A DNA stretch of 64,000 nt from Acidobacteriota bacterium. Its GTDB lineage: Bacteria; Acidobacteriota; CAIWXX01. The stretch is from positions 1 to 64,000 of the forward strand of contig JBFMAF010000023.1 of assembly GCA_040755995.1 (NCBI GenBank), written 5' to 3'. Positions 1 through 64,000 of the stretch are shown in pieces. Position 1 is the first letter of the stretch. Every line of letters starts with the position of its first letter. The notes below the pieces were generated by a model, which had not been told where the DNA came from, ran no database searches, and was given only the letters and a program-made list of their open reading frames with translations. Both the position numbers and the translations under genes were made by a program.

Positions 1-86
1 TCGACGTCGGTGGTCACTACACTTTTCGAGAAGTGCTCTACGTCTGTCGTAAATTCCACACTCACCTCATCCAGCTTCTCATCGTT

Positions 87-911
87 TCAGCCCAGTTTTC
101 GCACTCGCCTGCAAACATGCGCTAGGGTGTCCAGGCCCAGGGGGACTACCATCGAAGCCACTACGCTCTCGACCCGCTCCGGGTGATCACAGCCTGCGGG
201 CCAGTACGTGTAGACGAGTCTCTGCCGATCGCCCTGGATCGACACCGGCTGGCAGCCCACGGCCGTGGCGACGAGTCCGTCCATGCTCGCGCTGCGTTGG
301 ACGAAGTCGCGCGGTGCCCAAATCGCCTTGCCGGTCTTCCCCACGTGGCGGATCACCGTGCTGCTCAGCACGAACCTCCCGGCCGCGCTCTGGGCGATGA
401 TCACCGAGCCGCTGGGCGACGACTCTACGAGCGCGGTCGCAGTGCAGCCGAGGCGCTCGCGGAGCGCACTGAGAGCACGCGAAGCCTCCCCTTCGCCCGC
501 CTCCGACGGCGATTCGCCGACTAGCGCCTGGGGGCGGGTCGTCTCGCCGGGCGAATCAGGATCGGTGGTGGAGGTCGCTTCCAGGATCAGCTCCCCGTCG
601 TCCCCTCCCTTCTTCAGAACGAATTTGAAAGCGCCGATCCCGAGCTGATCTCCGACCCGCATGCGCCCTTCATGGATGCGGATCGCGTTGAGCCAGGTCC
701 CGTTGCGGCTGCCCAGGTCGATCAGTTCGAGGCAATCCGCCAGCGGGTCGATCCGGCAGTGCCGGCGCGAGACCGAGGAGTGCTCGAGCCTGTAGTCGGC
801 ATCCTCGCCGCGTCCGATCACGCCCGCAGCCAGGACACGAATCGGGCCGGGCAGGCTCACAGCTCCTTCTGGCATGTTGGATACCCGTCGACCGCGCTCA
901 TGGTTCTCCAT
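87..911 (-). CDS. FHA domain + GAF-like domain protein (no output domain)
   Basis: FHA motifs IGR...SVSRRHC...DLGSRNGTWLN; C-terminal half LSSTVIRHV...SASM...AVGCQPV resembles the GAF of FHA-GAF proteins; overlaps the kinase stop; start uncertain (911 or 875). Confidence 0.75.
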   Translation of the reverse strand: MENHERGRRVSNMPEGAVSLPGPIRVLAAGVIGRGEDADYRLEHSSVSRRHCRIDPLADCLELIDLGSRNGTWLNAIRIHEGRMRVGDQLGIGAFKFVLKKGGDDGELILEATSTTDPDSPGETTRPQALVGESPSEAGEGEASRALSALRERLGCTATALVESSPSGSVIIAQSAAGRFVLSSTVIRHVGKTGKAIWAPRDFVQRSASMDGLVATAVGCQPVSIQGDRQRLVYTYWPAGCDHPERVESVVASMVVPLGLDTLAHVCRRVRKLG

Positions 912-3702
912 TCGACCCGTCCTGACGCTCATCGGGGAGGGGCATGCGCATCATTCTCGCGGCGGACTCTTGGTACACGTCCAGGACCGCCTGCTGCTCG
1001 GTCGACCAGCGCTCCCCTGCAGACTGTTTCGCCTTCCGGGCTGTCCTCAGGGCTTCTGCGAATCTACCGCTTTCATAGCTGTACCGCGCCTCAAGCATGG
1101 TCAGAAAATGGGCGTCCTGCGTGAAGAGCGGGCGGGCCAGGTCGAGGTTCGTCCTGGCCTCGGGCAGTCTCCTAGCCTTGAGATAGACCTCGGCCAGCAG
1201 CGTGTGCGTGTAGGCCTCGGAAGCCGTATTTCCGATCTCCTGGAAGATCTGGAGCGCTTCCCTCAGCCTGACCTCCGCCTGCTCCAGATCGCCCTGTGTG
1301 GTGGCCAGCACCGCCAGGTTCGCCGTGCGCTCTGCGACCTGTTCCCGATTGCCCATCCTCCTGACGATGGCAAGGGACTCGCTCAGGAACGTCCCGGCCG
1401 CCTCGAGCCGGCCCTGTTCCCAGGCGATGATGCCCAGGTTGTTGAGCGCCAGAGCCTCGACTTCCCGCGTCCTCGATCTGCGGGCCAACTCGATGGCCTC
1501 GCGGAATCTCCGCTGTGCCTCGTCCAGGTCCACCGCCTTCCACCGCACGAGTCCCACGTTGTTCGTCGCGAAGGCCTGCCGCGACAGGTCACCCAGCGAA
1601 CGTCCAAGCTCGAGCGAACGCAGGAACATCCGCTCGGCCTCCTCGAGCCGACTGGTGTTGAGCAGAACAAGTCCAACGTTGTTCGTGTATTTCGCCTGCG
1701 CCGAGAGGTTGCCCCGCTGCGTGGCCGAATCGAGCGCGCGAAGGAAATAGGTTTCCGCCGAGGCGAAATCGCCCTGGCTGCGCGTCACGAAGCCGAGCAG
1801 ATTGAGGGCATCTTCACGCAGGGCTTGATCCGGCGCCAGGGCCTTGTCGGCGAGGATCTCTTCGCCGCGCGCGCGAGCGGCCGCAAGGTCACCGAGCTTC
1901 TGGTCGCACTGGGCGAGTCGAAGTCCGGCCCAGGCGAAGGAGCTCTCGCCGTCCAGGCAGACCTGGAAGTAGGGGCGGGCGGAAGCGGCCCCCTTGCCTC
2001 CGAGGCGTTCGACGCCCATCGCGTAGAGGCGGTTCAACGTGGGGTCCGCAGAGAAGCGCTCGGTGAGCTCCGCCGTGGCTGTTCCCGGTCGCAGGCGAAG
2101 GGCGAGCCTGCGGCTGAGCTCCGCGCCGAGCTCCCCCGGATCCGCTCCTCCGATGCGGCGGGTCGAGCTGCTCCCGTTGCTGTTGCGCGTGGTGTAGGTG
2201 AGCGTGTACTCGCCGGATTCCCCTTCGACAGTGGTCGAGATGACGACCTCAGCCCCGAAGGCGCCGATGAGCTCGGCCGCCAGATCGGGTGGCCTCGCCA
2301 GCCCGCTCTCGCGCGTGATGTCCTCGAGCACCTTCTTCACCCTCTCCGGATCGACGATCTCGATCCCGCCGAGCCGGGTCAATGATCCGCTGACGACGTC
2401 GGCCAGCCCGTCCGTGATCCAGTTCAGCGATGGGTCGTTGGTGCGGTTTTCGAACGGGAGCAGGATCAGGCGGCCGCTCTGGCCGGAAGCCAGCAGCGTC
2501 CCGCCCAAGGCGAGATTGCGGGAGAGCCAGGCGCTGGCCCCGAGCAGCGTCAGCACGGTGAGCAGGAGCGCCGCAGACCAGAGCCTGCGCCTCCGGCGCG
2601 CCGGCTTGGCTTCGATCCAGGAGAGTGTCTCCGCGACGGCCTCGATGCCGGGCCGCCCAACGATCTGCGGGCACTTCATCTGCGTGACCAGCCGGGCCAG
2701 ATGCGGATCCACGCCCTCGACCGGCAGCGTCCTTCCTTCGGCGACATTGGCGAGGAGTTCCTTCACCGCCGCCTCTCCGTAGGCCCTGCTTCCGGTGAAC
2801 AGCTCCTGCATCAGGATGCCCAGCGAGAAGACGTCGCTGGCCGGCCCGGCGCCCTCGCCGCGCGCCTGCTCCGGGCTCATGTACGAGAGGGTTCCCATCA
2901 CCGTCCCGTGAACAGTCAGGTCCCCGGCGAGTTGTGCCGCCGCGCCTGGGCTGATCGGATCCGATGAGCCTGCCGGCGGCTGCGCGGCCGGGGGCTGCTC
3001 GGTGGAGGCGTCTCCCGCTGTCAGCGAGCGGGCGATTCCGAAGTCCAGGATCTTGATGGCCCCCCCAGCCGTCACCATGATGTTCTCGGGCTTGATGTCG
3101 CGGTGGACGATACCCTTGGCGTGGGCTACGGCGAGCGCATGGGCCACGTCGCGGCTGATTCTTAGCTTGGCGTTGAAGCTCAGGTTCGAGGCGCAGTCGC
3201 GCAGGGTCCGGCCATCGACAAGTTCCATTACCAGGAGGTCGGCCGACGCCGTCTCGATCAGATCGAAGACCTGGCAGATGCCGGGATGCTGGAGCTTGGA
3301 GAGGATGCGGGCTTCTCGGACGAAACGAGCCTTCGACTGCGCGTCGAAGCGGCGGCTCGCATTCATCGACTTGATCGCCACGGGCCGCTCGAGTTTCTCG
3401 TCGAAGCCGCGATATACCTCTCCCATGCCCCCGCTGCCGATCAGTGCCTCGACGCGGAGGCTGCCCACGCGCGCGCCAGCTAGCGCCCCTTCCGGGATCG
3501 CGGCGCCGGCGATGGCACCGGCGATCCTGTCCCCCTGCGATTCCCCGCTCCCGCGTTCAGCCGAAAACGAGATCCTGGCCCAAGACGTCGACTGATCCTG
3601 CGTCACCGTCGGCTGATCCCATGCCGGTGGTTCCGCCGGGGGAGTCCCCAGCACTCCACCGTCAGTGTGCCCGTCCAGAACTCCTCCCTGGCGAGCGATC
3701 AA
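898..3702 (-). CDS. Ser/Thr protein kinase with TM helix, TolB-N-like segment and TPR repeats
   Basis: GSGGMGEVY, VAIK, HRDIKPEN, DFG, SPE intact; TM WSAALLLTVLTLLGASAWL; LLPFENRTNDPSLNWITDG; repeated NN(V/L)G TPR units; start uncertain. Confidence 0.9.
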   Translation of the reverse strand: MIARQGGVLDGHTDGGVLGTPPAEPPAWDQPTVTQDQSTSWARISFSAERGSGESQGDRIAGAIAGAAIPEGALAGARVGSLRVEALIGSGGMGEVYRGFDEKLERPVAIKSMNASRRFDAQSKARFVREARILSKLQHPGICQVFDLIETASADLLVMELVDGRTLRDCASNLSFNAKLRISRDVAHALAVAHAKGIVHRDIKPENIMVTAGGAIKILDFGIARSLTAGDASTEQPPAAQPPAGSSDPISPGAAAQLAGDLTVHGTVMGTLSYMSPEQARGEGAGPASDVFSLGILMQELFTGSRAYGEAAVKELLANVAEGRTLPVEGVDPHLARLVTQMKCPQIVGRPGIEAVAETLSWIEAKPARRRRRLWSAALLLTVLTLLGASAWLSRNLALGGTLLASGQSGRLILLPFENRTNDPSLNWITDGLADVVSGSLTRLGGIEIVDPERVKKVLEDITRESGLARPPDLAAELIGAFGAEVVISTTVEGESGEYTLTYTTRNSNGSSSTRRIGGADPGELGAELSRRLALRLRPGTATAELTERFSADPTLNRLYAMGVERLGGKGAASARPYFQVCLDGESSFAWAGLRLAQCDQKLGDLAAARARGEEILADKALAPDQALREDALNLLGFVTRSQGDFASAETYFLRALDSATQRGNLSAQAKYTNNVGLVLLNTSRLEEAERMFLRSLELGRSLGDLSRQAFATNNVGLVRWKAVDLDEAQRRFREAIELARRSRTREVEALALNNLGIIAWEQGRLEAAGTFLSESLAIVRRMGNREQVAERTANLAVLATTQGDLEQAEVRLREALQIFQEIGNTASEAYTHTLLAEVYLKARRLPEARTNLDLARPLFTQDAHFLTMLEARYSYESGRFAEALRTARKAKQSAGERWSTEQQAVLDVYQESAARMMRMPLPDERQDGSNGEP

Positions 3703-3832
3703 TCAGCCGCCCGGTTGTTTGTTTGCCCACCGGAGAATAGCCCCGAGGTGTGTTGATGTCAAGAAGGCGTTGGGACCCGGTGGGACCCGGGCGCTTCCTG
3801 AGCAAACCATCGAGTAGGATTTCACCGTCACC

Positions 3833-6775
3833 ATGCCACGTTCTCTGACTGTGACCCAGACGCGGGAAGGCCGCCTCTGCAGAGTCTACGAAGTCGGGGA
3901 AGTACACGGACGGCATTACATCGCGATGCAATTCATCAGCGGCCGGACGCTCGCTCAGGCCGCGAGAGAACTGACTCTGGAGCAGAGAGTCACGATCATG
4001 AGGCAGGTGGCGGAAGCCGTGCACGCGGCCCACCGCGCAGGGCTGGTCCACCGCGATCTGAAGCCGTCGAACATCATGATCGAGTCGACCGAGGGAAGCG
4101 GGCTGGTTCCATATGTAGTGGACTTCGGATTGGTGCGCGACGTGGCCGCTGGCAGTATTACCACGACTCGGACGGCCCTGGGCACGCCGTCGTTCATGGC
4201 GCCCGAGCAGGTGCAGAGCGGATCCGTGGTGATCGATCGCCGGACGGACGTATACGGGCTGGGCGCCACGCTCTATTCCGTCCTGGCAGGGATTCCTCCT
4301 TTCGACGGAGGCAGCGCTATCGAGATATTGATGAAGGTGATGCACGACGAGCCCGCGTCTTTCGATCGTGCCGCCCCGCAGATCCCGCGAGACCTGTCCA
4401 GAATCGTGATGAAATGCCTGGAGAAGGATCCTCGCCGGCGCTACGACTCGGCCAGAGCCCTGGCCGAGGACCTGCAGCGATATCTCGACGGGGAGCCGGT
4501 GCTCGCGCTGCCCACCAGCGTGGCCTACCGCCTCAGGAGAATCGCGAGAAGGAACCGTGCACTGGTCTCGGTCGCGGGCATCGCGATCCTCATCGTCGTC
4601 TTTCTGATCGGCCTGTCGATCAACGCGCGGCGCACGGCCACTCAGCGCGCGCAGATCGCGCAGCAGTTCGGACAGAGGGTGGAGCGAGCCGAGCAGCTAC
4701 TGTGGAGGGCCCGCACGATCCCGCTGCACGACATACGCCCGACCAAGACAGTGGTTCGCAAGTACCTTTCCGAAATCGAGCAGGACATGAAGGCGATGGG
4801 GAGGGTGGCCGAGGGCGCAGGGCATTCGGCCCTCGGTCGCGGCTACATTGCGCTCGGGGAAATCGACGCGGCGGGCGAGCACCTGAACGCTGCATGGAAG
4901 CTGGGCTACCAGACCCCGGACGTGGCCTACGGACTGGGTCTCGTCCTTGGGAAGCAGTACGAACGGGAGCTTGCGAAGCTGAAGGGCATCGGTGACGACA
5001 AGCTGCGCGAGAGTCTCCAGGCCAGGGCGCAGGAGACCTATCGCCGCCCGGCACTCGTCTACCTTCGCAGAGGCAGCGGAAACGACCTCGCCACGCCGAA
5101 GTACCTCGAGGCCCTGCTCGCTTTCTACGAGGGGAAGTACGAAGTAGCCGTGGAGAAAGCGCAGGCGGCGTTCCGTGACGTTCCCTGGCTTTACGAGGCT
5201 GCCATCCTCCAGGGGAAGAGCCTGCGCGACCTTGCACAACAGTTGAGGTACAAGGGGAGATACGACGAGGTCCGGCGACTGATCTCGAAGTCCAGGGACG
5301 CCTACATCCAGGCGTCCTCTGTTGGGAGGAGCGATCCCGAAGTCTATATTGGCTTGGCCGACTTGAGCGCCGCTATCGTAGAAATGGACGTATGGGTACG
5401 GAACAGGTTCGACCAGCAAGCTCTGGACCAGACGGTTGAGTATGCGGAGTCTTCTCTGCGGGCCGACCCCGACAGCTCGGTGCCCCTTTGTCACATGGCT
5501 GCCGCGTATCTCGACTGCGCCGAGTATCACATCCAGAGGGGCGAGGATGCGGCCGACATCCTCGACAGGTCGATATCCTTTGGGCTTCGGGCGGTCAGTC
5601 TGGACCGGAGAAACGCCAATGCACTCATGATCCTCGGCCTTGCGTATTGGGCGAGGGGCAAAGCCGAGATCGACCTTGGGCAGGATCCTCGCGGTTCGCT
5701 CGATCGCGCGCAGGAGTGTGTTGCGGAGGCCGTGCGACTGGAATCGGGAGATCAGGCTGATGCTCTGACCGCCAGCGGGCTCGTGTGGCTGGACCGAGCC
5801 TACGCTGAGATCCTGCTCGAAGAGGGCACTCCACGCGTCTCGCTCGAAAGGGCCATCGATCGTTTCGCCCAGGCGCGCAAGTTCAACCCCAACGACTCCA
5901 GCCCAGTGCTGGACACGGCGCTCGCCCTCGTGTGGTCTGCCAACCTGGTGTCCGATACCTCGGAGCCGGGGGCCCGCTCGTGCTGTGAGCGGGCGCTGGT
6001 TGCAGCGGCGGATGCGGTGAAGATGAACCCGCGTTTCTACTGGACTCACCGCGTTCTGGGAGACGCTCTGGCCCTCGCGGCACGACTAGATGCACAGGGT
6101 GGCCTCGACCCTTCTCCGCGGCTGCTGAAGGCCGGAGAGAGCTACCAGAAGGCCCTCGAGCTCAGCTCCAACAGCCCCGTCGTGCGGGGCCTGTACGCCG
6201 ACTCGTATCGCATCCAGGCTGAGTGGGAGCTAGACAGTTGGCGTTCGCCTGAGGCTGCGCTGGCGAAGGCGCGTGATGCGCTGAGACTGGCCGGCGACAC
6301 GGACGATGCTGCCCAAGCCGCCCTGGACCTCATCCGGGCGAAATGGCAGATGCAGCAGAACCACTCGCCCATGGGCACGCTGGCCGACGCCGAACGCATG
6401 CTAAGGAAGTCCCTCCCGTTGCCTCTCGGCGGCCCGCCCGCACGGGCTCTGCTGGCCGAGGTGCATCTGTTGCGAGCAAGATGGTTGTCAGCCCAGGGCG
6501 CCAACTCGGCCCATGATCTGAACCAGGCGCTCGATCTGACGGCGCAGGCGCTCCGATGGGAGTTCACCAAGAACAAGGTCTCGCTGCTCCGGGCAGGCGC
6601 CCTGCTCCTCAGATCCAGGCACGGACGCGCGGTGGACGAGAGATGCAAGTCAGCGAATGAAGCGCAGGCGCTCCTCCAGCATCTCTCGGGCCTTGGGGGT
6701 GTACGGGAGCGAAGGCGGGCTGCCTTGCTCGAGGAGGCGGGCCGTCTGTGCCCGCCAGAGGAATCGACCAGGTAG
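3833..6775 (+). CDS. Ser/Thr kinase-TM-TPR-like protein lacking most of the kinase N-lobe (pseudokinase or partial pseudogene)
   Basis: Begins MPRSLTVTQTREGR then LCRVYEVG; no Gly loop or VAxK lysine; HRDLKPSN, DFG, APE present; TM VSVAGIAILIVVFLIGLSI. Confidence 0.8.
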   Translation: MPRSLTVTQTREGRLCRVYEVGEVHGRHYIAMQFISGRTLAQAARELTLEQRVTIMRQVAEAVHAAHRAGLVHRDLKPSNIMIESTEGSGLVPYVVDFGLVRDVAAGSITTTRTALGTPSFMAPEQVQSGSVVIDRRTDVYGLGATLYSVLAGIPPFDGGSAIEILMKVMHDEPASFDRAAPQIPRDLSRIVMKCLEKDPRRRYDSARALAEDLQRYLDGEPVLALPTSVAYRLRRIARRNRALVSVAGIAILIVVFLIGLSINARRTATQRAQIAQQFGQRVERAEQLLWRARTIPLHDIRPTKTVVRKYLSEIEQDMKAMGRVAEGAGHSALGRGYIALGEIDAAGEHLNAAWKLGYQTPDVAYGLGLVLGKQYERELAKLKGIGDDKLRESLQARAQETYRRPALVYLRRGSGNDLATPKYLEALLAFYEGKYEVAVEKAQAAFRDVPWLYEAAILQGKSLRDLAQQLRYKGRYDEVRRLISKSRDAYIQASSVGRSDPEVYIGLADLSAAIVEMDVWVRNRFDQQALDQTVEYAESSLRADPDSSVPLCHMAAAYLDCAEYHIQRGEDAADILDRSISFGLRAVSLDRRNANALMILGLAYWARGKAEIDLGQDPRGSLDRAQECVAEAVRLESGDQADALTASGLVWLDRAYAEILLEEGTPRVSLERAIDRFAQARKFNPNDSSPVLDTALALVWSANLVSDTSEPGARSCCERALVAAADAVKMNPRFYWTHRVLGDALALAARLDAQGGLDPSPRLLKAGESYQKALELSSNSPVVRGLYADSYRIQAEWELDSWRSPEAALAKARDALRLAGDTDDAAQAALDLIRAKWQMQQNHSPMGTLADAERMLRKSLPLPLGGPPARALLAEVHLLRARWLSAQGANSAHDLNQALDLTAQALRWEFTKNKVSLLRAGALLLRSRHGRAVDERCKSANEAQALLQHLSGLGGVRERRRAALLEEAGRLCPPEESTR

Positions 6776-6841
6776 ATGCCGAGGCCCGCGAGCATGGGTC
6801 GCGGCACCCGTCGCTGGGCCTTCCTCCGCCCGCCAAGCGGG

Positions 6842-6850
6842 TGCTATACT
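6842..6850 (+). promoter_or_regulatory. Extended -10 element (TGCTATACT) upstream of ECF sigma gene
   Basis: TGn-TATACT about 30 nt before GTG 6882. Confidence 0.45.
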
Positions 6851-6881
6851 CAGCCCGGGAGTCTTACTGCGAGAAGATCAG

Positions 6882-7460
6882 GTGGATGGCCCGCGCGAAC
6901 TCACTCAGGCGCTGAACGACTGGATCAAGGGTGACCGGGATGCCTTGGCTGAGCTCATGCCGCCCATATATGACGAGTTGCGGCGAATGGCGCGCCGTGC
7001 GCTCCGCGCGGAGCGTCCGCACCACACCCTGCAGGCCACGGCCCTGGTCAACGAGCTCTACCTGCGGCTGGTCGGACTGAACAACCTCAGCTGGCAGAAC
7101 CGAGCCCACTTCTTCGCGATCGCCGCTGAGATGATGCGCAGGATCCTTGTCGATTACGCGCGCACGCGCAATCGAGCGAAACGAGGAGGCGGTCTGGAGC
7201 CGGTCTCGCTGGATGTCTCGATGGTCATCGCCGAACAGGCGGGCCTGGATGTGACGGCCCTGGACGAGGCGCTACAGGAGCTGACGGCGATGGACCAACG
7301 CCAGGGGCGCGTCGTCGAGTTGCGGTTCTTCGCCGGGCTGACGAACGAGGAGATCGCCGAAGTCATGGGGATCTCGGTGGCCACGGTGAAGCGCGAGTGG
7401 GTGGCAGCCCGCGCCTGGCTGCACCGGCGCATACTCGGTGTTCCTGCGCCGAGAGGCTGA
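6882..7460 (+). CDS. ECF sigma factor, TIGR02999/ECF43-like (kinase-associated type)
   Basis: YDELRRMARR...HTLQATALVNELYLRL...NRAHFFAIAAEMMRRILVDYAR...KRGGG...RVVELRFFAGL...ATVKREW; in-frame GTG at 6882. Confidence 0.9.
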   Translation: MDGPRELTQALNDWIKGDRDALAELMPPIYDELRRMARRALRAERPHHTLQATALVNELYLRLVGLNNLSWQNRAHFFAIAAEMMRRILVDYARTRNRAKRGGGLEPVSLDVSMVIAEQAGLDVTALDEALQELTAMDQRQGRVVELRFFAGLTNEEIAEVMGISVATVKREWVAARAWLHRRILGVPAPRG

Positions 7461-7525
7461 GAATCGCCAATCTCGTCCGGGATTCTCGATCGACAGATTC
7501 CACGGCTGCTCTGCTGTTCAGTCGG

Positions 7526-7760
7526 CTATCTGACCTTGAACTGGACCACATTGCTGGTCACGCTGCCGGAGACCACTTTCACCTTGTAGGTCCTCCCACT
7601 CCTGCACTTCGCCGGGATATTCACGTCGAGCCGCGAAGCAGAGGCCTTCTTCGGTGTCACTTTCAGCTTCCCGAAGTAGACGATGTTCGAGGCTGCGGCC
7701 GGCGAGAAGTTCGTTCCGTAGATGCTGGCAGGCGTGCAGGGCTTCCCCTTCTTGCTGCTA
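7526..7760 (-). pseudogene. Orphan Lys-rich IPT/TIG C-terminal domain fragment
   Basis: SKKGKPCTPASIYGTNFS...NIVYFGKLKV...RLDVNIPAKC...SNVVQFKVR*, homologous to C-termini of genes at 43067, 44883, 53573; no signal peptide or passenger upstream. Confidence 0.7.
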
Positions 7761-7842
7761 TGGCGAACCCCGCTGCCGGCACCGGCGTCAGCGCAGGGAG
7801 ATGTTGCTCGGCATGGCGCAAAAGCCGGAACCATTCAGTCTA

Positions 7843-7880
7843 GCGAGGCCACGCCTCAAACCGACGAGGCGTGGCCTCGC
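7843..7880. repeat. Perfect 15-bp stem hairpin (REP-like)
   Basis: GCGAGGCCACGCCTC-AAACCGAC-GAGGCGTGGCCTCGC. Confidence 0.75.
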
Positions 7881-8017
7881 GTTGAAAGTCGAAAGTTGAA
7901 AGTCGAAACCGACCGCGTTTTCCTCCACCAACAGCGGCCGACGCCCCCGCACGGAAAGCAGAGCCTTCGACTACCTCACTGTTGACCGCTTTCAACTTTG
8001 GACTTTCAACTTTGAAC
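7881..8017. repeat. Inverted pair of heptamer tandem arrays
   Basis: GTT-GAAAGTC-GAAAGTT-GAAAGTC-GAAACC at 7881-7910 and CTTTCAACTTTGGACTTTCAACTTTGAAC at 7989-8017. Confidence 0.7.
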
Positions 8018-8126
8018 ATCGCCTTGTCCGCCACGAAAAACTCGTCACATTCGTTCAGATCTGCTGCGGACAAGGCGCCTAGTCGCGGACGAGAGGGCAA
8101 TCCGTCTACAGGGTGCCGGAGGTCAT

Positions 8127-8161
8127 ATTAGTTTGATCTCAAACTAATTATGCCCTATAAT
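8127..8161 (+). promoter_or_regulatory. sigma70-like promoter with 22-bp palindromic operator over the -35
   Basis: ATTAGTTTGA-TC-TCAAACTAAT (8127-8148); -35 TTGATC 8133-8138, 17-nt spacer, -10 TATAAT 8156-8161. Confidence 0.8.
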
Positions 8162-8307
8162 AGCTGCATCGAGCAGCATCGGAGTACTATGCTTTGCGAA
8201 GCGACGGGCGTCGACGGAGCCATGACACCGATTCGGCCCGACGTCTCGCGATTCTCGCGGGGCGGCAGTCATGATCTCGGCACCCTGAGACGGCGGCAGT
8301 GTGCGGC

Positions 8308-9582
8308 ATGTTCAAGTTGAAGCGCTTCGTTCCAGTGGCTCTCCTGAGCACCGTCGCTCTGGCGGCATGTGACGGTCCTCAGACCCGGCCGACTCAAGTC
8401 ACCATTGTCTTCAGGCACGGCAAGGTGCCCGGCGGGCCCAACCTCCTCCGGGAGCTTCTGGACCGATTCGAGAACGAATCCGGCATTCGCGTGGTCGACG
8501 AGACGCTGCCGGCTTCCACGGACATCCAGCATCAGTACTTCATCACCACACTCGAGGGCGGCCGATCCGACCTGGACGTGGTCTCGATGGACGTGATCTG
8601 GGTTCCGGAGTTCAGCAGGGCGGGATGGCTGTTGCCGCTCTCCGAGAGGGTGCCCGGCGCCGCCCGCACCCTGTTCTTCCGCGCCCCTATCGACGCCTGC
8701 ACATTCGCCGGGGATCTCTACGGTGTCCCATGGTACGTCGATGCAGGGGTGCTCTACTATCGAAAGGACATCCTGGAAGCGTACGGCATGGGCATCCCTG
8801 AGTCGTACCCGGAGCTCGCCGGGCAGGTCCGCAGGGTACTCGCGCGTGAACCCACCCTCTACGGATTCCTCTGGCAGGGGAAGCAGTACGAGGGGCTGGT
8901 CTGCTGCGCACTCGAAGTGCTTGCGTCGTTCGGCGGCTCCGTGGTCAGCAAGGGCCGGGTGACGATCGCGTCGCCGGAAGCGCGGGAAGCCTTCCGGTTC
9001 ATGAGAGAGATGGTGGCGAGCGGAATGAGCCCACCGCTGGTGACCACGGCAGACGAGGAGGCCACCAGGCTCGTCTTCGGAAGCGGCAGGGCCGTGTTTC
9101 TGCGTAACTGGCTCTACGCCTGGAGCCTTTTCGAGCGCGAGGGCTCTCCGGTGCGAGGCAAGGTCGGCGTCGCGCCGATTCCGCCGGGTCCTTCCGGCAC
9201 GGGTGGATCTACGCTCGGGGGTTGGCAGCTGGGGATCGCGCGGCAGAGCAGTCACCCCGACCAAGCATGGGCTCTAATCGAGTTTCTGACCAGACCAGAC
9301 TCGCAGGCGCGCCTCGCGCGCACAGTCGGCTACCGGCCGTCGCGCCGTTCGCTTTACGACGACGCGGCGCTGATCCGCGACATCCCCGTCCTCCCGCAGC
9401 TTGTCGGCTCGATCGACCGAGCGCACCCGCGACCTGTGACGGCGCTCTATCCGGCGCTCTCTCAGATACTGCAGCCCGAGATCTCGGCTATCATCACAGG
9501 TGTCAAGGGCGTCGACGAGGCTCTCGAAGACGCGCGCCGTGAGTTGCAGCTGGTGCTGGATGAGATGGCGTGCGACCCGTGA
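8308..9582 (+). CDS. Sugar ABC transporter substrate-binding lipoprotein (trehalose/maltose-like family)
   Basis: Lipobox LAAC; DVIWVPEF, LYYRKD, QGKQYEGLVC, FLRNW, STLGGWQLGI. Confidence 0.9.
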   Translation: MFKLKRFVPVALLSTVALAACDGPQTRPTQVTIVFRHGKVPGGPNLLRELLDRFENESGIRVVDETLPASTDIQHQYFITTLEGGRSDLDVVSMDVIWVPEFSRAGWLLPLSERVPGAARTLFFRAPIDACTFAGDLYGVPWYVDAGVLYYRKDILEAYGMGIPESYPELAGQVRRVLAREPTLYGFLWQGKQYEGLVCCALEVLASFGGSVVSKGRVTIASPEAREAFRFMREMVASGMSPPLVTTADEEATRLVFGSGRAVFLRNWLYAWSLFEREGSPVRGKVGVAPIPPGPSGTGGSTLGGWQLGIARQSSHPDQAWALIEFLTRPDSQARLARTVGYRPSRRSLYDDAALIRDIPVLPQLVGSIDRAHPRPVTALYPALSQILQPEISAIITGVKGVDEALEDARRELQLVLDEMACDP

Positions 9583-9669
9583 GCTCCGATAGAAGAACCC
9601 GGCAGCAGAACGAGAGACGATGTGAGCGAGCGGCGGACCTCATGACGGAAAGGCGAGAAGAGTGAAAAG

Positions 9670-10575
9670 ATGACGGACCAAGTGAGCGAGCGGCGCACGG
9701 CCTTGGCTTTCCTCCTGCCCGGCGCCCTTGCTGTCACCGTGCTCGTGTTCGTGCCACTCGTCTGGGTGGTCTGGCTGAGCTTCAGACGTGCAATGCCCGT
9801 CTTCGGCGTCGACCGGTTCGCGGGGCTGGAGAACTTCGTCCACCTCTTCTCCGACTCGCGCTTCTGGGCTGCCGCAGGCAACACGCTCTACTTCGCAGTG
9901 GTGGCCGTGAGCATCGAGGTAATACTGGGACTTGCCATCGCTCTTCTCATCCACCAGCGCTTTCGCGGGCGCGGCCTCGTCCGCGCGGCGGTCCTGATCC
10001 CATGGGTGATTCCGACCGTGGTCACGGCACGAATGTGGGAGTGGATATACAACCCGGAATTCGGCCTGATGAACTACCTGCTCCGCACCGTCTCGCTGAT
10101 CTCCGGCCCGGTGTCCTGGCTTGGGGATCCGTTCTGGGCCATCCACGCCGCAATCCTCGCCGACGTCTGGAAGACGACCCCCTTCGCCGCCTTGTTGCTT
10201 CTGGCCGGACTGGCCTCGATTCCCCCCGATCTGGCTGACGCAGCACGTGTCGACGGGGCCGGTCTGTGGCAGGTCTTCACGCAGATCACGCTACCTCTGC
10301 TGAGACCTGCTCTGCTCGTCACCGTGCTCTTCCGGTTTCTGGACAGCTTCCGCGTTTTCGACGCCATCTATGTGCTCACGGGCGGGGGACCCGCCAACAC
10401 CACCGAGACGCTCGCGATCTACACCTACAAGGTGCTGTTCCAGACGATGCGCTTCGGATACGGATCGGCGATCGCGTTGAGCACGTTCGCGATGTCAGGC
10501 GTGGCGAGCATCGTGATTGTGGGGCTCGGGAGCCGGTCCGCTCGTGCAACAAGGAGTCCAGACGATGCGCCGTAG
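9670..10575 (+). CDS. Sugar ABC transporter permease (MalF/UgpA-like)
   Basis: FAGLENF, ADVWKTTPF, EAA-like AARVDGA...ITLPLL, TGGGP. Confidence 0.9.
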   Translation: MTDQVSERRTALAFLLPGALAVTVLVFVPLVWVVWLSFRRAMPVFGVDRFAGLENFVHLFSDSRFWAAAGNTLYFAVVAVSIEVILGLAIALLIHQRFRGRGLVRAAVLIPWVIPTVVTARMWEWIYNPEFGLMNYLLRTVSLISGPVSWLGDPFWAIHAAILADVWKTTPFAALLLLAGLASIPPDLADAARVDGAGLWQVFTQITLPLLRPALLVTVLFRFLDSFRVFDAIYVLTGGGPANTTETLAIYTYKVLFQTMRFGYGSAIALSTFAMSGVASIVIVGLGSRSARATRSPDDAP

Positions 10576-11380
10576 AGCTGGATTCCTGCTGCTGCTCTTC
10601 GTGGCGCTGGGCTTCCTGCTGACACCGCCGCTGTGGCAGGTGGCCACGAGTCTGAAGTCCCGCGAGCAGCTCAGCATGCTTCCCCCTCTGCTGCCGGACC
10701 CCCCGACGCTCGAGAACTACCAGGGCGTCTTCGCGGGGAGGCCGTTCGGCCGGCACATCCTGAATGGCACGATCGTGGCGGCACTGACCGCCCTGCTCGC
10801 GCTTCTGCTGGGCGCTCCGGCGGCCTTTGCCGTCAGCAGGCTCGCCATCGCCCGCGCCCGCACCCTTCTCTTCGGATTTCTGGCCGTGTCCTGGATACCT
10901 CCGATCGCAATCGTGAGCCCGATGTACCTGGGCATGCGTGCGTTGGGCCTGCGAGACACGTGGTGGGCTCTCGTCCTGGCAGACACGGCCTTCGTGCTGC
11001 CGCTTACCATCTGGTTCCTCACCACGTTTTTCGACGAGATCCCACAGGATCTGCTGTGGGCTGCGCGAGTGGACGGTGCGACGACAGTCGGCGCGTTCGT
11101 TTACGTGGCGCTGCCGCTCTCAGCCCCCGGCCTGGCGGCCGCTGCGATCGTGGCGTTCATCTATGCCTGGAACGAGTTCCTCTTTTCGCTCGTCCTCACC
11201 AGCTCGCCGGCGGCCCAGACCGTTCCGGTTGCGATCGCCCTGTTCCCAGGCCTGCACGAAATGCCGTGGGGGGAGATCGCGGCCGCCTCGGTGATCGCCT
11301 CCGCGCCCGTTCTGGTGCTCATCCTCATGTTCCAGCGCTGGATCGTACAGGGGCTCACGGCGGGAGCGGTGAGGGAGTAG
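10565..11380 (+). CDS. Sugar ABC transporter permease (MalG/UgpE-like)
   Basis: PTLENY, AARVDGA, FIYAWNEF, QRWIVQGLTAGAV. Confidence 0.9.
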   Translation: MRRRAGFLLLLFVALGFLLTPPLWQVATSLKSREQLSMLPPLLPDPPTLENYQGVFAGRPFGRHILNGTIVAALTALLALLLGAPAAFAVSRLAIARARTLLFGFLAVSWIPPIAIVSPMYLGMRALGLRDTWWALVLADTAFVLPLTIWFLTTFFDEIPQDLLWAARVDGATTVGAFVYVALPLSAPGLAAAAIVAFIYAWNEFLFSLVLTSSPAAQTVPVAIALFPGLHEMPWGEIAAASVIASAPVLVLILMFQRWIVQGLTAGAVRE

Positions 11381-11430
11381 GACGGGGGGCGGCGAAGGAG
11401 CGCAGGCGAACATCGGGACCAGGAGGCAAC

Positions 11431-12684
11431 ATGCAAGGGAATTTGGGGACTGAACACCGCGAACAGCTCTGGAAGATTCTCGAAGCGGCCCTTGGAGCGG
11501 TGCGCGGGTCCGCTTGCGTGAGCAGGTATCTTCGCACGCGAGAGCTGTGCGAGCCGGTCTACTTGATCGCATTCGGGAAAGCAGCGTGCGCGATGGCTCG
11601 TGGGGTGCTGGAAGCGCTCGGCGATCGAATCCTCGACGCCTGCGTCGTGACAAAGCACGGGCACGCCGAGCCGCTTCCGTGGCCGGTGATCGAGGCGGGC
11701 CATCCGGTGCCGGACGAGCAGAGCCTGGAGGCCGGCAGGCGGCTCGTGGACTTCGCCCGGGGAATACCATCCGACGCCCGCGTGCTTGCGCTGCTCTCCG
11801 GAGGCGCCTCGGCAGTGCTGGATCTGCTTCCCAACGGTGTCACGCTCGCGGATCTCCAGGCGCTCAACGGCTGGCTCCTGGGTTCGGGGCTCGACATCGC
11901 GTCCATGAACCGGATACGAAAGCAGGTCTCGCTGATCAAGGGCGGCAGGCTGGCGCGGATGCTCTACCCAAGGCGCGTGTTGTGCCTGGCCATTTCCGAC
12001 GTGCCCGGCGACGATCGGCGCGCGATCGGCTCGGGACCGCTCGTGCCCGACGAGGATCTGCAGAAACCTCTCGACATGGCCGTCCTGCCCGAGCACCTAC
12101 GGACCATCGTGTCGCGTGGCACCCCGGCGCCCGCGCCGGATGATCCATGCTTCGAGGCCGTCGAGTTCCACATTGTAGCGAGGCTCGACGACGCCAAGCG
12201 CGCGGCGGCGGAGGCGGCGAGACGTCTTGGCTACGCGGTGGAAGTGGAAACCGAGTTTGTTTCCGGCGATGCGGTGGAGGCCGGTGCGCGGATGGCGGCG
12301 CGCTTGTTGAGGAGCGCATCGGGAGTCGTGCATGTGTGGGGAGGAGAGACGACCGTGAAGCTCCCGGTGTCACCCGGGCGCGGCGGGCGCAACCAGAGTC
12401 TGGCGCTGTCGGCGGCCAGGGTGTTGCGCGGAGTGTCTGGGGTCTGGTTCCTCGCCGCCGGGACGGATGGCACGGACGGTCCGACTCAGGACGCGGGCGC
12501 TCTGGTCGACGGCGGCACGATCGATCGCGGTGAGGCCCACGGGCTTGACGCAGCCGATTCCATCGCACGTGCCGACGCTGGAACGTTCCTCGAAGCCAGC
12601 GGCGATCTCATCCGCACCGGCCCCACAGGCACCAACGTGATGGACGTTTTCCTGGGGCTTCGTGAGCAGGCGCGCAATGGATGA
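11431..12684 (+). CDS. Glycerate 2-kinase, MOFRL/TtuD family
   Basis: AGGAGG RBS; FGKAA, AGHPVPD, LSGGASA, IKGG, ISDVPGD, GGETTV, GRGGRNQ, GTDGTDGPT, TGPTGTNVMD. Confidence 0.9.
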   Translation: MQGNLGTEHREQLWKILEAALGAVRGSACVSRYLRTRELCEPVYLIAFGKAACAMARGVLEALGDRILDACVVTKHGHAEPLPWPVIEAGHPVPDEQSLEAGRRLVDFARGIPSDARVLALLSGGASAVLDLLPNGVTLADLQALNGWLLGSGLDIASMNRIRKQVSLIKGGRLARMLYPRRVLCLAISDVPGDDRRAIGSGPLVPDEDLQKPLDMAVLPEHLRTIVSRGTPAPAPDDPCFEAVEFHIVARLDDAKRAAAEAARRLGYAVEVETEFVSGDAVEAGARMAARLLRSASGVVHVWGGETTVKLPVSPGRGGRNQSLALSAARVLRGVSGVWFLAAGTDGTDGPTQDAGALVDGGTIDRGEAHGLDAADSIARADAGTFLEASGDLIRTGPTGTNVMDVFLGLREQARNG

Positions 12685-14518
12685 AGGAGCAGGCCGGCCA
12701 CAGTACCGCCTGGAACCGGATTACACGCGACCGCTTCTGGAGATCCCTGAGGCCATCGAACAACGCATCCGCAAGAGGATCCGATTCCTGTATGGCGATG
12801 CGCGCGAGGATGCGGTCTATCGGGAGGTCGAGCGCACGATACTGGTGCATTGCGCGCATGCAACGCCCGAGGTCATCGCATTCGAAAGGCGTTTCGATCC
12901 GACGCAGCGGTTCACGGAGAGAGACGTAGTTCTGATCACGTACGGAGACCTGATTGTCTCGGGAGACAGGCCTCCACTCAAGACCCTGGCCGACTTTGCG
13001 ACGGTGTTCTTTCGCGGCATCATTACCACGCTGCACGTCTTGCCGTTCTATCCGTATTCCTCCGATAGGGGCTTCGCCGTGACGTCCTACAAGGAGGTTG
13101 ACCCGAGTCTGGGAACGTGGGAGGAGATACGAGACATCGCGTCCTCGTTCAAGCTGATGTTCGACGGCGTTCTTAATCACATGTCGTCGAAGAGCGAGAC
13201 ATTCCAGCGATTCCTGGACGGAGACCCGGACGTGCGGGACTATTTCATCGCATTCTCGACCAAGAAGGCCATCGACGACGATCACCTGAAGCTCATTCTA
13301 CGGCCCCGCACCTCGCCGTTGCTCACGGAGTTTCCCACGATCAAGGGGCAGAGGTTCGTGTGGACGACGTTTTCGGCCGATCAGATAGATCTGAACTACA
13401 AGAACCCGAAGGTCCTCATCGATGTGCTCGAGGTCTTGCTCGGTTATTGCCGCCGGGGCGCGGATCTCATCCGGCTGGACGCTGTCACCTACCTCTGGCA
13501 CGAGCTGGGTACATCGTGCGCCCATCTCGAACAGACCCATGAGATCGTCAAGCTGATTCGCGATGTCCTCGATGCAGCAGCGCCGCATGTGGGTATCATC
13601 ACGGAGACCAATGTGCCGCATCGAGACAACATCACGTATTTCGGAGACGGTTCGGATGAGGCCCAGATGGTCTACAACTTCGCTCTGCCGCCGATCCTGC
13701 TGCACACCTTTCTGAAGGGGGACGCCGGGGCCCTCTCAAGGTGGGCCGGGACACTCGCCCCGCCGTCCAGCACGACCGCTTTTTTCAACTTCCTCGATTC
13801 CCACGACGGCATCGGACTACTCGGGGCGAGAGATATCCTGACCCCGCTAGAGATCGCCGCCCTGTGCGACTGGGTGAGGGAAGAGGGTGGGTTTGTATCC
13901 GTGAGGACCGATGGAGACGGCAAGGAGAGCCCCTATGAATTGAACATCACCTGGTTCAGCGCGTTGAACGGCGGAAGCCAGCTCGATCCGGTCGAGATAC
14001 AGGTGGCCCGGTTCATGGCATCCCGAGCGGTAGCACTGTCGCTGCGGGGCGTTCCCGGAATTTACCTGCCGAGCATGTTCGGCTCGGCGAACGATGTCGA
14101 TGCCGTCTACCGCGATGGCACGTACCGCAGCATCAACCGTGCCGCCATAGACGAAGAACAGCTCCTTCAGGCATTCGCTGATCCGGGCTCAGTCCCGGCC
14201 CGCATCGCCAGGAGCTACATCAGACTCCTCGATGTGAGGGTTCATGAGCCCGCCTTTCACCCCAACGGTGACCAGAAGGTCCTGGATCTGAGTCCGGCGG
14301 TATTCGCCACCGTCCGCACGTCTCCCGACCTCGCATCTCGCGTGGTGTGTCTGATCAATGTCACTCGTGAGGCCGTGCCACTGGACGTGCCGCTCGGAGC
14401 GACATGCGTGTGCGGCAGCGCGCTTCACGACTTGATTACAGGCCGAAGCATCTCTCCTGATTCCGACCCCTGGCATCTCGTCATGGAGCCATACCAGATC
14501 ATGTGGCTCAAGGAGTGA
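12677..14518 (+). CDS. GH13_18 sugar phosphorylase, likely glucosylglycerate phosphorylase
   Basis: LITYGD, SSDRGF, VLNHMS, WTTFSADQIDLN, RLDAV, ITETNVP, SHDGIG, YELN; adjacent glycerate kinase. Confidence 0.85.
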   Translation: MDEGAGRPQYRLEPDYTRPLLEIPEAIEQRIRKRIRFLYGDAREDAVYREVERTILVHCAHATPEVIAFERRFDPTQRFTERDVVLITYGDLIVSGDRPPLKTLADFATVFFRGIITTLHVLPFYPYSSDRGFAVTSYKEVDPSLGTWEEIRDIASSFKLMFDGVLNHMSSKSETFQRFLDGDPDVRDYFIAFSTKKAIDDDHLKLILRPRTSPLLTEFPTIKGQRFVWTTFSADQIDLNYKNPKVLIDVLEVLLGYCRRGADLIRLDAVTYLWHELGTSCAHLEQTHEIVKLIRDVLDAAAPHVGIITETNVPHRDNITYFGDGSDEAQMVYNFALPPILLHTFLKGDAGALSRWAGTLAPPSSTTAFFNFLDSHDGIGLLGARDILTPLEIAALCDWVREEGGFVSVRTDGDGKESPYELNITWFSALNGGSQLDPVEIQVARFMASRAVALSLRGVPGIYLPSMFGSANDVDAVYRDGTYRSINRAAIDEEQLLQAFADPGSVPARIARSYIRLLDVRVHEPAFHPNGDQKVLDLSPAVFATVRTSPDLASRVVCLINVTREAVPLDVPLGATCVCGSALHDLITGRSISPDSDPWHLVMEPYQIMWLKE

Positions 14519-14609
14519 TCCCGTCCGCAGCCGCATAGTGCGCACGCCTGGGCTGCCTCTCGTTCACGGATCTCAACTCACGCCCAACAGGAGAGTCGCG
14601 TCCGCGGAT

Positions 14610-16028
14610 CTACTGCTTCAGGCTGAACTTGATCACCTGGTCGTAGAGGATCTCATGCCAGGCGGGTCCCACGTTCGTAGAAGGTTCCATGTACGCGCGG
14701 AATGCGACGAACAGATCCGTGTTGAGATCGACCGGTGGGCAGGCCCCTAGCTCATCCGGCAACTTGATTGGCAGGCAATCCGGATCTCCATTGCAGTCCC
14801 GTGCGGCTTTCCCCACGTATAGGAAGCGGGCCATGTCCTGATAGGGCCCGAGGTCATAGTCATCCGCGCTTCCTGCAAGATTGCGACTGTGGTCTCCCGC
14901 AATGCCCAGTTCCCGTCCCTTGTTGTAGATCGAGAAGTTCGAATAGGTCGCCTTCCCCGCAGCCTCGTGATTGACGCCATAGATGATCAAGAATTCGTTC
15001 GGGTCCTCTGATAGTGTGAAGTAGTCGCTCCGCAGGTAGCTCGTATCGCGTGTTTCGCCAAGCAGGTTGATCCTCCTCTGTATTCCGTCCGCCCCCTCGG
15101 TCAGCCAGACCTTCGTGGTGAGCTCGGTCGGCCGATAGTCCTGATATTCCTCCAGGATGGCGCGCCTGAGCGCCTGCAATGCCGGCATCAAGTCCATCTC
15201 GGTCTTTCCCGTGCCGCGGATACGAAGATCCGGCATCGGGAACGGGTCAGGTCTGTTGGGTGGTGTCTTCGGCCTGAGATGAAATACAACCCCACCTGGG
15301 TCTTGCAGGTACTCGTCCAGCTCGTCTTCGTGCCCCTTCTCCGCCATGAAGAGGCGGTGGAGGAATACAAATGTGTCCGATGCCGGGCCGACGCCCATCT
15401 CGACGATCGACGTGGGAACTACGGCCGTGTTCAGGATGCTATGCGGGATTCCAGCCTGGGTTGCCGCCGATCGAACTCGCGCGTCGATCCCGCCGTCCCC
15501 TGTCGTGATGACTACGAAGTCCTTCTCGAACGGGCGGGTGCCAATCTCCCCCGATCTCATGAGCGTGTTGATGTTCATGGCATCCCCATGACTGGTGAAA
15601 ACAAGGATTCGGCTTCCGGTCTCGTCGTAGTAGTGCTTGCGAATGTAGTTCTGATAGCTGAGATACGCCACAGGTGGGGGCGTCCTCCCTATCAGTACAA
15701 CGGCGTCGTAGGGTTCGAGCTGGAATTCCTTCGGCACATTGATTCCGCCCTCCTGGTACGTGTACGTCAGGTAGGGAGCTCCAGCGTTGTTTCCATAGCC
15801 GCTGGCCATGAGACCCAGACATACCAGGGCGGCGATGTTGACCCGGCCATAGCCCCATTGCGTGACGGCAAAGCCGTCGTTCTCGAGATTCGTCTTGAAC
15901 GCATCGATTCGTGCCTGGGGAACACCGTCTGGCTGTTCCCCGGAGCTCCATCTGCCATCCGCAGCGATGAGGGACGCTGCAACGAAATGGAATGCAAATG
16001 CGGCAGAAAGCGCGATGTGTGTCTTCAT
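14610..16028 (-). CDS. Secreted hypothetical protein
   Basis: GAGGAG RBS, signal-peptide-like MKTHIALSAAFAFHFVAASLIAA; no family recognised. Confidence 0.75.
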   Translation of the reverse strand: MKTHIALSAAFAFHFVAASLIAADGRWSSGEQPDGVPQARIDAFKTNLENDGFAVTQWGYGRVNIAALVCLGLMASGYGNNAGAPYLTYTYQEGGINVPKEFQLEPYDAVVLIGRTPPPVAYLSYQNYIRKHYYDETGSRILVFTSHGDAMNINTLMRSGEIGTRPFEKDFVVITTGDGGIDARVRSAATQAGIPHSILNTAVVPTSIVEMGVGPASDTFVFLHRLFMAEKGHEDELDEYLQDPGGVVFHLRPKTPPNRPDPFPMPDLRIRGTGKTEMDLMPALQALRRAILEEYQDYRPTELTTKVWLTEGADGIQRRINLLGETRDTSYLRSDYFTLSEDPNEFLIIYGVNHEAAGKATYSNFSIYNKGRELGIAGDHSRNLAGSADDYDLGPYQDMARFLYVGKAARDCNGDPDCLPIKLPDELGACPPVDLNTDLFVAFRAYMEPSTNVGPAWHEILYDQVIKFSLKQ

Positions 16029-16119
16029 TGATCCATTCTCCTCCTCTGGAAGCAGTCGCCGGCGTTGCGACGTCAGGGTGGACGAAATGTGGTGCACCTG
16101 TTTATGAATACCCAGCTCG

Positions 16120-16152
16120 AAAAACGCCGGCGGGGCGCCGATGCCCCGCCGG
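16120..16152 (-). terminator. Intrinsic terminator after gene 16196-18220
   Basis: 10-bp stem CCGGCGGGGC/GCCCCGCCGG followed by CGTTTTT on the minus strand. Confidence 0.65.
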
Positions 16153-16195
16153 TAGTTGTCGTCGACTTGGCGATGCGCGGCCTGCTGGTAGAGGG

Positions 16196-18220
16196 CTACT
16201 GCCACTTCACGTTCGGGCCATTGCCCACTATGTCCACGCCCGCCGGGAACGTGCCGGTGTAGTCGGTCCACGGCGGATCGTGGTCCCACGTGTTTCCAAC
16301 TGCGTTGACAAGTGTGGCTGGGTCGTCGTTCCCGAAGTTGTGCAGAGCACCAGCGCCCAGGTTCCGGATGATGTTGCCGCCCAGGTGGCTTGCATCGGTT
16401 CCGAAATCCGGGTGCGCTCCGGAGGTGCACACCACGCCCTCGAGCAGGTTGTCAATGATACTGCTGTCTCTGCAAGGGCCGACGGCACCTGCTCCGGTCA
16501 GCAGCATCCCCACAGGGCTGGACTGGAACGACGATCCACGTATGTCCATGGAAGAGTCCTGGGCAATCAGTCCCGTCAGGATGGAACTTGTGACCAGGCT
16601 GTTCTGAATCTCGACATCGACATTCGTGACGGCGACACCGGCGAGGCCGCCGATAATCGTGCTGTTCACGAGCTCCAGTGAGGGGGTTCCCGGTCCGAGC
16701 GGTGCCAGGGCGACGCCGGCGAGGTATCCTGCGATTCGGCAGTTGCGCACGTCCAGATGTCCCATGGTTGCCCCCGGCGCGATCCCTGAGACCGGGATGA
16801 GCCCACCGCCGTAGAGTCCCACTGAATCCAGGACGCTGCCGGGATCCATCAGCACAGTGCAGGGGATAGGTGCGACAAGTCCGGCTCCGGCGACCACGGT
16901 TTGCGTTGCCCCCGCGCCCTCGAGCTTTACGCCGGACGGTATCAGAAGCGGGAACTGTTCGCCGTTGGAAACATCGTACAACCCCTCCGCTGCGGAGACC
17001 GTATAGCCGTCCGTGGCTTCCGACAAGCCCTTCGTCATCGACTTGTAGGGATTCTCCATGCTGCCCACACCTGTCGCATCGTCCCCGTTTTCCGCATCCA
17101 CGTAAATGGTCGTGGCGGCGCCAGTGATCTTGACGATCTGGGAATCGAGCGCGGACAACCCATCTGTGTCGGTCACGGTGATGGTGTAGGTCGTGGTGGT
17201 CCGGGGGGCGACCGTTGTCGATCCATCCACAGGCACAGAACCGACCCCCTGGTCAATCGTCGCCGTGACGGCATTGAACGACGTCCAGCTCAGGGTTGCG
17301 CTATCGCCCTGCGCCATGGTATCCGGCGATGCCGTCAGGTCCACCGAGACGCGCCACGCCAATATCTGATCGATAAGCTGCTTGGCCATCAGGATCAGCG
17401 TGTTTCGACCGGTCGTTCTCAGCCGGGGGTCGTCTACCTCTTTCACATACTTGATGAACTTCTGCAGCTGGGCGCCGGTACGCCTCTTGTTGCGTCTCCC
17501 GTATGCCTTCTCTGCATTCGCCAGGTACTTCAGAAGCCTCTGCCGGGTCTGATCGCTCATTCGCACAGTCAGGACGGCATCCTTGAGCGTGTCGAAGTCG
17601 ATGATCGCCAGAGCGTCCTCGGCGAAGACCGGAAGAGCCGCGATTCCTGTGCTGGAAGTGGTCGCGCCTGCGAAGCGGCCGTCTCCTATGCCGCGCGCCG
17701 AGGAAACGGTCCTGTCGTAGAAGTTGAGCGTCGAGACGTCGGTCCGCCCGTCTCGATCGATGTCTCCGGCCGAGATCATCACCGGGCACGGACCCACTGC
17801 GATCGAGGCCGAACGCTCGAACTCTCGATCGCCTCTGGTGAAGAACACGTCGACGCAATCGCCGGCGAAGTCGGCGACCGCGAAATCGTCCGTGCCGTCT
17901 CCATCGAAATCAGCCACGGCCAGGCCCGAGACGACCCCCTCGATGGGAATTCTCTTCAGGTCTTCGAACTTGCGAACATCGATGTACTCGATGCGCGGCG
18001 GCAGCACGAGGATGAAATCAGCGAAGAAGCTCGTCGTTACGATGGCGAACGGCTGGTTGCCATCCGGTGTCGAGCGTGTGAGCACTTTCGAATGCACGGC
18101 CGACCAGGGCCTGGAGAAGTCCTGTGGACCGGCGTGCGCAGTGTCCCACTGGATGAGAGGCAGTACGAGTGCGAGACACCCGACTGCATGGCGGTACCGA
18201 TGACTGGTTGGTTCGGTCAT
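16196..18220 (-). CDS. Secreted multidomain protein: FG-GAP/VCBS repeats, FIMAH-like helical domain, Ig-like domain, DUF1565/beta-helix
   Basis: ADFDGDGTDD and GDIDRDGRTD repeats; ATLSWTS...TTTYTITVT; IYVDAENGDD...GSMENPYKSMT...GEQFPL. Confidence 0.75.
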   Translation of the reverse strand: MTEPTSHRYRHAVGCLALVLPLIQWDTAHAGPQDFSRPWSAVHSKVLTRSTPDGNQPFAIVTTSFFADFILVLPPRIEYIDVRKFEDLKRIPIEGVVSGLAVADFDGDGTDDFAVADFAGDCVDVFFTRGDREFERSASIAVGPCPVMISAGDIDRDGRTDVSTLNFYDRTVSSARGIGDGRFAGATTSSTGIAALPVFAEDALAIIDFDTLKDAVLTVRMSDQTRQRLLKYLANAEKAYGRRNKRRTGAQLQKFIKYVKEVDDPRLRTTGRNTLILMAKQLIDQILAWRVSVDLTASPDTMAQGDSATLSWTSFNAVTATIDQGVGSVPVDGSTTVAPRTTTTYTITVTDTDGLSALDSQIVKITGAATTIYVDAENGDDATGVGSMENPYKSMTKGLSEATDGYTVSAAEGLYDVSNGEQFPLLIPSGVKLEGAGATQTVVAGAGLVAPIPCTVLMDPGSVLDSVGLYGGGLIPVSGIAPGATMGHLDVRNCRIAGYLAGVALAPLGPGTPSLELVNSTIIGGLAGVAVTNVDVEIQNSLVTSSILTGLIAQDSSMDIRGSSFQSSPVGMLLTGAGAVGPCRDSSIIDNLLEGVVCTSGAHPDFGTDASHLGGNIIRNLGAGALHNFGNDDPATLVNAVGNTWDHDPPWTDYTGTFPAGVDIVGNGPNVKWQ

Positions 18221-18275
18221 TTCTTCCCCTCCTCTGAGAACTATTGATGCTGATCCGTACTATATCACTCACGCC

Positions 18276-18329
18276 GCGTGAGAGTCGGCGGCCCGTGAGC
18301 GCGCAAGCGCGAACGTTCGGCATACGAGT
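18276..18329 (+). mobile_element. Right half of degenerate integron attC-like site
   Basis: GCGTGAGAGTCGGCGGCCCGTGAGCGC...AACGTTCGGCATACGAGT aligns to 58782-58827. Confidence 0.5.
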
Positions 18330-18337
18330 GCATCATT

Positions 18338-18832
18338 CTACCGTCCCAGAGCCTGCTGGAGTCTATCGGGTTCTTGACTTCCCAGCAAGACCCTTCGGGT
18401 TGGGATGAAAAAGAACTTGATCTCGGTTGATAGCGAGAGCAGGATGCCGCGGTTCCCTCGCAAGGTGTGGCAGACGGTCCATGCTCCCTGGAATCGACCG
18501 CATCGGATCCCCCAGCCGCCGAACTGCCGGAATGGTCTGTAGCTGACCACCTCGGTCTTCTCGATCGCCTGGACCGGAATGATCTTCGTAAGCCAGCCGA
18601 GGTATCCCCAGCGGACGGTCAAGTTCTCCGCATCTACGTCGATCACAAGACGCCCGAAAAGCGCGGGTATGGCCGCAAGCAACAGCCCGACGAGAAGCAG
18701 AAGCCACACCGTGGGCGCGGGGCTCAGGACGATGAAGACTGCGAGGAACACCAGCATGAAGACGTACAGGAACTGGACGAGCGGATGGAAGGCGATGGCT
18801 TCGGAGTACAGATAGGGCATCTTCAGACTCAC
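18338..18832 (-). CDS. Small membrane protein (two TM helices, GGWGIR motif, bacterial PH-like)
   Basis: Two hydrophobic segments then YRPFRQFGGWGIR; follows the operon directly. Confidence 0.7.
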   Translation of the reverse strand: MSLKMPYLYSEAIAFHPLVQFLYVFMLVFLAVFIVLSPAPTVWLLLLVGLLLAAIPALFGRLVIDVDAENLTVRWGYLGWLTKIIPVQAIEKTEVVSYRPFRQFGGWGIRCGRFQGAWTVCHTLRGNRGILLSLSTEIKFFFIPTRRVLLGSQEPDRLQQALGR

Positions 18833-18834
18833 CG

Positions 18835-19536
18835 CTACAGGTGCGAGATCTGATCCTTGTGCTCGTCGCCGGATGGCGGTTTGTGGAGATAGTGCTCGAG
18901 CAGGTCACGGGCGAGGTCTCGGCCGGCGAGACCGAAGGCGATGGAAAGCGCGATCACGACACCGCCAAACAGGATCGAGAACGCGGCCACCACGACGCGG
19001 GCGGCGAGACCGACCTGTTCGAGCGCGAGGGCCAGCACGAACACCATGATGCCGATCCCCACGGCCCCGCTCACCAGGCGCGCGCCGGGAAACTGCGCGT
19101 TGACCAGCGCGATCAGCACGCCGCGCTGGAGGAACTTGGCCAGCAGCGCGCCGACGATGAAAAGCACAACCGCGATGAAAAGATTGGGGAGGAATCGGAG
19201 GAGGCGCTCGAGCAGAGAGTGAGCCAGCGTCTCATCAAGGGTGCTGACCGAGAGGGCGATGGCGACGACGATGACGATGCCGGCGAACAGTCCGCCCATC
19301 AGGCGGCTCGGCGCCACCGCCAGACCTCCGCGCGCGAGCATCGACCGGATTCCCATGCGGTCGCAGAGCCTGTCGAACCGGGCGAGCGCGAGAGCGCGGC
19401 TGACCACGGATCGGATCAGCCATGCAACGATCACGCCGATGGCGATCACAAGGAGGCTGGCCAGAAGGCGCGACAACAGCAGCCATGCCTGCATGCCAAT
19501 CCTCACGATCGGTTCGATGAACTGGTCGAAGTTCAT
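18835..19536 (-). CDS. MscS-related TM-helix membrane protein
   Basis: Repeated TM helix units (FLPNLFIAVVL), LEQVG...AFSILFGGVVIALSIAFGLAGRD. Confidence 0.75.
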   Translation of the reverse strand: MNFDQFIEPIVRIGMQAWLLLSRLLASLLVIAIGVIVAWLIRSVVSRALALARFDRLCDRMGIRSMLARGGLAVAPSRLMGGLFAGIVIVVAIALSVSTLDETLAHSLLERLLRFLPNLFIAVVLFIVGALLAKFLQRGVLIALVNAQFPGARLVSGAVGIGIMVFVLALALEQVGLAARVVVAAFSILFGGVVIALSIAFGLAGRDLARDLLEHYLHKPPSGDEHKDQISHL

Positions 19537-20822
19537 TGGGACCCTCCTTTCCTGCCTGTCGCCCCCCAGCGCTTCACGAAGTCAGGTTTCAGACGGGCGA
19601 AGCTGCTGCAAAGCTTCTCCCAGCACTGCTCCACATCCTCCGCCGCGCTCTCCATGTACCGCGACACGACATGCGCCACGCGGCCAAGGTAGAGCGGCGT
19701 CAGGGACTTGAGCAGGTGCGTGCGAGGCAGCTGTCTGCGGTGACAGGCGAGCGCAAACGCGTACACGATCTCACTCCACAGTTCTTCATCCAACTCTGCC
19801 GTGATCCCTCCAGCCGAGGCGCGTGCCCGGAGACGGCTCCACACGCCCGCCTCGCCCATGACCTGCTCGTAGAGGGGAGCCAGGTCGCGGAGACCGATCT
19901 CGACGGCCCGCTTCATCCGGTCGAGGTTGGGTTGCATAGGATCGGTGGTGGCGTAGAACGGGAAGCCGAACATCGGGACAGTCTCGACAGCCACGTCGCC
20001 TGTCCAGACTGCATCGTATCTCTCCATCAGCTCGAACACCGATCCGACTACCTGCACCAGCATCTCACTCAGGTCGGCGCCGGGATCCTTCGGATCGTGT
20101 ATCTTGGCGCCGAGGTACGACTGGCAGACACGGTAGCCTTCGGCCAGCGCCACGCTCGTCATCCAGATGTCGATGCCGAACCGGGCGACATCGCTCTCCC
20201 ATACATCCTTGCCGAGATAGCAGCGCGCCAGCCGTGTCGAGAAACCGAAATCCCCCCCGATGGGCTGACGGATGGCGCGGCCGTACAACGCCCGCGTCAG
20301 CGGATAGACGATGTTGTTTGTGATCGTGCCGTCGAACTTGTGGCGGAGGTAGTAGGGCGCCACATAGTCGAAGTTCTGCTCGAGCACCGGTCCGACCAGC
20401 AGCTCGATCCACTCCGGCGTGATGCTGCGCAGGTCCGAGTCAACGACGGCGCACGCTTTGGCATCCAGATCGCTCGCGATCTGGAAGATCGTCCGGAGGG
20501 CGCTGCCCTTTCCGGGAAGCCCGTGGTACGGAGTGCTGATGCGGTGAACCGGGTGAACCGGATGTCGAGCCAGCAGCAGAGTCTGCTCATCCACCGCTGC
20601 CTGCATGACGGTTTCCCGTGTGCCATCCTTCGATCCGCCATCACTATTCGCCACGACCGCCTTGCGGTCCGGGAAGTACTTCTTGAGGCCGGCCATAACC
20701 GCCCGGATCACGTGTCCTATGGTCTTACTGTTATTGTAGCTGGGGATGCCGACCACGATCTCCGCGGACTTGATCGCGGCGAGCTCCCGCTTCAGAGCGG
20801 GATCCAATTCAACGGGTCTCAT
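19533..20822 (-). CDS. GT-A glycosyltransferase, glucosylglycerate synthase (Ggs)-like
   Basis: VVGIPSYNN, NSDGGSKDGT, PGKGSA, VDSDLRSI, RHKFDGTITN, RQPIGGDF, FGIDIW, KIHDPKD; context next to gpgS/gpgP. Confidence 0.75.
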   Translation of the reverse strand: MRPVELDPALKRELAAIKSAEIVVGIPSYNNSKTIGHVIRAVMAGLKKYFPDRKAVVANSDGGSKDGTRETVMQAAVDEQTLLLARHPVHPVHRISTPYHGLPGKGSALRTIFQIASDLDAKACAVVDSDLRSITPEWIELLVGPVLEQNFDYVAPYYLRHKFDGTITNNIVYPLTRALYGRAIRQPIGGDFGFSTRLARCYLGKDVWESDVARFGIDIWMTSVALAEGYRVCQSYLGAKIHDPKDPGADLSEMLVQVVGSVFELMERYDAVWTGDVAVETVPMFGFPFYATTDPMQPNLDRMKRAVEIGLRDLAPLYEQVMGEAGVWSRLRARASAGGITAELDEELWSEIVYAFALACHRRQLPRTHLLKSLTPLYLGRVAHVVSRYMESAAEDVEQCWEKLCSSFARLKPDFVKRWGATGRKGGSQ

Positions 20823-21696
20823 CGTGGCACTCCGATCCGCCTGATCGAAGCCCGTCGGTCAGGCGCAGCCGGACACCCGGCAGGACGATGGGGAGGACGG
20901 TCGCCCACCCCAGTGGTGCGGCCGCCGCGGCCCGGCGGGCCTTTGGGAGAGCGACCGAGATGCTGCGGTCATAGCCGCCGTCAGGGCCGCGGATCAGAAT
21001 CGGCACGTCCACCGACTTGAGCATGGGCAGGTCGTTCAGGCTGTCGCCGAGACCGGCGAAGCGGACGCGCGGCCAGAGGCGCCGATAGAATGCCTTCAGG
21101 ATCTCGACCGCGCGTCCCTTGTCCGCGACCCCCTTGGCGTGGTAGAAGCGGTTGCCGCGCGTTACTCGCAGGCCCGGCCACCGGCGGAGCTCCTTCAGAA
21201 ACGCATCTTGTTTCGATGGTGACTCGGTCACGAACCAGAACGGCTCATCGAACTCCCTGGCCTTGGCGAGCCGCGCCTTCGCGCGCGGCAATCCGGTGAC
21301 GCGGCTGATCTCCCCCGGGCCAAGCCTCCCGAACCGTCCGATCCTGCAACGCGTCTCGGCCTCCGCCGTGTCGAGGGCCTTGACGAGGGTGCGGTACGAG
21401 AGGCCCTGTTCAATCGCAACGTAGGCCCCGCGTGCCACTGCGCCTTCCAGCGGAAAACGAAAGCAGCCCTTCGGAACGTAGACTGCGCCGCCGTTCTCCA
21501 CGATGAACGGGTCGCGGATACCGAGGTCCTCTCGCAGCTCTTCGACCTCGGCACGCGTCTTGCTGGTGCAGAACACGATGGGGATGCGCCGGCGCTGGAG
21601 GGCACGCACGGCCGGGCGGAGCGGCGTGTAGTCGTAGTCCCGGACACCGAGGAAGGTCCCATCGAGATCCGTGAATATCACCCACCGCTGGCTCAT
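20809..21696 (-). CDS. gpgP: Glucosyl/mannosyl-3-phosphoglycerate phosphatase (HAD IIB)
   Basis: FTDLDGT, CTSKTRAE, ENGG, REFDEPF, DKG, GLGDSLNDLPML. Confidence 0.8.
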   Translation of the reverse strand: MSQRWVIFTDLDGTFLGVRDYDYTPLRPAVRALQRRRIPIVFCTSKTRAEVEELREDLGIRDPFIVENGGAVYVPKGCFRFPLEGAVARGAYVAIEQGLSYRTLVKALDTAEAETRCRIGRFGRLGPGEISRVTGLPRAKARLAKAREFDEPFWFVTESPSKQDAFLKELRRWPGLRVTRGNRFYHAKGVADKGRAVEILKAFYRRLWPRVRFAGLGDSLNDLPMLKSVDVPILIRGPDGGYDRSISVALPKARRAAAAAPLGWATVLPIVLPGVRLRLTDGLRSGGSECHDETR

Positions 21697-21752
21697 GGCG
21701 CCACCCTTCATCGAGGCATCTATACAGCGCGTCATGCACAGCTCCGACTGGT

Positions 21753-23012
21753 TCAACCTGTTGTTGACTCATGAGGCGCTGTACAGGCGGCATCCACAAC
21801 GGGTCTGGTGGAGTCGAGGTCGACGGCCTCTTCGAGCCTGTCGAGGAAGTCGGGCATTGCCGCCGTGATCCGGTTCCAGTTAGGGATCAACGGCGTGCCC
21901 AAGGGATCCTCGATGAACGACTCGGACGCGATCCGTATCGCGTCTGCGAACGTTTCGACCGCGGTCTCTTCCTCATGCCGGTCGAAATCGAGGCCGTCGA
22001 TCATGGCATCCGCGTGATAGCGTGTGATCGTGTCTTCGGCCGTTCGGATGTACTTGACGAGGACCGTGCGAAACACGCCCGTGCTGAAGACCACTCCCTC
22101 GGCCGTGAGCGTTCGAAACAGGTTTCTGGCGATGTCGACCGCCATCTTCTTGAGGCCCTTTGACGGGTCGTCCGCGGAGAGTGTCTGGTGCTTGTGCTCG
22201 TAGTTCTCGCAGAGCTCCGCCTGGCAGATCCTCTTGAGGGCGCAGTTCCGGTAGATTTCGGCCAGCACGCCGACCTCCAAGCCCCAGTCCGGAGGGACTC
22301 GATTCAGGCGGGCCAGGTCGGCGCTCATGGAGAATTCGCCGGCCAAGGCATAGCGGAAGCTGTCCAGGTAAACCAGAATCGGCAGGAACCCGAGAATCCC
22401 CTGGAGGGTCCTGATCAGAGGCGTCATGAACAGCCGCGTCACGCGGCCGTGCATTCGACTGGTCACCCGCGCGTAGTATCCTTTGCAGAAATCAAAGTTG
22501 ATTTCTGGGCTGGCCACCGGATAGCACAATCGCGCAAGGAGCTCGCGGTCATAAGTGAGAATGTCACAATCGTGCAGGGCTATGAATTCGCTCTTCTCGC
22601 TGGCCAGCACGTAGCCATAGGCCATCCAACAAGAGCGGCCCTTCCCATCCCCGCCAACGGGGAGTTCCTTGGCCCGGAGTTCCTCATAGAGTTTCTGGAT
22701 TCTGGGACCGCTGTTCCAGATGAAGCGAGTTTCGCAGTTCATCTCGGAAAAGAATCGCTTCGCCAGCTCGAATTGCTCAGGGCTCGTCTGTCCCAGCGTC
22801 ACGACGATCTGGTCGAGATACTCGACCTTCTCGAGCTCCTGGATGATTCTCGGAAAGGCAGGCCCTTCGAATTCCGCATAGAGTGCGGGCAAGACCAGCG
22901 CGATGCCGCGCTGGTCACGCATGAGCAGCAGCCGTCTTTCCAGGTGTTCGTACTCGCCGGGCCTCAACCTGTGCAACGTGGCGACGGCACCGGTCTGATA
23001 GAAGTCCGCCAT
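21753..23012 (-). CDS. gpgS: Glucosyl-3-phosphoglycerate synthase
   Basis: MADFYQTGAVATLH, GKGRSCW, HDCDI, FCKGYYAR, GRVTRL, YALAGEF, DWGLEVG, YEHKHQ. Confidence 0.8.
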   Translation of the reverse strand: MADFYQTGAVATLHRLRPGEYEHLERRLLLMRDQRGIALVLPALYAEFEGPAFPRIIQELEKVEYLDQIVVTLGQTSPEQFELAKRFFSEMNCETRFIWNSGPRIQKLYEELRAKELPVGGDGKGRSCWMAYGYVLASEKSEFIALHDCDILTYDRELLARLCYPVASPEINFDFCKGYYARVTSRMHGRVTRLFMTPLIRTLQGILGFLPILVYLDSFRYALAGEFSMSADLARLNRVPPDWGLEVGVLAEIYRNCALKRICQAELCENYEHKHQTLSADDPSKGLKKMAVDIARNLFRTLTAEGVVFSTGVFRTVLVKYIRTAEDTITRYHADAMIDGLDFDRHEEETAVETFADAIRIASESFIEDPLGTPLIPNWNRITAAMPDFLDRLEEAVDLDSTRPVVDAACTAPHESTTG

Positions 23013-23149
23013 GGCTCACCTCCTTGTCGCTGACGGTTCACTGGTGCACGCCCGCCTTCCCCGAAGGCATCGACTCCAGGTGCCGCACGTCGTCCGCGCA
23101 CTCGCCCCGCGGCTTCCGGACTGCGCAGTCCAGCAGGCGAAACACGTGT

Positions 23150-25336
23150 TCATGAATGCTTCCATGGGGCCTCGTCACATGGTGAATGCATTCTAGCAGG
23201 AAAGTGGCTAGGTGGAGCCTGGATTCGACGCAGCAGGACCAACGAATGTCCATGGAGCTCGTGGAAGCCCTTGCATGCGAACGAAGGGCATGCAGGAGTT
23301 GCGGCTGCCGTGTCGACGAGGATTTCCCACTCCCAGTCCCGGCATGCCGGGGGCAACTGGAATCGAACGCGATCGTCGTCTGCGTTCAGAAGCAGTGCCA
23401 GGGTGTCTCCTGTCACACGCTCCCCATTTCGATCGGTCTCGTCCATGGCATCGCCGACGAAGACTGCCCCCAGACAGCGAATGAAGTCCGTGTTCCAGGA
23501 CGCCTCGGTCATCTCCGCCCCGGCAGTATCAAACCAGAGGATGTCCTTTCCGAAGGGGCCCGAGGTCACTTCTCCACGGAAGAACTTGCGTCGTCGAAGC
23601 ACCGGCTGGTCGCCGCGAATTCTCATCACCTGCCGGACGAAATCGAGGAATTCTGTCTTGCGGGGGTCAGGCGTCCAGTCCAACCAAGAGAGCGGAGAGT
23701 CCTGGCAGTAGGCATTGTTGTTGCCCCCCTGCGTCCGTCCGATCTCGTCGCCGCCACAAAGCATGGGGACACCTTGCGAGAACAGCAGAGTCGCCAGGAA
23801 GCTGCGCTTCTGCCTCTCCCGCACACCACGAACGCCCTCCTCGGAGGTGGGACCTTCCACTCCACAGTTCCAGCTCAGGTTCTCGTCCTCGCCGTCCTTG
23901 TTGCCCTCACCGTTCTCCTCATTGTGTTTCTGGTTGTAGCTGACCAGATCCTGAAGCGTGAAGCCGTCGTGAGACGTGATGAAATTTATGCTGGCGAAAG
24001 GACGGCGCCCGCTCTGCTCGTACAGGTCGCTGCTTCCCGTGAGGCGACTGGCGAGCTCCCGCACCATCCCCGGATCGCCCCTCCAGAACCGCCGGGCCGC
24101 ATCACGGTACTTCGCGTTCCATTCCGTCCATCCTACGGGGAAGTTGCCGACCTGATACCCTCCTTCGCCCAGATCCCATGGCTCGGCGATGAGCTTCGTC
24201 TGGGAGAGCACTGGATCCTGAAGGATCACGTCGAAGAACGCACTCAGCCTGTCGACCTCGTAGAGCTCACGCGCCAGCGTACTCGCGAGGTCGAAACGAA
24301 ACCCGTCCACGTGCATCTCCAAGACCCAGTAGCGGAGGCTGTCCATGATCATCTGAAGGACGCTCGGGTGCCTCATGTTCAGGCTGTTCCCGCACCCTGT
24401 GAAGTCCATGTAGAAGCGCGGATTCTCCGGGACCAGACGGTAGTAGGCTGCGTTGTCTATGCCGCGGAACGAAAGGGTCGGACCCAGGTGATTCCCTTCG
24501 GCGGTGTGGTTGTACACTACGTCCAGAATGACTTCAAGACCTGCAGCATGCAGCGCTCGCACCATCCTCTTGAATTCCCTGACGGACTCCTCTGGATTTG
24601 GCGTAGTGGCGTATCGGATATCCGGGGCGAAGTAGGCCAGCGTGTTGTAGCCCCAGTAGTTGCTCAGCCCGCGGTCCACCAGATGGCGGTCGTCGACGTG
24701 GTGGTGCACCGGCATCAGCTCGACCGCAGTCACGCCGAGCTCCTTCAAGTGCCGGATGGCCGCCTCGCTGGCCAGGCCGGAGTAGGTTCCCCGCAAGCGC
24801 TCCCGCACACCGAGATGCTGGCGCGTGAATCCGTTCACATGCAGTTCGTAGATCACGGTGCGATGCCACGGAGTCGACGGCGGCCGGTCGTCTCCCCACG
24901 TGAACGCCTGATCGATGACCGCTGCCAGAGGCGCGAATGCAGCGTTGTCCCGCTCATCGTAAGAGAGATCCTCCGCGGGATCAGCGATTCGGTAGCCAAA
25001 CATCGCGTCATTCCATCGCACGCGCCGCCCGATGGCCTTCGCATAAGGGTCGATCAGCAACTTGTTGGGATTGAAACGATGTCCCGCCTGCGGGTCGTAC
25101 AGACCCTGGACGCGGTAGCCGTACAGCTGCCCGGGCAAGAGGTCGGGCAGGTAACCGTGCCAGATCAGGTGAGTCTGCTCTGGGAGCGGGATCCGATGGG
25201 ATTCGGTGGGCGAGTGGAGAGAGTCGAAGAGACACAGTTCGACCTGAGTGGCATTCTCGGAGAAGATGGCGAAGTTGACGCCGGCTCCATCCCACGTGGC
25301 GCCGAGCGGATAGGGCTGGCCCGGCTTAATCCTCAT
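23150..25336 (-). CDS. glgX: Glycogen debranching enzyme GlgX/TreX
   Basis: [54 protein letters not shown]. Confidence 0.95.
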
Positions 25337-25343
25337 GGTCCCC

Positions 25344-28298
25344 TCACTCATCAGGGTCCGCCTCGCCAGCCCGCGAGCCGCCCACGCTGCTGTTGCCATG
25401 GAGTAGAGCAACAGGGAAGCGTCTCAGGACGGTGTGAAGGGTGAGAACCGGTCCCGTAGACCCGGACGCCTGGCTGATCGCTTCTCCGGTGAGCGCGTTC
25501 TTCCAGTGCAGCGGCGCCTCTGGAGGGAGAAGTAGCGCAGTCTCGCCCCAGACATCGCGACCGAGAGGCGCCTGGGCGCGCTCCAGGCGCTTCGCCATGA
25601 ACCGAGGCACTACGACCACTGCCCAGTCCGTGCCATGTTCGCGGCCAAATGCCAGCACATGGGCTTTCAACTCCCCGGCGGCCTGCAGGGGTACGTATGC
25701 CCCATGAAGGAAGAGCTCTGGATGGATGCCCCGGAGGCCCAACGCGCGACGTATCACATGGAGCTTGATCCGCCCGTCCTTCCAGTAGTAGAGGAGGCCT
25801 TTCGCCAGCGGGATCAGCCCCCGGTGTTCCTGTTTCTGCAGCGAGCGCACAATGGATTCACGCCTCAAGAAGTCCACCGGCCCGCGGTTGTCGGGGTCAA
25901 CCAGTCTGAAGTCCCAGAGTTCTTCACCCTGGTAGAAGTCGGGCACACCGGGCGCCACGATCTTGACGAGGGTCTGAGAGATCGAGTTGATCATCCCGAA
26001 ATAGCCGATCTTCTCGCAGAAGTACTCCATGTCTGGTAGAAAGAGATTCTCGGGCTCCGGAGCCAGTATCTGTCTTGTGAACCGTGAGACGGCCTCCTCG
26101 TAAGCGCGATTCGGATTGAGCCAGCTCGTGTGAACCTTCGCCTCCCTGAGGGCCTTCTCGACGTAGCCTGTAATCCTCTGAACCAGCACCTGCCGCTCTC
26201 CATCGTCCGGCCGTTCGAGTGGCCACACACCGACCAGGGTCTGGTAGAGGAGGTACTCCTCGTTGCGATCGGGGACCTCACTCGCACCGGCTCTGGATTT
26301 CCACTTGGCATTGTGATTGGACCAGCGATTGAGCGCGGCATCCCAATCAGCCGGCATCTCGGAAAGCACGTTGACACGTGCGCGAACATCCCCGCTTCTC
26401 TTGGCATCGTGGGTGGAGGTCGCCGACAGGGCGTGAGGCTGTTCCCTCATTCGCTCCACCATCCTCCCGTGGAACTCCGCCACGCTCACGCCGAACGGCT
26501 CAGGGCTGCCGCCGACCTCGTTGAGCGAGGCGAGCGGGTAGTAGCGATAGAACGCCGTGTCCTCGATCCCCTTCGCCATGACAGGCGGCGTGAGCTGCTG
26601 AAACCTCAGGACGAACGCCTGGCGATCTTGCCGAGCCGCCTCGGTCAGGTCGTCGGGGTAGTCGAGCAACAGCACCGAGGCAATGAAGTCAAAGATGGAT
26701 TCGTCCGTGGCGGGGTTCCTGGCCTTTGCTGCCTGGACCGCATCCATCACGCACCGCCGCTCCTGTTCCTCCGCGCTCTTCGACCCTGGGCGCACGTAGG
26801 TCCGATACACCGAGAAACACGCGATGACCTCACGCAGCGCGGCGTGCAGGCTCGATTGCGTGAAATCACGAGACCATCGGTGCTGCTCGGAGATGGCGTC
26901 CAGACGCCGGCTCAGCGCGTACAGCTCGCTTGACATCATCGAGTCGAGCACGACCTGCTTGCTTCGGTAGCCGATGTCGGCGAACGACATCGTCTGGTTC
27001 GTGTATCGAGAGTATAGATCGTGAACGGCGCGCTCGGCGCCGCGGTCGATGAAAAGACCGTTCAGCCTGTTGAGGAAGTCATACCCCGTCGTTCCGCTCA
27101 CGGCCCACCTGGGCGGGAGTCGTTCTGGAGGATTGAGTATCTTCTCAACCAACAGGTAGCAGGGCCAGGCGTCGGAAGGGGGCGCCTTGGGAGGGGGTAC
27201 AGCGTCGGCATCCTCGGAAACTCGCCGGAACAGACGATGCAGATCGAGGAAGTACTGTTCTGGGTCCAGAAGCCCGTCGGGGTGATCGATCCGTAATCCC
27301 GGGAAGCAAGCCTGCAAAGCCGGCAGTTTCAGTATGCTGTGAACGGTCTCGAACACCTCCGGATCTTCGACTCGGATCGCAGCGAGATCATTGATGTCGA
27401 AAAACCTGCGATAGTTGATCTCATCGGCAGCGACTCTCCAGTAGCAAAGTCGATACCCCTGATCGGCGAGGAACGCTTCGAGTCGATCGAAACTGCGCGG
27501 ATCACCGGAACGGCCGTTCATTTCCTCAAGCTCTTCGAACAGTGCCGTGCGGACCTCGCTGGAGCTCTCGACCAGGGTTGCCAGACGCCGGCCGGCCACC
27601 CCCTTCTCCCGCATGCGCTCCTGCACCTTCTCGGGTTCCGTCTGGGTCCTCGGAGGCAGGTACTGCAGCGAGGTGATGATGCTCTCCAACTCGACCATCG
27701 CCGGCAACGCAGGGTCGACGGCCCTCCTCGCTCGATCGAGCGCAGGAGCGAGCACCATTCCCCAGCTCCTCGGTGCCACGGGAAACCGCATGTCCCCGTA
27801 ATACACCCAGAACGAGCCTCCTTCGTAACCAAGGCGAAGCTCACCCCTCTCGAGAACCCTTCCATACTGTTCGCCAAGGATTGGCAGCAGGATCTTGTTC
27901 GCCAGCTCCTGCTTGGAGGGAGACCAGTCGATGTCGAAGAAGCGTGCGTAGGGTGACGATGGTCCGTTCTCCAGCACGTCGCGCCATCGCCAGTTCGTCT
28001 CATCCACCGACGTGTGATTGGGTACGATGTCCAGAAGAAGCCCCATTCTGCGATCCGTCAGGAGATCCACGAGAGCCACAAGATCCTCCTCGGTGCCCAG
28101 CTCGGGGTTGATGACGGCGTGGTCGGTGACGTCGTATCCATGCAGACTCCCAGGGCGTGCCTTGAAAATCGGGGAGAGATAGACATGGCTGATGCCCAGC
28201 TCCTGGCAATAGGGCACCACCCGGGCCACATCGCGCAGGCCGAATCGCGGCGTCAATTGCACACGGTAGGTTGCCAGAGGGACGTCGGCATGCATCAT
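25344..28298 (-). CDS. treY: Malto-oligosyltrehalose synthase
   Basis: [68 protein letters not shown]. Confidence 0.95.
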
Positions 28299-30172
28299 GG
28301 GTTCTCTCCTCCTCTCGTCCGGCCAAGGCCGACGGCGGGCGCCCGGTCGAATAGCACGCATGAGAACCGGGACAGCTCGATGGTCAGAGTCCCCTCGGAG
28401 GATACGATACGTGCCGGGACCCTGCTACCCCCGCCATGCCAGCGCGGTTCGCTTGAATCCAACAGCTTGTCCCACACGCCGCTCGGAACTGGGACGGAGC
28501 GCTCAGCAGCGGTTGCACCGAAATGGTAGACTGCGAACACGCCCCGATCATCGGACCCTCGCGATAGCCAGAGCAGCTCGTCGGATTCGACCGCAGCCTC
28601 TACTCGGCCGCCGTTTCGAGACCCGATCGCCGTGTGTTCGCGTCGTATCCGAAGCAACTCCCGATAGAATGCGCGCAGAGCTCCGTGGACGGGCTCAGGC
28701 CGCACATGGTGTTTGAGTTTCGACTCGAGGTAGGTGGACAGATCCGCCGGGTCCGGGATCGCTTCGTTCCAGCCGAACGATGCGAACTCCTTTTGGCGTC
28801 CGCGGCGCACTTCTTCTATCAGTTGAGGATCTCCGTGACTGACGAAATACTGAAAAGGTGCCGTCTCGCCGTATTCCTCTCCCATGAACAGTAGCGGGAT
28901 GTAAGGGCTGAGAATGATGAACGCAGCTCCGAGCTTGAGCTGTTCGATGTCGAGCTGCCGGCTGAGGCGGTCGCCACGTGCCCGATTGCCTATCTGATCG
29001 TGGTTCTGCAGGAAGACGACAAGACGCCGCTTGTCGACGTCCCGCAAAGGGGCGCCATGCCGGCGCCGGCGATAGCAGGAGTACTCGCCTGTGAAGATGA
29101 ATCCCTCACTCAATCCCTTGGCAAGCTGTTCCAGCCGGCCGAAGTCCTGGTAGTAGCCTCCTCTCTCCCCGGTCAACACGGTGTGGATAGCATGATGGAA
29201 GTCGTCATTCCACTGAGCATCGAACCCGAGGCCGCCGGCGGAGGCTGGTGCGAGCACCCCGGGATCGTTCGAAGCGCTCTCCGCAATGAGAAACACTCGG
29301 CGATGCTCGTTCCTGCCGAGATCGTGGACGGCCTCGGTCAGCTCCTGCAGGAAGGGTCTTGCGCTCGCATCCACGATGCTGTGGATCGCGTCGAGCCGGA
29401 GCGCGTCGACGTGGTATTCTCGAATCCAGTAGAGGCCGTTCTCGACGAAGAAGCGTCGAACGTGGTCGCTCTCCGGGCCATCGAAGTTGAGAACGTCCCC
29501 CCAGGGCGTGCGGTGCCGTTCGGAGAAGTATGGCCCGAACTCGTGCAGGTAGTTGCCTTCCGGACCGAGGTGGTTGTACACCACGTCCAGCACGACGGCC
29601 AGGCCGCGCCGGTGACATTCATCCACAAGCCTCTTGAGCCCCGTCGGTCCCCCGTAGGAGTTCTGCACCGCAAACGGGAACACGCCGTCGTAGCCCCAGT
29701 TGCGCTCTCCCGGGAACTGGGCAACCGGCATGAGCTCGACGGCGGTGACGCCGAGCCCGGCCATGTCATCCAGGTGGGGGATGATCGCGTCGAACGTGCC
29801 TTCCGGGCTGTACGTGCCGACGTGGAGCTCGTACAGCACGTAGTCCTCGAGCGGCCTTCCGGGCCAGCCGGAATCGTGCCACCGGAACGCAGCGTGATCG
29901 ATGATCTCAGAAGGACCATCGATACCGGCGGGCTGGAAATGCGATGCAGGATCCGCCCGCTGCGAGCCTCCGTCGAGCCGGTAGCAGTAAAGAGATCCCG
30001 GGTCAGCCGAGTCGAGGGATGCATGAAAATAACCATGCTCCTGCCGGTGCATCTCCACGATACGTTCGGCCGGAGAGAGGACATGGAGCTCGACGCGGGT
30101 CCTCCGCGGCGCCCACATGAGAAACTCGCACTGGTTCACACCCAACCACGTGGCGCCCAATTGCATCTCCAT
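28295..30172 (-). CDS. treZ: Malto-oligosyltrehalose trehalohydrolase
   Basis: YELHVGT, RNWGYDG, DVVYNHLGPEGNYL, RLDAIH, QWNDDFHH, QNHDQIGNR; GAGGAG RBS before ATG 30172. Confidence 0.95.
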   Translation of the reverse strand: MEMQLGATWLGVNQCEFLMWAPRRTRVELHVLSPAERIVEMHRQEHGYFHASLDSADPGSLYCYRLDGGSQRADPASHFQPAGIDGPSEIIDHAAFRWHDSGWPGRPLEDYVLYELHVGTYSPEGTFDAIIPHLDDMAGLGVTAVELMPVAQFPGERNWGYDGVFPFAVQNSYGGPTGLKRLVDECHRRGLAVVLDVVYNHLGPEGNYLHEFGPYFSERHRTPWGDVLNFDGPESDHVRRFFVENGLYWIREYHVDALRLDAIHSIVDASARPFLQELTEAVHDLGRNEHRRVFLIAESASNDPGVLAPASAGGLGFDAQWNDDFHHAIHTVLTGERGGYYQDFGRLEQLAKGLSEGFIFTGEYSCYRRRRHGAPLRDVDKRRLVVFLQNHDQIGNRARGDRLSRQLDIEQLKLGAAFIILSPYIPLLFMGEEYGETAPFQYFVSHGDPQLIEEVRRGRQKEFASFGWNEAIPDPADLSTYLESKLKHHVRPEPVHGALRAFYRELLRIRREHTAIGSRNGGRVEAAVESDELLWLSRGSDDRGVFAVYHFGATAAERSVPVPSGVWDKLLDSSEPRWHGGGSRVPARIVSSEGTLTIELSRFSCVLFDRAPAVGLGRTRGGENP

Positions 30173-30344
30173 GGTGACAGCGCTCCTCAGCACTCCCGGT
30201 GAGCCAATTCCCCCGCCGGCTCCGCCAGACTGGAGCAGACGCATCGGTGGATCGGAGATTCCAGTTCGCGCCGGCAGAGACTGCGGTGGCCCCAGCGTGA
30301 CGCCTCGCGCGACCAACCCATCTGCCGGATCACGTCGACACTCA

Positions 30345-30379
30345 ATTCTAGCAGACCATTAGTTTGAGGTCAAACTAAT
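30345..30379 (-). promoter_or_regulatory. sigma70-like promoter of treZ operon with the same 22-bp operator over the -35
   Basis: Minus strand ATTAGT-TTGACC-TCAAACTAAT-GGTCTGC-TAGAAT: -35 30373-30368, 17-nt spacer, TGn-extended -10 30350-30345. Confidence 0.8.
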
Positions 30380-30883
30380 TTCTGAGGTTCCAAGCAACCG
30401 CGCATGTATTCGGCACGACACGATGCCTGTGGCGCTCGGGCCCGACGGCCACTCCTCATCCCGTTCCCCATCCACCTCGACATCGAGTCACCTTGCGCGA
30501 GAAAGGGCCTCCGACCGCTATGGCGGATCGGTGGCGGCGGCCGGCGCCCTTGCACCGCTCGCGCCACAACGGCTTGTATTTCCCGCTGCCTCGGTCTACC
30601 ATTGAATGCTAGTGTACGCGCTCGCCCTTTTTGCGGAGGCGATGATGAGCTTGATCGGAGGCCTTGGTGGCTGGTTCCCGAATCTCTGGAGGATGTCGTT
30701 CGTGAACTGGAGCGGCGGCGGGATTCTCCTCCGGTTCGATGCGAGGGCCTCCGCGGGGATCCAGCACCTGAAGAGCTTCCCCTGGATCAAGGACCCCCCA
30801 CGGCAGCTTCCCGTATCGATCTAGCATCTAGTAGCCCGCGTCCATCGCCCACTTCGGCTCGGCCATCTGAAAGGAGATTTGGC

Positions 30884-32356
30884 ATGAAACTCCTGTTCCA
30901 TCTGTTCATGGGAGGTGCTCCATCGTGGTACAAACTGGCCCTTCTCTTCTGCCTCGTGTTGAATCCACTTCTTCTGGCCACTGTTGGATCGTTCATTACG
31001 GGCTGGATTCTTCTGATTGAATTCATCATGACCCTGGCGCTGGCCCTGAGATGCTACCCGCTCCTTCCGGGAGGACTGCTGGCGCTCGAAGCGGTCTGCC
31101 TCGGTCTGGCCTCTCCCGAGAAGGTCTACGAAGAGGCCCATCAGAATTTCCAAGTCATCCTGCTCCTGATCTTCATGGTGGCGGGGGTCTTTTTCATGAA
31201 GCCCTTTCTCTCTTTTGTTTTCACCCGGCTGCTGGTCTCTATCAAGAACAAGATGCTTCTGAGTCTCTCCTTTCTGTTTCTGGGGGCCTTCCTCTCGGCC
31301 TGGCTGGATGCCCTCACGGTGATGGCCGTCATGATCGCAGTCGCGTTGTCCTTTTACGAGGTGTACAACTCGGTTTCCTATGAAGCCCGTGTTCCACATG
31401 TCGAGGACGAACACGAGAGGCTCCGGATCGGTCATGCGGACCTCAAAGAATTTTCAGGATTCCTGAGGAACATACTGATGCACGGAGCCATCGGGACCGC
31501 GCTCGGTGGTGTCTCGACACTGGTTGGTGAGCCTCAGAATCTCCTGATCGGACAGATCATGGGCTGGGATTTCGGCCGATTCTACGCTCGCATGGCGCAC
31601 ATCTCCCTGCCTGTCCAGGCCGCTGGACTGGTGACCTGCCTGCTGATCGAGCTGTTCAGACTCCGAGTCTTAGGGTACAACTATCAGCTGCCGGGAAGGG
31701 TACGGGACGTCCTGCGGCATCATGCCGAGCGCGAGCGGGAGCGGATGTCAGCCGCGCACAAGGCCTCCATCTGGATCATGGCGCTGACCGCCTTGTGGCT
31801 CATCGTCGGCTTGGCCTTTCACCTCGCCGCCGTCGGGCTGATCGGCCTGTCGGTCATCGTGATCCTGACCTCATTGACTGGCAAAGACGATGAACACCAG
31901 ATCGGGAAGGCCTTCGAGGAGGCCTTGCCCTTCACGGCGCTGCTGGTAGTGTTCTTCGCGATCGTGGCCATGATCGCCCAGCAGGATCTCTTCCGGCCCG
32001 TCATCGATGCAGCTCTGCGACTTCAGGGCCCGGCGCAGTCACGCGGATTTTTCCTAGCGAGCGGTATTCTGTCGACGGTCAGCGACAATGTCTTCGTCGC
32101 GACGATCTACATCCAGGAGGCACAGAAGGCATTCACATCAGGCTTGATCGACAAGACGCAGTTCGACAGTCTCGCGATCGCAATCAACGCGGGAACGAAC
32201 ATACCCTCCATCGCCACACCGAACGGCCAGGCCGCCTTTCTCTTTCTCCTGACCAGCAGCCTGTCGGTCCGCATCCAGCTCTCGTATTTCGAAATGCTCC
32301 GGCTGGCCGTTCCCTACACGGTCGTCCTGAGCATCGTCTCGTATCTGGCCTGCTGA
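30884..32356 (+). CDS. nhaB: Na+/H+ antiporter NhaB
   Basis: AAGGAG RBS; FMGGAPSWYK, LRCYPLLPGGLL, LDALTV, GTALGGV, GEPQN, SDNVFV, GTNIPSIATPNGQAAFLFLLTS. Confidence 0.9.
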   Translation: MKLLFHLFMGGAPSWYKLALLFCLVLNPLLLATVGSFITGWILLIEFIMTLALALRCYPLLPGGLLALEAVCLGLASPEKVYEEAHQNFQVILLLIFMVAGVFFMKPFLSFVFTRLLVSIKNKMLLSLSFLFLGAFLSAWLDALTVMAVMIAVALSFYEVYNSVSYEARVPHVEDEHERLRIGHADLKEFSGFLRNILMHGAIGTALGGVSTLVGEPQNLLIGQIMGWDFGRFYARMAHISLPVQAAGLVTCLLIELFRLRVLGYNYQLPGRVRDVLRHHAERERERMSAAHKASIWIMALTALWLIVGLAFHLAAVGLIGLSVIVILTSLTGKDDEHQIGKAFEEALPFTALLVVFFAIVAMIAQQDLFRPVIDAALRLQGPAQSRGFFLASGILSTVSDNVFVATIYIQEAQKAFTSGLIDKTQFDSLAIAINAGTNIPSIATPNGQAAFLFLLTSSLSVRIQLSYFEMLRLAVPYTVVLSIVSYLAC

Positions 32357-32358
32357 GG

Positions 32359-32517
32359 CAGCTTGGGTTGCTATCATGGTTGCACGACCCGAAGCGGTTG
32401 ACCCTGCTGGCCGAGACCTACTCTGCCGTGGTCATTATGGTGATTGTGACGACGCTGATTACGCCTCCGGCGCTGAACTGGAGCCTGGAGCGGGGTTCGG
32501 CACCGGCGCGTAGCTGA
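32359..32517 (+). pseudogene. Internally deleted CPA2 antiporter remnant
   Basis: QLGLLSWLHDPKRLTLLAE joined to TYSAVVIMVIVTTLITPPAL; first part matches LLRDPKQLTLLAE of the next gene, second resembles the last CPA2 helix. Confidence 0.6.
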
Positions 32518-32547
32518 CCATGCCGGACACGCAGAAGCGGATCTGAG

Positions 32548-34302
32548 ATGGGCGAGTTGGCGGTTCTCTACGATCTGGTCGTCATCTTCGCAATTGCGGT
32601 GGCGGTGGTGGCGCTCCTCCGGCGCGTCGGCCTGCCATCCATCGCGGGTTTCATCCTCGCCGGAACGCTGGTCGGCCCTTCGAGTCTCGGCCTGCTGCGC
32701 GATCCGAAGCAGTTGACCCTGCTCGCCGAGGTCGGCGTGGTACTGCTCCTTTTTGGGGTGGGACTGGAGCTCTCCGTCGAGCGCCTCCGCCGCAGCTGGC
32801 GGCCCGTCGTTCTGGGCGGAGCGCTGCAGGTGACCGTCACCACCCTCTTGGTCGTGATCATCGGGCGTCGCCTGGGCCTTTCCACGGGAACGGCCTTCCT
32901 GGTCGGCTACATGATCGCGACATCGAGCACCGCAATTGTCCTCAGAGGGCTGGATTCGAGGGGTGAGCTCGAGAGCCCCCACGGACGCTTCACGCTCGGC
33001 ATCCTGGTCTTCCAGGATCTGTGCGTCGTACCCATGGTCCTCTCGATCCCGCTGCTCTCCGGCTCGACCGCCTCGCCTGCGGCTCTTGTGCTCACGCTCC
33101 TGAAGGCGATCGGAATCACGGCCGTCGTGCTGGTCGCGGCAGGATTGCTGGTCCCGCGTGTGCTTCGTTTCGTCGCGCAGACTCGTGAGCGTGATCTTTT
33201 CGTGCTCACGGTCTTCCTCGCCTGCGTCGGCACCGCCTGGCTGGCTTCCATGGCGGGAGTGAGCCTGGCACTTGGAGCTTTCCTGGCCGGGCTGGTCGTA
33301 GCCGGTAGCGAATACCGCCATCAAGCGCTCGCTGACATCATTCCGTTCCGAGAGGTGCTCACCAGCGTCTTCTTCGTTTCGGTCGGCACACTCGTGGATC
33401 CGAGGGCACTGTGGGCCCGAGCCGGCACCATCGTGGCCCTCGTCTTCGCGATCCTCATCGGGAAGTTCCTGATCGTGTTCCTGGTCGGGCTGCTGATGCG
33501 CCTGCCGCTTCGGGTCTGTGTCGTGGCGGCTATGGCGCTGGCTCAGGTCGGCGAATTCTCCTTCGTCCTCTCGCACGCAGCAGAGGGAGCCGGCCTCGTG
33601 AGCGACCCCCTTCGGACCGACTTGCTCACCGCCGTGATCCTGACCATGCTGATCACACCGGTGCTGTTGATGCTCGGCCCGCGCGTGGGGGCCGCGGCGG
33701 CCGGCACCCGGCTGCTGAGATGGCTTGCCACTCCACGGTTGGCGGAGGAGGCGATAGAAGGACCAGTGAGACACGACCATGTGATCATAGCCGGCTACGG
33801 GCTGGCGGGAAGGGGGCTTGCCCGCAGCCTGGGCGAGTGCGGGGTCCCATATGTCGTTGCCGATCTCAACCCTGAGAACGTACGCGCTGCCATCGAGAAC
33901 GGGGTGTCGGCGTATTTCGGCGACGTGACGAACCAGGAGGTGCTGGACAAGCTCGGCGTCGCCCGGGCACGCGAGCTTGTCGTGGTGATCAACGATCCGG
34001 CCGCGGCCGACCGCGCTGTGAGTGCGGCACGCCGACTGGCCCCCCATCTTCACATCCTCGTCCGCTCGCGCCACCTGTTGGATGTCGAAAGCCTTCTGGC
34101 CACGGGCGCCAGCAGGGTGATACCCGCCGAGGTGGAGGGGGCCGTCGAGGTGACTGCGCACGTGCTGCGACGGCACTGCGTGGACCCGTCTGCAATTGAG
34201 CGGCATTTGGCACGTGTCAGGGAGTGCCGGGAGGAGACGACCCTGTCAGTCTGTGGCGGGCGCCAGACTCAGCGCGAGCCGAGCTCGCGGGAGGTTCGAT
34301 AG
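32548..34302 (+). CDS. Kef-type cation:proton antiporter (CPA2) with TrkA-N domain
   Basis: LAEVGVVLLLF, FQD, LGAFLAG, AQVGEFSF, HVIIAGYG, FGD. Confidence 0.9.
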   Translation: MGELAVLYDLVVIFAIAVAVVALLRRVGLPSIAGFILAGTLVGPSSLGLLRDPKQLTLLAEVGVVLLLFGVGLELSVERLRRSWRPVVLGGALQVTVTTLLVVIIGRRLGLSTGTAFLVGYMIATSSTAIVLRGLDSRGELESPHGRFTLGILVFQDLCVVPMVLSIPLLSGSTASPAALVLTLLKAIGITAVVLVAAGLLVPRVLRFVAQTRERDLFVLTVFLACVGTAWLASMAGVSLALGAFLAGLVVAGSEYRHQALADIIPFREVLTSVFFVSVGTLVDPRALWARAGTIVALVFAILIGKFLIVFLVGLLMRLPLRVCVVAAMALAQVGEFSFVLSHAAEGAGLVSDPLRTDLLTAVILTMLITPVLLMLGPRVGAAAAGTRLLRWLATPRLAEEAIEGPVRHDHVIIAGYGLAGRGLARSLGECGVPYVVADLNPENVRAAIENGVSAYFGDVTNQEVLDKLGVARARELVVVINDPAAADRAVSAARRLAPHLHILVRSRHLLDVESLLATGASRVIPAEVEGAVEVTAHVLRRHCVDPSAIERHLARVRECREETTLSVCGGRQTQREPSSREVR

Positions 34303-34381
34303 GCACGTCTGTCGCCGCTAAGCTCTATCCGGCGATTCCTCAGGTGCTTTTCCAATCGCAATCAGGGTTCCACCTGATGCC

Positions 34382-34572
34382 GAGATCCAGGCCAGCTGCT
34401 TCCGTATCGCACAGGAAGCCTTGACCAAATCGGTCCGTCATGCTGATGCCACCCATGTCAGTATCGAGTTGAGGCAAGAAAAGGGACATCTGCACTTGAC
34501 GGTCAAGGATGACGGGATCGGATTCGACATGAGCACGGCGCTCGAGAGGACTTCGCGGGGCGAGTGCCTTGA
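34382..34572 (+). pseudogene. HATPase fragment of NarX/UhpB-type histidine kinase
   Basis: CFRIAQEALTKSVRHADA...LTVKDDGIGFD; no start or sensor domain. Confidence 0.7.
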
Positions 34573-34574
34573 AC

Positions 34575-34780
34575 ATGCCCTGGCGCGTGTAGTAGTCATC
34601 GATGGCCGCGCGCAGTGCCTTGTCCCCCAGGACGGAACAAGGGATCTTGTGGTCAGGAAACCCGCCGAGCTCCGGCGCAATATCCTTGGACGTCACTCGG
34701 TGGGCGGCGTCCAGCTCCCTGTCGTTCGCCAGCTCGGAAAGAATCGAGCTGCTCACAATGGCGCTGGCGCGCAGTTGGCG
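34575..34780 (-). pseudogene. IscU/NifU-N scaffold C-terminal fragment
   Basis: ASAIVSSSILSELA...KDIAPELGGFPDHKIPCSVLGDKALRAAIDDY. Confidence 0.65.
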
Positions 34781-34869
34781 GATCCGCGCCGGTCGATGTA
34801 GTATTGGTGACAGGAGGCGGCACGGGCGGACCAATCCATGGCGCATCGTGCGCGCCTGAAGGTTATCCA

Positions 34870-37842
34870 GTGGAGAGAAAAGAGGTAGTAGAGCTCCTCC
34901 GGCGTGCCGCGTCGCTTTCTCCTGACGACCGCGAGACGTTTGTCACGGGTATCGCCAGCGGACGGGATGCCGTCAAGGCGCTACTCGAGGAATCCGTAGC
35001 CAATCTGAAGGAGTGCCCCGACCTGCTACAGACCGCCGTCAGAGGGCCGAGCCCATTCTGGGACAAGATGCTCTCTGAGCTGGAATTGGCGCTGGGGGGG
35101 GAGGCGGAGTTGGAACCAGCGGCGGTCGAGGAGGTGAAGAAGATCGGCAGCATCCGGATCGAGGCCAGGCTCGGAGTTGGAGGCATGGGCGAGGTCTACC
35201 GCGGGTTCGACGAGAAGCTCGAGCGTAGGGTGGCCGTGAAGACGGTGAAGGCGGCCAAACGCCTGAGCCCTGATGCGAAGGCGCGTTTCATTCGGGAGGC
35301 ACGGATACTGTCGAAGCTCAACCATCCGGCCATCTGCCAGGCATATGATCTGATCGAGACGGATGAAGCAGACTACCTGGTGCTCGAGTACGTCGAGGGG
35401 CAGACGCTGCGCAAGCGGCTCACCGAGCCGATGGATTCGGCCGGGAAGATGCGGCTGGCGGTGGCTATCGCGGATGCGCTGGCCGCCGCTCACGACATGT
35501 ACGTAGTCCATCGGGACCTCAAGCCGGACAACATCATGATCACCACAGGCGGCGGCGTGAAGGTTCTGGACTTCGGGATTGCGCGCAGTGGAACGGCGCT
35601 GGGCTTGGAGGGGCAGGAGCCTCTGACTCAACGGGCGTCCGGAGGAGAACCCGCCAGTCAGGAGCATACGGAAGTCGGAGGGCTCACAGCGACTGGCGCC
35701 GTGCTTGGCACACCGCGGTTCATGAGCCCCGAGCAGATCCGAGGAGAGCCGGTCTCCTCCGCGAGCGACGTGTACTCCTATGGGCTGCTCCTTCAGGAGC
35801 TGTTCACGGGCAAGCCGGCATATCCGCACGATCTGTCATTAGGTGAGACGGCCGTTCGCGTTGCGCAGGGCAATACGGCTCCGATCGAGGGGCTCGACCC
35901 CGACCTGACACAACTCATCCGCGGCCTCACCTCCGTCAACCCCACTCTGAGACCGAGCGCGCGGGATGCATCCGAGCGGCTCCGGTGGATCGACGGCAAG
36001 CCTGCGCGCATTCGCCGGAAGCGAATCAGGATAGCGGTCACGGCCGGGGTGGCGGCAATCGCCGTTGCAGCCGGCATTGCGGTCATCGCCTACCGATATC
36101 GCGCGCTTCGTCAGGTTGAGGTCGCCCGCCGTTTCTCCGATGAGGCGAAGGATATCGAGTGGTTATTGAGGGCGGAGCACCTGATCCCTGTGCATGACAT
36201 GCGCCCTGCGAGAGCACGGATTGAAAAGAGACTTCCGGCGCTCGAGAACACGATGCGCGAGTTGGGTCGCTACGCCGTGGGACCGGGAAACGCCGCGCTC
36301 GGGCGCGCCTATCTCGGAATGCTCGAGTACGACAAGGCCCGCGCACACCTGGATGGTGCATGGGCAGCAGGCTATCGGACACCCGATGTCGCCTGCGCCC
36401 TTGGGCAGGCGATCGGGGAGCAGTACAAGAAGGCGATCGAGGGGTTGCGTGGGATCAGCGGCAGGGAGGAGCGGCAGAAGAAGCTGGCCGCCCTCCAGCG
36501 TGAATACAGGGATCCCGCCGTTTCATTCCTGCGCGCGGCGGCCGGCTCCAGCATCGTTCCGGCAGATTACGTCCACGCCCAGATCGCCGCTTATGAGAAG
36601 CGGTACGACGATGCCCTGAGTGCGGCGCGCCGCGCTTTCGACCAGGTCCCGTGGTTCTACGAGGCGAAGTGTCTGGAGGGCGAGGTTCTGAGCGCTCTTA
36701 CGCTGGACCAGCGACGAGCCGGCAAGATCGAAGAGGCCCAGGATTCGTTCCAGAGGAGCGTTGACGCCTATCACGATGCCGCCCGGATAGGCGAGAGCGA
36801 CATCAGGGCATACGTGGGATTGGTCGCCGCCTGGTTGGACCTGCTCTATTTCCAGGTAGAGACGCGCAGAGGCGGAGACAGAGAGACACTGGACAAGCTG
36901 CTTTCCGCAGTGGAGACCGGGGTCCGGATCGATCCTGTGAACCTGGATATTCTCACCGATATGGCCCACGCCAACGCCCTGTGGGCGAACTACCTACTGG
37001 GTCATGGGCTGGATCCGACCGCCGCTGTCCAGGCGTCGATCGATGCGGGTCGCCGTGCAGCAGTCGCCCACCCCATGAGCGCAGTCCCACAGAGCGAGAT
37101 CGGCCTGGCGTACTGGGTGCTGGCCAAGTGGGAAGACGCCCACGGGAAGGATCCAACGCCGAGTATCGACATGGCTGTCAGCCACGGCCGCAGGGCGGTT
37201 GAGTTGGATCCTTCCCACGAGCCGACGCGGGCTATGTTGGGCCTCGTCTACCTTGACAAGGCCATATGCGAGCTGGAGGCCGGGCAGGATCCCCGGCGAA
37301 TGGTGGATCTGGCGGTGCAGGAACTGAAGGGCGCCCTGGCACTGGACGCACGTGATGAGCCGGTCATGCTGAACCTGGCCATGACGTATCTCTTCAGGCT
37401 CGACTACGAGGTCTCTCATGATGTCGGGGATCCTCAACACACTGCGCAGGAAGCGATGATGGTCCTGGCCCGGGTGGGAAAGGCAACGCCGTACCTGTTC
37501 TGGAGCGAGCGGACCATCGGGAATGTGCACAGGTGTTTGGCTGAGTACAGGCGGAAAAGAAGCATGGATCCGACTGAGGAGATCTCCCAGGCGAGAGAGC
37601 ATCTCGAGAACGCTCTGAGCGCGGCCCCCAGCGACCAGGGCGCATGGGCGTCCCTGACCGACCTCTTTGTGCTACAGGCGCGCTGTCAGATCGACAGTGG
37701 GCGATCGCCCATGGACTCCATCCGGCTGGCCAAGGAGGCCTGCCGCAAGGGACTGGCCATCAACCCCGATCACCCTGGACTGAGGGATGTCAAAGCGGCA
37801 ATCGCGGAGTTAGAGGCCGAGTGGCGAGGACGAAGGAAGTGA
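34870..37842 (+). CDS. Ser/Thr protein kinase with TM helix and TPR-like sensor region
   Basis: GVGGMGEVY, VAVK, HRDLKPDN, DFG, SPE; N-terminal VVELLRRAASLSPDDRETFV leader typical of ECF-associated kinases; start approximate. Confidence 0.9.
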   Translation: MERKEVVELLRRAASLSPDDRETFVTGIASGRDAVKALLEESVANLKECPDLLQTAVRGPSPFWDKMLSELELALGGEAELEPAAVEEVKKIGSIRIEARLGVGGMGEVYRGFDEKLERRVAVKTVKAAKRLSPDAKARFIREARILSKLNHPAICQAYDLIETDEADYLVLEYVEGQTLRKRLTEPMDSAGKMRLAVAIADALAAAHDMYVVHRDLKPDNIMITTGGGVKVLDFGIARSGTALGLEGQEPLTQRASGGEPASQEHTEVGGLTATGAVLGTPRFMSPEQIRGEPVSSASDVYSYGLLLQELFTGKPAYPHDLSLGETAVRVAQGNTAPIEGLDPDLTQLIRGLTSVNPTLRPSARDASERLRWIDGKPARIRRKRIRIAVTAGVAAIAVAAGIAVIAYRYRALRQVEVARRFSDEAKDIEWLLRAEHLIPVHDMRPARARIEKRLPALENTMRELGRYAVGPGNAALGRAYLGMLEYDKARAHLDGAWAAGYRTPDVACALGQAIGEQYKKAIEGLRGISGREERQKKLAALQREYRDPAVSFLRAAAGSSIVPADYVHAQIAAYEKRYDDALSAARRAFDQVPWFYEAKCLEGEVLSALTLDQRRAGKIEEAQDSFQRSVDAYHDAARIGESDIRAYVGLVAAWLDLLYFQVETRRGGDRETLDKLLSAVETGVRIDPVNLDILTDMAHANALWANYLLGHGLDPTAAVQASIDAGRRAAVAHPMSAVPQSEIGLAYWVLAKWEDAHGKDPTPSIDMAVSHGRRAVELDPSHEPTRAMLGLVYLDKAICELEAGQDPRRMVDLAVQELKGALALDARDEPVMLNLAMTYLFRLDYEVSHDVGDPQHTAQEAMMVLARVGKATPYLFWSERTIGNVHRCLAEYRRKRSMDPTEEISQAREHLENALSAAPSDQGAWASLTDLFVLQARCQIDSGRSPMDSIRLAKEACRKGLAINPDHPGLRDVKAAIAELEAEWRGRRK

Positions 37843-37870
37843 TGAGATCTCGGCGCCGACTACCCCATCG

Positions 37871-38412
37871 TCACTGGTAGGTGAATGTTCCCACTGTCGT
37901 GCTAGTCACGCTGCTCGTCAACTTGACATCGACGGTGCCGGTGCCCGGAGGGCTGATGCACGTGATGATGTTCGGCTCGGTGAAGGTGATCGGTTGCAGC
38001 GCCAGCATCGACCCGAAGGGCACGTTGAACTGCGTGCCCGAGGTGCCCGCGGGCGCGAGGATCGTCACCAATGTGCCGCCGGCCGCAGGGCCGGTTGTCG
38101 GTTCGACGTTGCCGGCCGGTGTCGGCGGCAGCACGACGAAGCCATACGGATTGCTCGGTTCACCATTGTCCATTCGGTGCCGCCATCGACTGTCTTGTAC
38201 AATTCAGAAAGACTCAGCGCGTACACGGTCCCAGATCTCTTCGGGTCAATTGCCAGGCCCCAGGTGCTTCCGTCACGGATTTTGGTCCAGTTCATTCCAG
38301 CGTCCGCGCTCTTGCATACTCCCGATTTGCCGGCAGCAAACAGGATATTCGAGCTTGCGGGGTCGATCAGTAGCGCTCTTCCGTCCGTGTCGGCGTCGAT
38401 TCCCCTGTTCAT
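37871..38412 (-). pseudogene. Mosaic remnant: BNR/Asp-box repeat fragment joined out of frame to IPT/TIG fragment
   Basis: KSADAGMNW and KTVDGGTEW Asp-boxes (38160-38412); EPTTGPAAGGTLVTI...PPGTGTVDV...FTYQ (37871-38173). Confidence 0.6.
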
Positions 38413-38849
38413 GCGCCCGGGCGTATTGGCTGTCCAGTATCCCTTCTTGCTGCGTCATCGGCACTACATACAGGGGCCTTGTGCAGCGCACCCCCAGGGT
38501 CTCGGAGAAGGTGTCTGCCAGCTTCCATCGCCTCTCCAGTTGCCAGCCGGAGGGTATTTCGAGACGCGCCAGCCCTTGATCCGCCCGGAAGGGTATCCGC
38601 AGACAGTGGCGCCAGACATGCCGCTTCCGTAGCCCAACGCAGTGCCACTTCCGCAGTGTGCGTTCGTTCCACTCGTCGCCTCCGGAGTGCGCCTGCACTT
38701 CGTTCTACGGGCTTCTGCGATGCCGCGCACTCGGGGGTTGTCGATCCCGCTGATGAACCGTCTAGCCGCTCGGCTGCCGACGGAAAATGCGGGAAAGTGC
38801 GCTGCCGGAAGATAGACGTGCCTGGCCAGGCTCCACTTGCCGAGAGAGC

Positions 38850-40766
38850 TCAAGGCTTGATCTTGTAGACGCCCCCTCCCTCAGTCCCAGCGTAGAGTGT
38901 TCCAGGATCCTTGGGATCGAACATCAGGACTGGAATGCCGATCATCGACGGCATGCCTTCGTTCATCGGGGTCCAGGTCGCCGCTCCGTCTTCGCTTCTA
39001 TAGACCCCGGACTGCACCAGGGCAACGCAGAGGTTCGACTCGTTCTTCGGATCGATCGCGATTGCGGATGCGCATACACCGGACGACAGGCCCGTATTCA
39101 TGACCCTCCATGAGCCACCACCGTCATCACTTCGAAAGACTCCCCCATGTCCCGTCCCGGCGTAGAGAACCCCTTTGGGGCTGGACGCCAGACAATTGAT
39201 CGCGTAGTCGGCCAATCCAGCCCTCGACCACGTCGAGCCGTCGACTGTCCCCTTCCAGATCCCCTCTGCCGTCCCTACGAACAGGCGGCCGGGCGAGGTT
39301 GGGTCCGGCGCGAAGGAGGTGATTTCGCCGGCCTTCTTGAGACCGGCCGGCACCCACACACGGCCCCCATCCCTGCTTCTCATTATCCCCTTCTCGCATG
39401 TGCCCACCAGAACTGTGTCGGGACGATCCGGATGTATCAGGAGGGGACCCATATTGCATCTGCGCGGGCCGGAGGTCTCCCAAGTTGCACATCCGTCGGT
39501 TGTCTTGTACACGCCGTGCCAACCAACGGCCAGATAGACTATCTTGGAGTCCTCCGGATGGACCGCGATACCATTCACCTCTGGAGGGGAAAGCAGAGAA
39601 GGAAGTGCGAATGCCTTCCAGCCGGATCCGGCCTGCATTCCCCTGCCAGCCCAGTTCATGCCGCATGCGTAGAACACCCCGGCCGACTTCGCGTCGAACG
39701 CCAAGGCCCTCACCTGTCGCGCACAGAGCCCCTTGTTGGTCGTCGCCCACCGTGCACCTCCGTCGGTGCTCAGGTACACCCCGTCACCTGCGGTCCCCGC
39801 ACAGACGGTGGACGGGTCGGAGGGGGACAACTCCACGGTGAACACCCAAGGCCTCTTCAGGACGGCGGTCCAGGTGGTACCGCTGTCAGATGTCTTGTAG
39901 ACGCCCATATCGGTGCCTGCGTAGGCAACGTCTGCGTTCTGCGTATCCATGGCCACAGTCGAAACAGGAGGGATACCCTTACCGAATTCGCCCCAGCTGG
40001 CACCGCCATCCGTGGTTCTGTATGACTGGGAGCCGCAAGCGACAATGAGCGTGTTGGATGAGTGTGGGCTGAGGACCAGATCCATGACGGTGTTGTTCGC
40101 CAGACCCACATGGCTCCATGTGTCCCCTGCATCCACGCTCTTGAAGACACCCGATGGCTCGATGCCGGTGACACCGGCATACATGACCTTCGGGTTCGAA
40201 CGATCAATCACCAACTGTCGCACGTGCCCATAGCCAAGGGTGTGTTCCAACCAACTCCAGCTCTTCCCGCCGTTGAGGCTCTTGAAGATGCCATGGCTGG
40301 AGGTACCGGCATAGACTGTGAGTGGTCTGTTCGGATGCACTGCGATTGCCACCACCTGCATCAAGGCCAACGCACCGCCTGCCGCTGTCCAGCTCTCGCC
40401 GCCGTCGCTGCTCTTGTGAAGCCCCATGCCGGTCCCCGCATACACGAATGAAGGATTGCTGGTACTGAACGTGATGCACTGGATGAATGGATAGATGGCG
40501 TCCTCGCCCACGGCGCCCCACGAGCCACCGCGGGTCGTACTCCGGAAGATCCCACCGCCGCCGGTCCCGCACAGAACCACCGACGGATCGGCAGGATGAA
40601 ATGCCGCAGCGGCGATGTTGCCGCCATTCGGACCTATCGGAGCCCAGCGTGGCGCCGTCTCCCGGACGGATTCAACGTAGGGTGAGCGCTCACCCTGGCC
40701 GTACATCGCCGAGGTGGCAAGCGCCAGCAGTGCCGGGAGCAGGAAGAGTCTTGATCCAGATATCAT
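38850..40766 (-). CDS. Secreted BNR/Asp-box repeat beta-propeller protein (Vps10/YCF48-like)
   Basis: Signal peptide; WAPIGPNGG; many (S/T)xDGGx(S/T)W repeats. Confidence 0.85.
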   Translation of the reverse strand: MISGSRLFLLPALLALATSAMYGQGERSPYVESVRETAPRWAPIGPNGGNIAAAAFHPADPSVVLCGTGGGGIFRSTTRGGSWGAVGEDAIYPFIQCITFSTSNPSFVYAGTGMGLHKSSDGGESWTAAGGALALMQVVAIAVHPNRPLTVYAGTSSHGIFKSLNGGKSWSWLEHTLGYGHVRQLVIDRSNPKVMYAGVTGIEPSGVFKSVDAGDTWSHVGLANNTVMDLVLSPHSSNTLIVACGSQSYRTTDGGASWGEFGKGIPPVSTVAMDTQNADVAYAGTDMGVYKTSDSGTTWTAVLKRPWVFTVELSPSDPSTVCAGTAGDGVYLSTDGGARWATTNKGLCARQVRALAFDAKSAGVFYACGMNWAGRGMQAGSGWKAFALPSLLSPPEVNGIAVHPEDSKIVYLAVGWHGVYKTTDGCATWETSGPRRCNMGPLLIHPDRPDTVLVGTCEKGIMRSRDGGRVWVPAGLKKAGEITSFAPDPTSPGRLFVGTAEGIWKGTVDGSTWSRAGLADYAINCLASSPKGVLYAGTGHGGVFRSDDGGGSWRVMNTGLSSGVCASAIAIDPKNESNLCVALVQSGVYRSEDGAATWTPMNEGMPSMIGIPVLMFDPKDPGTLYAGTEGGGVYKIKP

Positions 40767-40925
40767 GGTCATCTCCAAGTTACTCTATCGTTGTGTTCGA
40801 ATGGGGCCTTCCTACGGCAGCACCATGTGGTGCTCGGCCCGGTGACTCCCGGTGTCCGTCCAGGGGGGAGATCATGGCGAAGGCATTCCTGATTGCCGCT
40901 TGCCGCTCCCACTCACACTCAATAG

Positions 40926-40953
40926 AACGACAACGTGAGGCGTTTGCCGCCAT
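40926..40953 (-). promoter_or_regulatory. Putative ECF promoter copy 1 (ATGGCG-N15-TGTCGTT)
   Basis: About 160 nt upstream of gene 38850-40766 on the same strand. Confidence 0.65.
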
Positions 40954-40984
40954 CCCGCAGGTCCGTGCCGGGGCGCGGACCAGT

Positions 40985-41565
40985 GCCTTTGTGGCGAGAC
41001 TGGGCAGCAAGGGATCGCTCATCTGGCACGCGTTTCTCGGCGGCGTCGGAGTCGACATCGGCGGCGGCCTCTGCGTTGACGGCAGCGGCAGCGTCTACGT
41101 GACGGGTACCAGCGATTCATCCTGGGGCGCGCCGACCAGGGCTTTCACAGGTGGCTACGACGCCATGGCTGCGAAGCTGGACTCCAGCGGATCGCTCATC
41201 TGGCCCACCTTCCTTGGTGGGTACGAAGACGACATGAGCTATGGGACTGCAGGCGGCGCGGACGGCAGCGTACACGTGACGGGCACAAGCGAATCCAGGT
41301 GGGACGGCTCTGCCATCCCGCCCCCGGCAGACTACAACGCCTTCGTGGCAAAGCTCGTGGAAACCCAGTCCGGTCCGACGATCACGAAGATCAAATCGAA
41401 GCGTCCGACCGCAGGCAGTACGGCGACAATCATCGGCGCGGGCTTCTCCTCGAACAAGACCGCCAATGCCGTCTACTTCGGCAACCTCAAGGCCGAGGTC
41501 AAGCGAGCGCGAACGCGGTCGTCAACGGGGTCAAGAGCAACTCGATGCCGTTCACGGTGAAGTAG
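40985..41565 (+). pseudogene. Degraded 3' duplicate of SBBP-IPT gene 43067-44710
   Basis: Colinear with 44075-44710; 5' part missing; 58-bp deletion between ACG repeats frameshifts the IPT domain. Confidence 0.8.
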
Positions 41566-41663
41566 GCGCGCCTCGCGGGCCGGGCGAGCGTCAGGTGTGC
41601 TGGAGAGCTGCCGGCCGCTCCCCGTGTTTCTGCGGCCGCCGTCGGCCACATGGCAGAAATCCA

Positions 41664-41691
41664 GTGGCGCCTCCGCTGGCCGTCTGTCGTT
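41664..41691 (+). promoter_or_regulatory. Putative ECF promoter copy 2 (GTGGCG-N15-TGTCGTT)
   Basis: Part of segment duplicated with 44711-44860; no intact gene downstream. Confidence 0.55.
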
Positions 41692-41714
41692 CTCAGGAGT
41701 GAAGGGTCGAAAGA

Positions 41715-42130
41715 GTTTCGCACACCAGGCGTCGGCGTCCTCAATAGAGAGCCTCTGCCCTACAAGGATGCAGCCTCCATCACTCATGGTCTCCATGGAT
41801 GTGACCTGGAGCCCCAGCACTGTGGGATCCTCGCACTCCCGCCCACGCTCGACCCGTCGTAGATGACCACGACATGCTGCCAGGTCGAAGACGCCAGAGG
41901 TGACGTCGAGACCAGTGCGGCGCCTCCTTTGTGGGTGAGCCTGATGTGCCCGCTGCTCAGCAGTTCCAATCCGTACGCCACACTCGCCGCGTTCGAGAAC
42001 TGGCGCTAAAAGAGCACGCCCTTCGACCCCGGGTTCGCTTTCACCCACATGGCCACACTCAGTTCCTCGTCATTCCGGCGCAACGCCGGGCTGTCGTGGA
42101 GGTACCCCGGATTGCCGCCGCGGTTTTCAT
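41715..42130 (-). pseudogene. Mosaic remnant: LamG-like jellyroll fragment with in-frame stop plus fragment of 49298-50971 paralog
   Basis: LSVAMWVKA...VLF*...YGLEL...WQHVVVIYDG; then SMETMSDGGCILVG...DAWCAKL matching SMEATSDGGCVLVG...DAWCGKL. Confidence 0.6.
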
Positions 42131-42143
42131 GCACACTCAATAG

Positions 42144-42171
42144 AACGACAACGCGAAGCTTCTCCCGCCAT
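42144..42171 (-). promoter_or_regulatory. Putative ECF promoter copy 3 (ATGGCG-N15-TGTCGTT)
   Basis: Just downstream of the ECF gene, pointing into the LamG remnant. Confidence 0.6.
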
Positions 42172-42294
42172 CCCGCACGCCCCGGCCCTCCCGTCGAGTC
42201 TGCGCCGAAGTCGCCATGATGCGGGGAGTCCGACGCAGGCTCCCGTCGCCGTCCACCACCCGAGAGAACAGCGATAGGGATCGCGCCTGACCCG

Positions 42295-42858
42295 TCAGGG
42301 AGCGAGCGCGGCACGGAGCAGTTCCCGTGCCTCCCGCCAGGCACGTTCGGCCGTGCGAACGGAGACGCCGAGCGCGTCGGCCGTCTCTTCCTCGCTCAGT
42401 CCGGCGAAATAGCGGCACTCGACCACGCGCACGAGTCGCTCGTCCTGGGCGGCCAGGCGCGTCAGGGCGTCGTCGAGCATCAGCATCCTTTCCGCTTCCG
42501 CCTGCACGGCCAGCTGCACCTTGTCCACGTCCACCGGAGTCTGGCCTCCGCCGCGCTTGGACCTGAGCTGCCGTTTGGCGAAGTCCATCACGATCTGCCG
42601 CATGACGCGAGCCGCCACCGCGAAGAAATGGCCGCGGTCCTGGTAGTCGACAGGCGCGCCGGCCGCGAGCTTCAGGTAGGCCTCGTGCACGAGACTGGTC
42701 GTTCCCATTCCCCTTCTCCGTGCGCGATACTGGAGCTGCCGCCTCGCGATCCGTCGCAGGTCGTCATAGACGGCGGCCATGACCTGATCCAGCGCGCCTG
42801 GCTCGTTGCGCACGTGCGCCCGCAACAGCTCGGTCAACTCGTGTAACGCCGGCTTCAT
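42295..42858 (-). CDS. ECF sigma factor, TIGR02999/ECF43-like
   Basis: YDDLRRIARRQL...GTTSLVHEAYLKL...DRGHFFAVAARVMRQI...KRGGG...RVVECRYFAGLSEEETA. Confidence 0.9.
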   Translation of the reverse strand: MKPALHELTELLRAHVRNEPGALDQVMAAVYDDLRRIARRQLQYRARRRGMGTTSLVHEAYLKLAAGAPVDYQDRGHFFAVAARVMRQIVMDFAKRQLRSKRGGGQTPVDVDKVQLAVQAEAERMLMLDDALTRLAAQDERLVRVVECRYFAGLSEEETADALGVSVRTAERAWREARELLRAALAP

Positions 42859-42967
42859 GGGCCTCCGTGTGCGCAGTATACCCCAACCGGCGAGCGCGGG
42901 GTGTCCCCGTTTCTCGTCGCTCGCGCGAGCGACAGCGTCATCCCGGTCGCCTCCATGAGGATTCCAC

Positions 42968-42995
42968 GTGTCGGGTCTGGACTCCTCTTGTCGTT
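42968..42995 (+). promoter_or_regulatory. Putative ECF promoter copy 4 (GTGTCG-N15-TGTCGTT)
   Basis: 71 nt upstream of ATG 43067. Confidence 0.65.
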
Positions 42996-43066
42996 CTCAC
43001 CAGTTGGGAGGCTGATGCACGATGCCCGGGTCCATTGGCCTTTCATGATGAAGAGGAGGAAATCCG

Positions 43067-44710
43067 ATGGGCACGAAGCGTGAATCGATTCTATCCGGAT
43101 TGTATCCGGCTACCTGTGGCTTGACGGCCATGTTGGTTGGGTGTGCGTTCCTGGTGGTGGCGACCTGTGGGGCGAGCAGCGCGATGACAGAGGTGGGCGA
43201 TACGTCGCCTTCTTCTGCCGGTGAATACTCATGGAGCAGGTACTTCGGCGGGAGCGACGTGGACTGTGCCAACGCGATCGCCGTGGACAGCTGGGGGAAT
43301 ACCTATCTTGCCGGCCACAGCAACAGGACCTGGGGCTCGCCGCTGCGTCCTTACACCGGCGGCTTCGATGCCTTCGTGGCAAAGATCGACGCGAATGGCT
43401 CTCTGATCTGGAACACCTTCATCGGAGGCGCCGGTGACGACCGTGCGTACGGAATCGCCGCAGACGAGAAAGGGGACGTCTACGTTGTCGGCGAGGTGAC
43501 GAATTCCTTTGGGATGACTGGCGTGGACGGATTCGTGTTCAAGTACGATGCCAACGGCACGCTCGATTGGGACATGGTGTTAGGCGGTCTCGGGAGCGAC
43601 TCGGTCTCGGGAGTCGTGTCGGATGGACGCGGGAGCGTGTTCCTGGTGGGCACCAGCGAGAACGCCTGGGACTGGACCGCCTTGGGCGTGCCCTTGATCA
43701 GGCCGTACACGGGAGATAGTGACGTCTTCGTGATAAAGATGAACGAAACCACCGGAGCTCTATGGACCACCTTTCTCGGAGGCAGCGCGTACGACGTGGG
43801 AGAGGGCATCTCGGTGGATGCCGAAGGGAGCGTCCGGGTGGCCGGGCTCAGCCTCGGCGGCTGGGGCTCGCCGGTCCGCCCCTATACAGCCACCGACGGA
43901 TTCGTCGCGAGGCTCGACGCCAACGGGTATCTTCTCTGGAACACCTTTCTCGGCGGTGCCGACTACGAGACCTGCCGCGGAGTATCCGTCGACCGGACGG
44001 GGAACGCCTATGTCGTGGGTTCAGCTGGTGGCCCGTGGGGCAATCCCGTCCGGCCGTTCGCCGGGCGCTTCGACGTCTTCGCGGCGAGACTGGGCGGCGA
44101 CGGATCGCTCCAGTGGAATGCTTTTCTCGGAAGCAGTGGTTTGGACATCGGCGCGGGCATCAATGTTGACGGCGGCGGCAATGCCTACGTGACAGGGATC
44201 AGCGATTCCTCGTGGGGCGTGCCGACGAGAGCCTTCACGGACAGCTACGATGCGATTGCTGCGAAGCTGGACTCGAACGGATCGCTCCTCTGGAACACCT
44301 TCCTTGGCGGGTGGGGAGAGGACGCCGGCTACGGCATCGCGGCAGGCACGGACGGCAGCGTCTTTGTGGCGGGTGGCTGCACATCCATGTGGGGGGGCAG
44401 CGTCATTCCGCCAGAAACAAACCATGCCTTCATGGCCAAGCTCGTGCAACCCCAATCCGGTCCCACCATCACGCAGATCAAGTCGAAACGCGCCACACGC
44501 GGCAGCGCTGCGACCGTCATGGGCAGTGGCTTCTCCGCGAAGAAGACCGACAATGTCGTCTACTTCGGCAACCTCAAGGCCGAGATCAAGCGAGCGCGGA
44601 CGACCAGGCTCCAGGTGAAGATCCCGATGAAATGCAAGAAGGGGCAGGTGATGGTGTACGCAGTGGTCAAGGGGGTCAACAGCAACTCGGTGCCGTTCAC
44701 GGTGAAGTAG
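43067..44710 (+). CDS. Secreted SBBP-repeat beta-propeller protein with C-terminal basic IPT domain
   Basis: GAGGAGG RBS; repeats DAFVAK...WNTFLGG...D.A.GIAVD..GN.YV.G; ends PTITQIKSKR...PFTVK. Confidence 0.85.
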   Translation: MGTKRESILSGLYPATCGLTAMLVGCAFLVVATCGASSAMTEVGDTSPSSAGEYSWSRYFGGSDVDCANAIAVDSWGNTYLAGHSNRTWGSPLRPYTGGFDAFVAKIDANGSLIWNTFIGGAGDDRAYGIAADEKGDVYVVGEVTNSFGMTGVDGFVFKYDANGTLDWDMVLGGLGSDSVSGVVSDGRGSVFLVGTSENAWDWTALGVPLIRPYTGDSDVFVIKMNETTGALWTTFLGGSAYDVGEGISVDAEGSVRVAGLSLGGWGSPVRPYTATDGFVARLDANGYLLWNTFLGGADYETCRGVSVDRTGNAYVVGSAGGPWGNPVRPFAGRFDVFAARLGGDGSLQWNAFLGSSGLDIGAGINVDGGGNAYVTGISDSSWGVPTRAFTDSYDAIAAKLDSNGSLLWNTFLGGWGEDAGYGIAAGTDGSVFVAGGCTSMWGGSVIPPETNHAFMAKLVQPQSGPTITQIKSKRATRGSAATVMGSGFSAKKTDNVVYFGNLKAEIKRARTTRLQVKIPMKCKKGQVMVYAVVKGVNSNSVPFTVK

Positions 44711-44810
44711 GCGAGCAGCCCGGGTCGGGCAAGCTTCCGGGGGCGCTGGTGAGCCCCCGGCCGCTCCCCCGCGCCCCGGCAGCCGCCGTCGAGCAGATGG
44801 CGGAAATCCA

Positions 44811-44838
44811 GTGGCGGCTCAGGCGGCCCGTTGTCGTT
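44811..44838 (+). promoter_or_regulatory. Putative ECF promoter copy 5 (GTGGCG-N15-TGTCGTT)
   Basis: 44 nt upstream of ATG 44883. Confidence 0.65.
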
Positions 44839-44882
44839 GTCAGGAGTGAAGGGTCCGAAAGACACAACAAGGAGGATCGAAC

Positions 44883-46112
44883 ATGACCATGATCGAGCGA
44901 ATGAGAACCGTCGCCTTGCTGGCGCTGGCTGTAGTGGCCGCCGCCACGCCCGTCGCCGCTCAAAACGCAGGCGACCTGTACGCCGTGGATTCGATAGTCG
45001 GGAATCTCAGATGGGTGCCCGCCACGGGGCCGGGTGGATTCGTGCAGGGGTACCCCGGCGGCGATCCATGCTTCGCCGTGCCCCCCTATCAATTCGTGCA
45101 TGTCCTCACGAGAGACCTGGCGGTCATGGAGACCGAGGTGTCGCAGCAGATGTGGGAGAACCTCAAGGCGCGGCAGCCGGGTCTGCCCTCGGTCCCCTTC
45201 TACAACCCCGGAGCCAACAAGCCCGCCGAGGCGATCGATTGGTACACTGCAGTCCTGTACGCGAATCTCCTCTCGCTCCAGCAGGGACTCACCCGGTGCT
45301 ATTACACCGACAGCAGCATGACCGTGCCCATTGACGGCACCAACTATGCAGGGAATGACGCAGTGTACTGCAACTTCGACGCGGACGGCTATCGGCTCCC
45401 CACGGAGGGAGAGCGAGAGTACTTCACTCGCGCAGGGACGACTGGACCGTTCTCGATCGACGAACCCGAGTATGATGCCAGCATGTGCTATTCCATCGGA
45501 CCGTCGCCGGGCCCGGGAACCCTTCCGGCGCTCGAATCCGTGGCCTGGTTCAGCTTCAACTCCGGATTGGCAACGCACGATGTCGGCACTAGGTTGCCGA
45601 ATCCGTGGAACCTCCATGACGTGCATGGAAATGTCTGGGAGTGGTGCTGGGACTGGAAGGAGACGTATGGGACGTATCCGACGGGAACGGTCGTCGACTA
45701 CACGGGCCCTGCCAACGGAGACGGCAGGGCGATTCGAGATGCATCATTCAAGTATGGCCCGAAGTCTCTGACTTACTACTGGGCAGCGTGCGGCACGCCC
45801 CCGTTCGAGTGGGTCGACGGCGGATTCCGGCTCGTGCGTACCATCGTCCCGGTGCCATCCGGGCCGGTGATCGATTCGATCAAGAGCAAGCAGAGCAGGC
45901 CCGGATCGAAGGCCACCATCCGGGGGACCGGCTTCTCGCCCAAGAAGTCCGAAAACACCGTCTTCTTCGGCAAGAAGAAGGTTACTAAGATAAAGAAGGC
46001 AAGCGAGAAGCAGCTGCAGGTCGTCATACCTCAGGTTCGCAAGGGATGGATCGACGTAACCGTCGTCGTGGGCGGACAGACGAGCAGCGCGTACCCCTTC
46101 CTCGTGAAGTAG
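44883..46112 (+). CDS. Secreted FGE-sulfatase (SUMF1-fold) domain protein with C-terminal basic IPT domain
   Basis: Signal peptide; ETEVSQ, YRLPTEGEREY, PNPWNLHDVHGNVWEWCWD, GFRLVR; IPT tail. Confidence 0.85.
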   Translation: MTMIERMRTVALLALAVVAAATPVAAQNAGDLYAVDSIVGNLRWVPATGPGGFVQGYPGGDPCFAVPPYQFVHVLTRDLAVMETEVSQQMWENLKARQPGLPSVPFYNPGANKPAEAIDWYTAVLYANLLSLQQGLTRCYYTDSSMTVPIDGTNYAGNDAVYCNFDADGYRLPTEGEREYFTRAGTTGPFSIDEPEYDASMCYSIGPSPGPGTLPALESVAWFSFNSGLATHDVGTRLPNPWNLHDVHGNVWEWCWDWKETYGTYPTGTVVDYTGPANGDGRAIRDASFKYGPKSLTYYWAACGTPPFEWVDGGFRLVRTIVPVPSGPVIDSIKSKQSRPGSKATIRGTGFSPKKSENTVFFGKKKVTKIKKASEKQLQVVIPQVRKGWIDVTVVVGGQTSSAYPFLVK

Positions 46113-46138
46113 CAGGCCGTCGCCTTCTCCTGATCCAC

Positions 46139-46167
46139 GCGCGGGCCGCGCCGGCCGCGGCCCGCGC
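46139..46167. terminator. 12-bp GC hairpin after gene 44883-46112 (no U tract)
   Basis: GCGCGGGCCGCG-CCGGC-CGCGGCCCGCGC. Confidence 0.4.
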
Positions 46168-46446
46168 TCCGAGGTCCTCCCAGACGAGAAGATCGCCCGT
46201 GTGATGGGGCTGCGGACGCATAGAACCGAGATGGGGCTGATATGGACACGAGGACGCATCAACTGCTTCAGAAAGGAGCACGGAATCCCCGCCTATGGCA
46301 AACGCCCGAACAGCGTAACCACACCGCCACACTCGACTCGACGTGTTGATCTCTGTCGAGCAACCAGCTATCATGCTTAACCTTGAGGCCCTGCTGTAGC
46401 TGCATGTCCTGAAGCTATGCAGATTCTCGACATCAAGGAGGATCAC

Positions 46447-48009
46447 ATGTCTCGACGGATATCGCTGACGGGTGTATCGTTGATGGTCGTATGCATTGCG
46501 GCTCTCATCACGACGGGGATGCAGAATGGCGCTCCCGGCGGGCCGATCAAGGTCAAGATGAAGAAGCTCAACACCAGCCGCTTCGAGACGTTTGGAGGGC
46601 TCTCCTCCTGGTCGCAGACCCCTTCGAACGAAGGTACGGTGCCGTCAGACGCCGACGCCTACATGTTGTTCTACGACTCTTCCGGGCAAGAACGCGGCGC
46701 TACCGGCTCCCAGTTCGACAGGCTGTGGCTGCAGCGACTTTGGGATGACGGCGTCCATGGAATGAAACAGTTCGGTTCGCCCAACATGACATATTTTGTT
46801 GGCAGCGGGATGCTCTCAGTAACCGGCGATCCTAACGACGGTGCGGTGTTCCTTACTTTGTGGAATACGGAGAACAAGACTCTGACGACAGTATCCGCGC
46901 CATTCGACAAGATCGATAGTCTCGACTGGGCCAAGGGTCTATTCCCGGAACAAAAGACACCTCCGCCAATCGGACAGGATGGGACGGTCGATATCTACAA
47001 CGACCAGAAAGCCCTGCATGCCGGCGAGATCCCCGGCAGCAAGGGCGTGCGCGCCAACAAGGACAATGCCGCCGTGGGTGTCCTCAGCCAGTCATCCTGG
47101 TATGAGTACGGTGACAACTATATAGGAGCCAACAGTGCAACTGTAAGGTTCTCACAATCAAGCGACTGGGCGAGCGAGGATCCACACTGGACGACGAACA
47201 TCGTCTGGAAGGGGAAGAAACAACTGGCAATGATCGGGCCGCTGCAGCCATCTGGTCCGGGGACGGTCATTTTTCCATTCGCCATCGACCAGTATGGGGC
47301 GGATTCCGGTGCCCTCGCGTCGTTGAAGACCAGCACGGCGTTCACCGGCTCCGTCAAGGGCAAGAAGGTCTCGAAGAGCCAGGTGGTCAAGTACACCCAG
47401 GAGCGCGTGCCGGCTTTCGGATCGCTAGCGTTTCTTGCACAGGACGATGGGAATGCTCGCGATCAGGAAACCGCGGATACGACGCAGATACTCTTTTACC
47501 AATTCCGCAACGCCGAGAAGACGCACTGCGTGTTGGAGAGGTATGGAGGGGAGTACTACTTCCAGCCCATCAAAGGCGGGAAGAAGTCGGGCGCTCCAAC
47601 GGTTATCCCAGTCCCCTTCTGGCAGCACAAGCAGAAGCCCGGGGCCGAGAACTACATTCGAGCCTGGGATGAACAGGTCTCCAATTTCGTGGCTCTCGGA
47701 AACAGCCGCCACATGTGCATTCTCACAAAGCACCTCTACACGGAACCCAGGCAGGCCGGGAACACGGCATCGATCCCGACCCTCACCTATACCGACGCGC
47801 TCTTGCAGGTGCTGGTCTTCGACCTTGCGAAGAAGACAGTGGAAGTCGCAGCGACCCTTGGAATCCCGCTCAGAGAGGGTGACACCTTCTGCCAACCCAC
47901 TGTCTTCATATCGGGGGCCAACTATGTCTTCTACGTCGAGAGGTATAATCAGAAGAGCTGGTTGCGCGAGGCTTTCACCGGCGCGGTGAGTGCCTCTTCG
48001 ATCCACTGA
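46447..48009 (+). CDS. Exported or membrane-anchored hypothetical protein
   Basis: AAGGAGG RBS; MSRRISLTGVSLMVVCIAALITT leader; no family recognised. Confidence 0.75.
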   Translation: MSRRISLTGVSLMVVCIAALITTGMQNGAPGGPIKVKMKKLNTSRFETFGGLSSWSQTPSNEGTVPSDADAYMLFYDSSGQERGATGSQFDRLWLQRLWDDGVHGMKQFGSPNMTYFVGSGMLSVTGDPNDGAVFLTLWNTENKTLTTVSAPFDKIDSLDWAKGLFPEQKTPPPIGQDGTVDIYNDQKALHAGEIPGSKGVRANKDNAAVGVLSQSSWYEYGDNYIGANSATVRFSQSSDWASEDPHWTTNIVWKGKKQLAMIGPLQPSGPGTVIFPFAIDQYGADSGALASLKTSTAFTGSVKGKKVSKSQVVKYTQERVPAFGSLAFLAQDDGNARDQETADTTQILFYQFRNAEKTHCVLERYGGEYYFQPIKGGKKSGAPTVIPVPFWQHKQKPGAENYIRAWDEQVSNFVALGNSRHMCILTKHLYTEPRQAGNTASIPTLTYTDALLQVLVFDLAKKTVEVAATLGIPLREGDTFCQPTVFISGANYVFYVERYNQKSWLREAFTGAVSASSIH

Positions 48010-48305
48010 GGGACTCGAACGTCACCACGATCCACGTGTGCAACCCGCGGGCAAAGGGGAACTCGGGGGGCGCATTCCACGTGTAAGACAGGAGCTCATT
48101 CGGGATCAGGCTCAGGATCCGACACCCTTCTGAGCCGCGCTCGCCTTGGCGGGCCTCCGGGTTGAAGAAGACCTCGAACGGCTCACCCGGCAGTGAGCCC
48201 ATGCCCGCCTGCACGCAGAAGGCTTTCGATCCCTGCGAGGTCGCGAACATACGCCAGACGGTCTCACGATCGGCCACCACGACTGTCTCGACATCGACCG
48301 AAGCC
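48010..48305 (-). pseudogene. SRPBCC/AHSA1-like domain fragment
   Basis: VWRMFATSQG...GSEGCRILS..PNELLSYTWNAPPEFP...TWIVVTFE, cut off at the convergent gene end. Confidence 0.6.
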
Positions 48306-48543
48306 AGAGGAGCTTCGGCATGCGCCGGCTCAAGGCGCCAGGACACCCGCAGGGGGACTGCCGCGATACGAAGAATGCAGAGAGACGGTCCCAGTCCGAG
48401 CTGAGGGGTTTTCGCGAGACCTACCGGCTCCGCGAGCGGAAGAAGGGAAGCGAGTTTCAGGGGACGTGGGTGAACCCAGACCGGCGGAGCGGTTCCCACG
48501 GCCCGGGAGCCGCTCGCCGGCCTGATTTCGAACAGCGCTGACG

Positions 48544-49101
48544 CTACTTCTCTGGATTCTCCCCGCCCGCGGCTCCGAAGTACAGATAGAGTTTCCCGCC
48601 GTAGGCTCGTACGTCACCGGTTCCGCTTCGGTAGAGTTGGAACTCGACGAAGTAGTAGTAGTCCCAGAAGTTCCAGCTGTGGTTGACGTCGACTGCCCCG
48701 AACTGGGTGCCGGTTCCTGCAAACCGGTTGCTGTCGAATGTGGCGACGGTTGAGGTGGAGCCGGTCGTGCGCGACACCCTTCTGAGGTAGGCCTTGACGC
48801 TGTTGGCTGTGGCAGTGCCGTCGGGATCCTTGAAGGTAAGTCCGAACCGATCCCACCCGGGATTCTGCCCCCCATCGTCCGGGTTGTTGACGTTGCAGCG
48901 CATCACTATGTAACCGGTGACACCTGTCTTGAAATAGACCTCTTCATAGGTTGCCAGGTAGTCGTTGACATCGCCTTCGTCAACGACGCAGGCAGAGGCA
49001 ACGCAATTCCAGTAAGGGCCCACCTGGCCGAAGGAAGCCGCCGGCAGTGCGAGGGCCAAGGCGGCGCCTATGAGTGTGATCAAGGTTATGCGGCGATCCA
49101 T
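48544..49101 (-). CDS. Small secreted hypothetical protein
   Basis: AAGGAG RBS; signal peptide MDRRITLITLIGAALALALPAASFG; Cys-containing beta-rich mature part. Confidence 0.75.
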   Translation of the reverse strand: MDRRITLITLIGAALALALPAASFGQVGPYWNCVASACVVDEGDVNDYLATYEEVYFKTGVTGYIVMRCNVNNPDDGGQNPGWDRFGLTFKDPDGTATANSVKAYLRRVSRTTGSTSTVATFDSNRFAGTGTQFGAVDVNHSWNFWDYYYFVEFQLYRSGTGDVRAYGGKLYLYFGAAGGENPEK

Positions 49102-49297
49102 TGTCTCAGACTCCTTTCTGTAGTTGTGGATACCAAGCGTTGAAACGACCTTTCAGATCTCCGACCTCCGTCCTTCACCTCCTTTCAAACAGGTTTCCTC
49201 AGCATTCCCGGGAGGCCTCTCGCTCGAACTGCATATGCCCTACCCACTGCAGTCCTGCTGGCCTGTTCCGCGTGTGTCAACACCTCCTAACGGCGGC

Positions 49298-50971
49298 TCA
49301 CCGGAACTTGTGTGCCGCCTTGTTGTTCCCCTCGTCGTCCTCGGCGACTGCGTTGGCGCTGTCGGTGTCGGCGATCACGTACTTGTCCTTCGTTCCAGGT
49401 TTCGCCTTCACTTTGAAGGAGTAGGCCCCGAACGCCCCCAGCCCCGGGACGTCAACTGTCTTGACGAGAGTCGCTTTGCGCCCGGTGCCGTTCTTCTTCG
49501 AGAAGTAGACCTTGATCGTGAAGGGTCCCGCCGCGGCAGATCCGGAGTTCACGCAGACCATGGTTGCATTCAGCTTCTTCTTCTTGAACTTGACATTGCT
49601 CCAGGATCCGGTCAGGTCAGGGGCCGGCGGCGAGCTGCAATGTAGTGTGACAACCGCGGGCACCGCAGATGGGGCTGCCGTCGACGCGACGCCGATGACG
49701 GCGGTGTCGACGATCGCCGCGGTTGTGGGAGTCGCCGGGAGCGCGGGATACGCGGGGACAACCGAGGAGGGCTGGGGGTTGCACGATGGATCGATTTCTC
49801 CCATCGAGTCGGTGCGACCTACGAAGGTGCTACGCTCCGACCCGTGCGAGTTGTTTCCTGCGAACAGGAAGCCCCCGTCTGAGAGTACCCGCGCCGCCAC
49901 GCTCTCCTCCTGATCAGGACCGGCCGCGGATTTCTGCCACAGCAAGGCGCCGCCGGCGTTGAGCTTCGCCATCCACGCATCGTGTCCCATCGCACCCACA
50001 CGAAGCATTCCAGCGGCAACGTAGCCGCCGTCGCTTGTCTGGCGGACATCGGACAGCCAGGGCTTCGCGGGGTCCGTATCAGGAAACCCCGTCTGCCAAC
50101 TGACAGCTCCCGTGGCCGCCAGCTTCACGATTCTGCTCCCCCCCATGCCCCCGGCCTCCCAGAAGGTGGCGCTCATGATGTAGCCGCCGTCGGAGGTCTG
50201 GTGGATTCTGGTATTCATCGCGGGCTGGCCCTGGGAGATTCCGTAACCCATTTGCCACTTGACACCGCCCGAAGAATCCAGGTTGAGACACCATATCTGG
50301 AACTTGGGAGACGCAAACGTAGAGCTGACCCCTGAGACGATGAAGCCGTTGTCAGAAGTCGGCCGGACGCATTGACTGCTTTCTACCCCGGCACCACCGT
50401 AGGCTCGCTGCCAGATGACATTGCCCGAAGCATCAAGTCTCAAGCACCACGTGTCCTTGCTACCAGAAACGGAGGACTCAGTGGTTCCTGCGACGATGAA
50501 GCCTCCTCCAGCCAGTGCGCGCCCTGACCCCCCATAATCATCTCCAGCTCCACCATATGTCTTCTGCCAGATGATGTTGCCCGTTGGACCGAGCAGCAGG
50601 CACCACAGGTCGGCGTCACCCGCGCCGTATGAGCACGTCAGACCAGTGACGAAATAACTGCCGTCTGCCAGGGGACAGACGTCCGTGAAGGTGTCGTAGA
50701 ACACCGCTCCGCCAAAGGCCCACATCCAGGAGACGTTCCCCTGAGCATCGAGTTTCCCACACCAGGCGTCGACATTCACCCCAGAAAACCTCTCCCCTAC
50801 AAGGACACAGCCTCCATCACTCGTGGCCTCCATTGATCTGAGCAGGAGCTGCCCCGCCGGATCCTCAATCCCTACCGCCCATCGGGCGGCGGCGTGCGCG
50901 AGGCCGGCTGACATGAGCAATGCCATCGCGGCCCACGCGGACACGCACGTGCGAGATCTTGATGAAATCAT
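49298..50971 (-). CDS. Secreted beta-propeller repeat protein with C-terminal basic CARDB domain
   Basis: Repeats QTSDGGY..AG...D.W..KL...G...WQK.YGG; PDLTGSW...VNSG...AEDDEGNN. Confidence 0.8.
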   Translation of the reverse strand: MISSRSRTCVSAWAAMALLMSAGLAHAAARWAVGIEDPAGQLLLRSMEATSDGGCVLVGERFSGVNVDAWCGKLDAQGNVSWMWAFGGAVFYDTFTDVCPLADGSYFVTGLTCSYGAGDADLWCLLLGPTGNIIWQKTYGGAGDDYGGSGRALAGGGFIVAGTTESSVSGSKDTWCLRLDASGNVIWQRAYGGAGVESSQCVRPTSDNGFIVSGVSSTFASPKFQIWCLNLDSSGGVKWQMGYGISQGQPAMNTRIHQTSDGGYIMSATFWEAGGMGGSRIVKLAATGAVSWQTGFPDTDPAKPWLSDVRQTSDGGYVAAGMLRVGAMGHDAWMAKLNAGGALLWQKSAAGPDQEESVAARVLSDGGFLFAGNNSHGSERSTFVGRTDSMGEIDPSCNPQPSSVVPAYPALPATPTTAAIVDTAVIGVASTAAPSAVPAVVTLHCSSPPAPDLTGSWSNVKFKKKKLNATMVCVNSGSAAAGPFTIKVYFSKKNGTGRKATLVKTVDVPGLGAFGAYSFKVKAKPGTKDKYVIADTDSANAVAEDDEGNNKAAHKFR

Positions 50972-52794
50972 CGCGTTTCCTCCTTGTTGGACTTCCAAGT
51001 ATCATTCTCGCCTTCACCGGCGCGTGCCACGCGCACGCTATCAGTGAGGCCCGTCATCGCTGCACAAGTCCGGGGGCGGTCCAGTCCCGGCGTGAATCTC
51101 GGTCCATGCTGCATTCCGCGAGCTCTACGCATGGTCGTCGTCCTCCCAGCCTCGATCTGGCGGAACCGCCTTGCTATCGTGTTGTTCGTCTCATCATCCT
51201 CAGCCACCGTGTTTCCGGCATCGATGACCGCAATGATGTACTTGTGATTGCGCCCCGGAGAAGCTCTGATCTTGAAGGATTCCGATCCGAATGCCGGGAG
51301 ACCGGCGCACTTCAAGGTCTTCACGGGCCTCACCCGGCGTGGCGGCACTATTCCGTTGGAAAGGTACACGTGGACGGTGAATCTCCCCGTGGGGAGTACG
51401 CCGCCGTTGGTTACGACCAAAGTCCCGTTCAATCGCGATCGTACGAGCCCGATGCTGGTCCAGGTTCCCGTCGCGTCCGGTGCATTGGGAGAAACACAGC
51501 CCTTGTTGACCAGCACGACTGTGCTTGCCGGAGCGGCGGCCGACGCAGCACTGACTGAAGACGTTGCAGCTGCCGTCGCAGTCGCCGGAACCGCCGAGTA
51601 GCCAACAGGTTCGGGGGATATCATCGTGTCTTGCGACGGGTATCCTGTGCACACGTCGCCCAGCCACGACGCGTGCATGACGAACTGAGCAAACGGTGTA
51701 GTGTCGGCGGAGCCGGCAACGATGAGCCCCCCGAGAGTGGTGACCCGCATCGCGCCCCCATACTCATCTTCCGGTCCGCCGATCGACTTCTGCCAGGCGA
51801 TCCTTCCGGTTTGATCCAGCTTGACCAACCAGCAGTCACGCGAGGATCCCGTAACCTGGCCGCAGGCGATGTAGCCTCCATCCGGGGCTTCCTGGACACT
51901 CGTGAGCAACGGTCGGGCCGGTTCCGACCACGAAATGTACTTCACCCAGAGTACTCTTCCATTCGCTGTGAGCTTCATGATGAAAGAGTCCAGGTCCGCC
52001 TTTCCGAGCAGTACGTACCCTCCGTCCGTTGCCTGTTGCAGGCCTGTCGCGAGCGCCGGCGGGCCGCCTCCGTACACCATCTGCCATGCCACACTCCCGT
52101 CGGTATTCAGCTTGAGACACCAGAGCTGGTTGGTGGTTTCAGACCTCAGGGAGCCGGCGAGAACAAAGCGGCCGTCTGCAGCCTGCCATATGCCAACTGC
52201 GTTGCTGAAGCTCGATCGTCCGTAGGCATTCTGCCAAAGGACGTTCCCGGCGCCGTCGAGTCTCAGGCACCAGGCGTTCATGATTGTGCCCGGCCCGTAC
52301 GAGGCTGTGGTTCCCGCGACGATAAAGCCCCCGCCTGCGACCGAGTCGCACGCGCTACCGACATCGAAGCCTGGCCCGCCGTGTGTCTTCTGCCAGATCA
52401 CGTTGCCACCCGGGCCCAGCAGAAGGCACCATAGGTCAGCATCCCCGGCCCCGTAAGAATAGGTCTGGCCCACGACGAAGCAACTCCCGTCGTCCAGGGG
52501 CCGGACTTCCTCAAACTTGTCTTTGCTGGAGCCGCCGTATCGATACGACCAGACAACGTTCCCCAGGAAATCCAGCTTCGCGCACCAGGCATCCAGATCG
52601 TCATGAACGCCTGGTGTCGAACCCGCCAGGATGAATCCGCCTTCCGGGAGTTGCCTGATATCCTCGATGTGGTACCCCGCAGGTGGATTAGCCAGGGTTT
52701 CATACCAGCGGGCCGTCGAATGCGCCCCTGCGGCGGACAAGAGGAAGGCGAATGTCATCACACCGGTAATCAGAGCCTTCGGAAGCAAGTTCAT
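50968..52794 (-). CDS. Paralogous secreted beta-propeller protein with basic CARDB domain and read-through tail
   Basis: GGAGGAG RBS; same repeats; PDATGTW...AEDDETNNTIARRFR then about 64 extra residues. Confidence 0.8.
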   Translation of the reverse strand: MNLLPKALITGVMTFAFLLSAAGAHSTARWYETLANPPAGYHIEDIRQLPEGGFILAGSTPGVHDDLDAWCAKLDFLGNVVWSYRYGGSSKDKFEEVRPLDDGSCFVVGQTYSYGAGDADLWCLLLGPGGNVIWQKTHGGPGFDVGSACDSVAGGGFIVAGTTASYGPGTIMNAWCLRLDGAGNVLWQNAYGRSSFSNAVGIWQAADGRFVLAGSLRSETTNQLWCLKLNTDGSVAWQMVYGGGPPALATGLQQATDGGYVLLGKADLDSFIMKLTANGRVLWVKYISWSEPARPLLTSVQEAPDGGYIACGQVTGSSRDCWLVKLDQTGRIAWQKSIGGPEDEYGGAMRVTTLGGLIVAGSADTTPFAQFVMHASWLGDVCTGYPSQDTMISPEPVGYSAVPATATAAATSSVSAASAAAPASTVVLVNKGCVSPNAPDATGTWTSIGLVRSRLNGTLVVTNGGVLPTGRFTVHVYLSNGIVPPRRVRPVKTLKCAGLPAFGSESFKIRASPGRNHKYIIAVIDAGNTVAEDDETNNTIARRFRQIEAGRTTTMRRARGMQHGPRFTPGLDRPRTCAAMTGLTDSVRVARAGEGENDTWKSNKEETR

Positions 52795-53118
52795 CTCTCC
52801 TCCATGGACGACCCGCCAACGACTGTGAAGAGGGCCGGCACGAGCTCCATTACACGTGTGCTTCTCTACGGATGTGCTTCTCATGGAAGACCTCCCGTTT
52901 TTCCATTTGTTCCCGACGACCTCTCTGTCCACGCCACCCGTGCCACAAACACCGCGGCACTCGGCGTCGACCACTCGCCTGCACCGACGCGTGCCCATTG
53001 CACGCGATCAAGTGCCTGTCAGCGTCACTCCCCCCCTGTGCACGATCCGTGCCTGCGCCGTTGGCGCGCCGAGGAGTTGTTTTTCAATGCACTATGGCCA
53101 GCAGGGTGGGCATGCCCG

Positions 53119-53237
53119 GTACTTGAGTACACATCCTTCCGCACTCCTTGGCGGGCTGGACTAACAAAACGTGGCCGAAACGCTGCCATCTCAGGATGTG
53201 TACTGCGGTACTTGGCGTGTGAGTACCTGTGTACTCA
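53119..53237. promoter_or_regulatory. Three GTAC-N4-GTAC boxes in divergent intergenic region
   Basis: 53119-53130, 53200-53211, 53223-53234. Confidence 0.5.
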
Positions 53238-53572
53238 GCCAGGACCGTGAGCCGTGTCTGCACAGGTCGCCCCTCCGCAGTGCCCATTCCCAGCGAACGG
53301 TGGTACACGCGTGGCAGTTGGGGATTGTGTATGATTCTCAAGCGATTCGACAACCTACGGCTGATGGGGGCGTGTACCCGGGTATCCAGAGTAGGGTGGG
53401 CTTGACTCGTAACTCATTGAGACCCCTGCACCCTGCCCGGGCGATGGCGCTGGCACGGAACGTGCCTCATGAGGCAGTGAGATGAAGGCACATGATTCGA
53501 AGCGACATCACCCGCACAGGTCCTGGTCGGGTGGTGTCGAAACCCCGAACAGGATTTCAAGGAGGACACGGA

Positions 53573-55315
53573 ATGAACAACCAAGACCTCAGATGGCTTG
53601 ACGGCGCTGGGCGCATCACCCGGGCTGCAGTCTGGGTGGTCTGCTCTCTGTGGGGCTTTCTCTCGATCGGGCTGCAGGCCGAAGCGAGGGAGGTGCGCCC
53701 ATTCTCGGCAGGCAGGCAAGAACTCGTCTTCGATCGGAGCGGCGTGCGCGCGGCATCTGGCAATCAGCTCCTGGGCGCACGCAATCCCAGCATCCCACTC
53801 GCCGTCCCTGGCGAGCTCGCATTGAACACCTTCCTCGGCTCGGTCAAGTACGAGGACGCCTTTTCTGTGGCGATTGATGCAAGTGGGAACGTCTACGTGA
53901 CGGGCCAAAGCTCCGCTTCATGGGGCTCGCCCGTGAGGCCTTTCACGGGGGGAGTTTCTGACGCTTTCGTCGCAAAGCTCAATCCCCAGGGCGAGCTCGT
54001 TTGGAACACGTTCCTGGGCGGGAGCATCAGTGACGCGGGAACCGGCATCGTGGTCGACGCAGGTGGAAACACCTTCGTGACGGGCCACAGCACGTCATCG
54101 TGGGGCACACCCATCAGGCCGTTCTCGTCCGGCGAGGACGGCTTCCTGGCGAGGCTGAGCACGAACGGTGCGCTTCTCTGGAACACGTTCCTGGGAGGCT
54201 CGGGTTATGACTATGCGACTGAGGTGGCCCATGACGGCGTCGGCAATTTCTACATCGCGGGCACGAGCAGCGGCACGTGGGGTTCTCCCGTGACGCCGCG
54301 CGCCGCGCTGGATGATGCCTTTGTGGCGAGAGTTACCGCGAGCGGAATCCTGCTCTGGAACACATTCCTTGGCGGTGCGAATGATGACGGCGCCTCCGGG
54401 ATTGCGACGACGGGATCCGGGTATGTGTACGTTGCAGGCGGGAGCGATGCCTCCTGGGGCTCACCTCTGCGGCCGTACACTGCGAATAGTGACGCGTTCG
54501 TTGCGATGCTGAATCCCTATGGCTCGCTTATCTGGGGCACGTTCCTCGGGGGCTCGGGAGATGACAGGGGCCGAGGGATCGCGCTGGACAAGCTTGGATG
54601 CGTCTGGATAACAGGTCGGAGCGGCGCCACGTGGGGCGCGCCGACTCGTGCGTACACGGCATCCACGGACGCGTTTGTAGCGAAGCTGGATTCCTTCGGA
54701 ACGCTCTACTGGAACACGTTCCTGGGTGGCACGGGTAGTGACAGCGGCCACTGCATTGCGGTGGACGGCACAGGGAGTGCTGCCTACGTGGTGGGCGAGA
54801 GTAGTGCCACCTGGGGTGCGCCTGTCAGGCCGTACACGCCGAGCCCACGTGAGGCCTTCGCCGCGAAATTGGATGCCGGCGGATCGCTCGGCTGGAACAC
54901 ATTCCTCGGAGGGAGCGACTATGACGAAGGCAGAGCAATCGCATCCGACGCAGGCGGGAACCTGTGGGTATGCGGCGGGAGCGAAGCCACATGGGGTTCG
55001 CCCGTGCAGCCGTTCATTGGAGAAAAAGATGCGTTCGTCGCCAAGCTGGCGGTATCGGCCGGCGGGCCGACGATCAAGAAAGTAACGTCGAAGCGAGCCA
55101 CCCGCGGCAGTCCGGCGACGATCACCGGCACCGGCTTCTCGACCAATAAGACCGACAACGTCGTCTACTTCGGCGGCAAGAAGGCCGACATCAAGAGGGC
55201 CAGGGCCAAGAGGCTGAATGTGAATATCCCAAGCAAGTGCAAGAAAGGTTCGGTCGATGTCTATGTCGAGGTGAAGGGAGTCAAGAGCAACGTCGTGAAG
55301 TTCACGGTCAAATAG
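53573..55315 (+). CDS. Secreted SBBP-repeat beta-propeller protein with C-terminal basic IPT domain
   Basis: AAGGAGG RBS; seven WNTFLGG-type repeats; ends PTIKKVTSKR...KFTVK. Confidence 0.85.
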   Translation: MNNQDLRWLDGAGRITRAAVWVVCSLWGFLSIGLQAEAREVRPFSAGRQELVFDRSGVRAASGNQLLGARNPSIPLAVPGELALNTFLGSVKYEDAFSVAIDASGNVYVTGQSSASWGSPVRPFTGGVSDAFVAKLNPQGELVWNTFLGGSISDAGTGIVVDAGGNTFVTGHSTSSWGTPIRPFSSGEDGFLARLSTNGALLWNTFLGGSGYDYATEVAHDGVGNFYIAGTSSGTWGSPVTPRAALDDAFVARVTASGILLWNTFLGGANDDGASGIATTGSGYVYVAGGSDASWGSPLRPYTANSDAFVAMLNPYGSLIWGTFLGGSGDDRGRGIALDKLGCVWITGRSGATWGAPTRAYTASTDAFVAKLDSFGTLYWNTFLGGTGSDSGHCIAVDGTGSAAYVVGESSATWGAPVRPYTPSPREAFAAKLDAGGSLGWNTFLGGSDYDEGRAIASDAGGNLWVCGGSEATWGSPVQPFIGEKDAFVAKLAVSAGGPTIKKVTSKRATRGSPATITGTGFSTNKTDNVVYFGGKKADIKRARAKRLNVNIPSKCKKGSVDVYVEVKGVKSNVVKFTVK

Positions 55316-55762
55316 GAAACGGTTGTGTGGGTCGGCGGCAAGGTGCACTTGAACAAAGTGGGTCAGACGTGATCGGAGTGGCGCGACTCCAGGTCGAAGG
55401 AATCTACCGCCAGCGTCAAGAAGGGCGTCGCCCTCTCGACATCGGAGCGGTACACAGGGGGGGACGCGGAGAATCGGATGGCATCTCTTCACCGCATCTC
55501 CGCGTCGCATCTCTCGCGGACAACCACTCATAGGCCCGAACACCCACACATCCAAGAGAAGTCCGCGATTCAAATCAACGCGGCGCTCGCCCGGGTCGTC
55601 TGCGCTCCGGCCATGGTAGTCGCCCTATAGGTCGTCTGGTCTTCTTAGTGGTCAGGGTCACACAGACACGGATGGCCGCCCCGGCTGCAAGAGCCGTCCC
55701 CTGAACCGGCGCTGCATTCCGACCAGCGGTGAGATGGTTCCCTGCCATGGAATCTGCGATGC

Positions 55763-55791
55763 TTGACATGCCGGCCAACCGTGCGTAGATT
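55763..55791 (+). promoter_or_regulatory. sigma70-like promoter of kinase gene
   Basis: TTGACA-17 nt-TAGATT. Confidence 0.6.
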
Positions 55792-55877
55792 CTGCACGGG
55801 ATACCACACATGCGGCGGGGGCAGGCATCAGTTTCCAGGTCGGGCGATCCCGATCGCCTGTTCGGGAGAATGACGCC

Positions 55878-58304
55878 TTGAGCCTTGTCGGCATGACCTT
55901 CGGACACATCCGCATCACGAGCCCGCTAGGGCGTGGTGCGATGGGAGAGGTCTGCGAGGGCTTTGATGATGTACTGAAGCGCAAGGTGGCCGTCAAGGCG
56001 ATGCAGGCCGGCCACCGGATGGACACGCAATCGAAGATGCGGTTCCTGCGTGAGGCCCGCATCCTTTCGCAGCTCGACCACCCCAATATCTGCCGCGTCT
56101 ATGATTTCGTCGAGAGCGATGAGGTGGATTTGCTCGTGCTCGAGTTCATCGAGGGGAAGAGCCTGAGGCAAGTCATCAGAGACGGGGCCCTGTATTCACG
56201 GCAGCGCGCGCGCATTGCCGACCAGATCGCAATGGCACTCCAGGCCGCCCACGCCATGAGCGTCGTCCACCGCGATCTCAAGCCCGACAACATCATGATC
56301 ACGCCTGAAGGGCAGGTCAAGGTACTCGACTTCGGGCTCGCTCGGACCGTGAGCCAGGTCGAGCCCAGGCCGGCGCCGGTGATCGGCTCGGAGGGGACGG
56401 TTGCAGCGGGTGCAGAGCGCGCTGGCGATTCCGGCACTGCAGCCAGACCCACCGACACCGCCGACTTCGGCCTCGTTCACCGCGGCAAATCAGCACCGGA
56501 GCCCAGTGCCTTCGTGAGTGCGCCGGGCGCCGCGGGAGCAGGGGGAGTGTCTCTCTGGACCACGGGCATGCTCGGGACCAGGGCCGCCGGTGTGATCGGA
56601 ACACCGAGCTACATGAGCCCGGAGCAGGCACGCGGCGAGGCCGTCACCGCTGCGAGCGACATGTACTCGTTCGGCCTCATTCTGCAAGAGCTCTTCACGG
56701 GCCGGCCACCCTACGAGGACGGTCTGACCATGGGAGAGATGCTGGAGAAGGCTAGTCACGGCGAAAGCCTCCCGGTCAAGGACCTCGACGCCGACCTCGC
56801 CAGGTTGATCCTGCAACTCAAATCGTACTCGCCCGCCTCCCGCCCGACGGCTGTAGCCGCGGCAGAGAGTCTGCGTTGGATATGGGAGAAGCCCAGAAGG
56901 CGAGTGAGACGCCTCGCGGTCGCGGCTCTGGGCGTGGTACTGGCAGCGGCTACTGTGATCTCCACGCTCGGCTTCATCGAGGCGAGGCGCGCACAGGCCC
57001 GTGCTGAGGCCTCGGAGAAGGCGGCCACGCAGGCGCAGGCCGAGGCCGAGGCAATCAACAAGTTCCTGCGGGACATGCTCGCCAGCGCCGACCCGAATGC
57101 TATGGGCATCGACGTGAAGGTGATCGACGTGCTCGATTCCGCCACGGAGCAGGCCAGGAGCCTGCTGGCACACCCCTTGCGGATGGCCGCGGCGCTCGAC
57201 ACGCTCGGCGTGACGTATCACTCACTCGGCGAGTACCCCAAAGCTGAAGCGCTGCTCGGCGACGCCCTGGCGATCCGTCGCAGGGAACACGGATTGGCAC
57301 ACTCGCAAACGCTCTCGACCCTGCATCAGCTTGGGGCTCTGCGTGAGAGCCAGGGTCAGTACGAGGAAGCCGAGAGGCTGCTGCGCGGAAGCATGCGATT
57401 GCGCCAGCTTCTGCTCGGACCTGAAAGCTCAGAGGCGGTCGACTCGATGGCGGCTCTCGGTGCAGTCCTCGCACGCAGCCGCCGTTTCGAAGAGTCTGAA
57501 ATCCTTCTCCGGCGTGTGCTGGACATCCGAGAACGGATTCTGGGGCCGGACCATCCTGAGACGCTCGACGCCATGACTGAACTCGGGGGTAGTTACACTG
57601 TGAGGTACCCCATGACAGAGGAGGACCACGCGGAGTCCGAGAGACTGCTTCGCGAGAGTCTCGAGAGAAAGCGCCGCGTGCTCGGCGTTGCGCACCCATC
57701 CACCGCTCGAAATGTCAGGATCCTCGGCGCGCTGTACTACATCCAGAACAGGCTGGATGAAGCCGAGGCGCTCCTGCGGGAGTCCCGATCGTTCTCAGAG
57801 CAGAAATTCGGTGAGAATCATCCGTACACATTGAGCGCGACAATGAACATGGGGGTGCTGCTCAATACTCGCAAGAAGTACGCCGAGGCCGAGCCCCTCC
57901 TTCGTGACGTGCTCGCCCGCCAGCAGAACTTGTTGGGGCCCGCCCACCCCAGCTGCCTCAGCACGATGGCAAGCCTGGGGTCCTCGCTAAAGAACCAGGG
58001 GAAATTGAGGGAGGCCGAAGCGATCTATCGCGGGCGGTGGAAGATCGCTCGGGATGCGCTTGGGGAGGAACATCGGGCGGCTCTGGAGACGATGAGCGGC
58101 GTCGCATCGTTCCTGCTGGGGCAGAAGCGCCATTCCGAGGCCGAGGTGCTCTACCGGAAGGCGCTGGAGGTTCGCACGCGTAAGTACGGGTGGGACAATG
58201 AAGCGACGCTGCGATCGAGGCGGGACCTTGCGCGGCTCCTCAGGGAGACGAACCGCGCCGAAGAGGCCGCCAAGATCGCGCCACCGCCTGATTGGGGCGG
58301 CTAG
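55878..58304 (+). CDS. Ser/Thr protein kinase with TM helix and TPR_12 (kinesin light chain-like) repeats
   Basis: GRGAMGEV, VAVK, HRDLKPDN, DFG, SPE; repeats LGPDHPETL, GENHPYTL, LGPAHPSCL. Confidence 0.9.
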   Translation: MSLVGMTFGHIRITSPLGRGAMGEVCEGFDDVLKRKVAVKAMQAGHRMDTQSKMRFLREARILSQLDHPNICRVYDFVESDEVDLLVLEFIEGKSLRQVIRDGALYSRQRARIADQIAMALQAAHAMSVVHRDLKPDNIMITPEGQVKVLDFGLARTVSQVEPRPAPVIGSEGTVAAGAERAGDSGTAARPTDTADFGLVHRGKSAPEPSAFVSAPGAAGAGGVSLWTTGMLGTRAAGVIGTPSYMSPEQARGEAVTAASDMYSFGLILQELFTGRPPYEDGLTMGEMLEKASHGESLPVKDLDADLARLILQLKSYSPASRPTAVAAAESLRWIWEKPRRRVRRLAVAALGVVLAAATVISTLGFIEARRAQARAEASEKAATQAQAEAEAINKFLRDMLASADPNAMGIDVKVIDVLDSATEQARSLLAHPLRMAAALDTLGVTYHSLGEYPKAEALLGDALAIRRREHGLAHSQTLSTLHQLGALRESQGQYEEAERLLRGSMRLRQLLLGPESSEAVDSMAALGAVLARSRRFEESEILLRRVLDIRERILGPDHPETLDAMTELGGSYTVRYPMTEEDHAESERLLRESLERKRRVLGVAHPSTARNVRILGALYYIQNRLDEAEALLRESRSFSEQKFGENHPYTLSATMNMGVLLNTRKKYAEAEPLLRDVLARQQNLLGPAHPSCLSTMASLGSSLKNQGKLREAEAIYRGRWKIARDALGEEHRAALETMSGVASFLLGQKRHSEAEVLYRKALEVRTRKYGWDNEATLRSRRDLARLLRETNRAEEAAKIAPPPDWGG

Positions 58305-58543
58305 CTTGCAGCCCCCGCCGCGCGCACCCGAGAACAACCAGCTCCATCTGGGTCGAACCGCGGGCGCTCTGCCTGATTCGTCGGGACATCCGCCAGCATC
58401 TCCCCTCACTGTCGAGTAGACGACACTCCACGGCCACACCGGCCCTCAGAGCTGCAGAGTGACCCGTTGCCGGCTCCGGCGATTGCTCATGTGCTTCGTT
58501 GCAGAGTGGTCTCCAGTGCTTGACATGCCAACCACGCCTGCGT

Positions 58544-58696
58544 AGACACCTCCGCCAATCCGACAGGATGGGACGGATTCCGGCGCCCTCGCGTCGGTGA
58601 AGACAAGCAGGGCGTTTGTCGGCTCCGTCCAATGGCAAGAAGGTCTCGAATAGCCAGGTGGTCAAGTACACCCAGGAGCGCGTGCCGGCTTTCGGA
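58544..58696 (+). pseudogene. Internally deleted fragment of gene 46447-48009
   Basis: Matches 46955-46987 joined to 47303-47421; about 315 bp missing. Confidence 0.8.
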
Positions 58697-58747
58697 GGAC
58701 GGTCCCAGGAGAAACAAACCAGTCTTCAGAAGTGGATCGAAGCGAGG

Positions 58748-58819
58748 GCCCGACAGCGCGCTGCACGTGGACGGCCTACCTGCGTGCGAGTCGGCCGCCG
58801 GTGAGCGCCAACGTTCGGC
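58748..58819 (+). mobile_element. Degenerate integron attC site
   Basis: R'' GCCCGAC, 5-nt spacer, L'' GCTGCACG, inner TGGACGGCC/GGCCGCCG, L' GGTGAGC, 6-nt spacer, R' GTTCGGC; two unpaired bases at canonical positions. Confidence 0.65.
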
Positions 58820-58949
58820 ATACAAGTCTCTCGCACGCCTGAGAAGGAGCCCACCGACTACTTGTTGTCGTGAAATCGGCATCACCGCCTCCAGCAGGTC
58901 GCCGGGCGGCTGTGTCTCGCGGTAGCCTCCAGCACTCCTGTAAGATTGC

Positions 58950-58984
58950 ATTGCATTCTTACATTCATTGTGTAAGAATGCAAT
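58950..58984. promoter_or_regulatory. 14-bp perfect inverted repeat directly before ATPase start codon
   Basis: ATTGCATTCTTACA-N7-TGTAAGAATGCAAT; ATG at 58988. Confidence 0.7.
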
Positions 58985-58987
58985 ACC

Positions 58988-60166
58988 ATGGAAACGCTGT
59001 TTCCACGACTACTCGAACTGCCGAAACGGTCTTTCTTCCTCTTCGGGCCTCGGGGAGTGGGGAAGAGCACGTGGCTCAGGCACGTACTGCCGGACGCGGT
59101 CCGGCTTGACCTTCTGGATGCGAGCCTGTTCCTGGAGCTCAATCGCGATCCGCACGTGCTGGAGGGGCTCGTCGGGCGCCGGCCCGCGCAGTCGTGGGTG
59201 GTCATCGATGAGATTCAGAAGTGCCCTGCGCTGCTGGACGAAGTGCAGCGCCTGTTGACCGACCGGCGCTGGCGGTTTGCACTCTGCGGCTCGTCCGCGC
59301 GAAAGCTGCGGCGAGGCGGCGCGAATCTGCTGGCCGGCCGCGCCCTGACGCGCCGGATGCTGCCTTTCGTGTCCGCGGAAGTCGGAGACGCTTTCGATTT
59401 CCATCGCGCGATCGAGTGGGGGAATCTCCCTTACGTCCTGCAGGATCTGCCCGGCGCGCCGGACATCCTGAGCGCGTATGTCAACACGTATCTGAAGGAG
59501 GAGATCCGGGAAGAGGGCGCGGTGCGCCGATTGGAGCCGTTCGTGCGGTTCCTGTCGGTGGCGGGGATGTTGAGCGGCCGGGCCGTCAGCGGGCAGAATA
59601 TCGCTCGCGAAGCTGCGGTCTCGCGGAGCACTGTCGACAACTACTTTGCCGTACTCGAGGACACGCTCATCGGGACATTCCTGCCTGCGTACCGGCCGGC
59701 TGTGAAGGTGAGGGAGCGAGCGCACCCCAAGTTCTACTGGTTCGACCCCGGCGTGGCACGCGCGGCGGCAGGACTTCAGCGACAGACGCCGGACGGCGAC
59801 TGGCTCGGCCGCTCGCTGGAGACGCTGGTGCTGCATGAGATGCGGGTCTACAACGAGGTGAGCGGCAAGCAGTGCCCCCTGGCCTTCTATCGCACACCAG
59901 CCGGAGTCGAGATCGACTTTGTCATCGAGACGCGACGCCGGACAATGTCGACACCGGGGCGCGTCGTCTGCGTGGAGGTAAAGCTGGCCGGGAAGTGGGA
60001 TCGGCGCTGGGAACAGCCGCAGCGTGACCTCGCGGCGCAATCGGGGCTTCGTGTCGATCGCATGATCGGGGTGTACACAGGCACGCGGTCGTATTCTTTC
60101 GGCGAATTCGACGTCCTGCCGGTCGAGAGCTTCCTCCGGCGTCTCCACGCCGGCCAGATCTTCTGA
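58988..60166 (+). CDS. AAA_14 ATPase with DUF4143 / PD-(D/E)XK-like C-terminus
   Basis: GPRGVGKST, VVIDEIQ, GSSA, LAGR, PKFYWFDPG, FYRT..GVEIDFVIE...VEVK. Confidence 0.9.
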   Translation: METLFPRLLELPKRSFFLFGPRGVGKSTWLRHVLPDAVRLDLLDASLFLELNRDPHVLEGLVGRRPAQSWVVIDEIQKCPALLDEVQRLLTDRRWRFALCGSSARKLRRGGANLLAGRALTRRMLPFVSAEVGDAFDFHRAIEWGNLPYVLQDLPGAPDILSAYVNTYLKEEIREEGAVRRLEPFVRFLSVAGMLSGRAVSGQNIAREAAVSRSTVDNYFAVLEDTLIGTFLPAYRPAVKVRERAHPKFYWFDPGVARAAAGLQRQTPDGDWLGRSLETLVLHEMRVYNEVSGKQCPLAFYRTPAGVEIDFVIETRRRTMSTPGRVVCVEVKLAGKWDRRWEQPQRDLAAQSGLRVDRMIGVYTGTRSYSFGEFDVLPVESFLRRLHAGQIF

Positions 60167-60195
60167 GACGAAGCCCGGGCCGGCGTCGCGACGCC

Positions 60196-60861
60196 CTACC
60201 GCTGACCTTCGCGCTCCAGCTCGAATACGAACTGTTGGGCCAGCAGCGACGGCCATGCCCGGCAGAGCGCATAATCGAGCCATTTCAGCGGGAACACGCG
60301 GTAGAGCCCGTACGGAAGCACGCTTGGAGTGACTGTCATGCGCCTCGTGCGCAGGCCGAGGCGCCGGAACATCTGCTGGGCAGTCCGCTTCGTGAAGAAG
60401 CGCAGGTGGGACTCATCGAGTATGCCGACCTGCTCGTACTCGAATCGGCCGGCCAGCAGCGACAGGCGTATCTTCCAATTGGCGATGTTTGGGATTGAAC
60501 AGAGAATCCGGCCGCCGTCCCGGAGATACGGGAAGAACTTCCGAACGTTGTCGTCGGGCCTAACGGTGTGCTCGAGCACGTCCGCGAAGATGATGTAATC
60601 GAAGACCCTGGCGCAGTCGAGCGACTCGATCGTGTCGATGTCGGCATTCCATACCCGCTCGCAGTACCGTGCGGCATCGCCCGCAGCCTCGGCAGACACA
60701 TCGATACCGAGGACGCGACAATCTCGGCGCTTCAGCTCGGCCGCGAGGTACCCCGTGGCGCATCCGACATCCAAGACGCACGAGCCGTCAGGAACCATCT
60801 CCAGAATGCGTTGGTTGGCGCTGAAGGGGCTCGGGTCGATGCGGGCATACTTGGCTGTCAT
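60196..60861 (-). CDS. Class I SAM-dependent methyltransferase
   Basis: VLDVGCATG, FADVLEH, SIPN, GILDESHLRFFT. Confidence 0.85.
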   Translation of the reverse strand: MTAKYARIDPSPFSANQRILEMVPDGSCVLDVGCATGYLAAELKRRDCRVLGIDVSAEAAGDAARYCERVWNADIDTIESLDCARVFDYIIFADVLEHTVRPDDNVRKFFPYLRDGGRILCSIPNIANWKIRLSLLAGRFEYEQVGILDESHLRFFTKRTAQQMFRRLGLRTRRMTVTPSVLPYGLYRVFPLKWLDYALCRAWPSLLAQQFVFELEREGQR

Positions 60862-60947
60862 CGGGATCTCACAACGATTCGCCGGGCCTGGGCATCGGAG
60901 GGTGTGCTTGGCGGATCTGCGGGAGGCCCTGGTTGAAGCCCGCGATT

Positions 60948-61007
60948 CGTACCCGTGCCCCTACCCGTGCCCGATCCCTCCTTCCCAGGTACGCGAACGG
61001 GTCCGCG
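60948..61007. repeat. Hexamer tandem repeats with degenerate inverted partner
   Basis: CGTACC-CGTGCC-CCTACC-CGTGCC-CGATCC then GTACGCGAACGGGTCCG. Confidence 0.45.
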
Positions 61008-61140
61008 TTGACAAGTCAGTCTCGTCGCCCCCAAATCCGTCATGCGCCGCATCGGAGGCAGGGTATTCCAAATCAGTGGAGAATGCGGTACTATCATTGT
61101 GCTGGATAGAGAATCAGCCACGCAGACTGAGGAGGGCATA

Positions 61141-61455
61141 GTGGTGGACGAGAGGCGGCGGAGGAAGCGTGTTAGCGTGGGGTTTCCAGTGAAGATCGTG
61201 GGCCTGGACGGGAGCGGCAAGCCGTTTGAAGAAATGACGCGCTCGATCGATGTCAGCCCCGGCGGCGTCAAGTGCCTGGTGAAGGCCCAAGTCAAGCTGA
61301 GCTCGCATGTGACCATCACGCTGCCCCTTCCCAGAGACATGCGGCCCACCTCGACACTGGACTATACATACACTTCGAAGGGTGTGGTCGCGCGCGTGGA
61401 GGAGTCCGCAGCCGACCCTGGTAAGCTGGCCATCGTTGTGAAGTTCGTCAGGTAG
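61141..61455 (+). CDS. PilZ domain protein
   Basis: GAGGAGG RBS; ERRRRKR (RxxxR) and DVSPGG (DxSxxG). Confidence 0.85.
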   Translation: MVDERRRRKRVSVGFPVKIVGLDGSGKPFEEMTRSIDVSPGGVKCLVKAQVKLSSHVTITLPLPRDMRPTSTLDYTYTSKGVVARVEESAADPGKLAIVVKFVR

Positions 61456-61615
61456 GCATCGCCGAAGCGCTCGTCCAGAAGGCAGCCGGCAGCCTTCGCG
61501 CCTGGGGGTCGTGCCCGCCCGCTCGACACCGATGGATTCCGGCCGTCCGGCGGTTTGGCGGTGCTCCGCTGCAGCGCACGAGCCCTGTTGGTGGGCGCAT
61601 CCGTGGTCTGGAAGC

Positions 61616-62332
61616 TCAGTCCTGCTTCTGGAGAATCACAACCTCAACTTTCCCCTTCAACCCCTGCTGGAACTCCACGGCGTCGGCGTCGCTGCCGACG
61701 ATGGAGCCGTAGTGCATGGGAATCGCGACCTTGGGGCTGAACGAAAGCGCCGCTTGGATCGCCTCATCCGCCGTCATCACATAGGTGCCTGAAACCGGCA
61801 GCATGGCGATGTCGGCCTTGATGCTCTTCATCTCCGGGATGAAGTCCGTGTCACCCGCGTGGTAGATTCGGACGCCGTCCACGGCGATCACGAACCCGAG
61901 CTTCCCGTCCGCCTTGGGATGGAACTTCTTGTTGACGTTGTAAGCAGGGACTGCCTCGATCGTGATCCCTTCCACGGTCAGCTGCTCACCGGGCTTCACG
62001 ATCTTGACGTTTCCCTTGAGCTTGCGCGCGCTGGCCGAGTCGGTCACGATCACGCTGCTCGCTTTCTGCACCTTGGCCACGTCCTCAGGCGAGCAGTGAT
62101 CGAAATGGTCGTGGGTGATGAGGATGAGATCCGCCGGCGCGGCTTTCTTCAGCTCGAAGGGATCGATGTAGATCGTCTTGCCGGCCGTGATCCGGAACGC
62201 ATCGTGGCCCAGCCAGGCGATGTTTTTCACGAACTCCTTTGCGGTCATGGTCACCTCCTTGCCTGTGGTGATACCCGAGGACACGGCGAGCGGGACGCCC
62301 GCCAGAAGTAGCAAGTAAATGAACCGGCGCAT
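61616..62332 (-). CDS. MBL-fold metallo-hydrolase
   Basis: WLGH, IYIDP, THDHFDH, YHAGDT, IPMHY; alternative start 62248. Confidence 0.9.
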   Translation of the reverse strand: MRRFIYLLLLAGVPLAVSSGITTGKEVTMTAKEFVKNIAWLGHDAFRITAGKTIYIDPFELKKAAPADLILITHDHFDHCSPEDVAKVQKASSVIVTDSASARKLKGNVKIVKPGEQLTVEGITIEAVPAYNVNKKFHPKADGKLGFVIAVDGVRIYHAGDTDFIPEMKSIKADIAMLPVSGTYVMTADEAIQAALSFSPKVAIPMHYGSIVGSDADAVEFQQGLKGKVEVVILQKQD

Positions 62333-62471
62333 CTCTCCTCCTGGGGTCAACCTCTCTCAGATCATACACCTTTTGCATCACCGGGGCCTCGACACGCGCT
62401 GAGGCACCCGAGGCGCGACGCCGATTGTTCGCGCCACTCCAATTGTACTATACTCGGATTCGAAGGGGCTG

Positions 62472-63146
62472 ATGGCCACGATAGCGGAGAACGTCGCCTC
62501 GCTGATGGAGAGGATCCGGAGAATGGAGAAGCGATCCGGGCGCGGGGAAAGCTCGGTCAGGCTGCTGGCCGCGACCAAGATGGTGGCGCCGGAGCGCATC
62601 CGCGAGGCGATCGCGGCCGGGATCGATCTGGTCGGGGAGAACAGGGTGCAGGAAGCGGAGTCCAAGCGCGGAGCGATCTCGAAGCAGGTCGAGTTCCACA
62701 TGATCGGGCACCTGCAGGGCAACAAGGCCAGGCGCGCGGTGACTCTGTTTGACTGTATCGAGTCGATCGACTCGCTGGATCTGGCTCGCAAGGTGGCCGC
62801 CGAGAAAGCCCGCGCCGGCGGGACGATGCGGGTGATGCTCGAGCTGAACTTGGGCGGCGAGGATTCCAAGAGCGGGTTTGAGGAGGACGATCTCCGGGCG
62901 CATTTCGAAAAAATCCGGCAGCTGGAAGGGTTGACGGTCAAAGGGCTGATGGCGCTTCCACCGTACGTGGAGCCGGAGGAGGCACGCCCGTATTTCCAGC
63001 GGCTGCGCCGGCTGGGCGAGGAGCTCTTCGGCCGGGAGTCGTTCGAGCTCTCAATGGGAATGAGCCACGACTTCGAGGTGGCCGTGGAGGAAGGGGCGAC
63101 GATTGTGCGGATAGGCACGGCGATTTTCGGGGAGCGGCATTACTGA
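62472..63146 (+). CDS. yggS: PLP homeostasis protein YggS
   Basis: LAATK, GENRVQE, HMIGHLQGNK, KSG, GLM, LSMGMSHD, RIGTAIFG. Confidence 0.95.
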   Translation: MATIAENVASLMERIRRMEKRSGRGESSVRLLAATKMVAPERIREAIAAGIDLVGENRVQEAESKRGAISKQVEFHMIGHLQGNKARRAVTLFDCIESIDSLDLARKVAAEKARAGGTMRVMLELNLGGEDSKSGFEEDDLRAHFEKIRQLEGLTVKGLMALPPYVEPEEARPYFQRLRRLGEELFGRESFELSMGMSHDFEVAVEEGATIVRIGTAIFGERHY

Positions 63147-63466
63147 TGTTTATTCTGGCGAATTTCCTGCAGGCCGTCGCCCAGATTCTGGACATGATCC
63201 TGTACTTTTTCATCATCCTCATCCTGATCCGTGCGCTGATTTCGTGGGTCAATCCCGATCCTTACAACCCGATAGTTCGGTTCCTTCGCGGCTCCACCGA
63301 GCCGCTGCTCAAGCCATTTCGCAAGATCCTGCCTCCGTGGCGCACGGGCGGGATCGATTTCTCGCCGTTCATAGCCACGTTGGTCCTTGTGTTTCTCAAG
63401 ATACTCATTGTCCAGTCTCTCCTCGACTATGTCTTCCGCCTGAGGGGAGGCCGAGGGTACCTGTGA
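63146..63466 (+). CDS. yggT: YggT family membrane protein
   Basis: ISWVNPDPYNPIV...TEPLL...GIDFSP. Confidence 0.9.
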   Translation: MFILANFLQAVAQILDMILYFFIILILIRALISWVNPDPYNPIVRFLRGSTEPLLKPFRKILPPWRTGGIDFSPFIATLVLVFLKILIVQSLLDYVFRLRGGRGYL

Positions 63467-63479
63467 GAGGGGGTGCACG

Positions 63480-63986
63480 ATGAAGCTCACACCATCGGAT
63501 TTGCAGCACCAGACGTTCGGGGTGAAGTTCCGGGGATATGACTGCGAGGAGGTTCGCGCGTTCCTGAACCTGGTGTCGGAGGAGTACGAGAGCCTGGTCG
63601 CCGAGTCGCTCAGGCAGAAGAACGACGCCTCGCGGCTGCGCGAGAAGCTGGCGGACTTCGAGGAGCGGGAGCGGATTCTGAAGGACACGCTGCTAAGCGC
63701 TCAGAAGGTCGCCGAGGAGATGAAGGACAACGCCAAGAAGGAGGCGGAGCTGATCATCAAGGAGGCGGAGCTGCGGGCCGAGGTGGTGATAGAGCAGGCG
63801 GGCGACCGGTTGCGACAGATCCAGGCCGAGGTATCCGAGGTCAAGCTGATGCGCGGCAATCTGGAAGATCAGCTGCAGCTCTACATCAATAACCTCCAGA
63901 AGCTCCTCGATTTCCACAAGGAGGAGGATTCCAAAGAGGATCGGCTCTCGCTGTTCGCGCGCCTGCGCCGCCGCGACACCGCTTAG
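63480..63986 (+). CDS. divIVA: DivIVA domain protein
   Basis: MKLTPSDL...F...FRGYD.EEV..FL, coiled coil; follows yggS-yggT. Confidence 0.85.
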   Translation: MKLTPSDLQHQTFGVKFRGYDCEEVRAFLNLVSEEYESLVAESLRQKNDASRLREKLADFEERERILKDTLLSAQKVAEEMKDNAKKEAELIIKEAELRAEVVIEQAGDRLRQIQAEVSEVKLMRGNLEDQLQLYINNLQKLLDFHKEEDSKEDRLSLFARLRRRDTA

Positions 63987-64000
63987 GGAATGGCTGTCGA

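Follow-up and report, generated by a model that had tools for sequence, protein, structure and literature searches.

Two osmotic regulators of the MarR family, CosR of Vibrio and EctR1 of Methylomicrobium alcaliphilum, are the described systems closest to the one reported here, and they have solute synthesis and uptake operons as targets, as the family of the candidate regulator described below (P0001) would. EctR1 controls its own gene and has its binding site over a promoter element, and a Methylomicrobium ectR mutant remains salt-inducible (PMC5924519), so that the repressor may damp rather than switch; CosR of V. parahaemolyticus is not autoregulated (10.1101/845297). The cue that releases EctR and CosR from DNA is described as largely unresolved (PMC13342039; PMC5924519). 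The CosR consensus, as quoted in a citing paper, is TTTGA-NN-TCTAA (PMC8070244), and 9 of its 10 specified bases agree with the TTTGA-NN-TCAAA found here. The same paper describes PA3458 of Pseudomonas aeruginosa, a MarR repressor of the NAGGN osmoprotectant operon which, like the gene reported here, lies beside an osmolyte synthesis operon; its motif, TTTCAGTTGGAAGCA, is given for over 300 sites, compared with five copies here (PMC8070244). HucR of Deinococcus, described as urate-responsive, has an 18-bp site, TAGGTAGACATCTAAGTA, whose centre is likewise 2 bp long and whose left arm shares 6 of 8 bases with the present operator, as the site is given in PMC6694116.

The window, a 64,000-nucleotide stretch of a 7.7 Mb Acidobacteriota genome designated G000 (assembly GCA_040755995.1, contig JBFMAF010000023.1), carries the palindrome ATTAGTTTGA-NN-TCAAACTAAT twice. 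The initial annotation had reported an identical 22-bp operator at 8127-8148 and 30358-30379; the coordinates and the 20 arm bases were as reported, and the two central bases differ (TC in operator 1, GG in operator 2). Allowing as many as 3 mismatches, the window holds no further match, and 0 of 100 shuffles contained any. Sites were scored with a matrix built from other genomes, for which the background was at most 17.6. The -35 hexamers placed exactly 17 nt from -10 boxes in the initial annotation (TTGATC with TATAAT, TTGACC with TAGAAT) were reproduced by a promoter scan, each predicted promoter being the sole match in its own region of about 1 kb (shuffle means 0.2 for the plus-strand and 0.1 for the minus-strand promoter). 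The features are listed below.

8127..8148, no strand: palindromic operator 1, core GTTTGA-NN-TCAAAC, matrix score 33.2
8133..8161, plus strand: predicted sigma-70 promoter (consensus match only), -35 TTGATC at 8133-8138 inside operator 1, 17 nt, -10 TATAAT at 8156-8161
8308..9582, plus strand: sugar ABC solute-binding lipoprotein (PF01547), ATG at 8308, nearest solved structure the trehalose/maltose-binding protein 1EU8 (E 1e-78)
9670..11380, plus strand: two ABC permease genes (PF00528 twice)
11431..12684, plus strand: glycerate 2-kinase, MOFRL type (below equivalog cut-off)
12662..14518, plus strand: predicted GH13_18 glucosylglycerate phosphorylase (GH13_18 matches)
18338..18832, minus strand: small membrane protein, no family matched, end of the minus-strand operon
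18835..19536, minus strand: mechanosensitive-channel TM-helix protein (PF05552 and NF033912 below cut-off), end of the minus-strand operon
19533..20822, minus strand: GT2 glycosyltransferase, predicted glucosylglycerate synthesis
20809..21756, minus strand: MPGP-family phosphatase, predicted glucosylglycerate synthesis
21753..23012, minus strand: GpgS-like synthase, predicted glucosylglycerate synthesis
23150..25411, minus strand: glgX
25344..28361, minus strand: treY
28295..30172, minus strand: treZ, ATG at 30172
30345..30373, minus strand: predicted sigma-70 promoter (consensus match only), -35 TTGACC at 30373-30368 inside operator 2, 17 nt, extended -10 (TG) TAGAAT at 30350-30345
30358..30379, no strand: palindromic operator 2, matrix score 35.3, the highest in the genome

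The promoter at operator 1 faces the sugar-uptake and glucosylglycerate phosphorylase operon, and that at operator 2 faces the treZ-treY-glgX-gpg operon; nhaB, past 30379, was dropped as a target of operator 2, because there is no -10 on that side and its start is at least 260 bp away. The plus-strand uptake operon lacks an ATPase gene, and a MalK-like gene was found on contig C55. The predicted phosphorylase has TETN at residue 314 and the Glu of YELN at 425, which agree with the GGaP fingerprints of PMC7178133. Across the glucosylglycerate synthesis block (19533..23012), TIGR01486 was above cut-off, and NF040724 (372 bits) and NF010496 were below. The glgX-treY-treZ block (23150..30172) matches TIGR02100, TIGR02401 and TIGR02402, all above cut-off, and makes up the glycogen-to-trehalose route. 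The two operons are convergent, as the initial annotation had it, and do not form the single 22-kb island it described, since they occupy 8.3-14.5 and 18.3-30.2 kb with two unrelated genes in the approximately 3.7 kb between them. The GC content of the window is unremarkable, no tRNA was found in it, and no integrase was found among the 46 open reading frames scanned.

In the whole genome, TAGTTTGA-NN-TCAAACTA occurs exactly five times, against an order-3 Markov expectation of 3e-5 for a pattern picked after being seen. Not all five copies arose independently; they represent about three promoter lineages, since the copies at C19:28248 and C36:319124 are 76% alike over 164 bp, and those at 8127 and C19:39401 are 83% alike over 65 bp. 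All five precede osmotic-stress genes, namely the two window operons, an otsA-otsB-marR-DUF5752-treT operon headed by a copy on contig C19, a membrane protein with a CLC chloride channel, and a Na+/Ca2+ exchanger; a second otsAB copy, on contig C8, has no site. This behaviour fits an operator over the -35 rather than a dispersed repeat, and the genes behind the copies bear out the proposal that it ties compatible-solute uptake and catabolism to synthesis. It is scarcely credible that the palindromes serve recombination or inversion at the two ends of a mobile 22-kb segment: two copies do flank a block of related genes, and past rearrangement is evident from paralogous promoter copies accompanied by gene remnants, but the other three copies stand singly at promoters on other contigs, the scanned window reading frames contain no recombinase, and the promoter spacing is conserved in many genomes.

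The arms had been likened to operators of ROK-family repressors such as XylR. The xyl operator of Bacillus subtilis shares its arms TTAGTTTG and CAAACTAA with the outer 8 bp of the present site, but it is a 25-bp site with 10-bp arms around 5 central bases and 9 nt between TTAGTTTG and CAAACTAA, whereas here 10-bp arms surround 2 bases and 4 nt separate the same elements, a spacing 5 bp shorter (PMC12034463). The conserved part of the sites is, moreover, the inner TTTGA. The sole ROK match in this 99.84% complete genome begins at the sugar-kinase domain, its start codon being 7 residues before the kinase motif, and lacks an N-terminal DNA-binding region. No LacI helix-turn-helix was found in the genome, and its two weak TrmB-like matches have no site within 4 kb. 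Although one target operon encodes a sugar ABC transporter, a ROK, LacI or TrmB sugar repressor is thus a most improbable owner of the site.

A repressor encoded outside the window, as had been proposed, is likely, and the candidate is P0001, the 157-aa product of the marR gene in the otsA-otsB operon on C19, where it is encoded at 31325-31798 (PF12802 50.1 and PF01047 44.5 bits, above cut-offs). It has the winged-helix domain of MarR proteins and falls in their expected size range of about 140-160 aa; all 23 of the 23 solved-structure matches to its family profile are MarR-type or unnamed regulators, it falls under the cut-off of every named MarR subfamily in NCBIfam, and it has no match in the plasmid collection. 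When 13 regulator-like loci of G000 were compared (12 MarR_2 matches and the ROK gene), a site was present within 4 kb of P0001 alone; it scores 33.6, and the other loci reach no more than 11.7. In G000 and in a second genome, G001, the palindrome lies over the promoter of the regulator's own operon, ahead of otsA-otsB-marR. The gene content behind the five copies and the recurrence of the site beside the marR family therefore make a MarR protein the likely regulator, rather than ROK/XylR. With good confidence we regard the palindrome as the putative operator of P0001, a repressor whose dimer would span the -35 and be released by osmotic stress.

The site recurs with the gene elsewhere. Among 41 relatives, the 18-bp site and marR were found in the same 2 genomes. 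Allowing 2 mismatches at most, 18 of the 40 loci from relatives have the core GTTTGA-NN-TCAAAC no farther than about 1.5 kb from a family marR, compared with 1 of 40 for the reversed pattern and a Markov mean of 1.3. Of the 80 metagenome loci, 23 have it near a family marR, compared with 1 of 80 for the reversed pattern and a Markov mean of 3.6. In several cases it stands between a marR and an otsA that are transcribed away from each other (L105, L108, L252, L255, L262). Neighbours of the foreign sites include otsA/B, CLC, MscS, a Na+/H+ exchanger, OmpA-domain proteins and one ectABCD-mscS operon. Within one order of 201 genomes, whose kin are not independent, the pattern was present in 43 of 67 marR-bearing and 37 of 134 other genomes. 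The exact 14-base pattern was matched in 7 of 301 genomes of the phylum; five of these hold single matches, which were read as chance because they have neither marR nor osmotic neighbours among the query genes. The most conserved part of homologous sites is the inner TTTGA and the least conserved the outer arm bases; the matrix core is circular, because foreign sites were chosen by likeness to the G000 core, and one or two of the 44 foreign training sites may be chance matches.

Recurrence has limits, some of which bear on whether a different regulator travelling with the same osmotic genes, from another MarR clade or an unrecognised family, binds the operator, with P0001 a regulated neighbour. 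Family members mostly lack a nearby site in myxobacteria (36 of 38 mostly myxobacterial loci score below 19), as do 15 of 15 family loci in one Vicinamibacterales branch. A first search of the genome collection gave 61 loci, mostly from these two sources, and their upstream regions hold almost no sites; in 48 genomes of that set the genome-wide pattern at 2 mismatches is mostly near control level and says little either way. When otsA loci were collected without regard to marR, none of the 30, of which 16 came from marR-bearing genomes, had a site in the 1.5 kb flanking the catalytic domain, a flank that misses operon-internal otsA; in G464 the nearest upstream site is 5 kb away. Genome G479 is 96% complete; it carries four good sites but lacks any gene of the P0001 family, and its only related MarR belongs to a third clade, closer to EctR, that also occurs in G509 and G516. 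G479, the many myxobacterial homologues without a site and the existence of the third clade favour a different regulator, but G000 and G001 have the best sites and lack the third clade (best EctR-profile scores 43-48 versus 62-68 bits), and the site is often less than 100 bp from the start of a family marR whatever the other neighbour. We regard a different regulator as unlikely.

Promoter geometry bears on whether any repressor is involved. A TA...T hexamer lies 16-18 nt after TTGAnn at 22 of the 44 foreign sites and at all own sites except the one on C36 (4 of 5); foreign sites have 26 hexamers at this spacing and at most 3 at any other across 8-39 nt. The symmetry could stem from overlapping back-to-back -35s of a duplicated bidirectional stress promoter, as the TTGA at the start of the -35 consensus, the partly paralogous copies and the -10-like hexamers on both sides of 2 of 5 own sites, C19:28248 and C19:39401, and of 4 of 44 foreign ones would allow, or the MarR protein could activate. 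Both readings are very unlikely: the two window sites are fully symmetric with a one-sided -10, half of the foreign sites lack the -35 geometry, some sites directly follow a -10 (L369, L009), and tandem copies stand 15 bp apart (L159, L162, L163, L167). A further point against them is that the 17-nt spacer is already optimal, as it is not at MerR-type activated promoters.

Repression by P0001 would resemble that by CosR and EctR, and the profile of its family matches those types at 98.8% (E 1e-16). Its members are 18-26% identical to ectA-linked proteins and form a separate clade: support is 100/99 for the P0001 family and 100/97 for the ectA-linked group, so that P0001 stands outside the EctR/CosR clade, with ectA-linked proteins from proteobacterial genomes standing in for the characterised CosR and EctR1 sequences. 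The two groups and the third clade form one clade (96/95) against 17 other MarR proteins; a sister grouping of P0001 and EctR had only 78/38 before the third clade was included, and the first large tree, a quick tree with long branches, does not settle deep relations. The EctR profile scores P0001 at 39.8 bits and another MarR of G000 at 43.1. The P0001 family is probably sister to the EctR/CosR types. The predicted targets here concern trehalose (OtsAB, TreYZ, TreT), glucosylglycerate, CLC, MscS and cation exchangers, in contrast to the ectoine and betaine genes of the CosR/EctR class, and the five in G000 include neither an ectoine nor a betaine operon. We know of no osmotic targets for HucR. 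Unlike for CosR/EctR, the host here belongs to the Acidobacteriota and the site is perfectly symmetric and centred on the -35. A site precedes ectABCD in G509, which also carries a third-clade MarR, and among 28 proteobacterial ectA genes 5 are preceded by a matrix score of at least 15, compared with 0 in the control. More tentatively, CosR/EctR may be the proteobacterial branch of an old cross-phylum lineage of osmotic repressors with one operator, TTTGA-NN-TC(A/T)AA, whose half-sites double as -35s, a single dimer thereby silencing a divergent pair of promoters. The regulon of such a lineage would not depend on which solute is involved (trehalose, glucosylglycerate or ectoine) and would take in chloride channels, MscS and cation exchangers as well, which would imply a direct sensor of ionic strength rather than a ligand-binding one.

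In the proposed mechanism, P0001 would block sigma from TTGAnn and hold down expression of the operons for trehalose, glucosylglycerate and ion transport until it is released under osmotic stress. The symmetry of the site would let a single dimer cover the -35s of two divergent promoters, and P0001 would limit its own level through the otsAB operon. The signal, the weakest step, may be the ionic strength or osmolarity of the cytoplasm, a cue that has been proposed, though not proven, for CosR/EctR.

This is a regulon reconstruction of a familiar kind and holds no new mechanism. It points to a likely MarR-family repressor, previously undescribed and related to the salt-stress regulators CosR and EctR and, to the extent of our literature search, gives the first osmoprotection regulatory map for these soil-type Acidobacteriota. 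If confirmed, it would provide a compact salt-responsive promoter and repressor pair, and its perfect 22-bp operator, closed five-site regulon and targets without a common metabolite would allow a clean test of ionic strength against solute sensing. If true, control of the CosR/EctR kind would extend to a new phylum and to new protective solutes.

The two copies of the 22-bp palindrome (10-base arms, 2 central bases) reported in the initial annotation were found exactly as located, at 8127-8148 (ATTAGTTTGA-TC-TCAAACTAAT) and 30358-30379 (ATTAGTTTGA-GG-TCAAACTAAT), and no further match with up to 3 mismatches was present in the window (100 shuffles gave 0). A promoter scan recovered the promoter geometry described for both, with a predicted -35 at the centre of each palindrome and a -10 17 nt away facing inward, and the palindrome is, as judged from sequence, likely a real operator. 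The source genome (7.7 Mb, 99.84% complete) belongs to the Acidobacteriota: MarR proteins of genomes marked as the same phylum are almost identical to proteins in named Vicinamibacterales records. A genome-wide pattern search returned five copies only, each before an operon or gene linked to osmotic stress, which does not support a dispersed repeat:

8127, + operon: trehalose/maltose-type binding protein, two permeases, glycerate kinase, GH13_18 enzyme
30358, - operon: TreZ, TreY, GlgX, GpgS-like synthase, MPGP-family phosphatase, GT2, channel-helix protein
contig C19, 28248: ahead of otsA-otsB-marR-DUF5752-treT
contig C19, 39401: ahead of a membrane protein and CLC chloride channel
contig C36, 319124: ahead of a Na+/Ca2+ exchanger

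The sequence of the GH13_18 enzyme carries TETN and the loop-A Glu, fingerprints of glucosylglycerate phosphorylase, whose in vivo role is itself unconfirmed (PMC7178133). The two palindromes do bracket the proposed 22-kb island; its contiguity did not hold, as two unrelated genes lie between the operons (14610-18220) and no mobile-island signs were found in the window. The 472-aa ORF at 14610-16028 (-), whose start is signal-like and which matches no Pfam family, follows a DUF1565/FG-GAP gene and a strong hairpin resembling a terminator (16127-16152). The salt-related nhaB and KefC-like K+/H+ antiporter genes (30404-34302) stand immediately past the second operator, on whose nhaB side no -10 was found. 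Elsewhere in the window are several Ser/Thr kinase-TPR genes, accompanied by ECF sigma factors and an FHA protein (87-7460, 34615-37842, 55878-58304), and a cluster of secreted paralogues of the beta-propeller (SBBP)/TIG and CARDB repeat types that contain internal repeats of 177 bp (40487-55315).

Scored with a matrix of 44 sites from other genomes, circular in its core but not in its flanks, the five copies reached 28.5-35.3, and the next best sequence (17.5) scored like the reversed-matrix control. The five do not all count as independent: C19:28248 and C36:319124 derive from one divergent otsA/exchanger promoter, each copy having kept one of the two genes and a remnant of its partner, while 8127 and C19:39401 have 65 bp in common at 83%. 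Downstream of both of the latter promoters, at equal offset, come a GGAG resembling a ribosome site and an ORF of 43 codons (8189-8320; C19:39463), the peptides being dissimilar and possibly chance or remnants. The two OtsA copies (C19:28288-30555, or L001:10289-12556 in the fetched region, and C8:204250-206440) are 63% identical, and in both the N-terminus is extended by 260 residues that include membrane segments; the operator precedes the C19 copy only, the second otsAB having no site. A small membrane protein without Pfam match is operator-led in both this genome (L002:826-1341, -) and genome G001 (L074:10061-10705), and its C-terminal CxxC...HxxCxxC-like tail occurs in at least five other proteins of the source genome.

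The ROK, LacI or TrmB repressor originally proposed was not borne out, the sole ROK gene being kinase-type, LacI not being found and TrmB matches being marginal in the source genome. The suggested search for regulators with the palindrome upstream led instead to the MarR-family protein P0001, encoded within the C19 otsA operon, the only one of 13 regulator-like loci with a site within 4 kb. Among 41 relatives, the two genomes with the site are also the two with the marR gene. The arrangement recurs in G001, where the site stands at the head of an otsA'-otsB-marR unit and more sites precede MscS, a Na+/H+ exchanger and the counterpart of the operator-led membrane protein. The operator probably belongs to an undescribed MarR repressor related to CosR and EctR, known repressors of compatible-solute genes.

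Loci of P0001 homologues (the family) were chosen regardless of the motif, as the best-scoring 40 of about 74 matches from one order and a phylum sample, and 18 of the 40 contained the 12-base core GTTTGA-NN-TCAAAC (reversed pattern 1/40; Markov mean 1.3), as did 23 of 80 metagenome loci, the best of 598 matches (reversed pattern 1/80; Markov mean 3.6). The core repeatedly occupies the gap of divergent marR/otsA pairs; genome G464 has five sites in 9 kb around marR, MscS, CLC, degP, a Na+/H+ exchanger and otsA, and genome G509 has one ahead of ectABCD-mscS. At that locus (L369:750-5630), from a Vicinamibacterales-order genome, mscS comes after an ectABCD operon that is complete, and the operator directly follows a possible -10. 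Across 201 genomes, the pattern was present in 43 of 67 gene-bearing vs 37 of 134 gene-less genomes; as kin are not independent, a p-value for this contrast carries no weight. Tandem operators 15 bp apart, chiefly between CLC and OmpA-domain genes (L159:1598, L162:2686, L163:975, L167:2678), suggest two dimers side by side. Core-like sequences in G389 (L367:6997-7086) belong to an inverted repeat element with several copies there and are not operator-like.

Against a general pairing, no site lay near the gene in 36 of 38 mostly myxobacterial family loci or in 15 of 15 loci of one Vicinamibacterales branch, nor within 1.5 kb in any of 30 otsA loci fetched separately from marR, and G479 has four sites with no family gene found. 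The regulon is therefore mostly local and variable, and a third MarR clade, not found in the source genome or G001, may serve the site in some genomes. Members of this clade (L380 in G509, L381 in G479, L373 in G516) resemble EctR types more closely than P0001 does; their genes adjoin CLC in two of three cases, and L381 and L373 each show a weak inverted repeat of their own by the gene start.

The Vibrio CosR consensus is TTTGA-NN-TCTAA (PMC8070244), and matrix scores of at least 15 were found ahead of 5 of 28 ectA genes (control 0), from 30 loci fetched in a sample of 251 proteobacterial genomes, less two at contig ends. Four ectA-adjacent MarRs and four best matches from ectA-bearing genomes served as EctR/CosR stand-ins. 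P0001 is 18-26% identical to these and its family forms a separate clade from them in trees (LG+G4, midpoint root, limited outgroup), the two being joined at 78/38 (39 rows) and 96/95 (37 rows, adding the third clade); P0001 is thus predicted to work like CosR/EctR from outside that subgroup. Full-text searches, judged on titles and abstract openings and apart from subscription journals and regulon databases, gave no account of an operator for a MarR protein at otsA, treYZ or glucosylglycerate genes, nor of such a regulon in Acidobacteriota, and any claim of novelty is limited to that scope.

Hexamers of the form TA...T concentrate 16-18 nt past TTGAnn: the 44 foreign sites have 26 of them there, and no other spacing between 8 and 39 nt has more than 3. 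This 16-18 nt geometry occurs at 22 of the 44 and at 4 of the 5 own sites. A MarR dimer on the palindrome would cover the -35, making a steric block likely, and at two-way sites one dimer would cover both -35s simultaneously. Negative feedback would result since the site also heads the operon that encodes the candidate repressor, and ionic strength may release this protein, by analogy with proposals for EctR, CosR and BusR (PMC5924519). Because uptake, synthesis and phosphorylase would be under one control, the arrangement suggests that the solute pool is built up and turned over jointly.

Follow-up and report, generated by a model that had tools for sequence, protein, structure and literature searches.

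The locus considered here raises the question of whether a short two-box motif, repeated five times around the gene of an ECF43-type sigma factor, is the promoter read by that sigma factor, and which genes such a promoter would control. ECF43 sigma factors serve as a model for sigma factor activation by direct phosphorylation. The window, meaning the whole analysed stretch of 64,000 nucleotides, belongs to an Acidobacteriota genome of 7.74 Mb in 56 contigs (99.8% complete), which was scanned throughout. A sequence-only reading had proposed an ECF promoter, recognized by the neighbouring sigma factor and serving a local set of secreted proteins; this central idea was supported by a test on held-out genomes, with corrections to the motif and to the targets. 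As a whole, the explanation that the motif is the promoter of the window's ECF43-type sigma factor, which is switched by a kinase and drives three secreted-protein genes, is likely to be correct.

Motif Copies and Predicted Target Genes

The five copies of RTGKCG-N15-TGTCGTT reported from the window were all recovered at the same positions and on the same strands, each with a 15-nt spacer, and no match was obtained in 100 shuffles of the sequence.

40926..40953, (-): copy 1, before the gene 38850..40766, predicted leader of ~150 nt; duplicate of copy 3; rank 47
41664..41691, (+): copy 2, duplicate of copy 5; target deleted ~23 nt downstream; -35 extension decayed; rank 126
42144..42171, (-): copy 3, downstream of the sigma gene, pointing into a broken LamG-like fragment; rank 5
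42968..42995, (+): copy 4, divergent from the sigma gene, predicted leader of ~63 nt before 43067; rank 1
44811..44838, (+): copy 5, before the gene starting at 44883, predicted leader of ~36 nt; rank 37

Ranks are those among the 494 non-coding genome sites scoring 8 or more on a cross-genome matrix, on which copy 4 is the best match in the genome and the core of which was selected when the window's sites were already known. Among the five copies, the full GGG is present only in copies 3 and 4. The description of all copies as intergenic has to be qualified for copy 1, which formally falls inside a frame of the opposite strand (40487-41560); only from 40987 on does that frame show homology to a real gene. 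The genes following copies 1, 4 and 5 are intact, as had been proposed, and their products have signal-peptide-like N-termini; copies 2 and 3 face gene remnants, leaving two of the five without an intact target. Reading the motif as a terminator or a sigma-70 element was rejected, with one weak hairpin overlapping copy 3 and counts near the shuffle level.

38850..40766, (-): BNR/sortilin-type beta-propeller (F510_1955 family), 638 aa, hydrophobic N-terminus; predicted target
43067..44710, (+): SBBP beta-propeller and C-terminal IPT/TIG protein, 547 aa, hydrophobic N-terminus; predicted target
44883..46112, (+): FGE-sulfatase-like domain and IPT/TIG protein, 409 aa, signal-peptide-like N-terminus; predicted target

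Contrary to the expectation of beta-propeller/IPT outputs, one of the three, 44883-46112, is an FGE-sulfatase-like/IPT protein rather than a beta-propeller. At eight FGE-domain homologues in genomes G001 and G002, no convincing upstream site was found.

Duplications and Gene Debris

Alignment of duplicated segments confirmed that the copies share flanks in pairs: 40888-40959 matches 42107-42177 with 81% identity over 72 nt (copies 1/3), and 40987-41714 matches 44077-44862 with 76-81% identity (copies 2/5). Because of these shared flanks, the five copies represent three independent lineages, close to the earlier estimate. The claim that spacers diverge while the boxes are kept was borne out as well, with spacers identical at 1-9 of 15 positions between lineages (5.6 on average, slightly above chance). 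In pair 2/5, identical positions number 13/13 in the boxes, 8/15 in the spacer and 25/30 upstream. The boxes are retained where spacers and flanks sit at background identity. The region 40987-42100 consists of a patchwork of gene debris.

40987..41714, (+): remnant carrying copy 2; duplicate of the 3' half of the SBBP-IPT gene and of the intergenic region that follows it
41713..41832, (-): remnant, 5'-part fragment of the beta-propeller/CARDB gene 49298-50926
41835..42090 (approximate limits), (-): remnant, once the target of copy 3; LamG/ConA-like with an internal stop (PF13385 at E 2e-05, short of the curated cut-off)

A block duplication and subsequent deletions probably left copies 2 and 3 behind as orphan promoters.

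The Sigma Factor and Its Candidate Kinase

42295..42858, (-): ECF43-type sigma factor, 187 aa; TIGR02999, PF07638; region 2.2 GTTS with T54; region 4.2 SVRTAER
34870..37842, (+): Hanks Ser/Thr receptor kinase, 990 aa, candidate partner, convergent with the sigma gene

The TIGR02999 assignment made earlier stands at 181.6 bits against a cut-off of 126.15, and the protein matches PF07638 (Sigma70_ECF) with an E-value of 2.5e-45. This Pfam domain, in place of separate region 2 and region 4 models, is described as an ECF43 feature in the available part of PMC7826278. Excerpts of PMC13147305 and PMC8999054 add that DAED in region 2.2 is replaced by S/T with a conserved Thr, the consensus being QTTA. 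In the window's sigma factor, the GTTS motif is indeed kept (residues 52-55); it aligns with QATA, QTTA and QPTA of the paralogues, placing S/T residues where DAED would stand. Of 128 aligned sigma factors, 112 have Thr in the T54 column.

The genome contains 14 TIGR02999-like genes, and a close orthologue of the window's sigma factor was not found, the best matches being 50-61% identical. Since one of the 14, on contig C32, belongs to the same clade, assigning the sites to the window's sigma factor rests on proximity. An out-of-clade paralogue is present in the window at 6894-7424. The search of the genome for sigma factors of the ECF41, ECF42 and ECF56 types, whose boxes are similar, found none. 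In this 99.8% complete assembly, PF20239 has no match, and TIGR02957 and TIGR02960 have none that is full-length or above cut-off; these models are taken here to mark ECF42, ECF41 and ECF56, respectively. Likewise, a sigma factor with the C-terminal SnoaL or TPR extension of ECF41 and ECF42 was not found in the genome.

In the kinase, the Gly loop, VAVK, HRDLKPDN and DFG are all intact. One membrane helix near residues 390-410 and C-terminal TPRs give it the architecture of kinases co-occurring with ECF43, whose TPRs are extracytoplasmic, and its N-terminal domain is of the type typical of ECF43-linked kinases (E 1.8e-06). This N-terminus occurs in 8 of the 50 Ser/Thr kinase frames of the genome, the window's kinase included, and six of the other seven have a TIGR02999 gene no more than 1.5 kb away. 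A further kinase is found at 55893. The window's kinase gene is 4.4 kb downstream of the sigma gene and convergent with it, not at position +1, which is typical of ECF43 kinase genes, though not universal; at related loci, the kinase is found at +1, at -1 or convergent. Judging by its family, the window's sigma factor is probably activated by a kinase, and it is fairly likely that this kinase is the activator.

Distribution in the Genome

The genome scan for RTGKCG-N15-TGTCGTT, suggested along with the motif, gave eight exact matches, five of them in 3.9 kb around the sigma gene; spacers of 12, 13, 14, 16, 17 and 18 gave 1, 0, 0, 3, 2 and 0 matches genome-wide. None of the remaining three matches is on a contig bearing any of the 13 other TIGR02999-like paralogues. 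The longer form TGTCGTT(C/G)T-N4-AGT occurs six times, five of these in the window's cluster. The sixth site (C41:35195, minus) is on a contig without a TIGR02999 gene and scores below 8 on the cross-genome matrix; the C41 paralogue gene, at 68% nucleotide identity, retains the boxes next to a diverged upstream flank. A genome-wide regulon of beta-propeller/IPT paralogues was considered and rejected, as among the matches listed only the window genes and the C41 paralogue score above 14.

Comparison with Other Genomes

As a general motif, the RTGKCG..CGTT form did not survive comparison, being found at only 1 of 28 held-out loci without a spacing peak. Searching relatives for the exact pattern did yield two matches in two same-family genomes, neither at the homologous locus. 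Motif discovery near related ECF genes, another suggested check, returned only background when word pairs were sought de novo at 90 mixed ECF43 loci, where relaxed box pairs also gave no spacing peak. The element that the sequence comparisons show to be conserved across genomes is TG(G/T)CGGG(T)-N16-CGT; TGT..T and AGT are peculiar to the copies in the window's genome.

In the discovery set (loci with a sigma factor 47% or more identical to that of the window), TG[GT]CGGG-N16-CGT was present in non-coding DNA at 8 of 24 loci, against 0-3 at ten other spacings. With the clade defined by a tree, and the window and locus L247 left out, a site was found at 8 of 23 loci versus 5 of 76 others (Fisher p 0.0016). 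The pattern was then set beforehand and applied to 28 new loci of related sigma factors (L298, a duplicate of L013, had been dropped before the count). It occurred in non-coding DNA at 8 of these 28 loci, or 7 under a strict mask, against 0-3 at eleven other spacings, and coding DNA had no spacing peak. The p values of 2e-4 and 2e-5, or 0.004 without two congeners of discovery genomes, overstate the significance because related genomes are not independent. Site density was 24 per 100 kb of non-coding DNA, versus 0.56 in the background of the window's genome, which has no spacing peak. What is expected of an ECF promoter, namely paired boxes a fixed distance apart that precede genes outside coding sequence and go with one sigma factor clade, was seen in the held-out set. 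Columns outside the selection were also conserved in 22 sites, with T following the -35 box in 18 and G/T two bases before CGT in all 22.

Other results were negative. No match was found at 20 of the 28 held-out loci, which counts against the promoter reading. Gemmatimonadota loci gave 0/6 by automatic scan and 1/6 by hand. With the seventh base free and a lenient mask, the peak was lost (8 versus up to 9 at other spacings), and a parsimony shuffle on a quick tree did not cluster the site label (85 of 500 shuffles were as low).

Sites in clade genomes mostly face away from the sigma gene, the divergent arrangement being commonest (12 of 20 sites); only one of the 20 lies upstream on the sigma factor's strand, 4.4 kb away. 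In the window, the best sense-strand matrix scores are -4.7 before the sigma gene and 2.1 before the kinase gene, which gives no autoregulatory site. In a sister genus, the homologous locus (G001:C66) carries a site with one mismatch ahead of a beta-propeller/CARDB gene. In a blind metagenome scan, 1 of 120 pattern matches (L247) was accompanied by a sigma gene of the same clade, oriented divergently from the site, with a lipoprotein-like gene lying downstream. The other 119 had no ECF43 gene on the same sequence, 40 of these having ~300 nt of flank or less, and 92 of the 120 lay within frames at least 150 codons long. One match found 2 kb away from an ECF43 gene (G017:C3), lying antisense within a peptidase-like coding frame, was dismissed as chance. 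It is highly probable that the copies in the window are promoters, and very likely that the window's sigma factor, and not only its C32 paralogue, reads the predicted sites.

Alternative Explanations

The C32 paralogue could be the main or a shared reader of these ECF43-clade promoters, which is unlikely. Its product is the tree sister of the window's sigma factor (56-57% identical), with SLRTVQR in region 4.2, the same pattern as SVRTAER; its gene lies directly behind its own co-oriented kinase gene, and the C41 site makes action at a distance plausible. However, the C32 gene has no site within 4 kb, and the best matrix scores in its flanking intergenic DNA are 1-3, whereas the window's sigma gene is ringed by five sites, the best of them in the divergent arrangement commonest elsewhere. 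It is improbable, too, that the window's sigma factor reads its sites without a kinase, or with a different one, because D110 already supplies the linker charge. According to excerpts of PMC13147305, EcfK needs phosphorylation at T51 or linker T106, a position that is S/T/D/E in 76.9% of ECF43, yet EcfK T106E is not constitutive. The D110 column, S/T/D/E in 91 of 128 sigma factors, may be the T106 equivalent in a mapping made without the EcfK sequence, and the homologous G001 sigma factor carries SSAD, lacking the Thr. The window's sigma factor, however, keeps T54, and its region 2.2 has no acidic residue.

That the copies are relics of local duplication, alike by descent only and part of a circuit no longer working, is rather less plausible still. 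The gene debris, the duplicate pairs, the slight excess of spacer identity, the missing -35 extension of copy 2 and the separation of the kinase and sigma genes would all suit such decay. Against it stand the boxes kept amid background-level spacers and flanks, including those of the C41 gene, the intact frames of the sigma factor, the kinase and the three targets, and the fact that the motif is enriched next to related sigma genes in unrelated families. Reading by another regulator, such as an ECF41/ECF42-type sigma factor or a transcription factor, is highly improbable. Copy 4 does begin with TGTCG, as does the ECF42 -35 box, and the genome has ~45 other sigma-70 region 2 domains; but the marker models named above lack a suitable match, and the motif follows ECF43-clade genes across genomes with no genome-wide non-coding peak.

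Proposed Mechanism and Relation to Known Systems

In the preferred explanation, with the window's sigma factor as reader, TG(G/T)CGG(G/T) is the predicted -35 element and CGT, 16 bases on, the predicted -10 element. The receptor kinase 34870-37842 probably phosphorylates T54, which would switch the sigma factor on. The active form would then drive 38850-40766, 43067-44710 and 44883-46112, encoding predicted secreted proteins. In other ECF promoters, the C of CGT is numbered -12; if this applies here, transcription would start at the AGT, at ~40917, 43004 and 44847. The circuit would not be autoregulatory because neither the sigma nor the kinase gene has a site pointing into it.

Two ECF43 systems are described in detail in the partial literature searched, in which no tested promoter sequence was found. 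EcfP/PknT of Vibrio parahaemolyticus likewise has S/T in place of DAED (STTA there, GTTS here), the second Thr as phospho-acceptor and a Hanks kinase nearby, the latter two features being matched here by sequence (PMC8999054, available part). It belongs to a different phylum, and the present locus differs in its predicted secreted beta-propeller and IPT outputs and its non-adjacent kinase. EcfK/PknS of Xanthomonas citri also combines a region 2.2 Thr with a membrane receptor kinase and controls a neighbouring set of exported proteins, as predicted here; EcfK carries QATE and, as a second site, T106 in the linker, and its output is a type VI secretion system (PMC13147305, excerpts). Type VI secretion genes are absent among the predicted targets here.

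Published boxes are TGTCACA/CGTC for ECF41 and TGTCGAT/CGTC for ECF42, and the ECF43 promoter predicted in the ECF reclassification, from proteobacterial members only, has GTC at -35 and CAG at -10 (PMC7826278, available part). GTC agrees with the TGTCG variant found here, while the -10 differs, being CGT. ECF41 and ECF42 promoters share with the present one a -35 starting with TGTC and a CGT -10. Their box spacing parallels the 7+16+CGT register of the cross-genome motif. In contrast, the -35 box here continues with GGG(T) and the sites mostly face away from the sigma gene; ECF41 and ECF42 sigma factors have C-terminal extensions and are autoregulatory, whereas the window's sigma factor, at 187 aa, has no extension. 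A TG(G/T)CGGG-N16-CGT promoter prediction was not found in the literature searched. The switch is thus of a known kind and its recognition sequence is newly predicted, which adds to a known mechanism and is not a new one.

There is a modest leaning towards a broader view, in which a widespread Acidobacteriota-centred ECF43 subclade with the recognition helix S-x-R-T-x-x-R reads TG(G/T)CGGGT-N15-CGT at sites facing away from the sigma gene, is non-autoregulatory and has been overlooked by upstream-based prediction. The regulon here may be in the course of rebuilding, with promoter cassettes duplicated and spliced before different secreted-protein genes. A promoter motif borne out on held-out genomes opens the way to a reporter assay with the sigma factor, the kinase, T54 variants and one 40-bp site. 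The motif also allows regulons to be read in uncultured Acidobacteriota, which are rich in such sigma factors (14 in this genome).

Motif cluster and its predicted targets

The cluster consists of five copies of RTGKCG-N15-TGTCGTT around a sigma factor gene, arranged among the following features:

34870-37842: receptor-type kinase gene
38850-40766: BNR/sortilin-type propeller, predicted target of copy 1; intact gene, hydrophobic N-terminus
40926-40953 (-): copy 1
41664-41691 (+): copy 2
42144-42171 (-): copy 3
42295-42858 (-): TIGR02999/PF07638 sigma factor
42968-42995 (+): copy 4
43067-44710: SBBP propeller with IPT tail, predicted target of copy 4; intact gene, hydrophobic N-terminus
44811-44838 (+): copy 5
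44883-46112: FGE-sulfatase-like protein with IPT tail, predicted target of copy 5; intact gene, hydrophobic N-terminus

The observation of this cluster is confirmed, since a pattern scan of the window returned the five copies reported by the sequence-only reading, against none in 100 shuffles. Across the source genome (7.74 Mb) there are eight exact matches, five of them within one 3.9-kb stretch around the sigma gene; the other three lie on contigs without any of the genome's 14 TIGR02999-type genes. The tail TGTCGTT(C/G)T-N4-AGT occurs six times genome-wide, five times in the same 3.9 kb. A matrix built from the five copies revealed a single clear extra site, at position 35195 of contig C41 (score 25.0; runner-up 18.5), located 35 nt 5' of a paralogue of the FGE-IPT gene with 68% DNA identity. 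Among the matches listed, the remaining paralogues of the target genes have no site upstream.

Part of the cluster lies in gene debris (40987-42100). The segment 40987-41714 is a copy of 44077-44862 (76-81% identical), a stretch in which the 3' half of the SBBP-IPT gene is followed by the motif-bearing spacer; sequence copied from 50750-50849 adjoins the segment directly, which means that the duplicate has lost about 5.9 kb by deletion. Moreover, 40888-40959 and 42107-42177 are duplicates of each other. The target of copy 2 is gone about 23 nt downstream, and copy 3 faces a LamG-like fragment carrying an internal stop. Because copies 1/3 and 2/5 are duplicated, and copies 2 and 3 lack an intact gene, the five copies represent three lineages with three live targets, in agreement with the earlier estimates of about three independent lineages and three intact secreted-type genes (copies 1, 4 and 5).

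Similar material is found nearby. A lone IPT/TIG domain fragment at 37871-38173 (-) is probably a further remnant; at the homologous locus of a sister-genus genome, a large gene has a 3' end with which it shares 66% DNA identity. A 67-nt piece (47355-47421) of gene 46417-48009 is repeated 11 kb away at 58630-58696 with 97% identity, and is a recent duplication. That gene (+) and 48544-49101 (-) have signal-peptide-like starts and one paralogue each in the genome, with no Pfam or NCBIfam match. A 27-nt inverted repeat (53111-53219; 78%, arms 55 nt apart) lies in the intergenic DNA that separates the divergent genes 50968-52998 and 53492-55315. Genome-wide, secreted proteins with a similar IPT/TIG C-terminal tail (at least 44 rows) or a CARDB tail are greatly expanded, as are BNR and SBBP propellers.

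A corrected motif in related loci

No close orthologue of the sigma factor was found, its nearest relatives being 50-61% identical. At the sister-genus locus, a kinase gene is convergent with a 54% identical sigma gene, followed by propeller/CARDB genes. A site with one mismatch stands 4.4 kb from the sigma gene, 5' of a propeller gene. The motif discovery beside ECF orthologues envisaged earlier gave no common motif in 90 mixed ECF43 loci, either with relaxed patterns or de novo. A metagenome scan gave 120 matches, most of which were set aside as chance; one (locus L247) overlaps, in antisense, the 5' end of a sigma gene of the same clade and faces a divergent lipoprotein-like gene.

Inclusion of 13 additional loci of the closest sigmas suggested a -35 box longer than first described. 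The resulting pattern, TG[GT]CGGG-N16-CGT, was non-coding in 8 of 24 discovery loci whose sigma is at least 47% identical (ten other spacings, 0-3), and was found in 6 of 78 more distant loci (other spacings, 0-4). In a quick IQ-TREE tree, the sigma falls within a supported 25-row clade (SH-aLRT 96). With the window and L247 left out, the motif is present in 8/23 clade loci versus 5/76 others (Fisher p 0.0016, ignoring kinship of genomes); a parsimony shuffle of the motif label on this tree was not significant (85/500).

The pattern was fixed ahead of a scan of 29 new Acidobacteriota loci, reduced to 28 by removal of one duplicate. Non-coding sites occurred in 8/28 loci (10 sites), versus 0-3 at eleven other spacings, and in 7/28 under a strict mask; p values, which ignore kinship, were 2e-4 and 2e-5, or 0.004 once two congeners were left out. 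Coding DNA of these loci showed no spacing peak. When the seventh -35 base was left free under the lenient mask, the peak disappeared. Six Gemmatimonadota loci gave no site automatically and one by hand, missed because the simple gene caller had masked it. Non-coding calls are approximate throughout, because a home-made gene caller based on hexamers produced the masks. The original RTGKCG..CGTT form recurred in only 1/28 held-out loci. In effect, the ECF promoter interpretation is supported by the held-out test, while the exact motif first proposed gives way to TG[GT]CGGG-N16-CGT.

Density of the pattern per 100 kb of non-coding DNA is 24 in held-out loci versus 0.56 in the source genome, whose 1.07 Mb of non-coding DNA shows no spacing peak (6 versus 1-12); the six sites are at background level. 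Further non-coding fits are C44:23725 (+), C52:2843 (-) and C33:45240 (+). A cross-genome matrix was based on 22 sites hand-collected from 19 loci of other genomes. Conservation extends to unselected columns: T 3' of the -35 box in 18/22, and G/T two positions 5' of CGT in 22/22. Among 494 non-coding sites of the source genome scoring at least 8, copies 4 and 3 rank 1 and 5, and copies 5, 1 and 2 rank 37, 47 and 126; the C41 site scores below 8. The C44 site, second-ranked in the genome, is 5' of a small ORF; this ORF and a Ser/Thr kinase gene are convergent.

Of 20 sites in loci with at least 47% sigma identity, twelve are on the strand opposite to the sigma and upstream of it, seven lie downstream, and one is upstream on the sigma's own strand. 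Genes downstream of the sites often, not always, encode hydrophobic N-termini. None of the sites in the window is directed into the sigma or kinase gene.

Sigma factor, kinase and candidate readers of the sites

In ECF43 sigmas, as described in PMC13147305 and PMC8999054, another motif takes the place of the acidic DAED patch, and activation follows phosphorylation of the second Thr in that motif by a Hanks kinase. The sigma carries GTTS at that place, with Thr in this column in 112/128 aligned sigmas; Gly occupies it in 8/128. The sister-genus sigma (G001:C66:3060-3620, minus) has SSAD in region 2.2, with Asp and without the phospho-acceptor Thr, and a kinase gene adjoins it nonetheless. Residue 110 (42529-42531), in the linker, is Asp where 77/128 relatives have Thr/Ser; the position may correspond to EcfK T106.

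The catalytic motifs of the kinase 34870-37842 are intact; the protein also has a single membrane helix and TPRs, and is one of 8/50 kinase frames matching an N-terminal profile built from 17 kinases of ECF43 loci. The second kinase of the window (at 55893) and the kinase beside the same-clade sigma paralogue on contig C32 do not match it. This paralogue is the main rival as reader of the sites: Arg at recognition-helix position 168, present in 20/21 motif-bearing sigmas versus 60/106 others, is common to both proteins. Another TIGR02999 paralogue, at 6894-7424 (+), belongs to a different clade and is without the motif. No ECF41/42/56-type sigmas were found in the genome.

PMC7826278 predicts GTC at -35 and CAG at -10 for ECF43 promoters, the one published prediction in the literature searched; its subgroup logos or Table S2 could affect how new the present motif is. 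No report of a tested ECF43 promoter was found in the literature searched, with most subscription journals outside its coverage.

In the proposed switch, the TPR receptor kinase would sense an extracytoplasmic signal and phosphorylate T54 of the window's sigma, which would then form a holoenzyme transcribing from copies 1, 4 and 5. The predicted secreted products of this local set are likely surface or envelope proteins.
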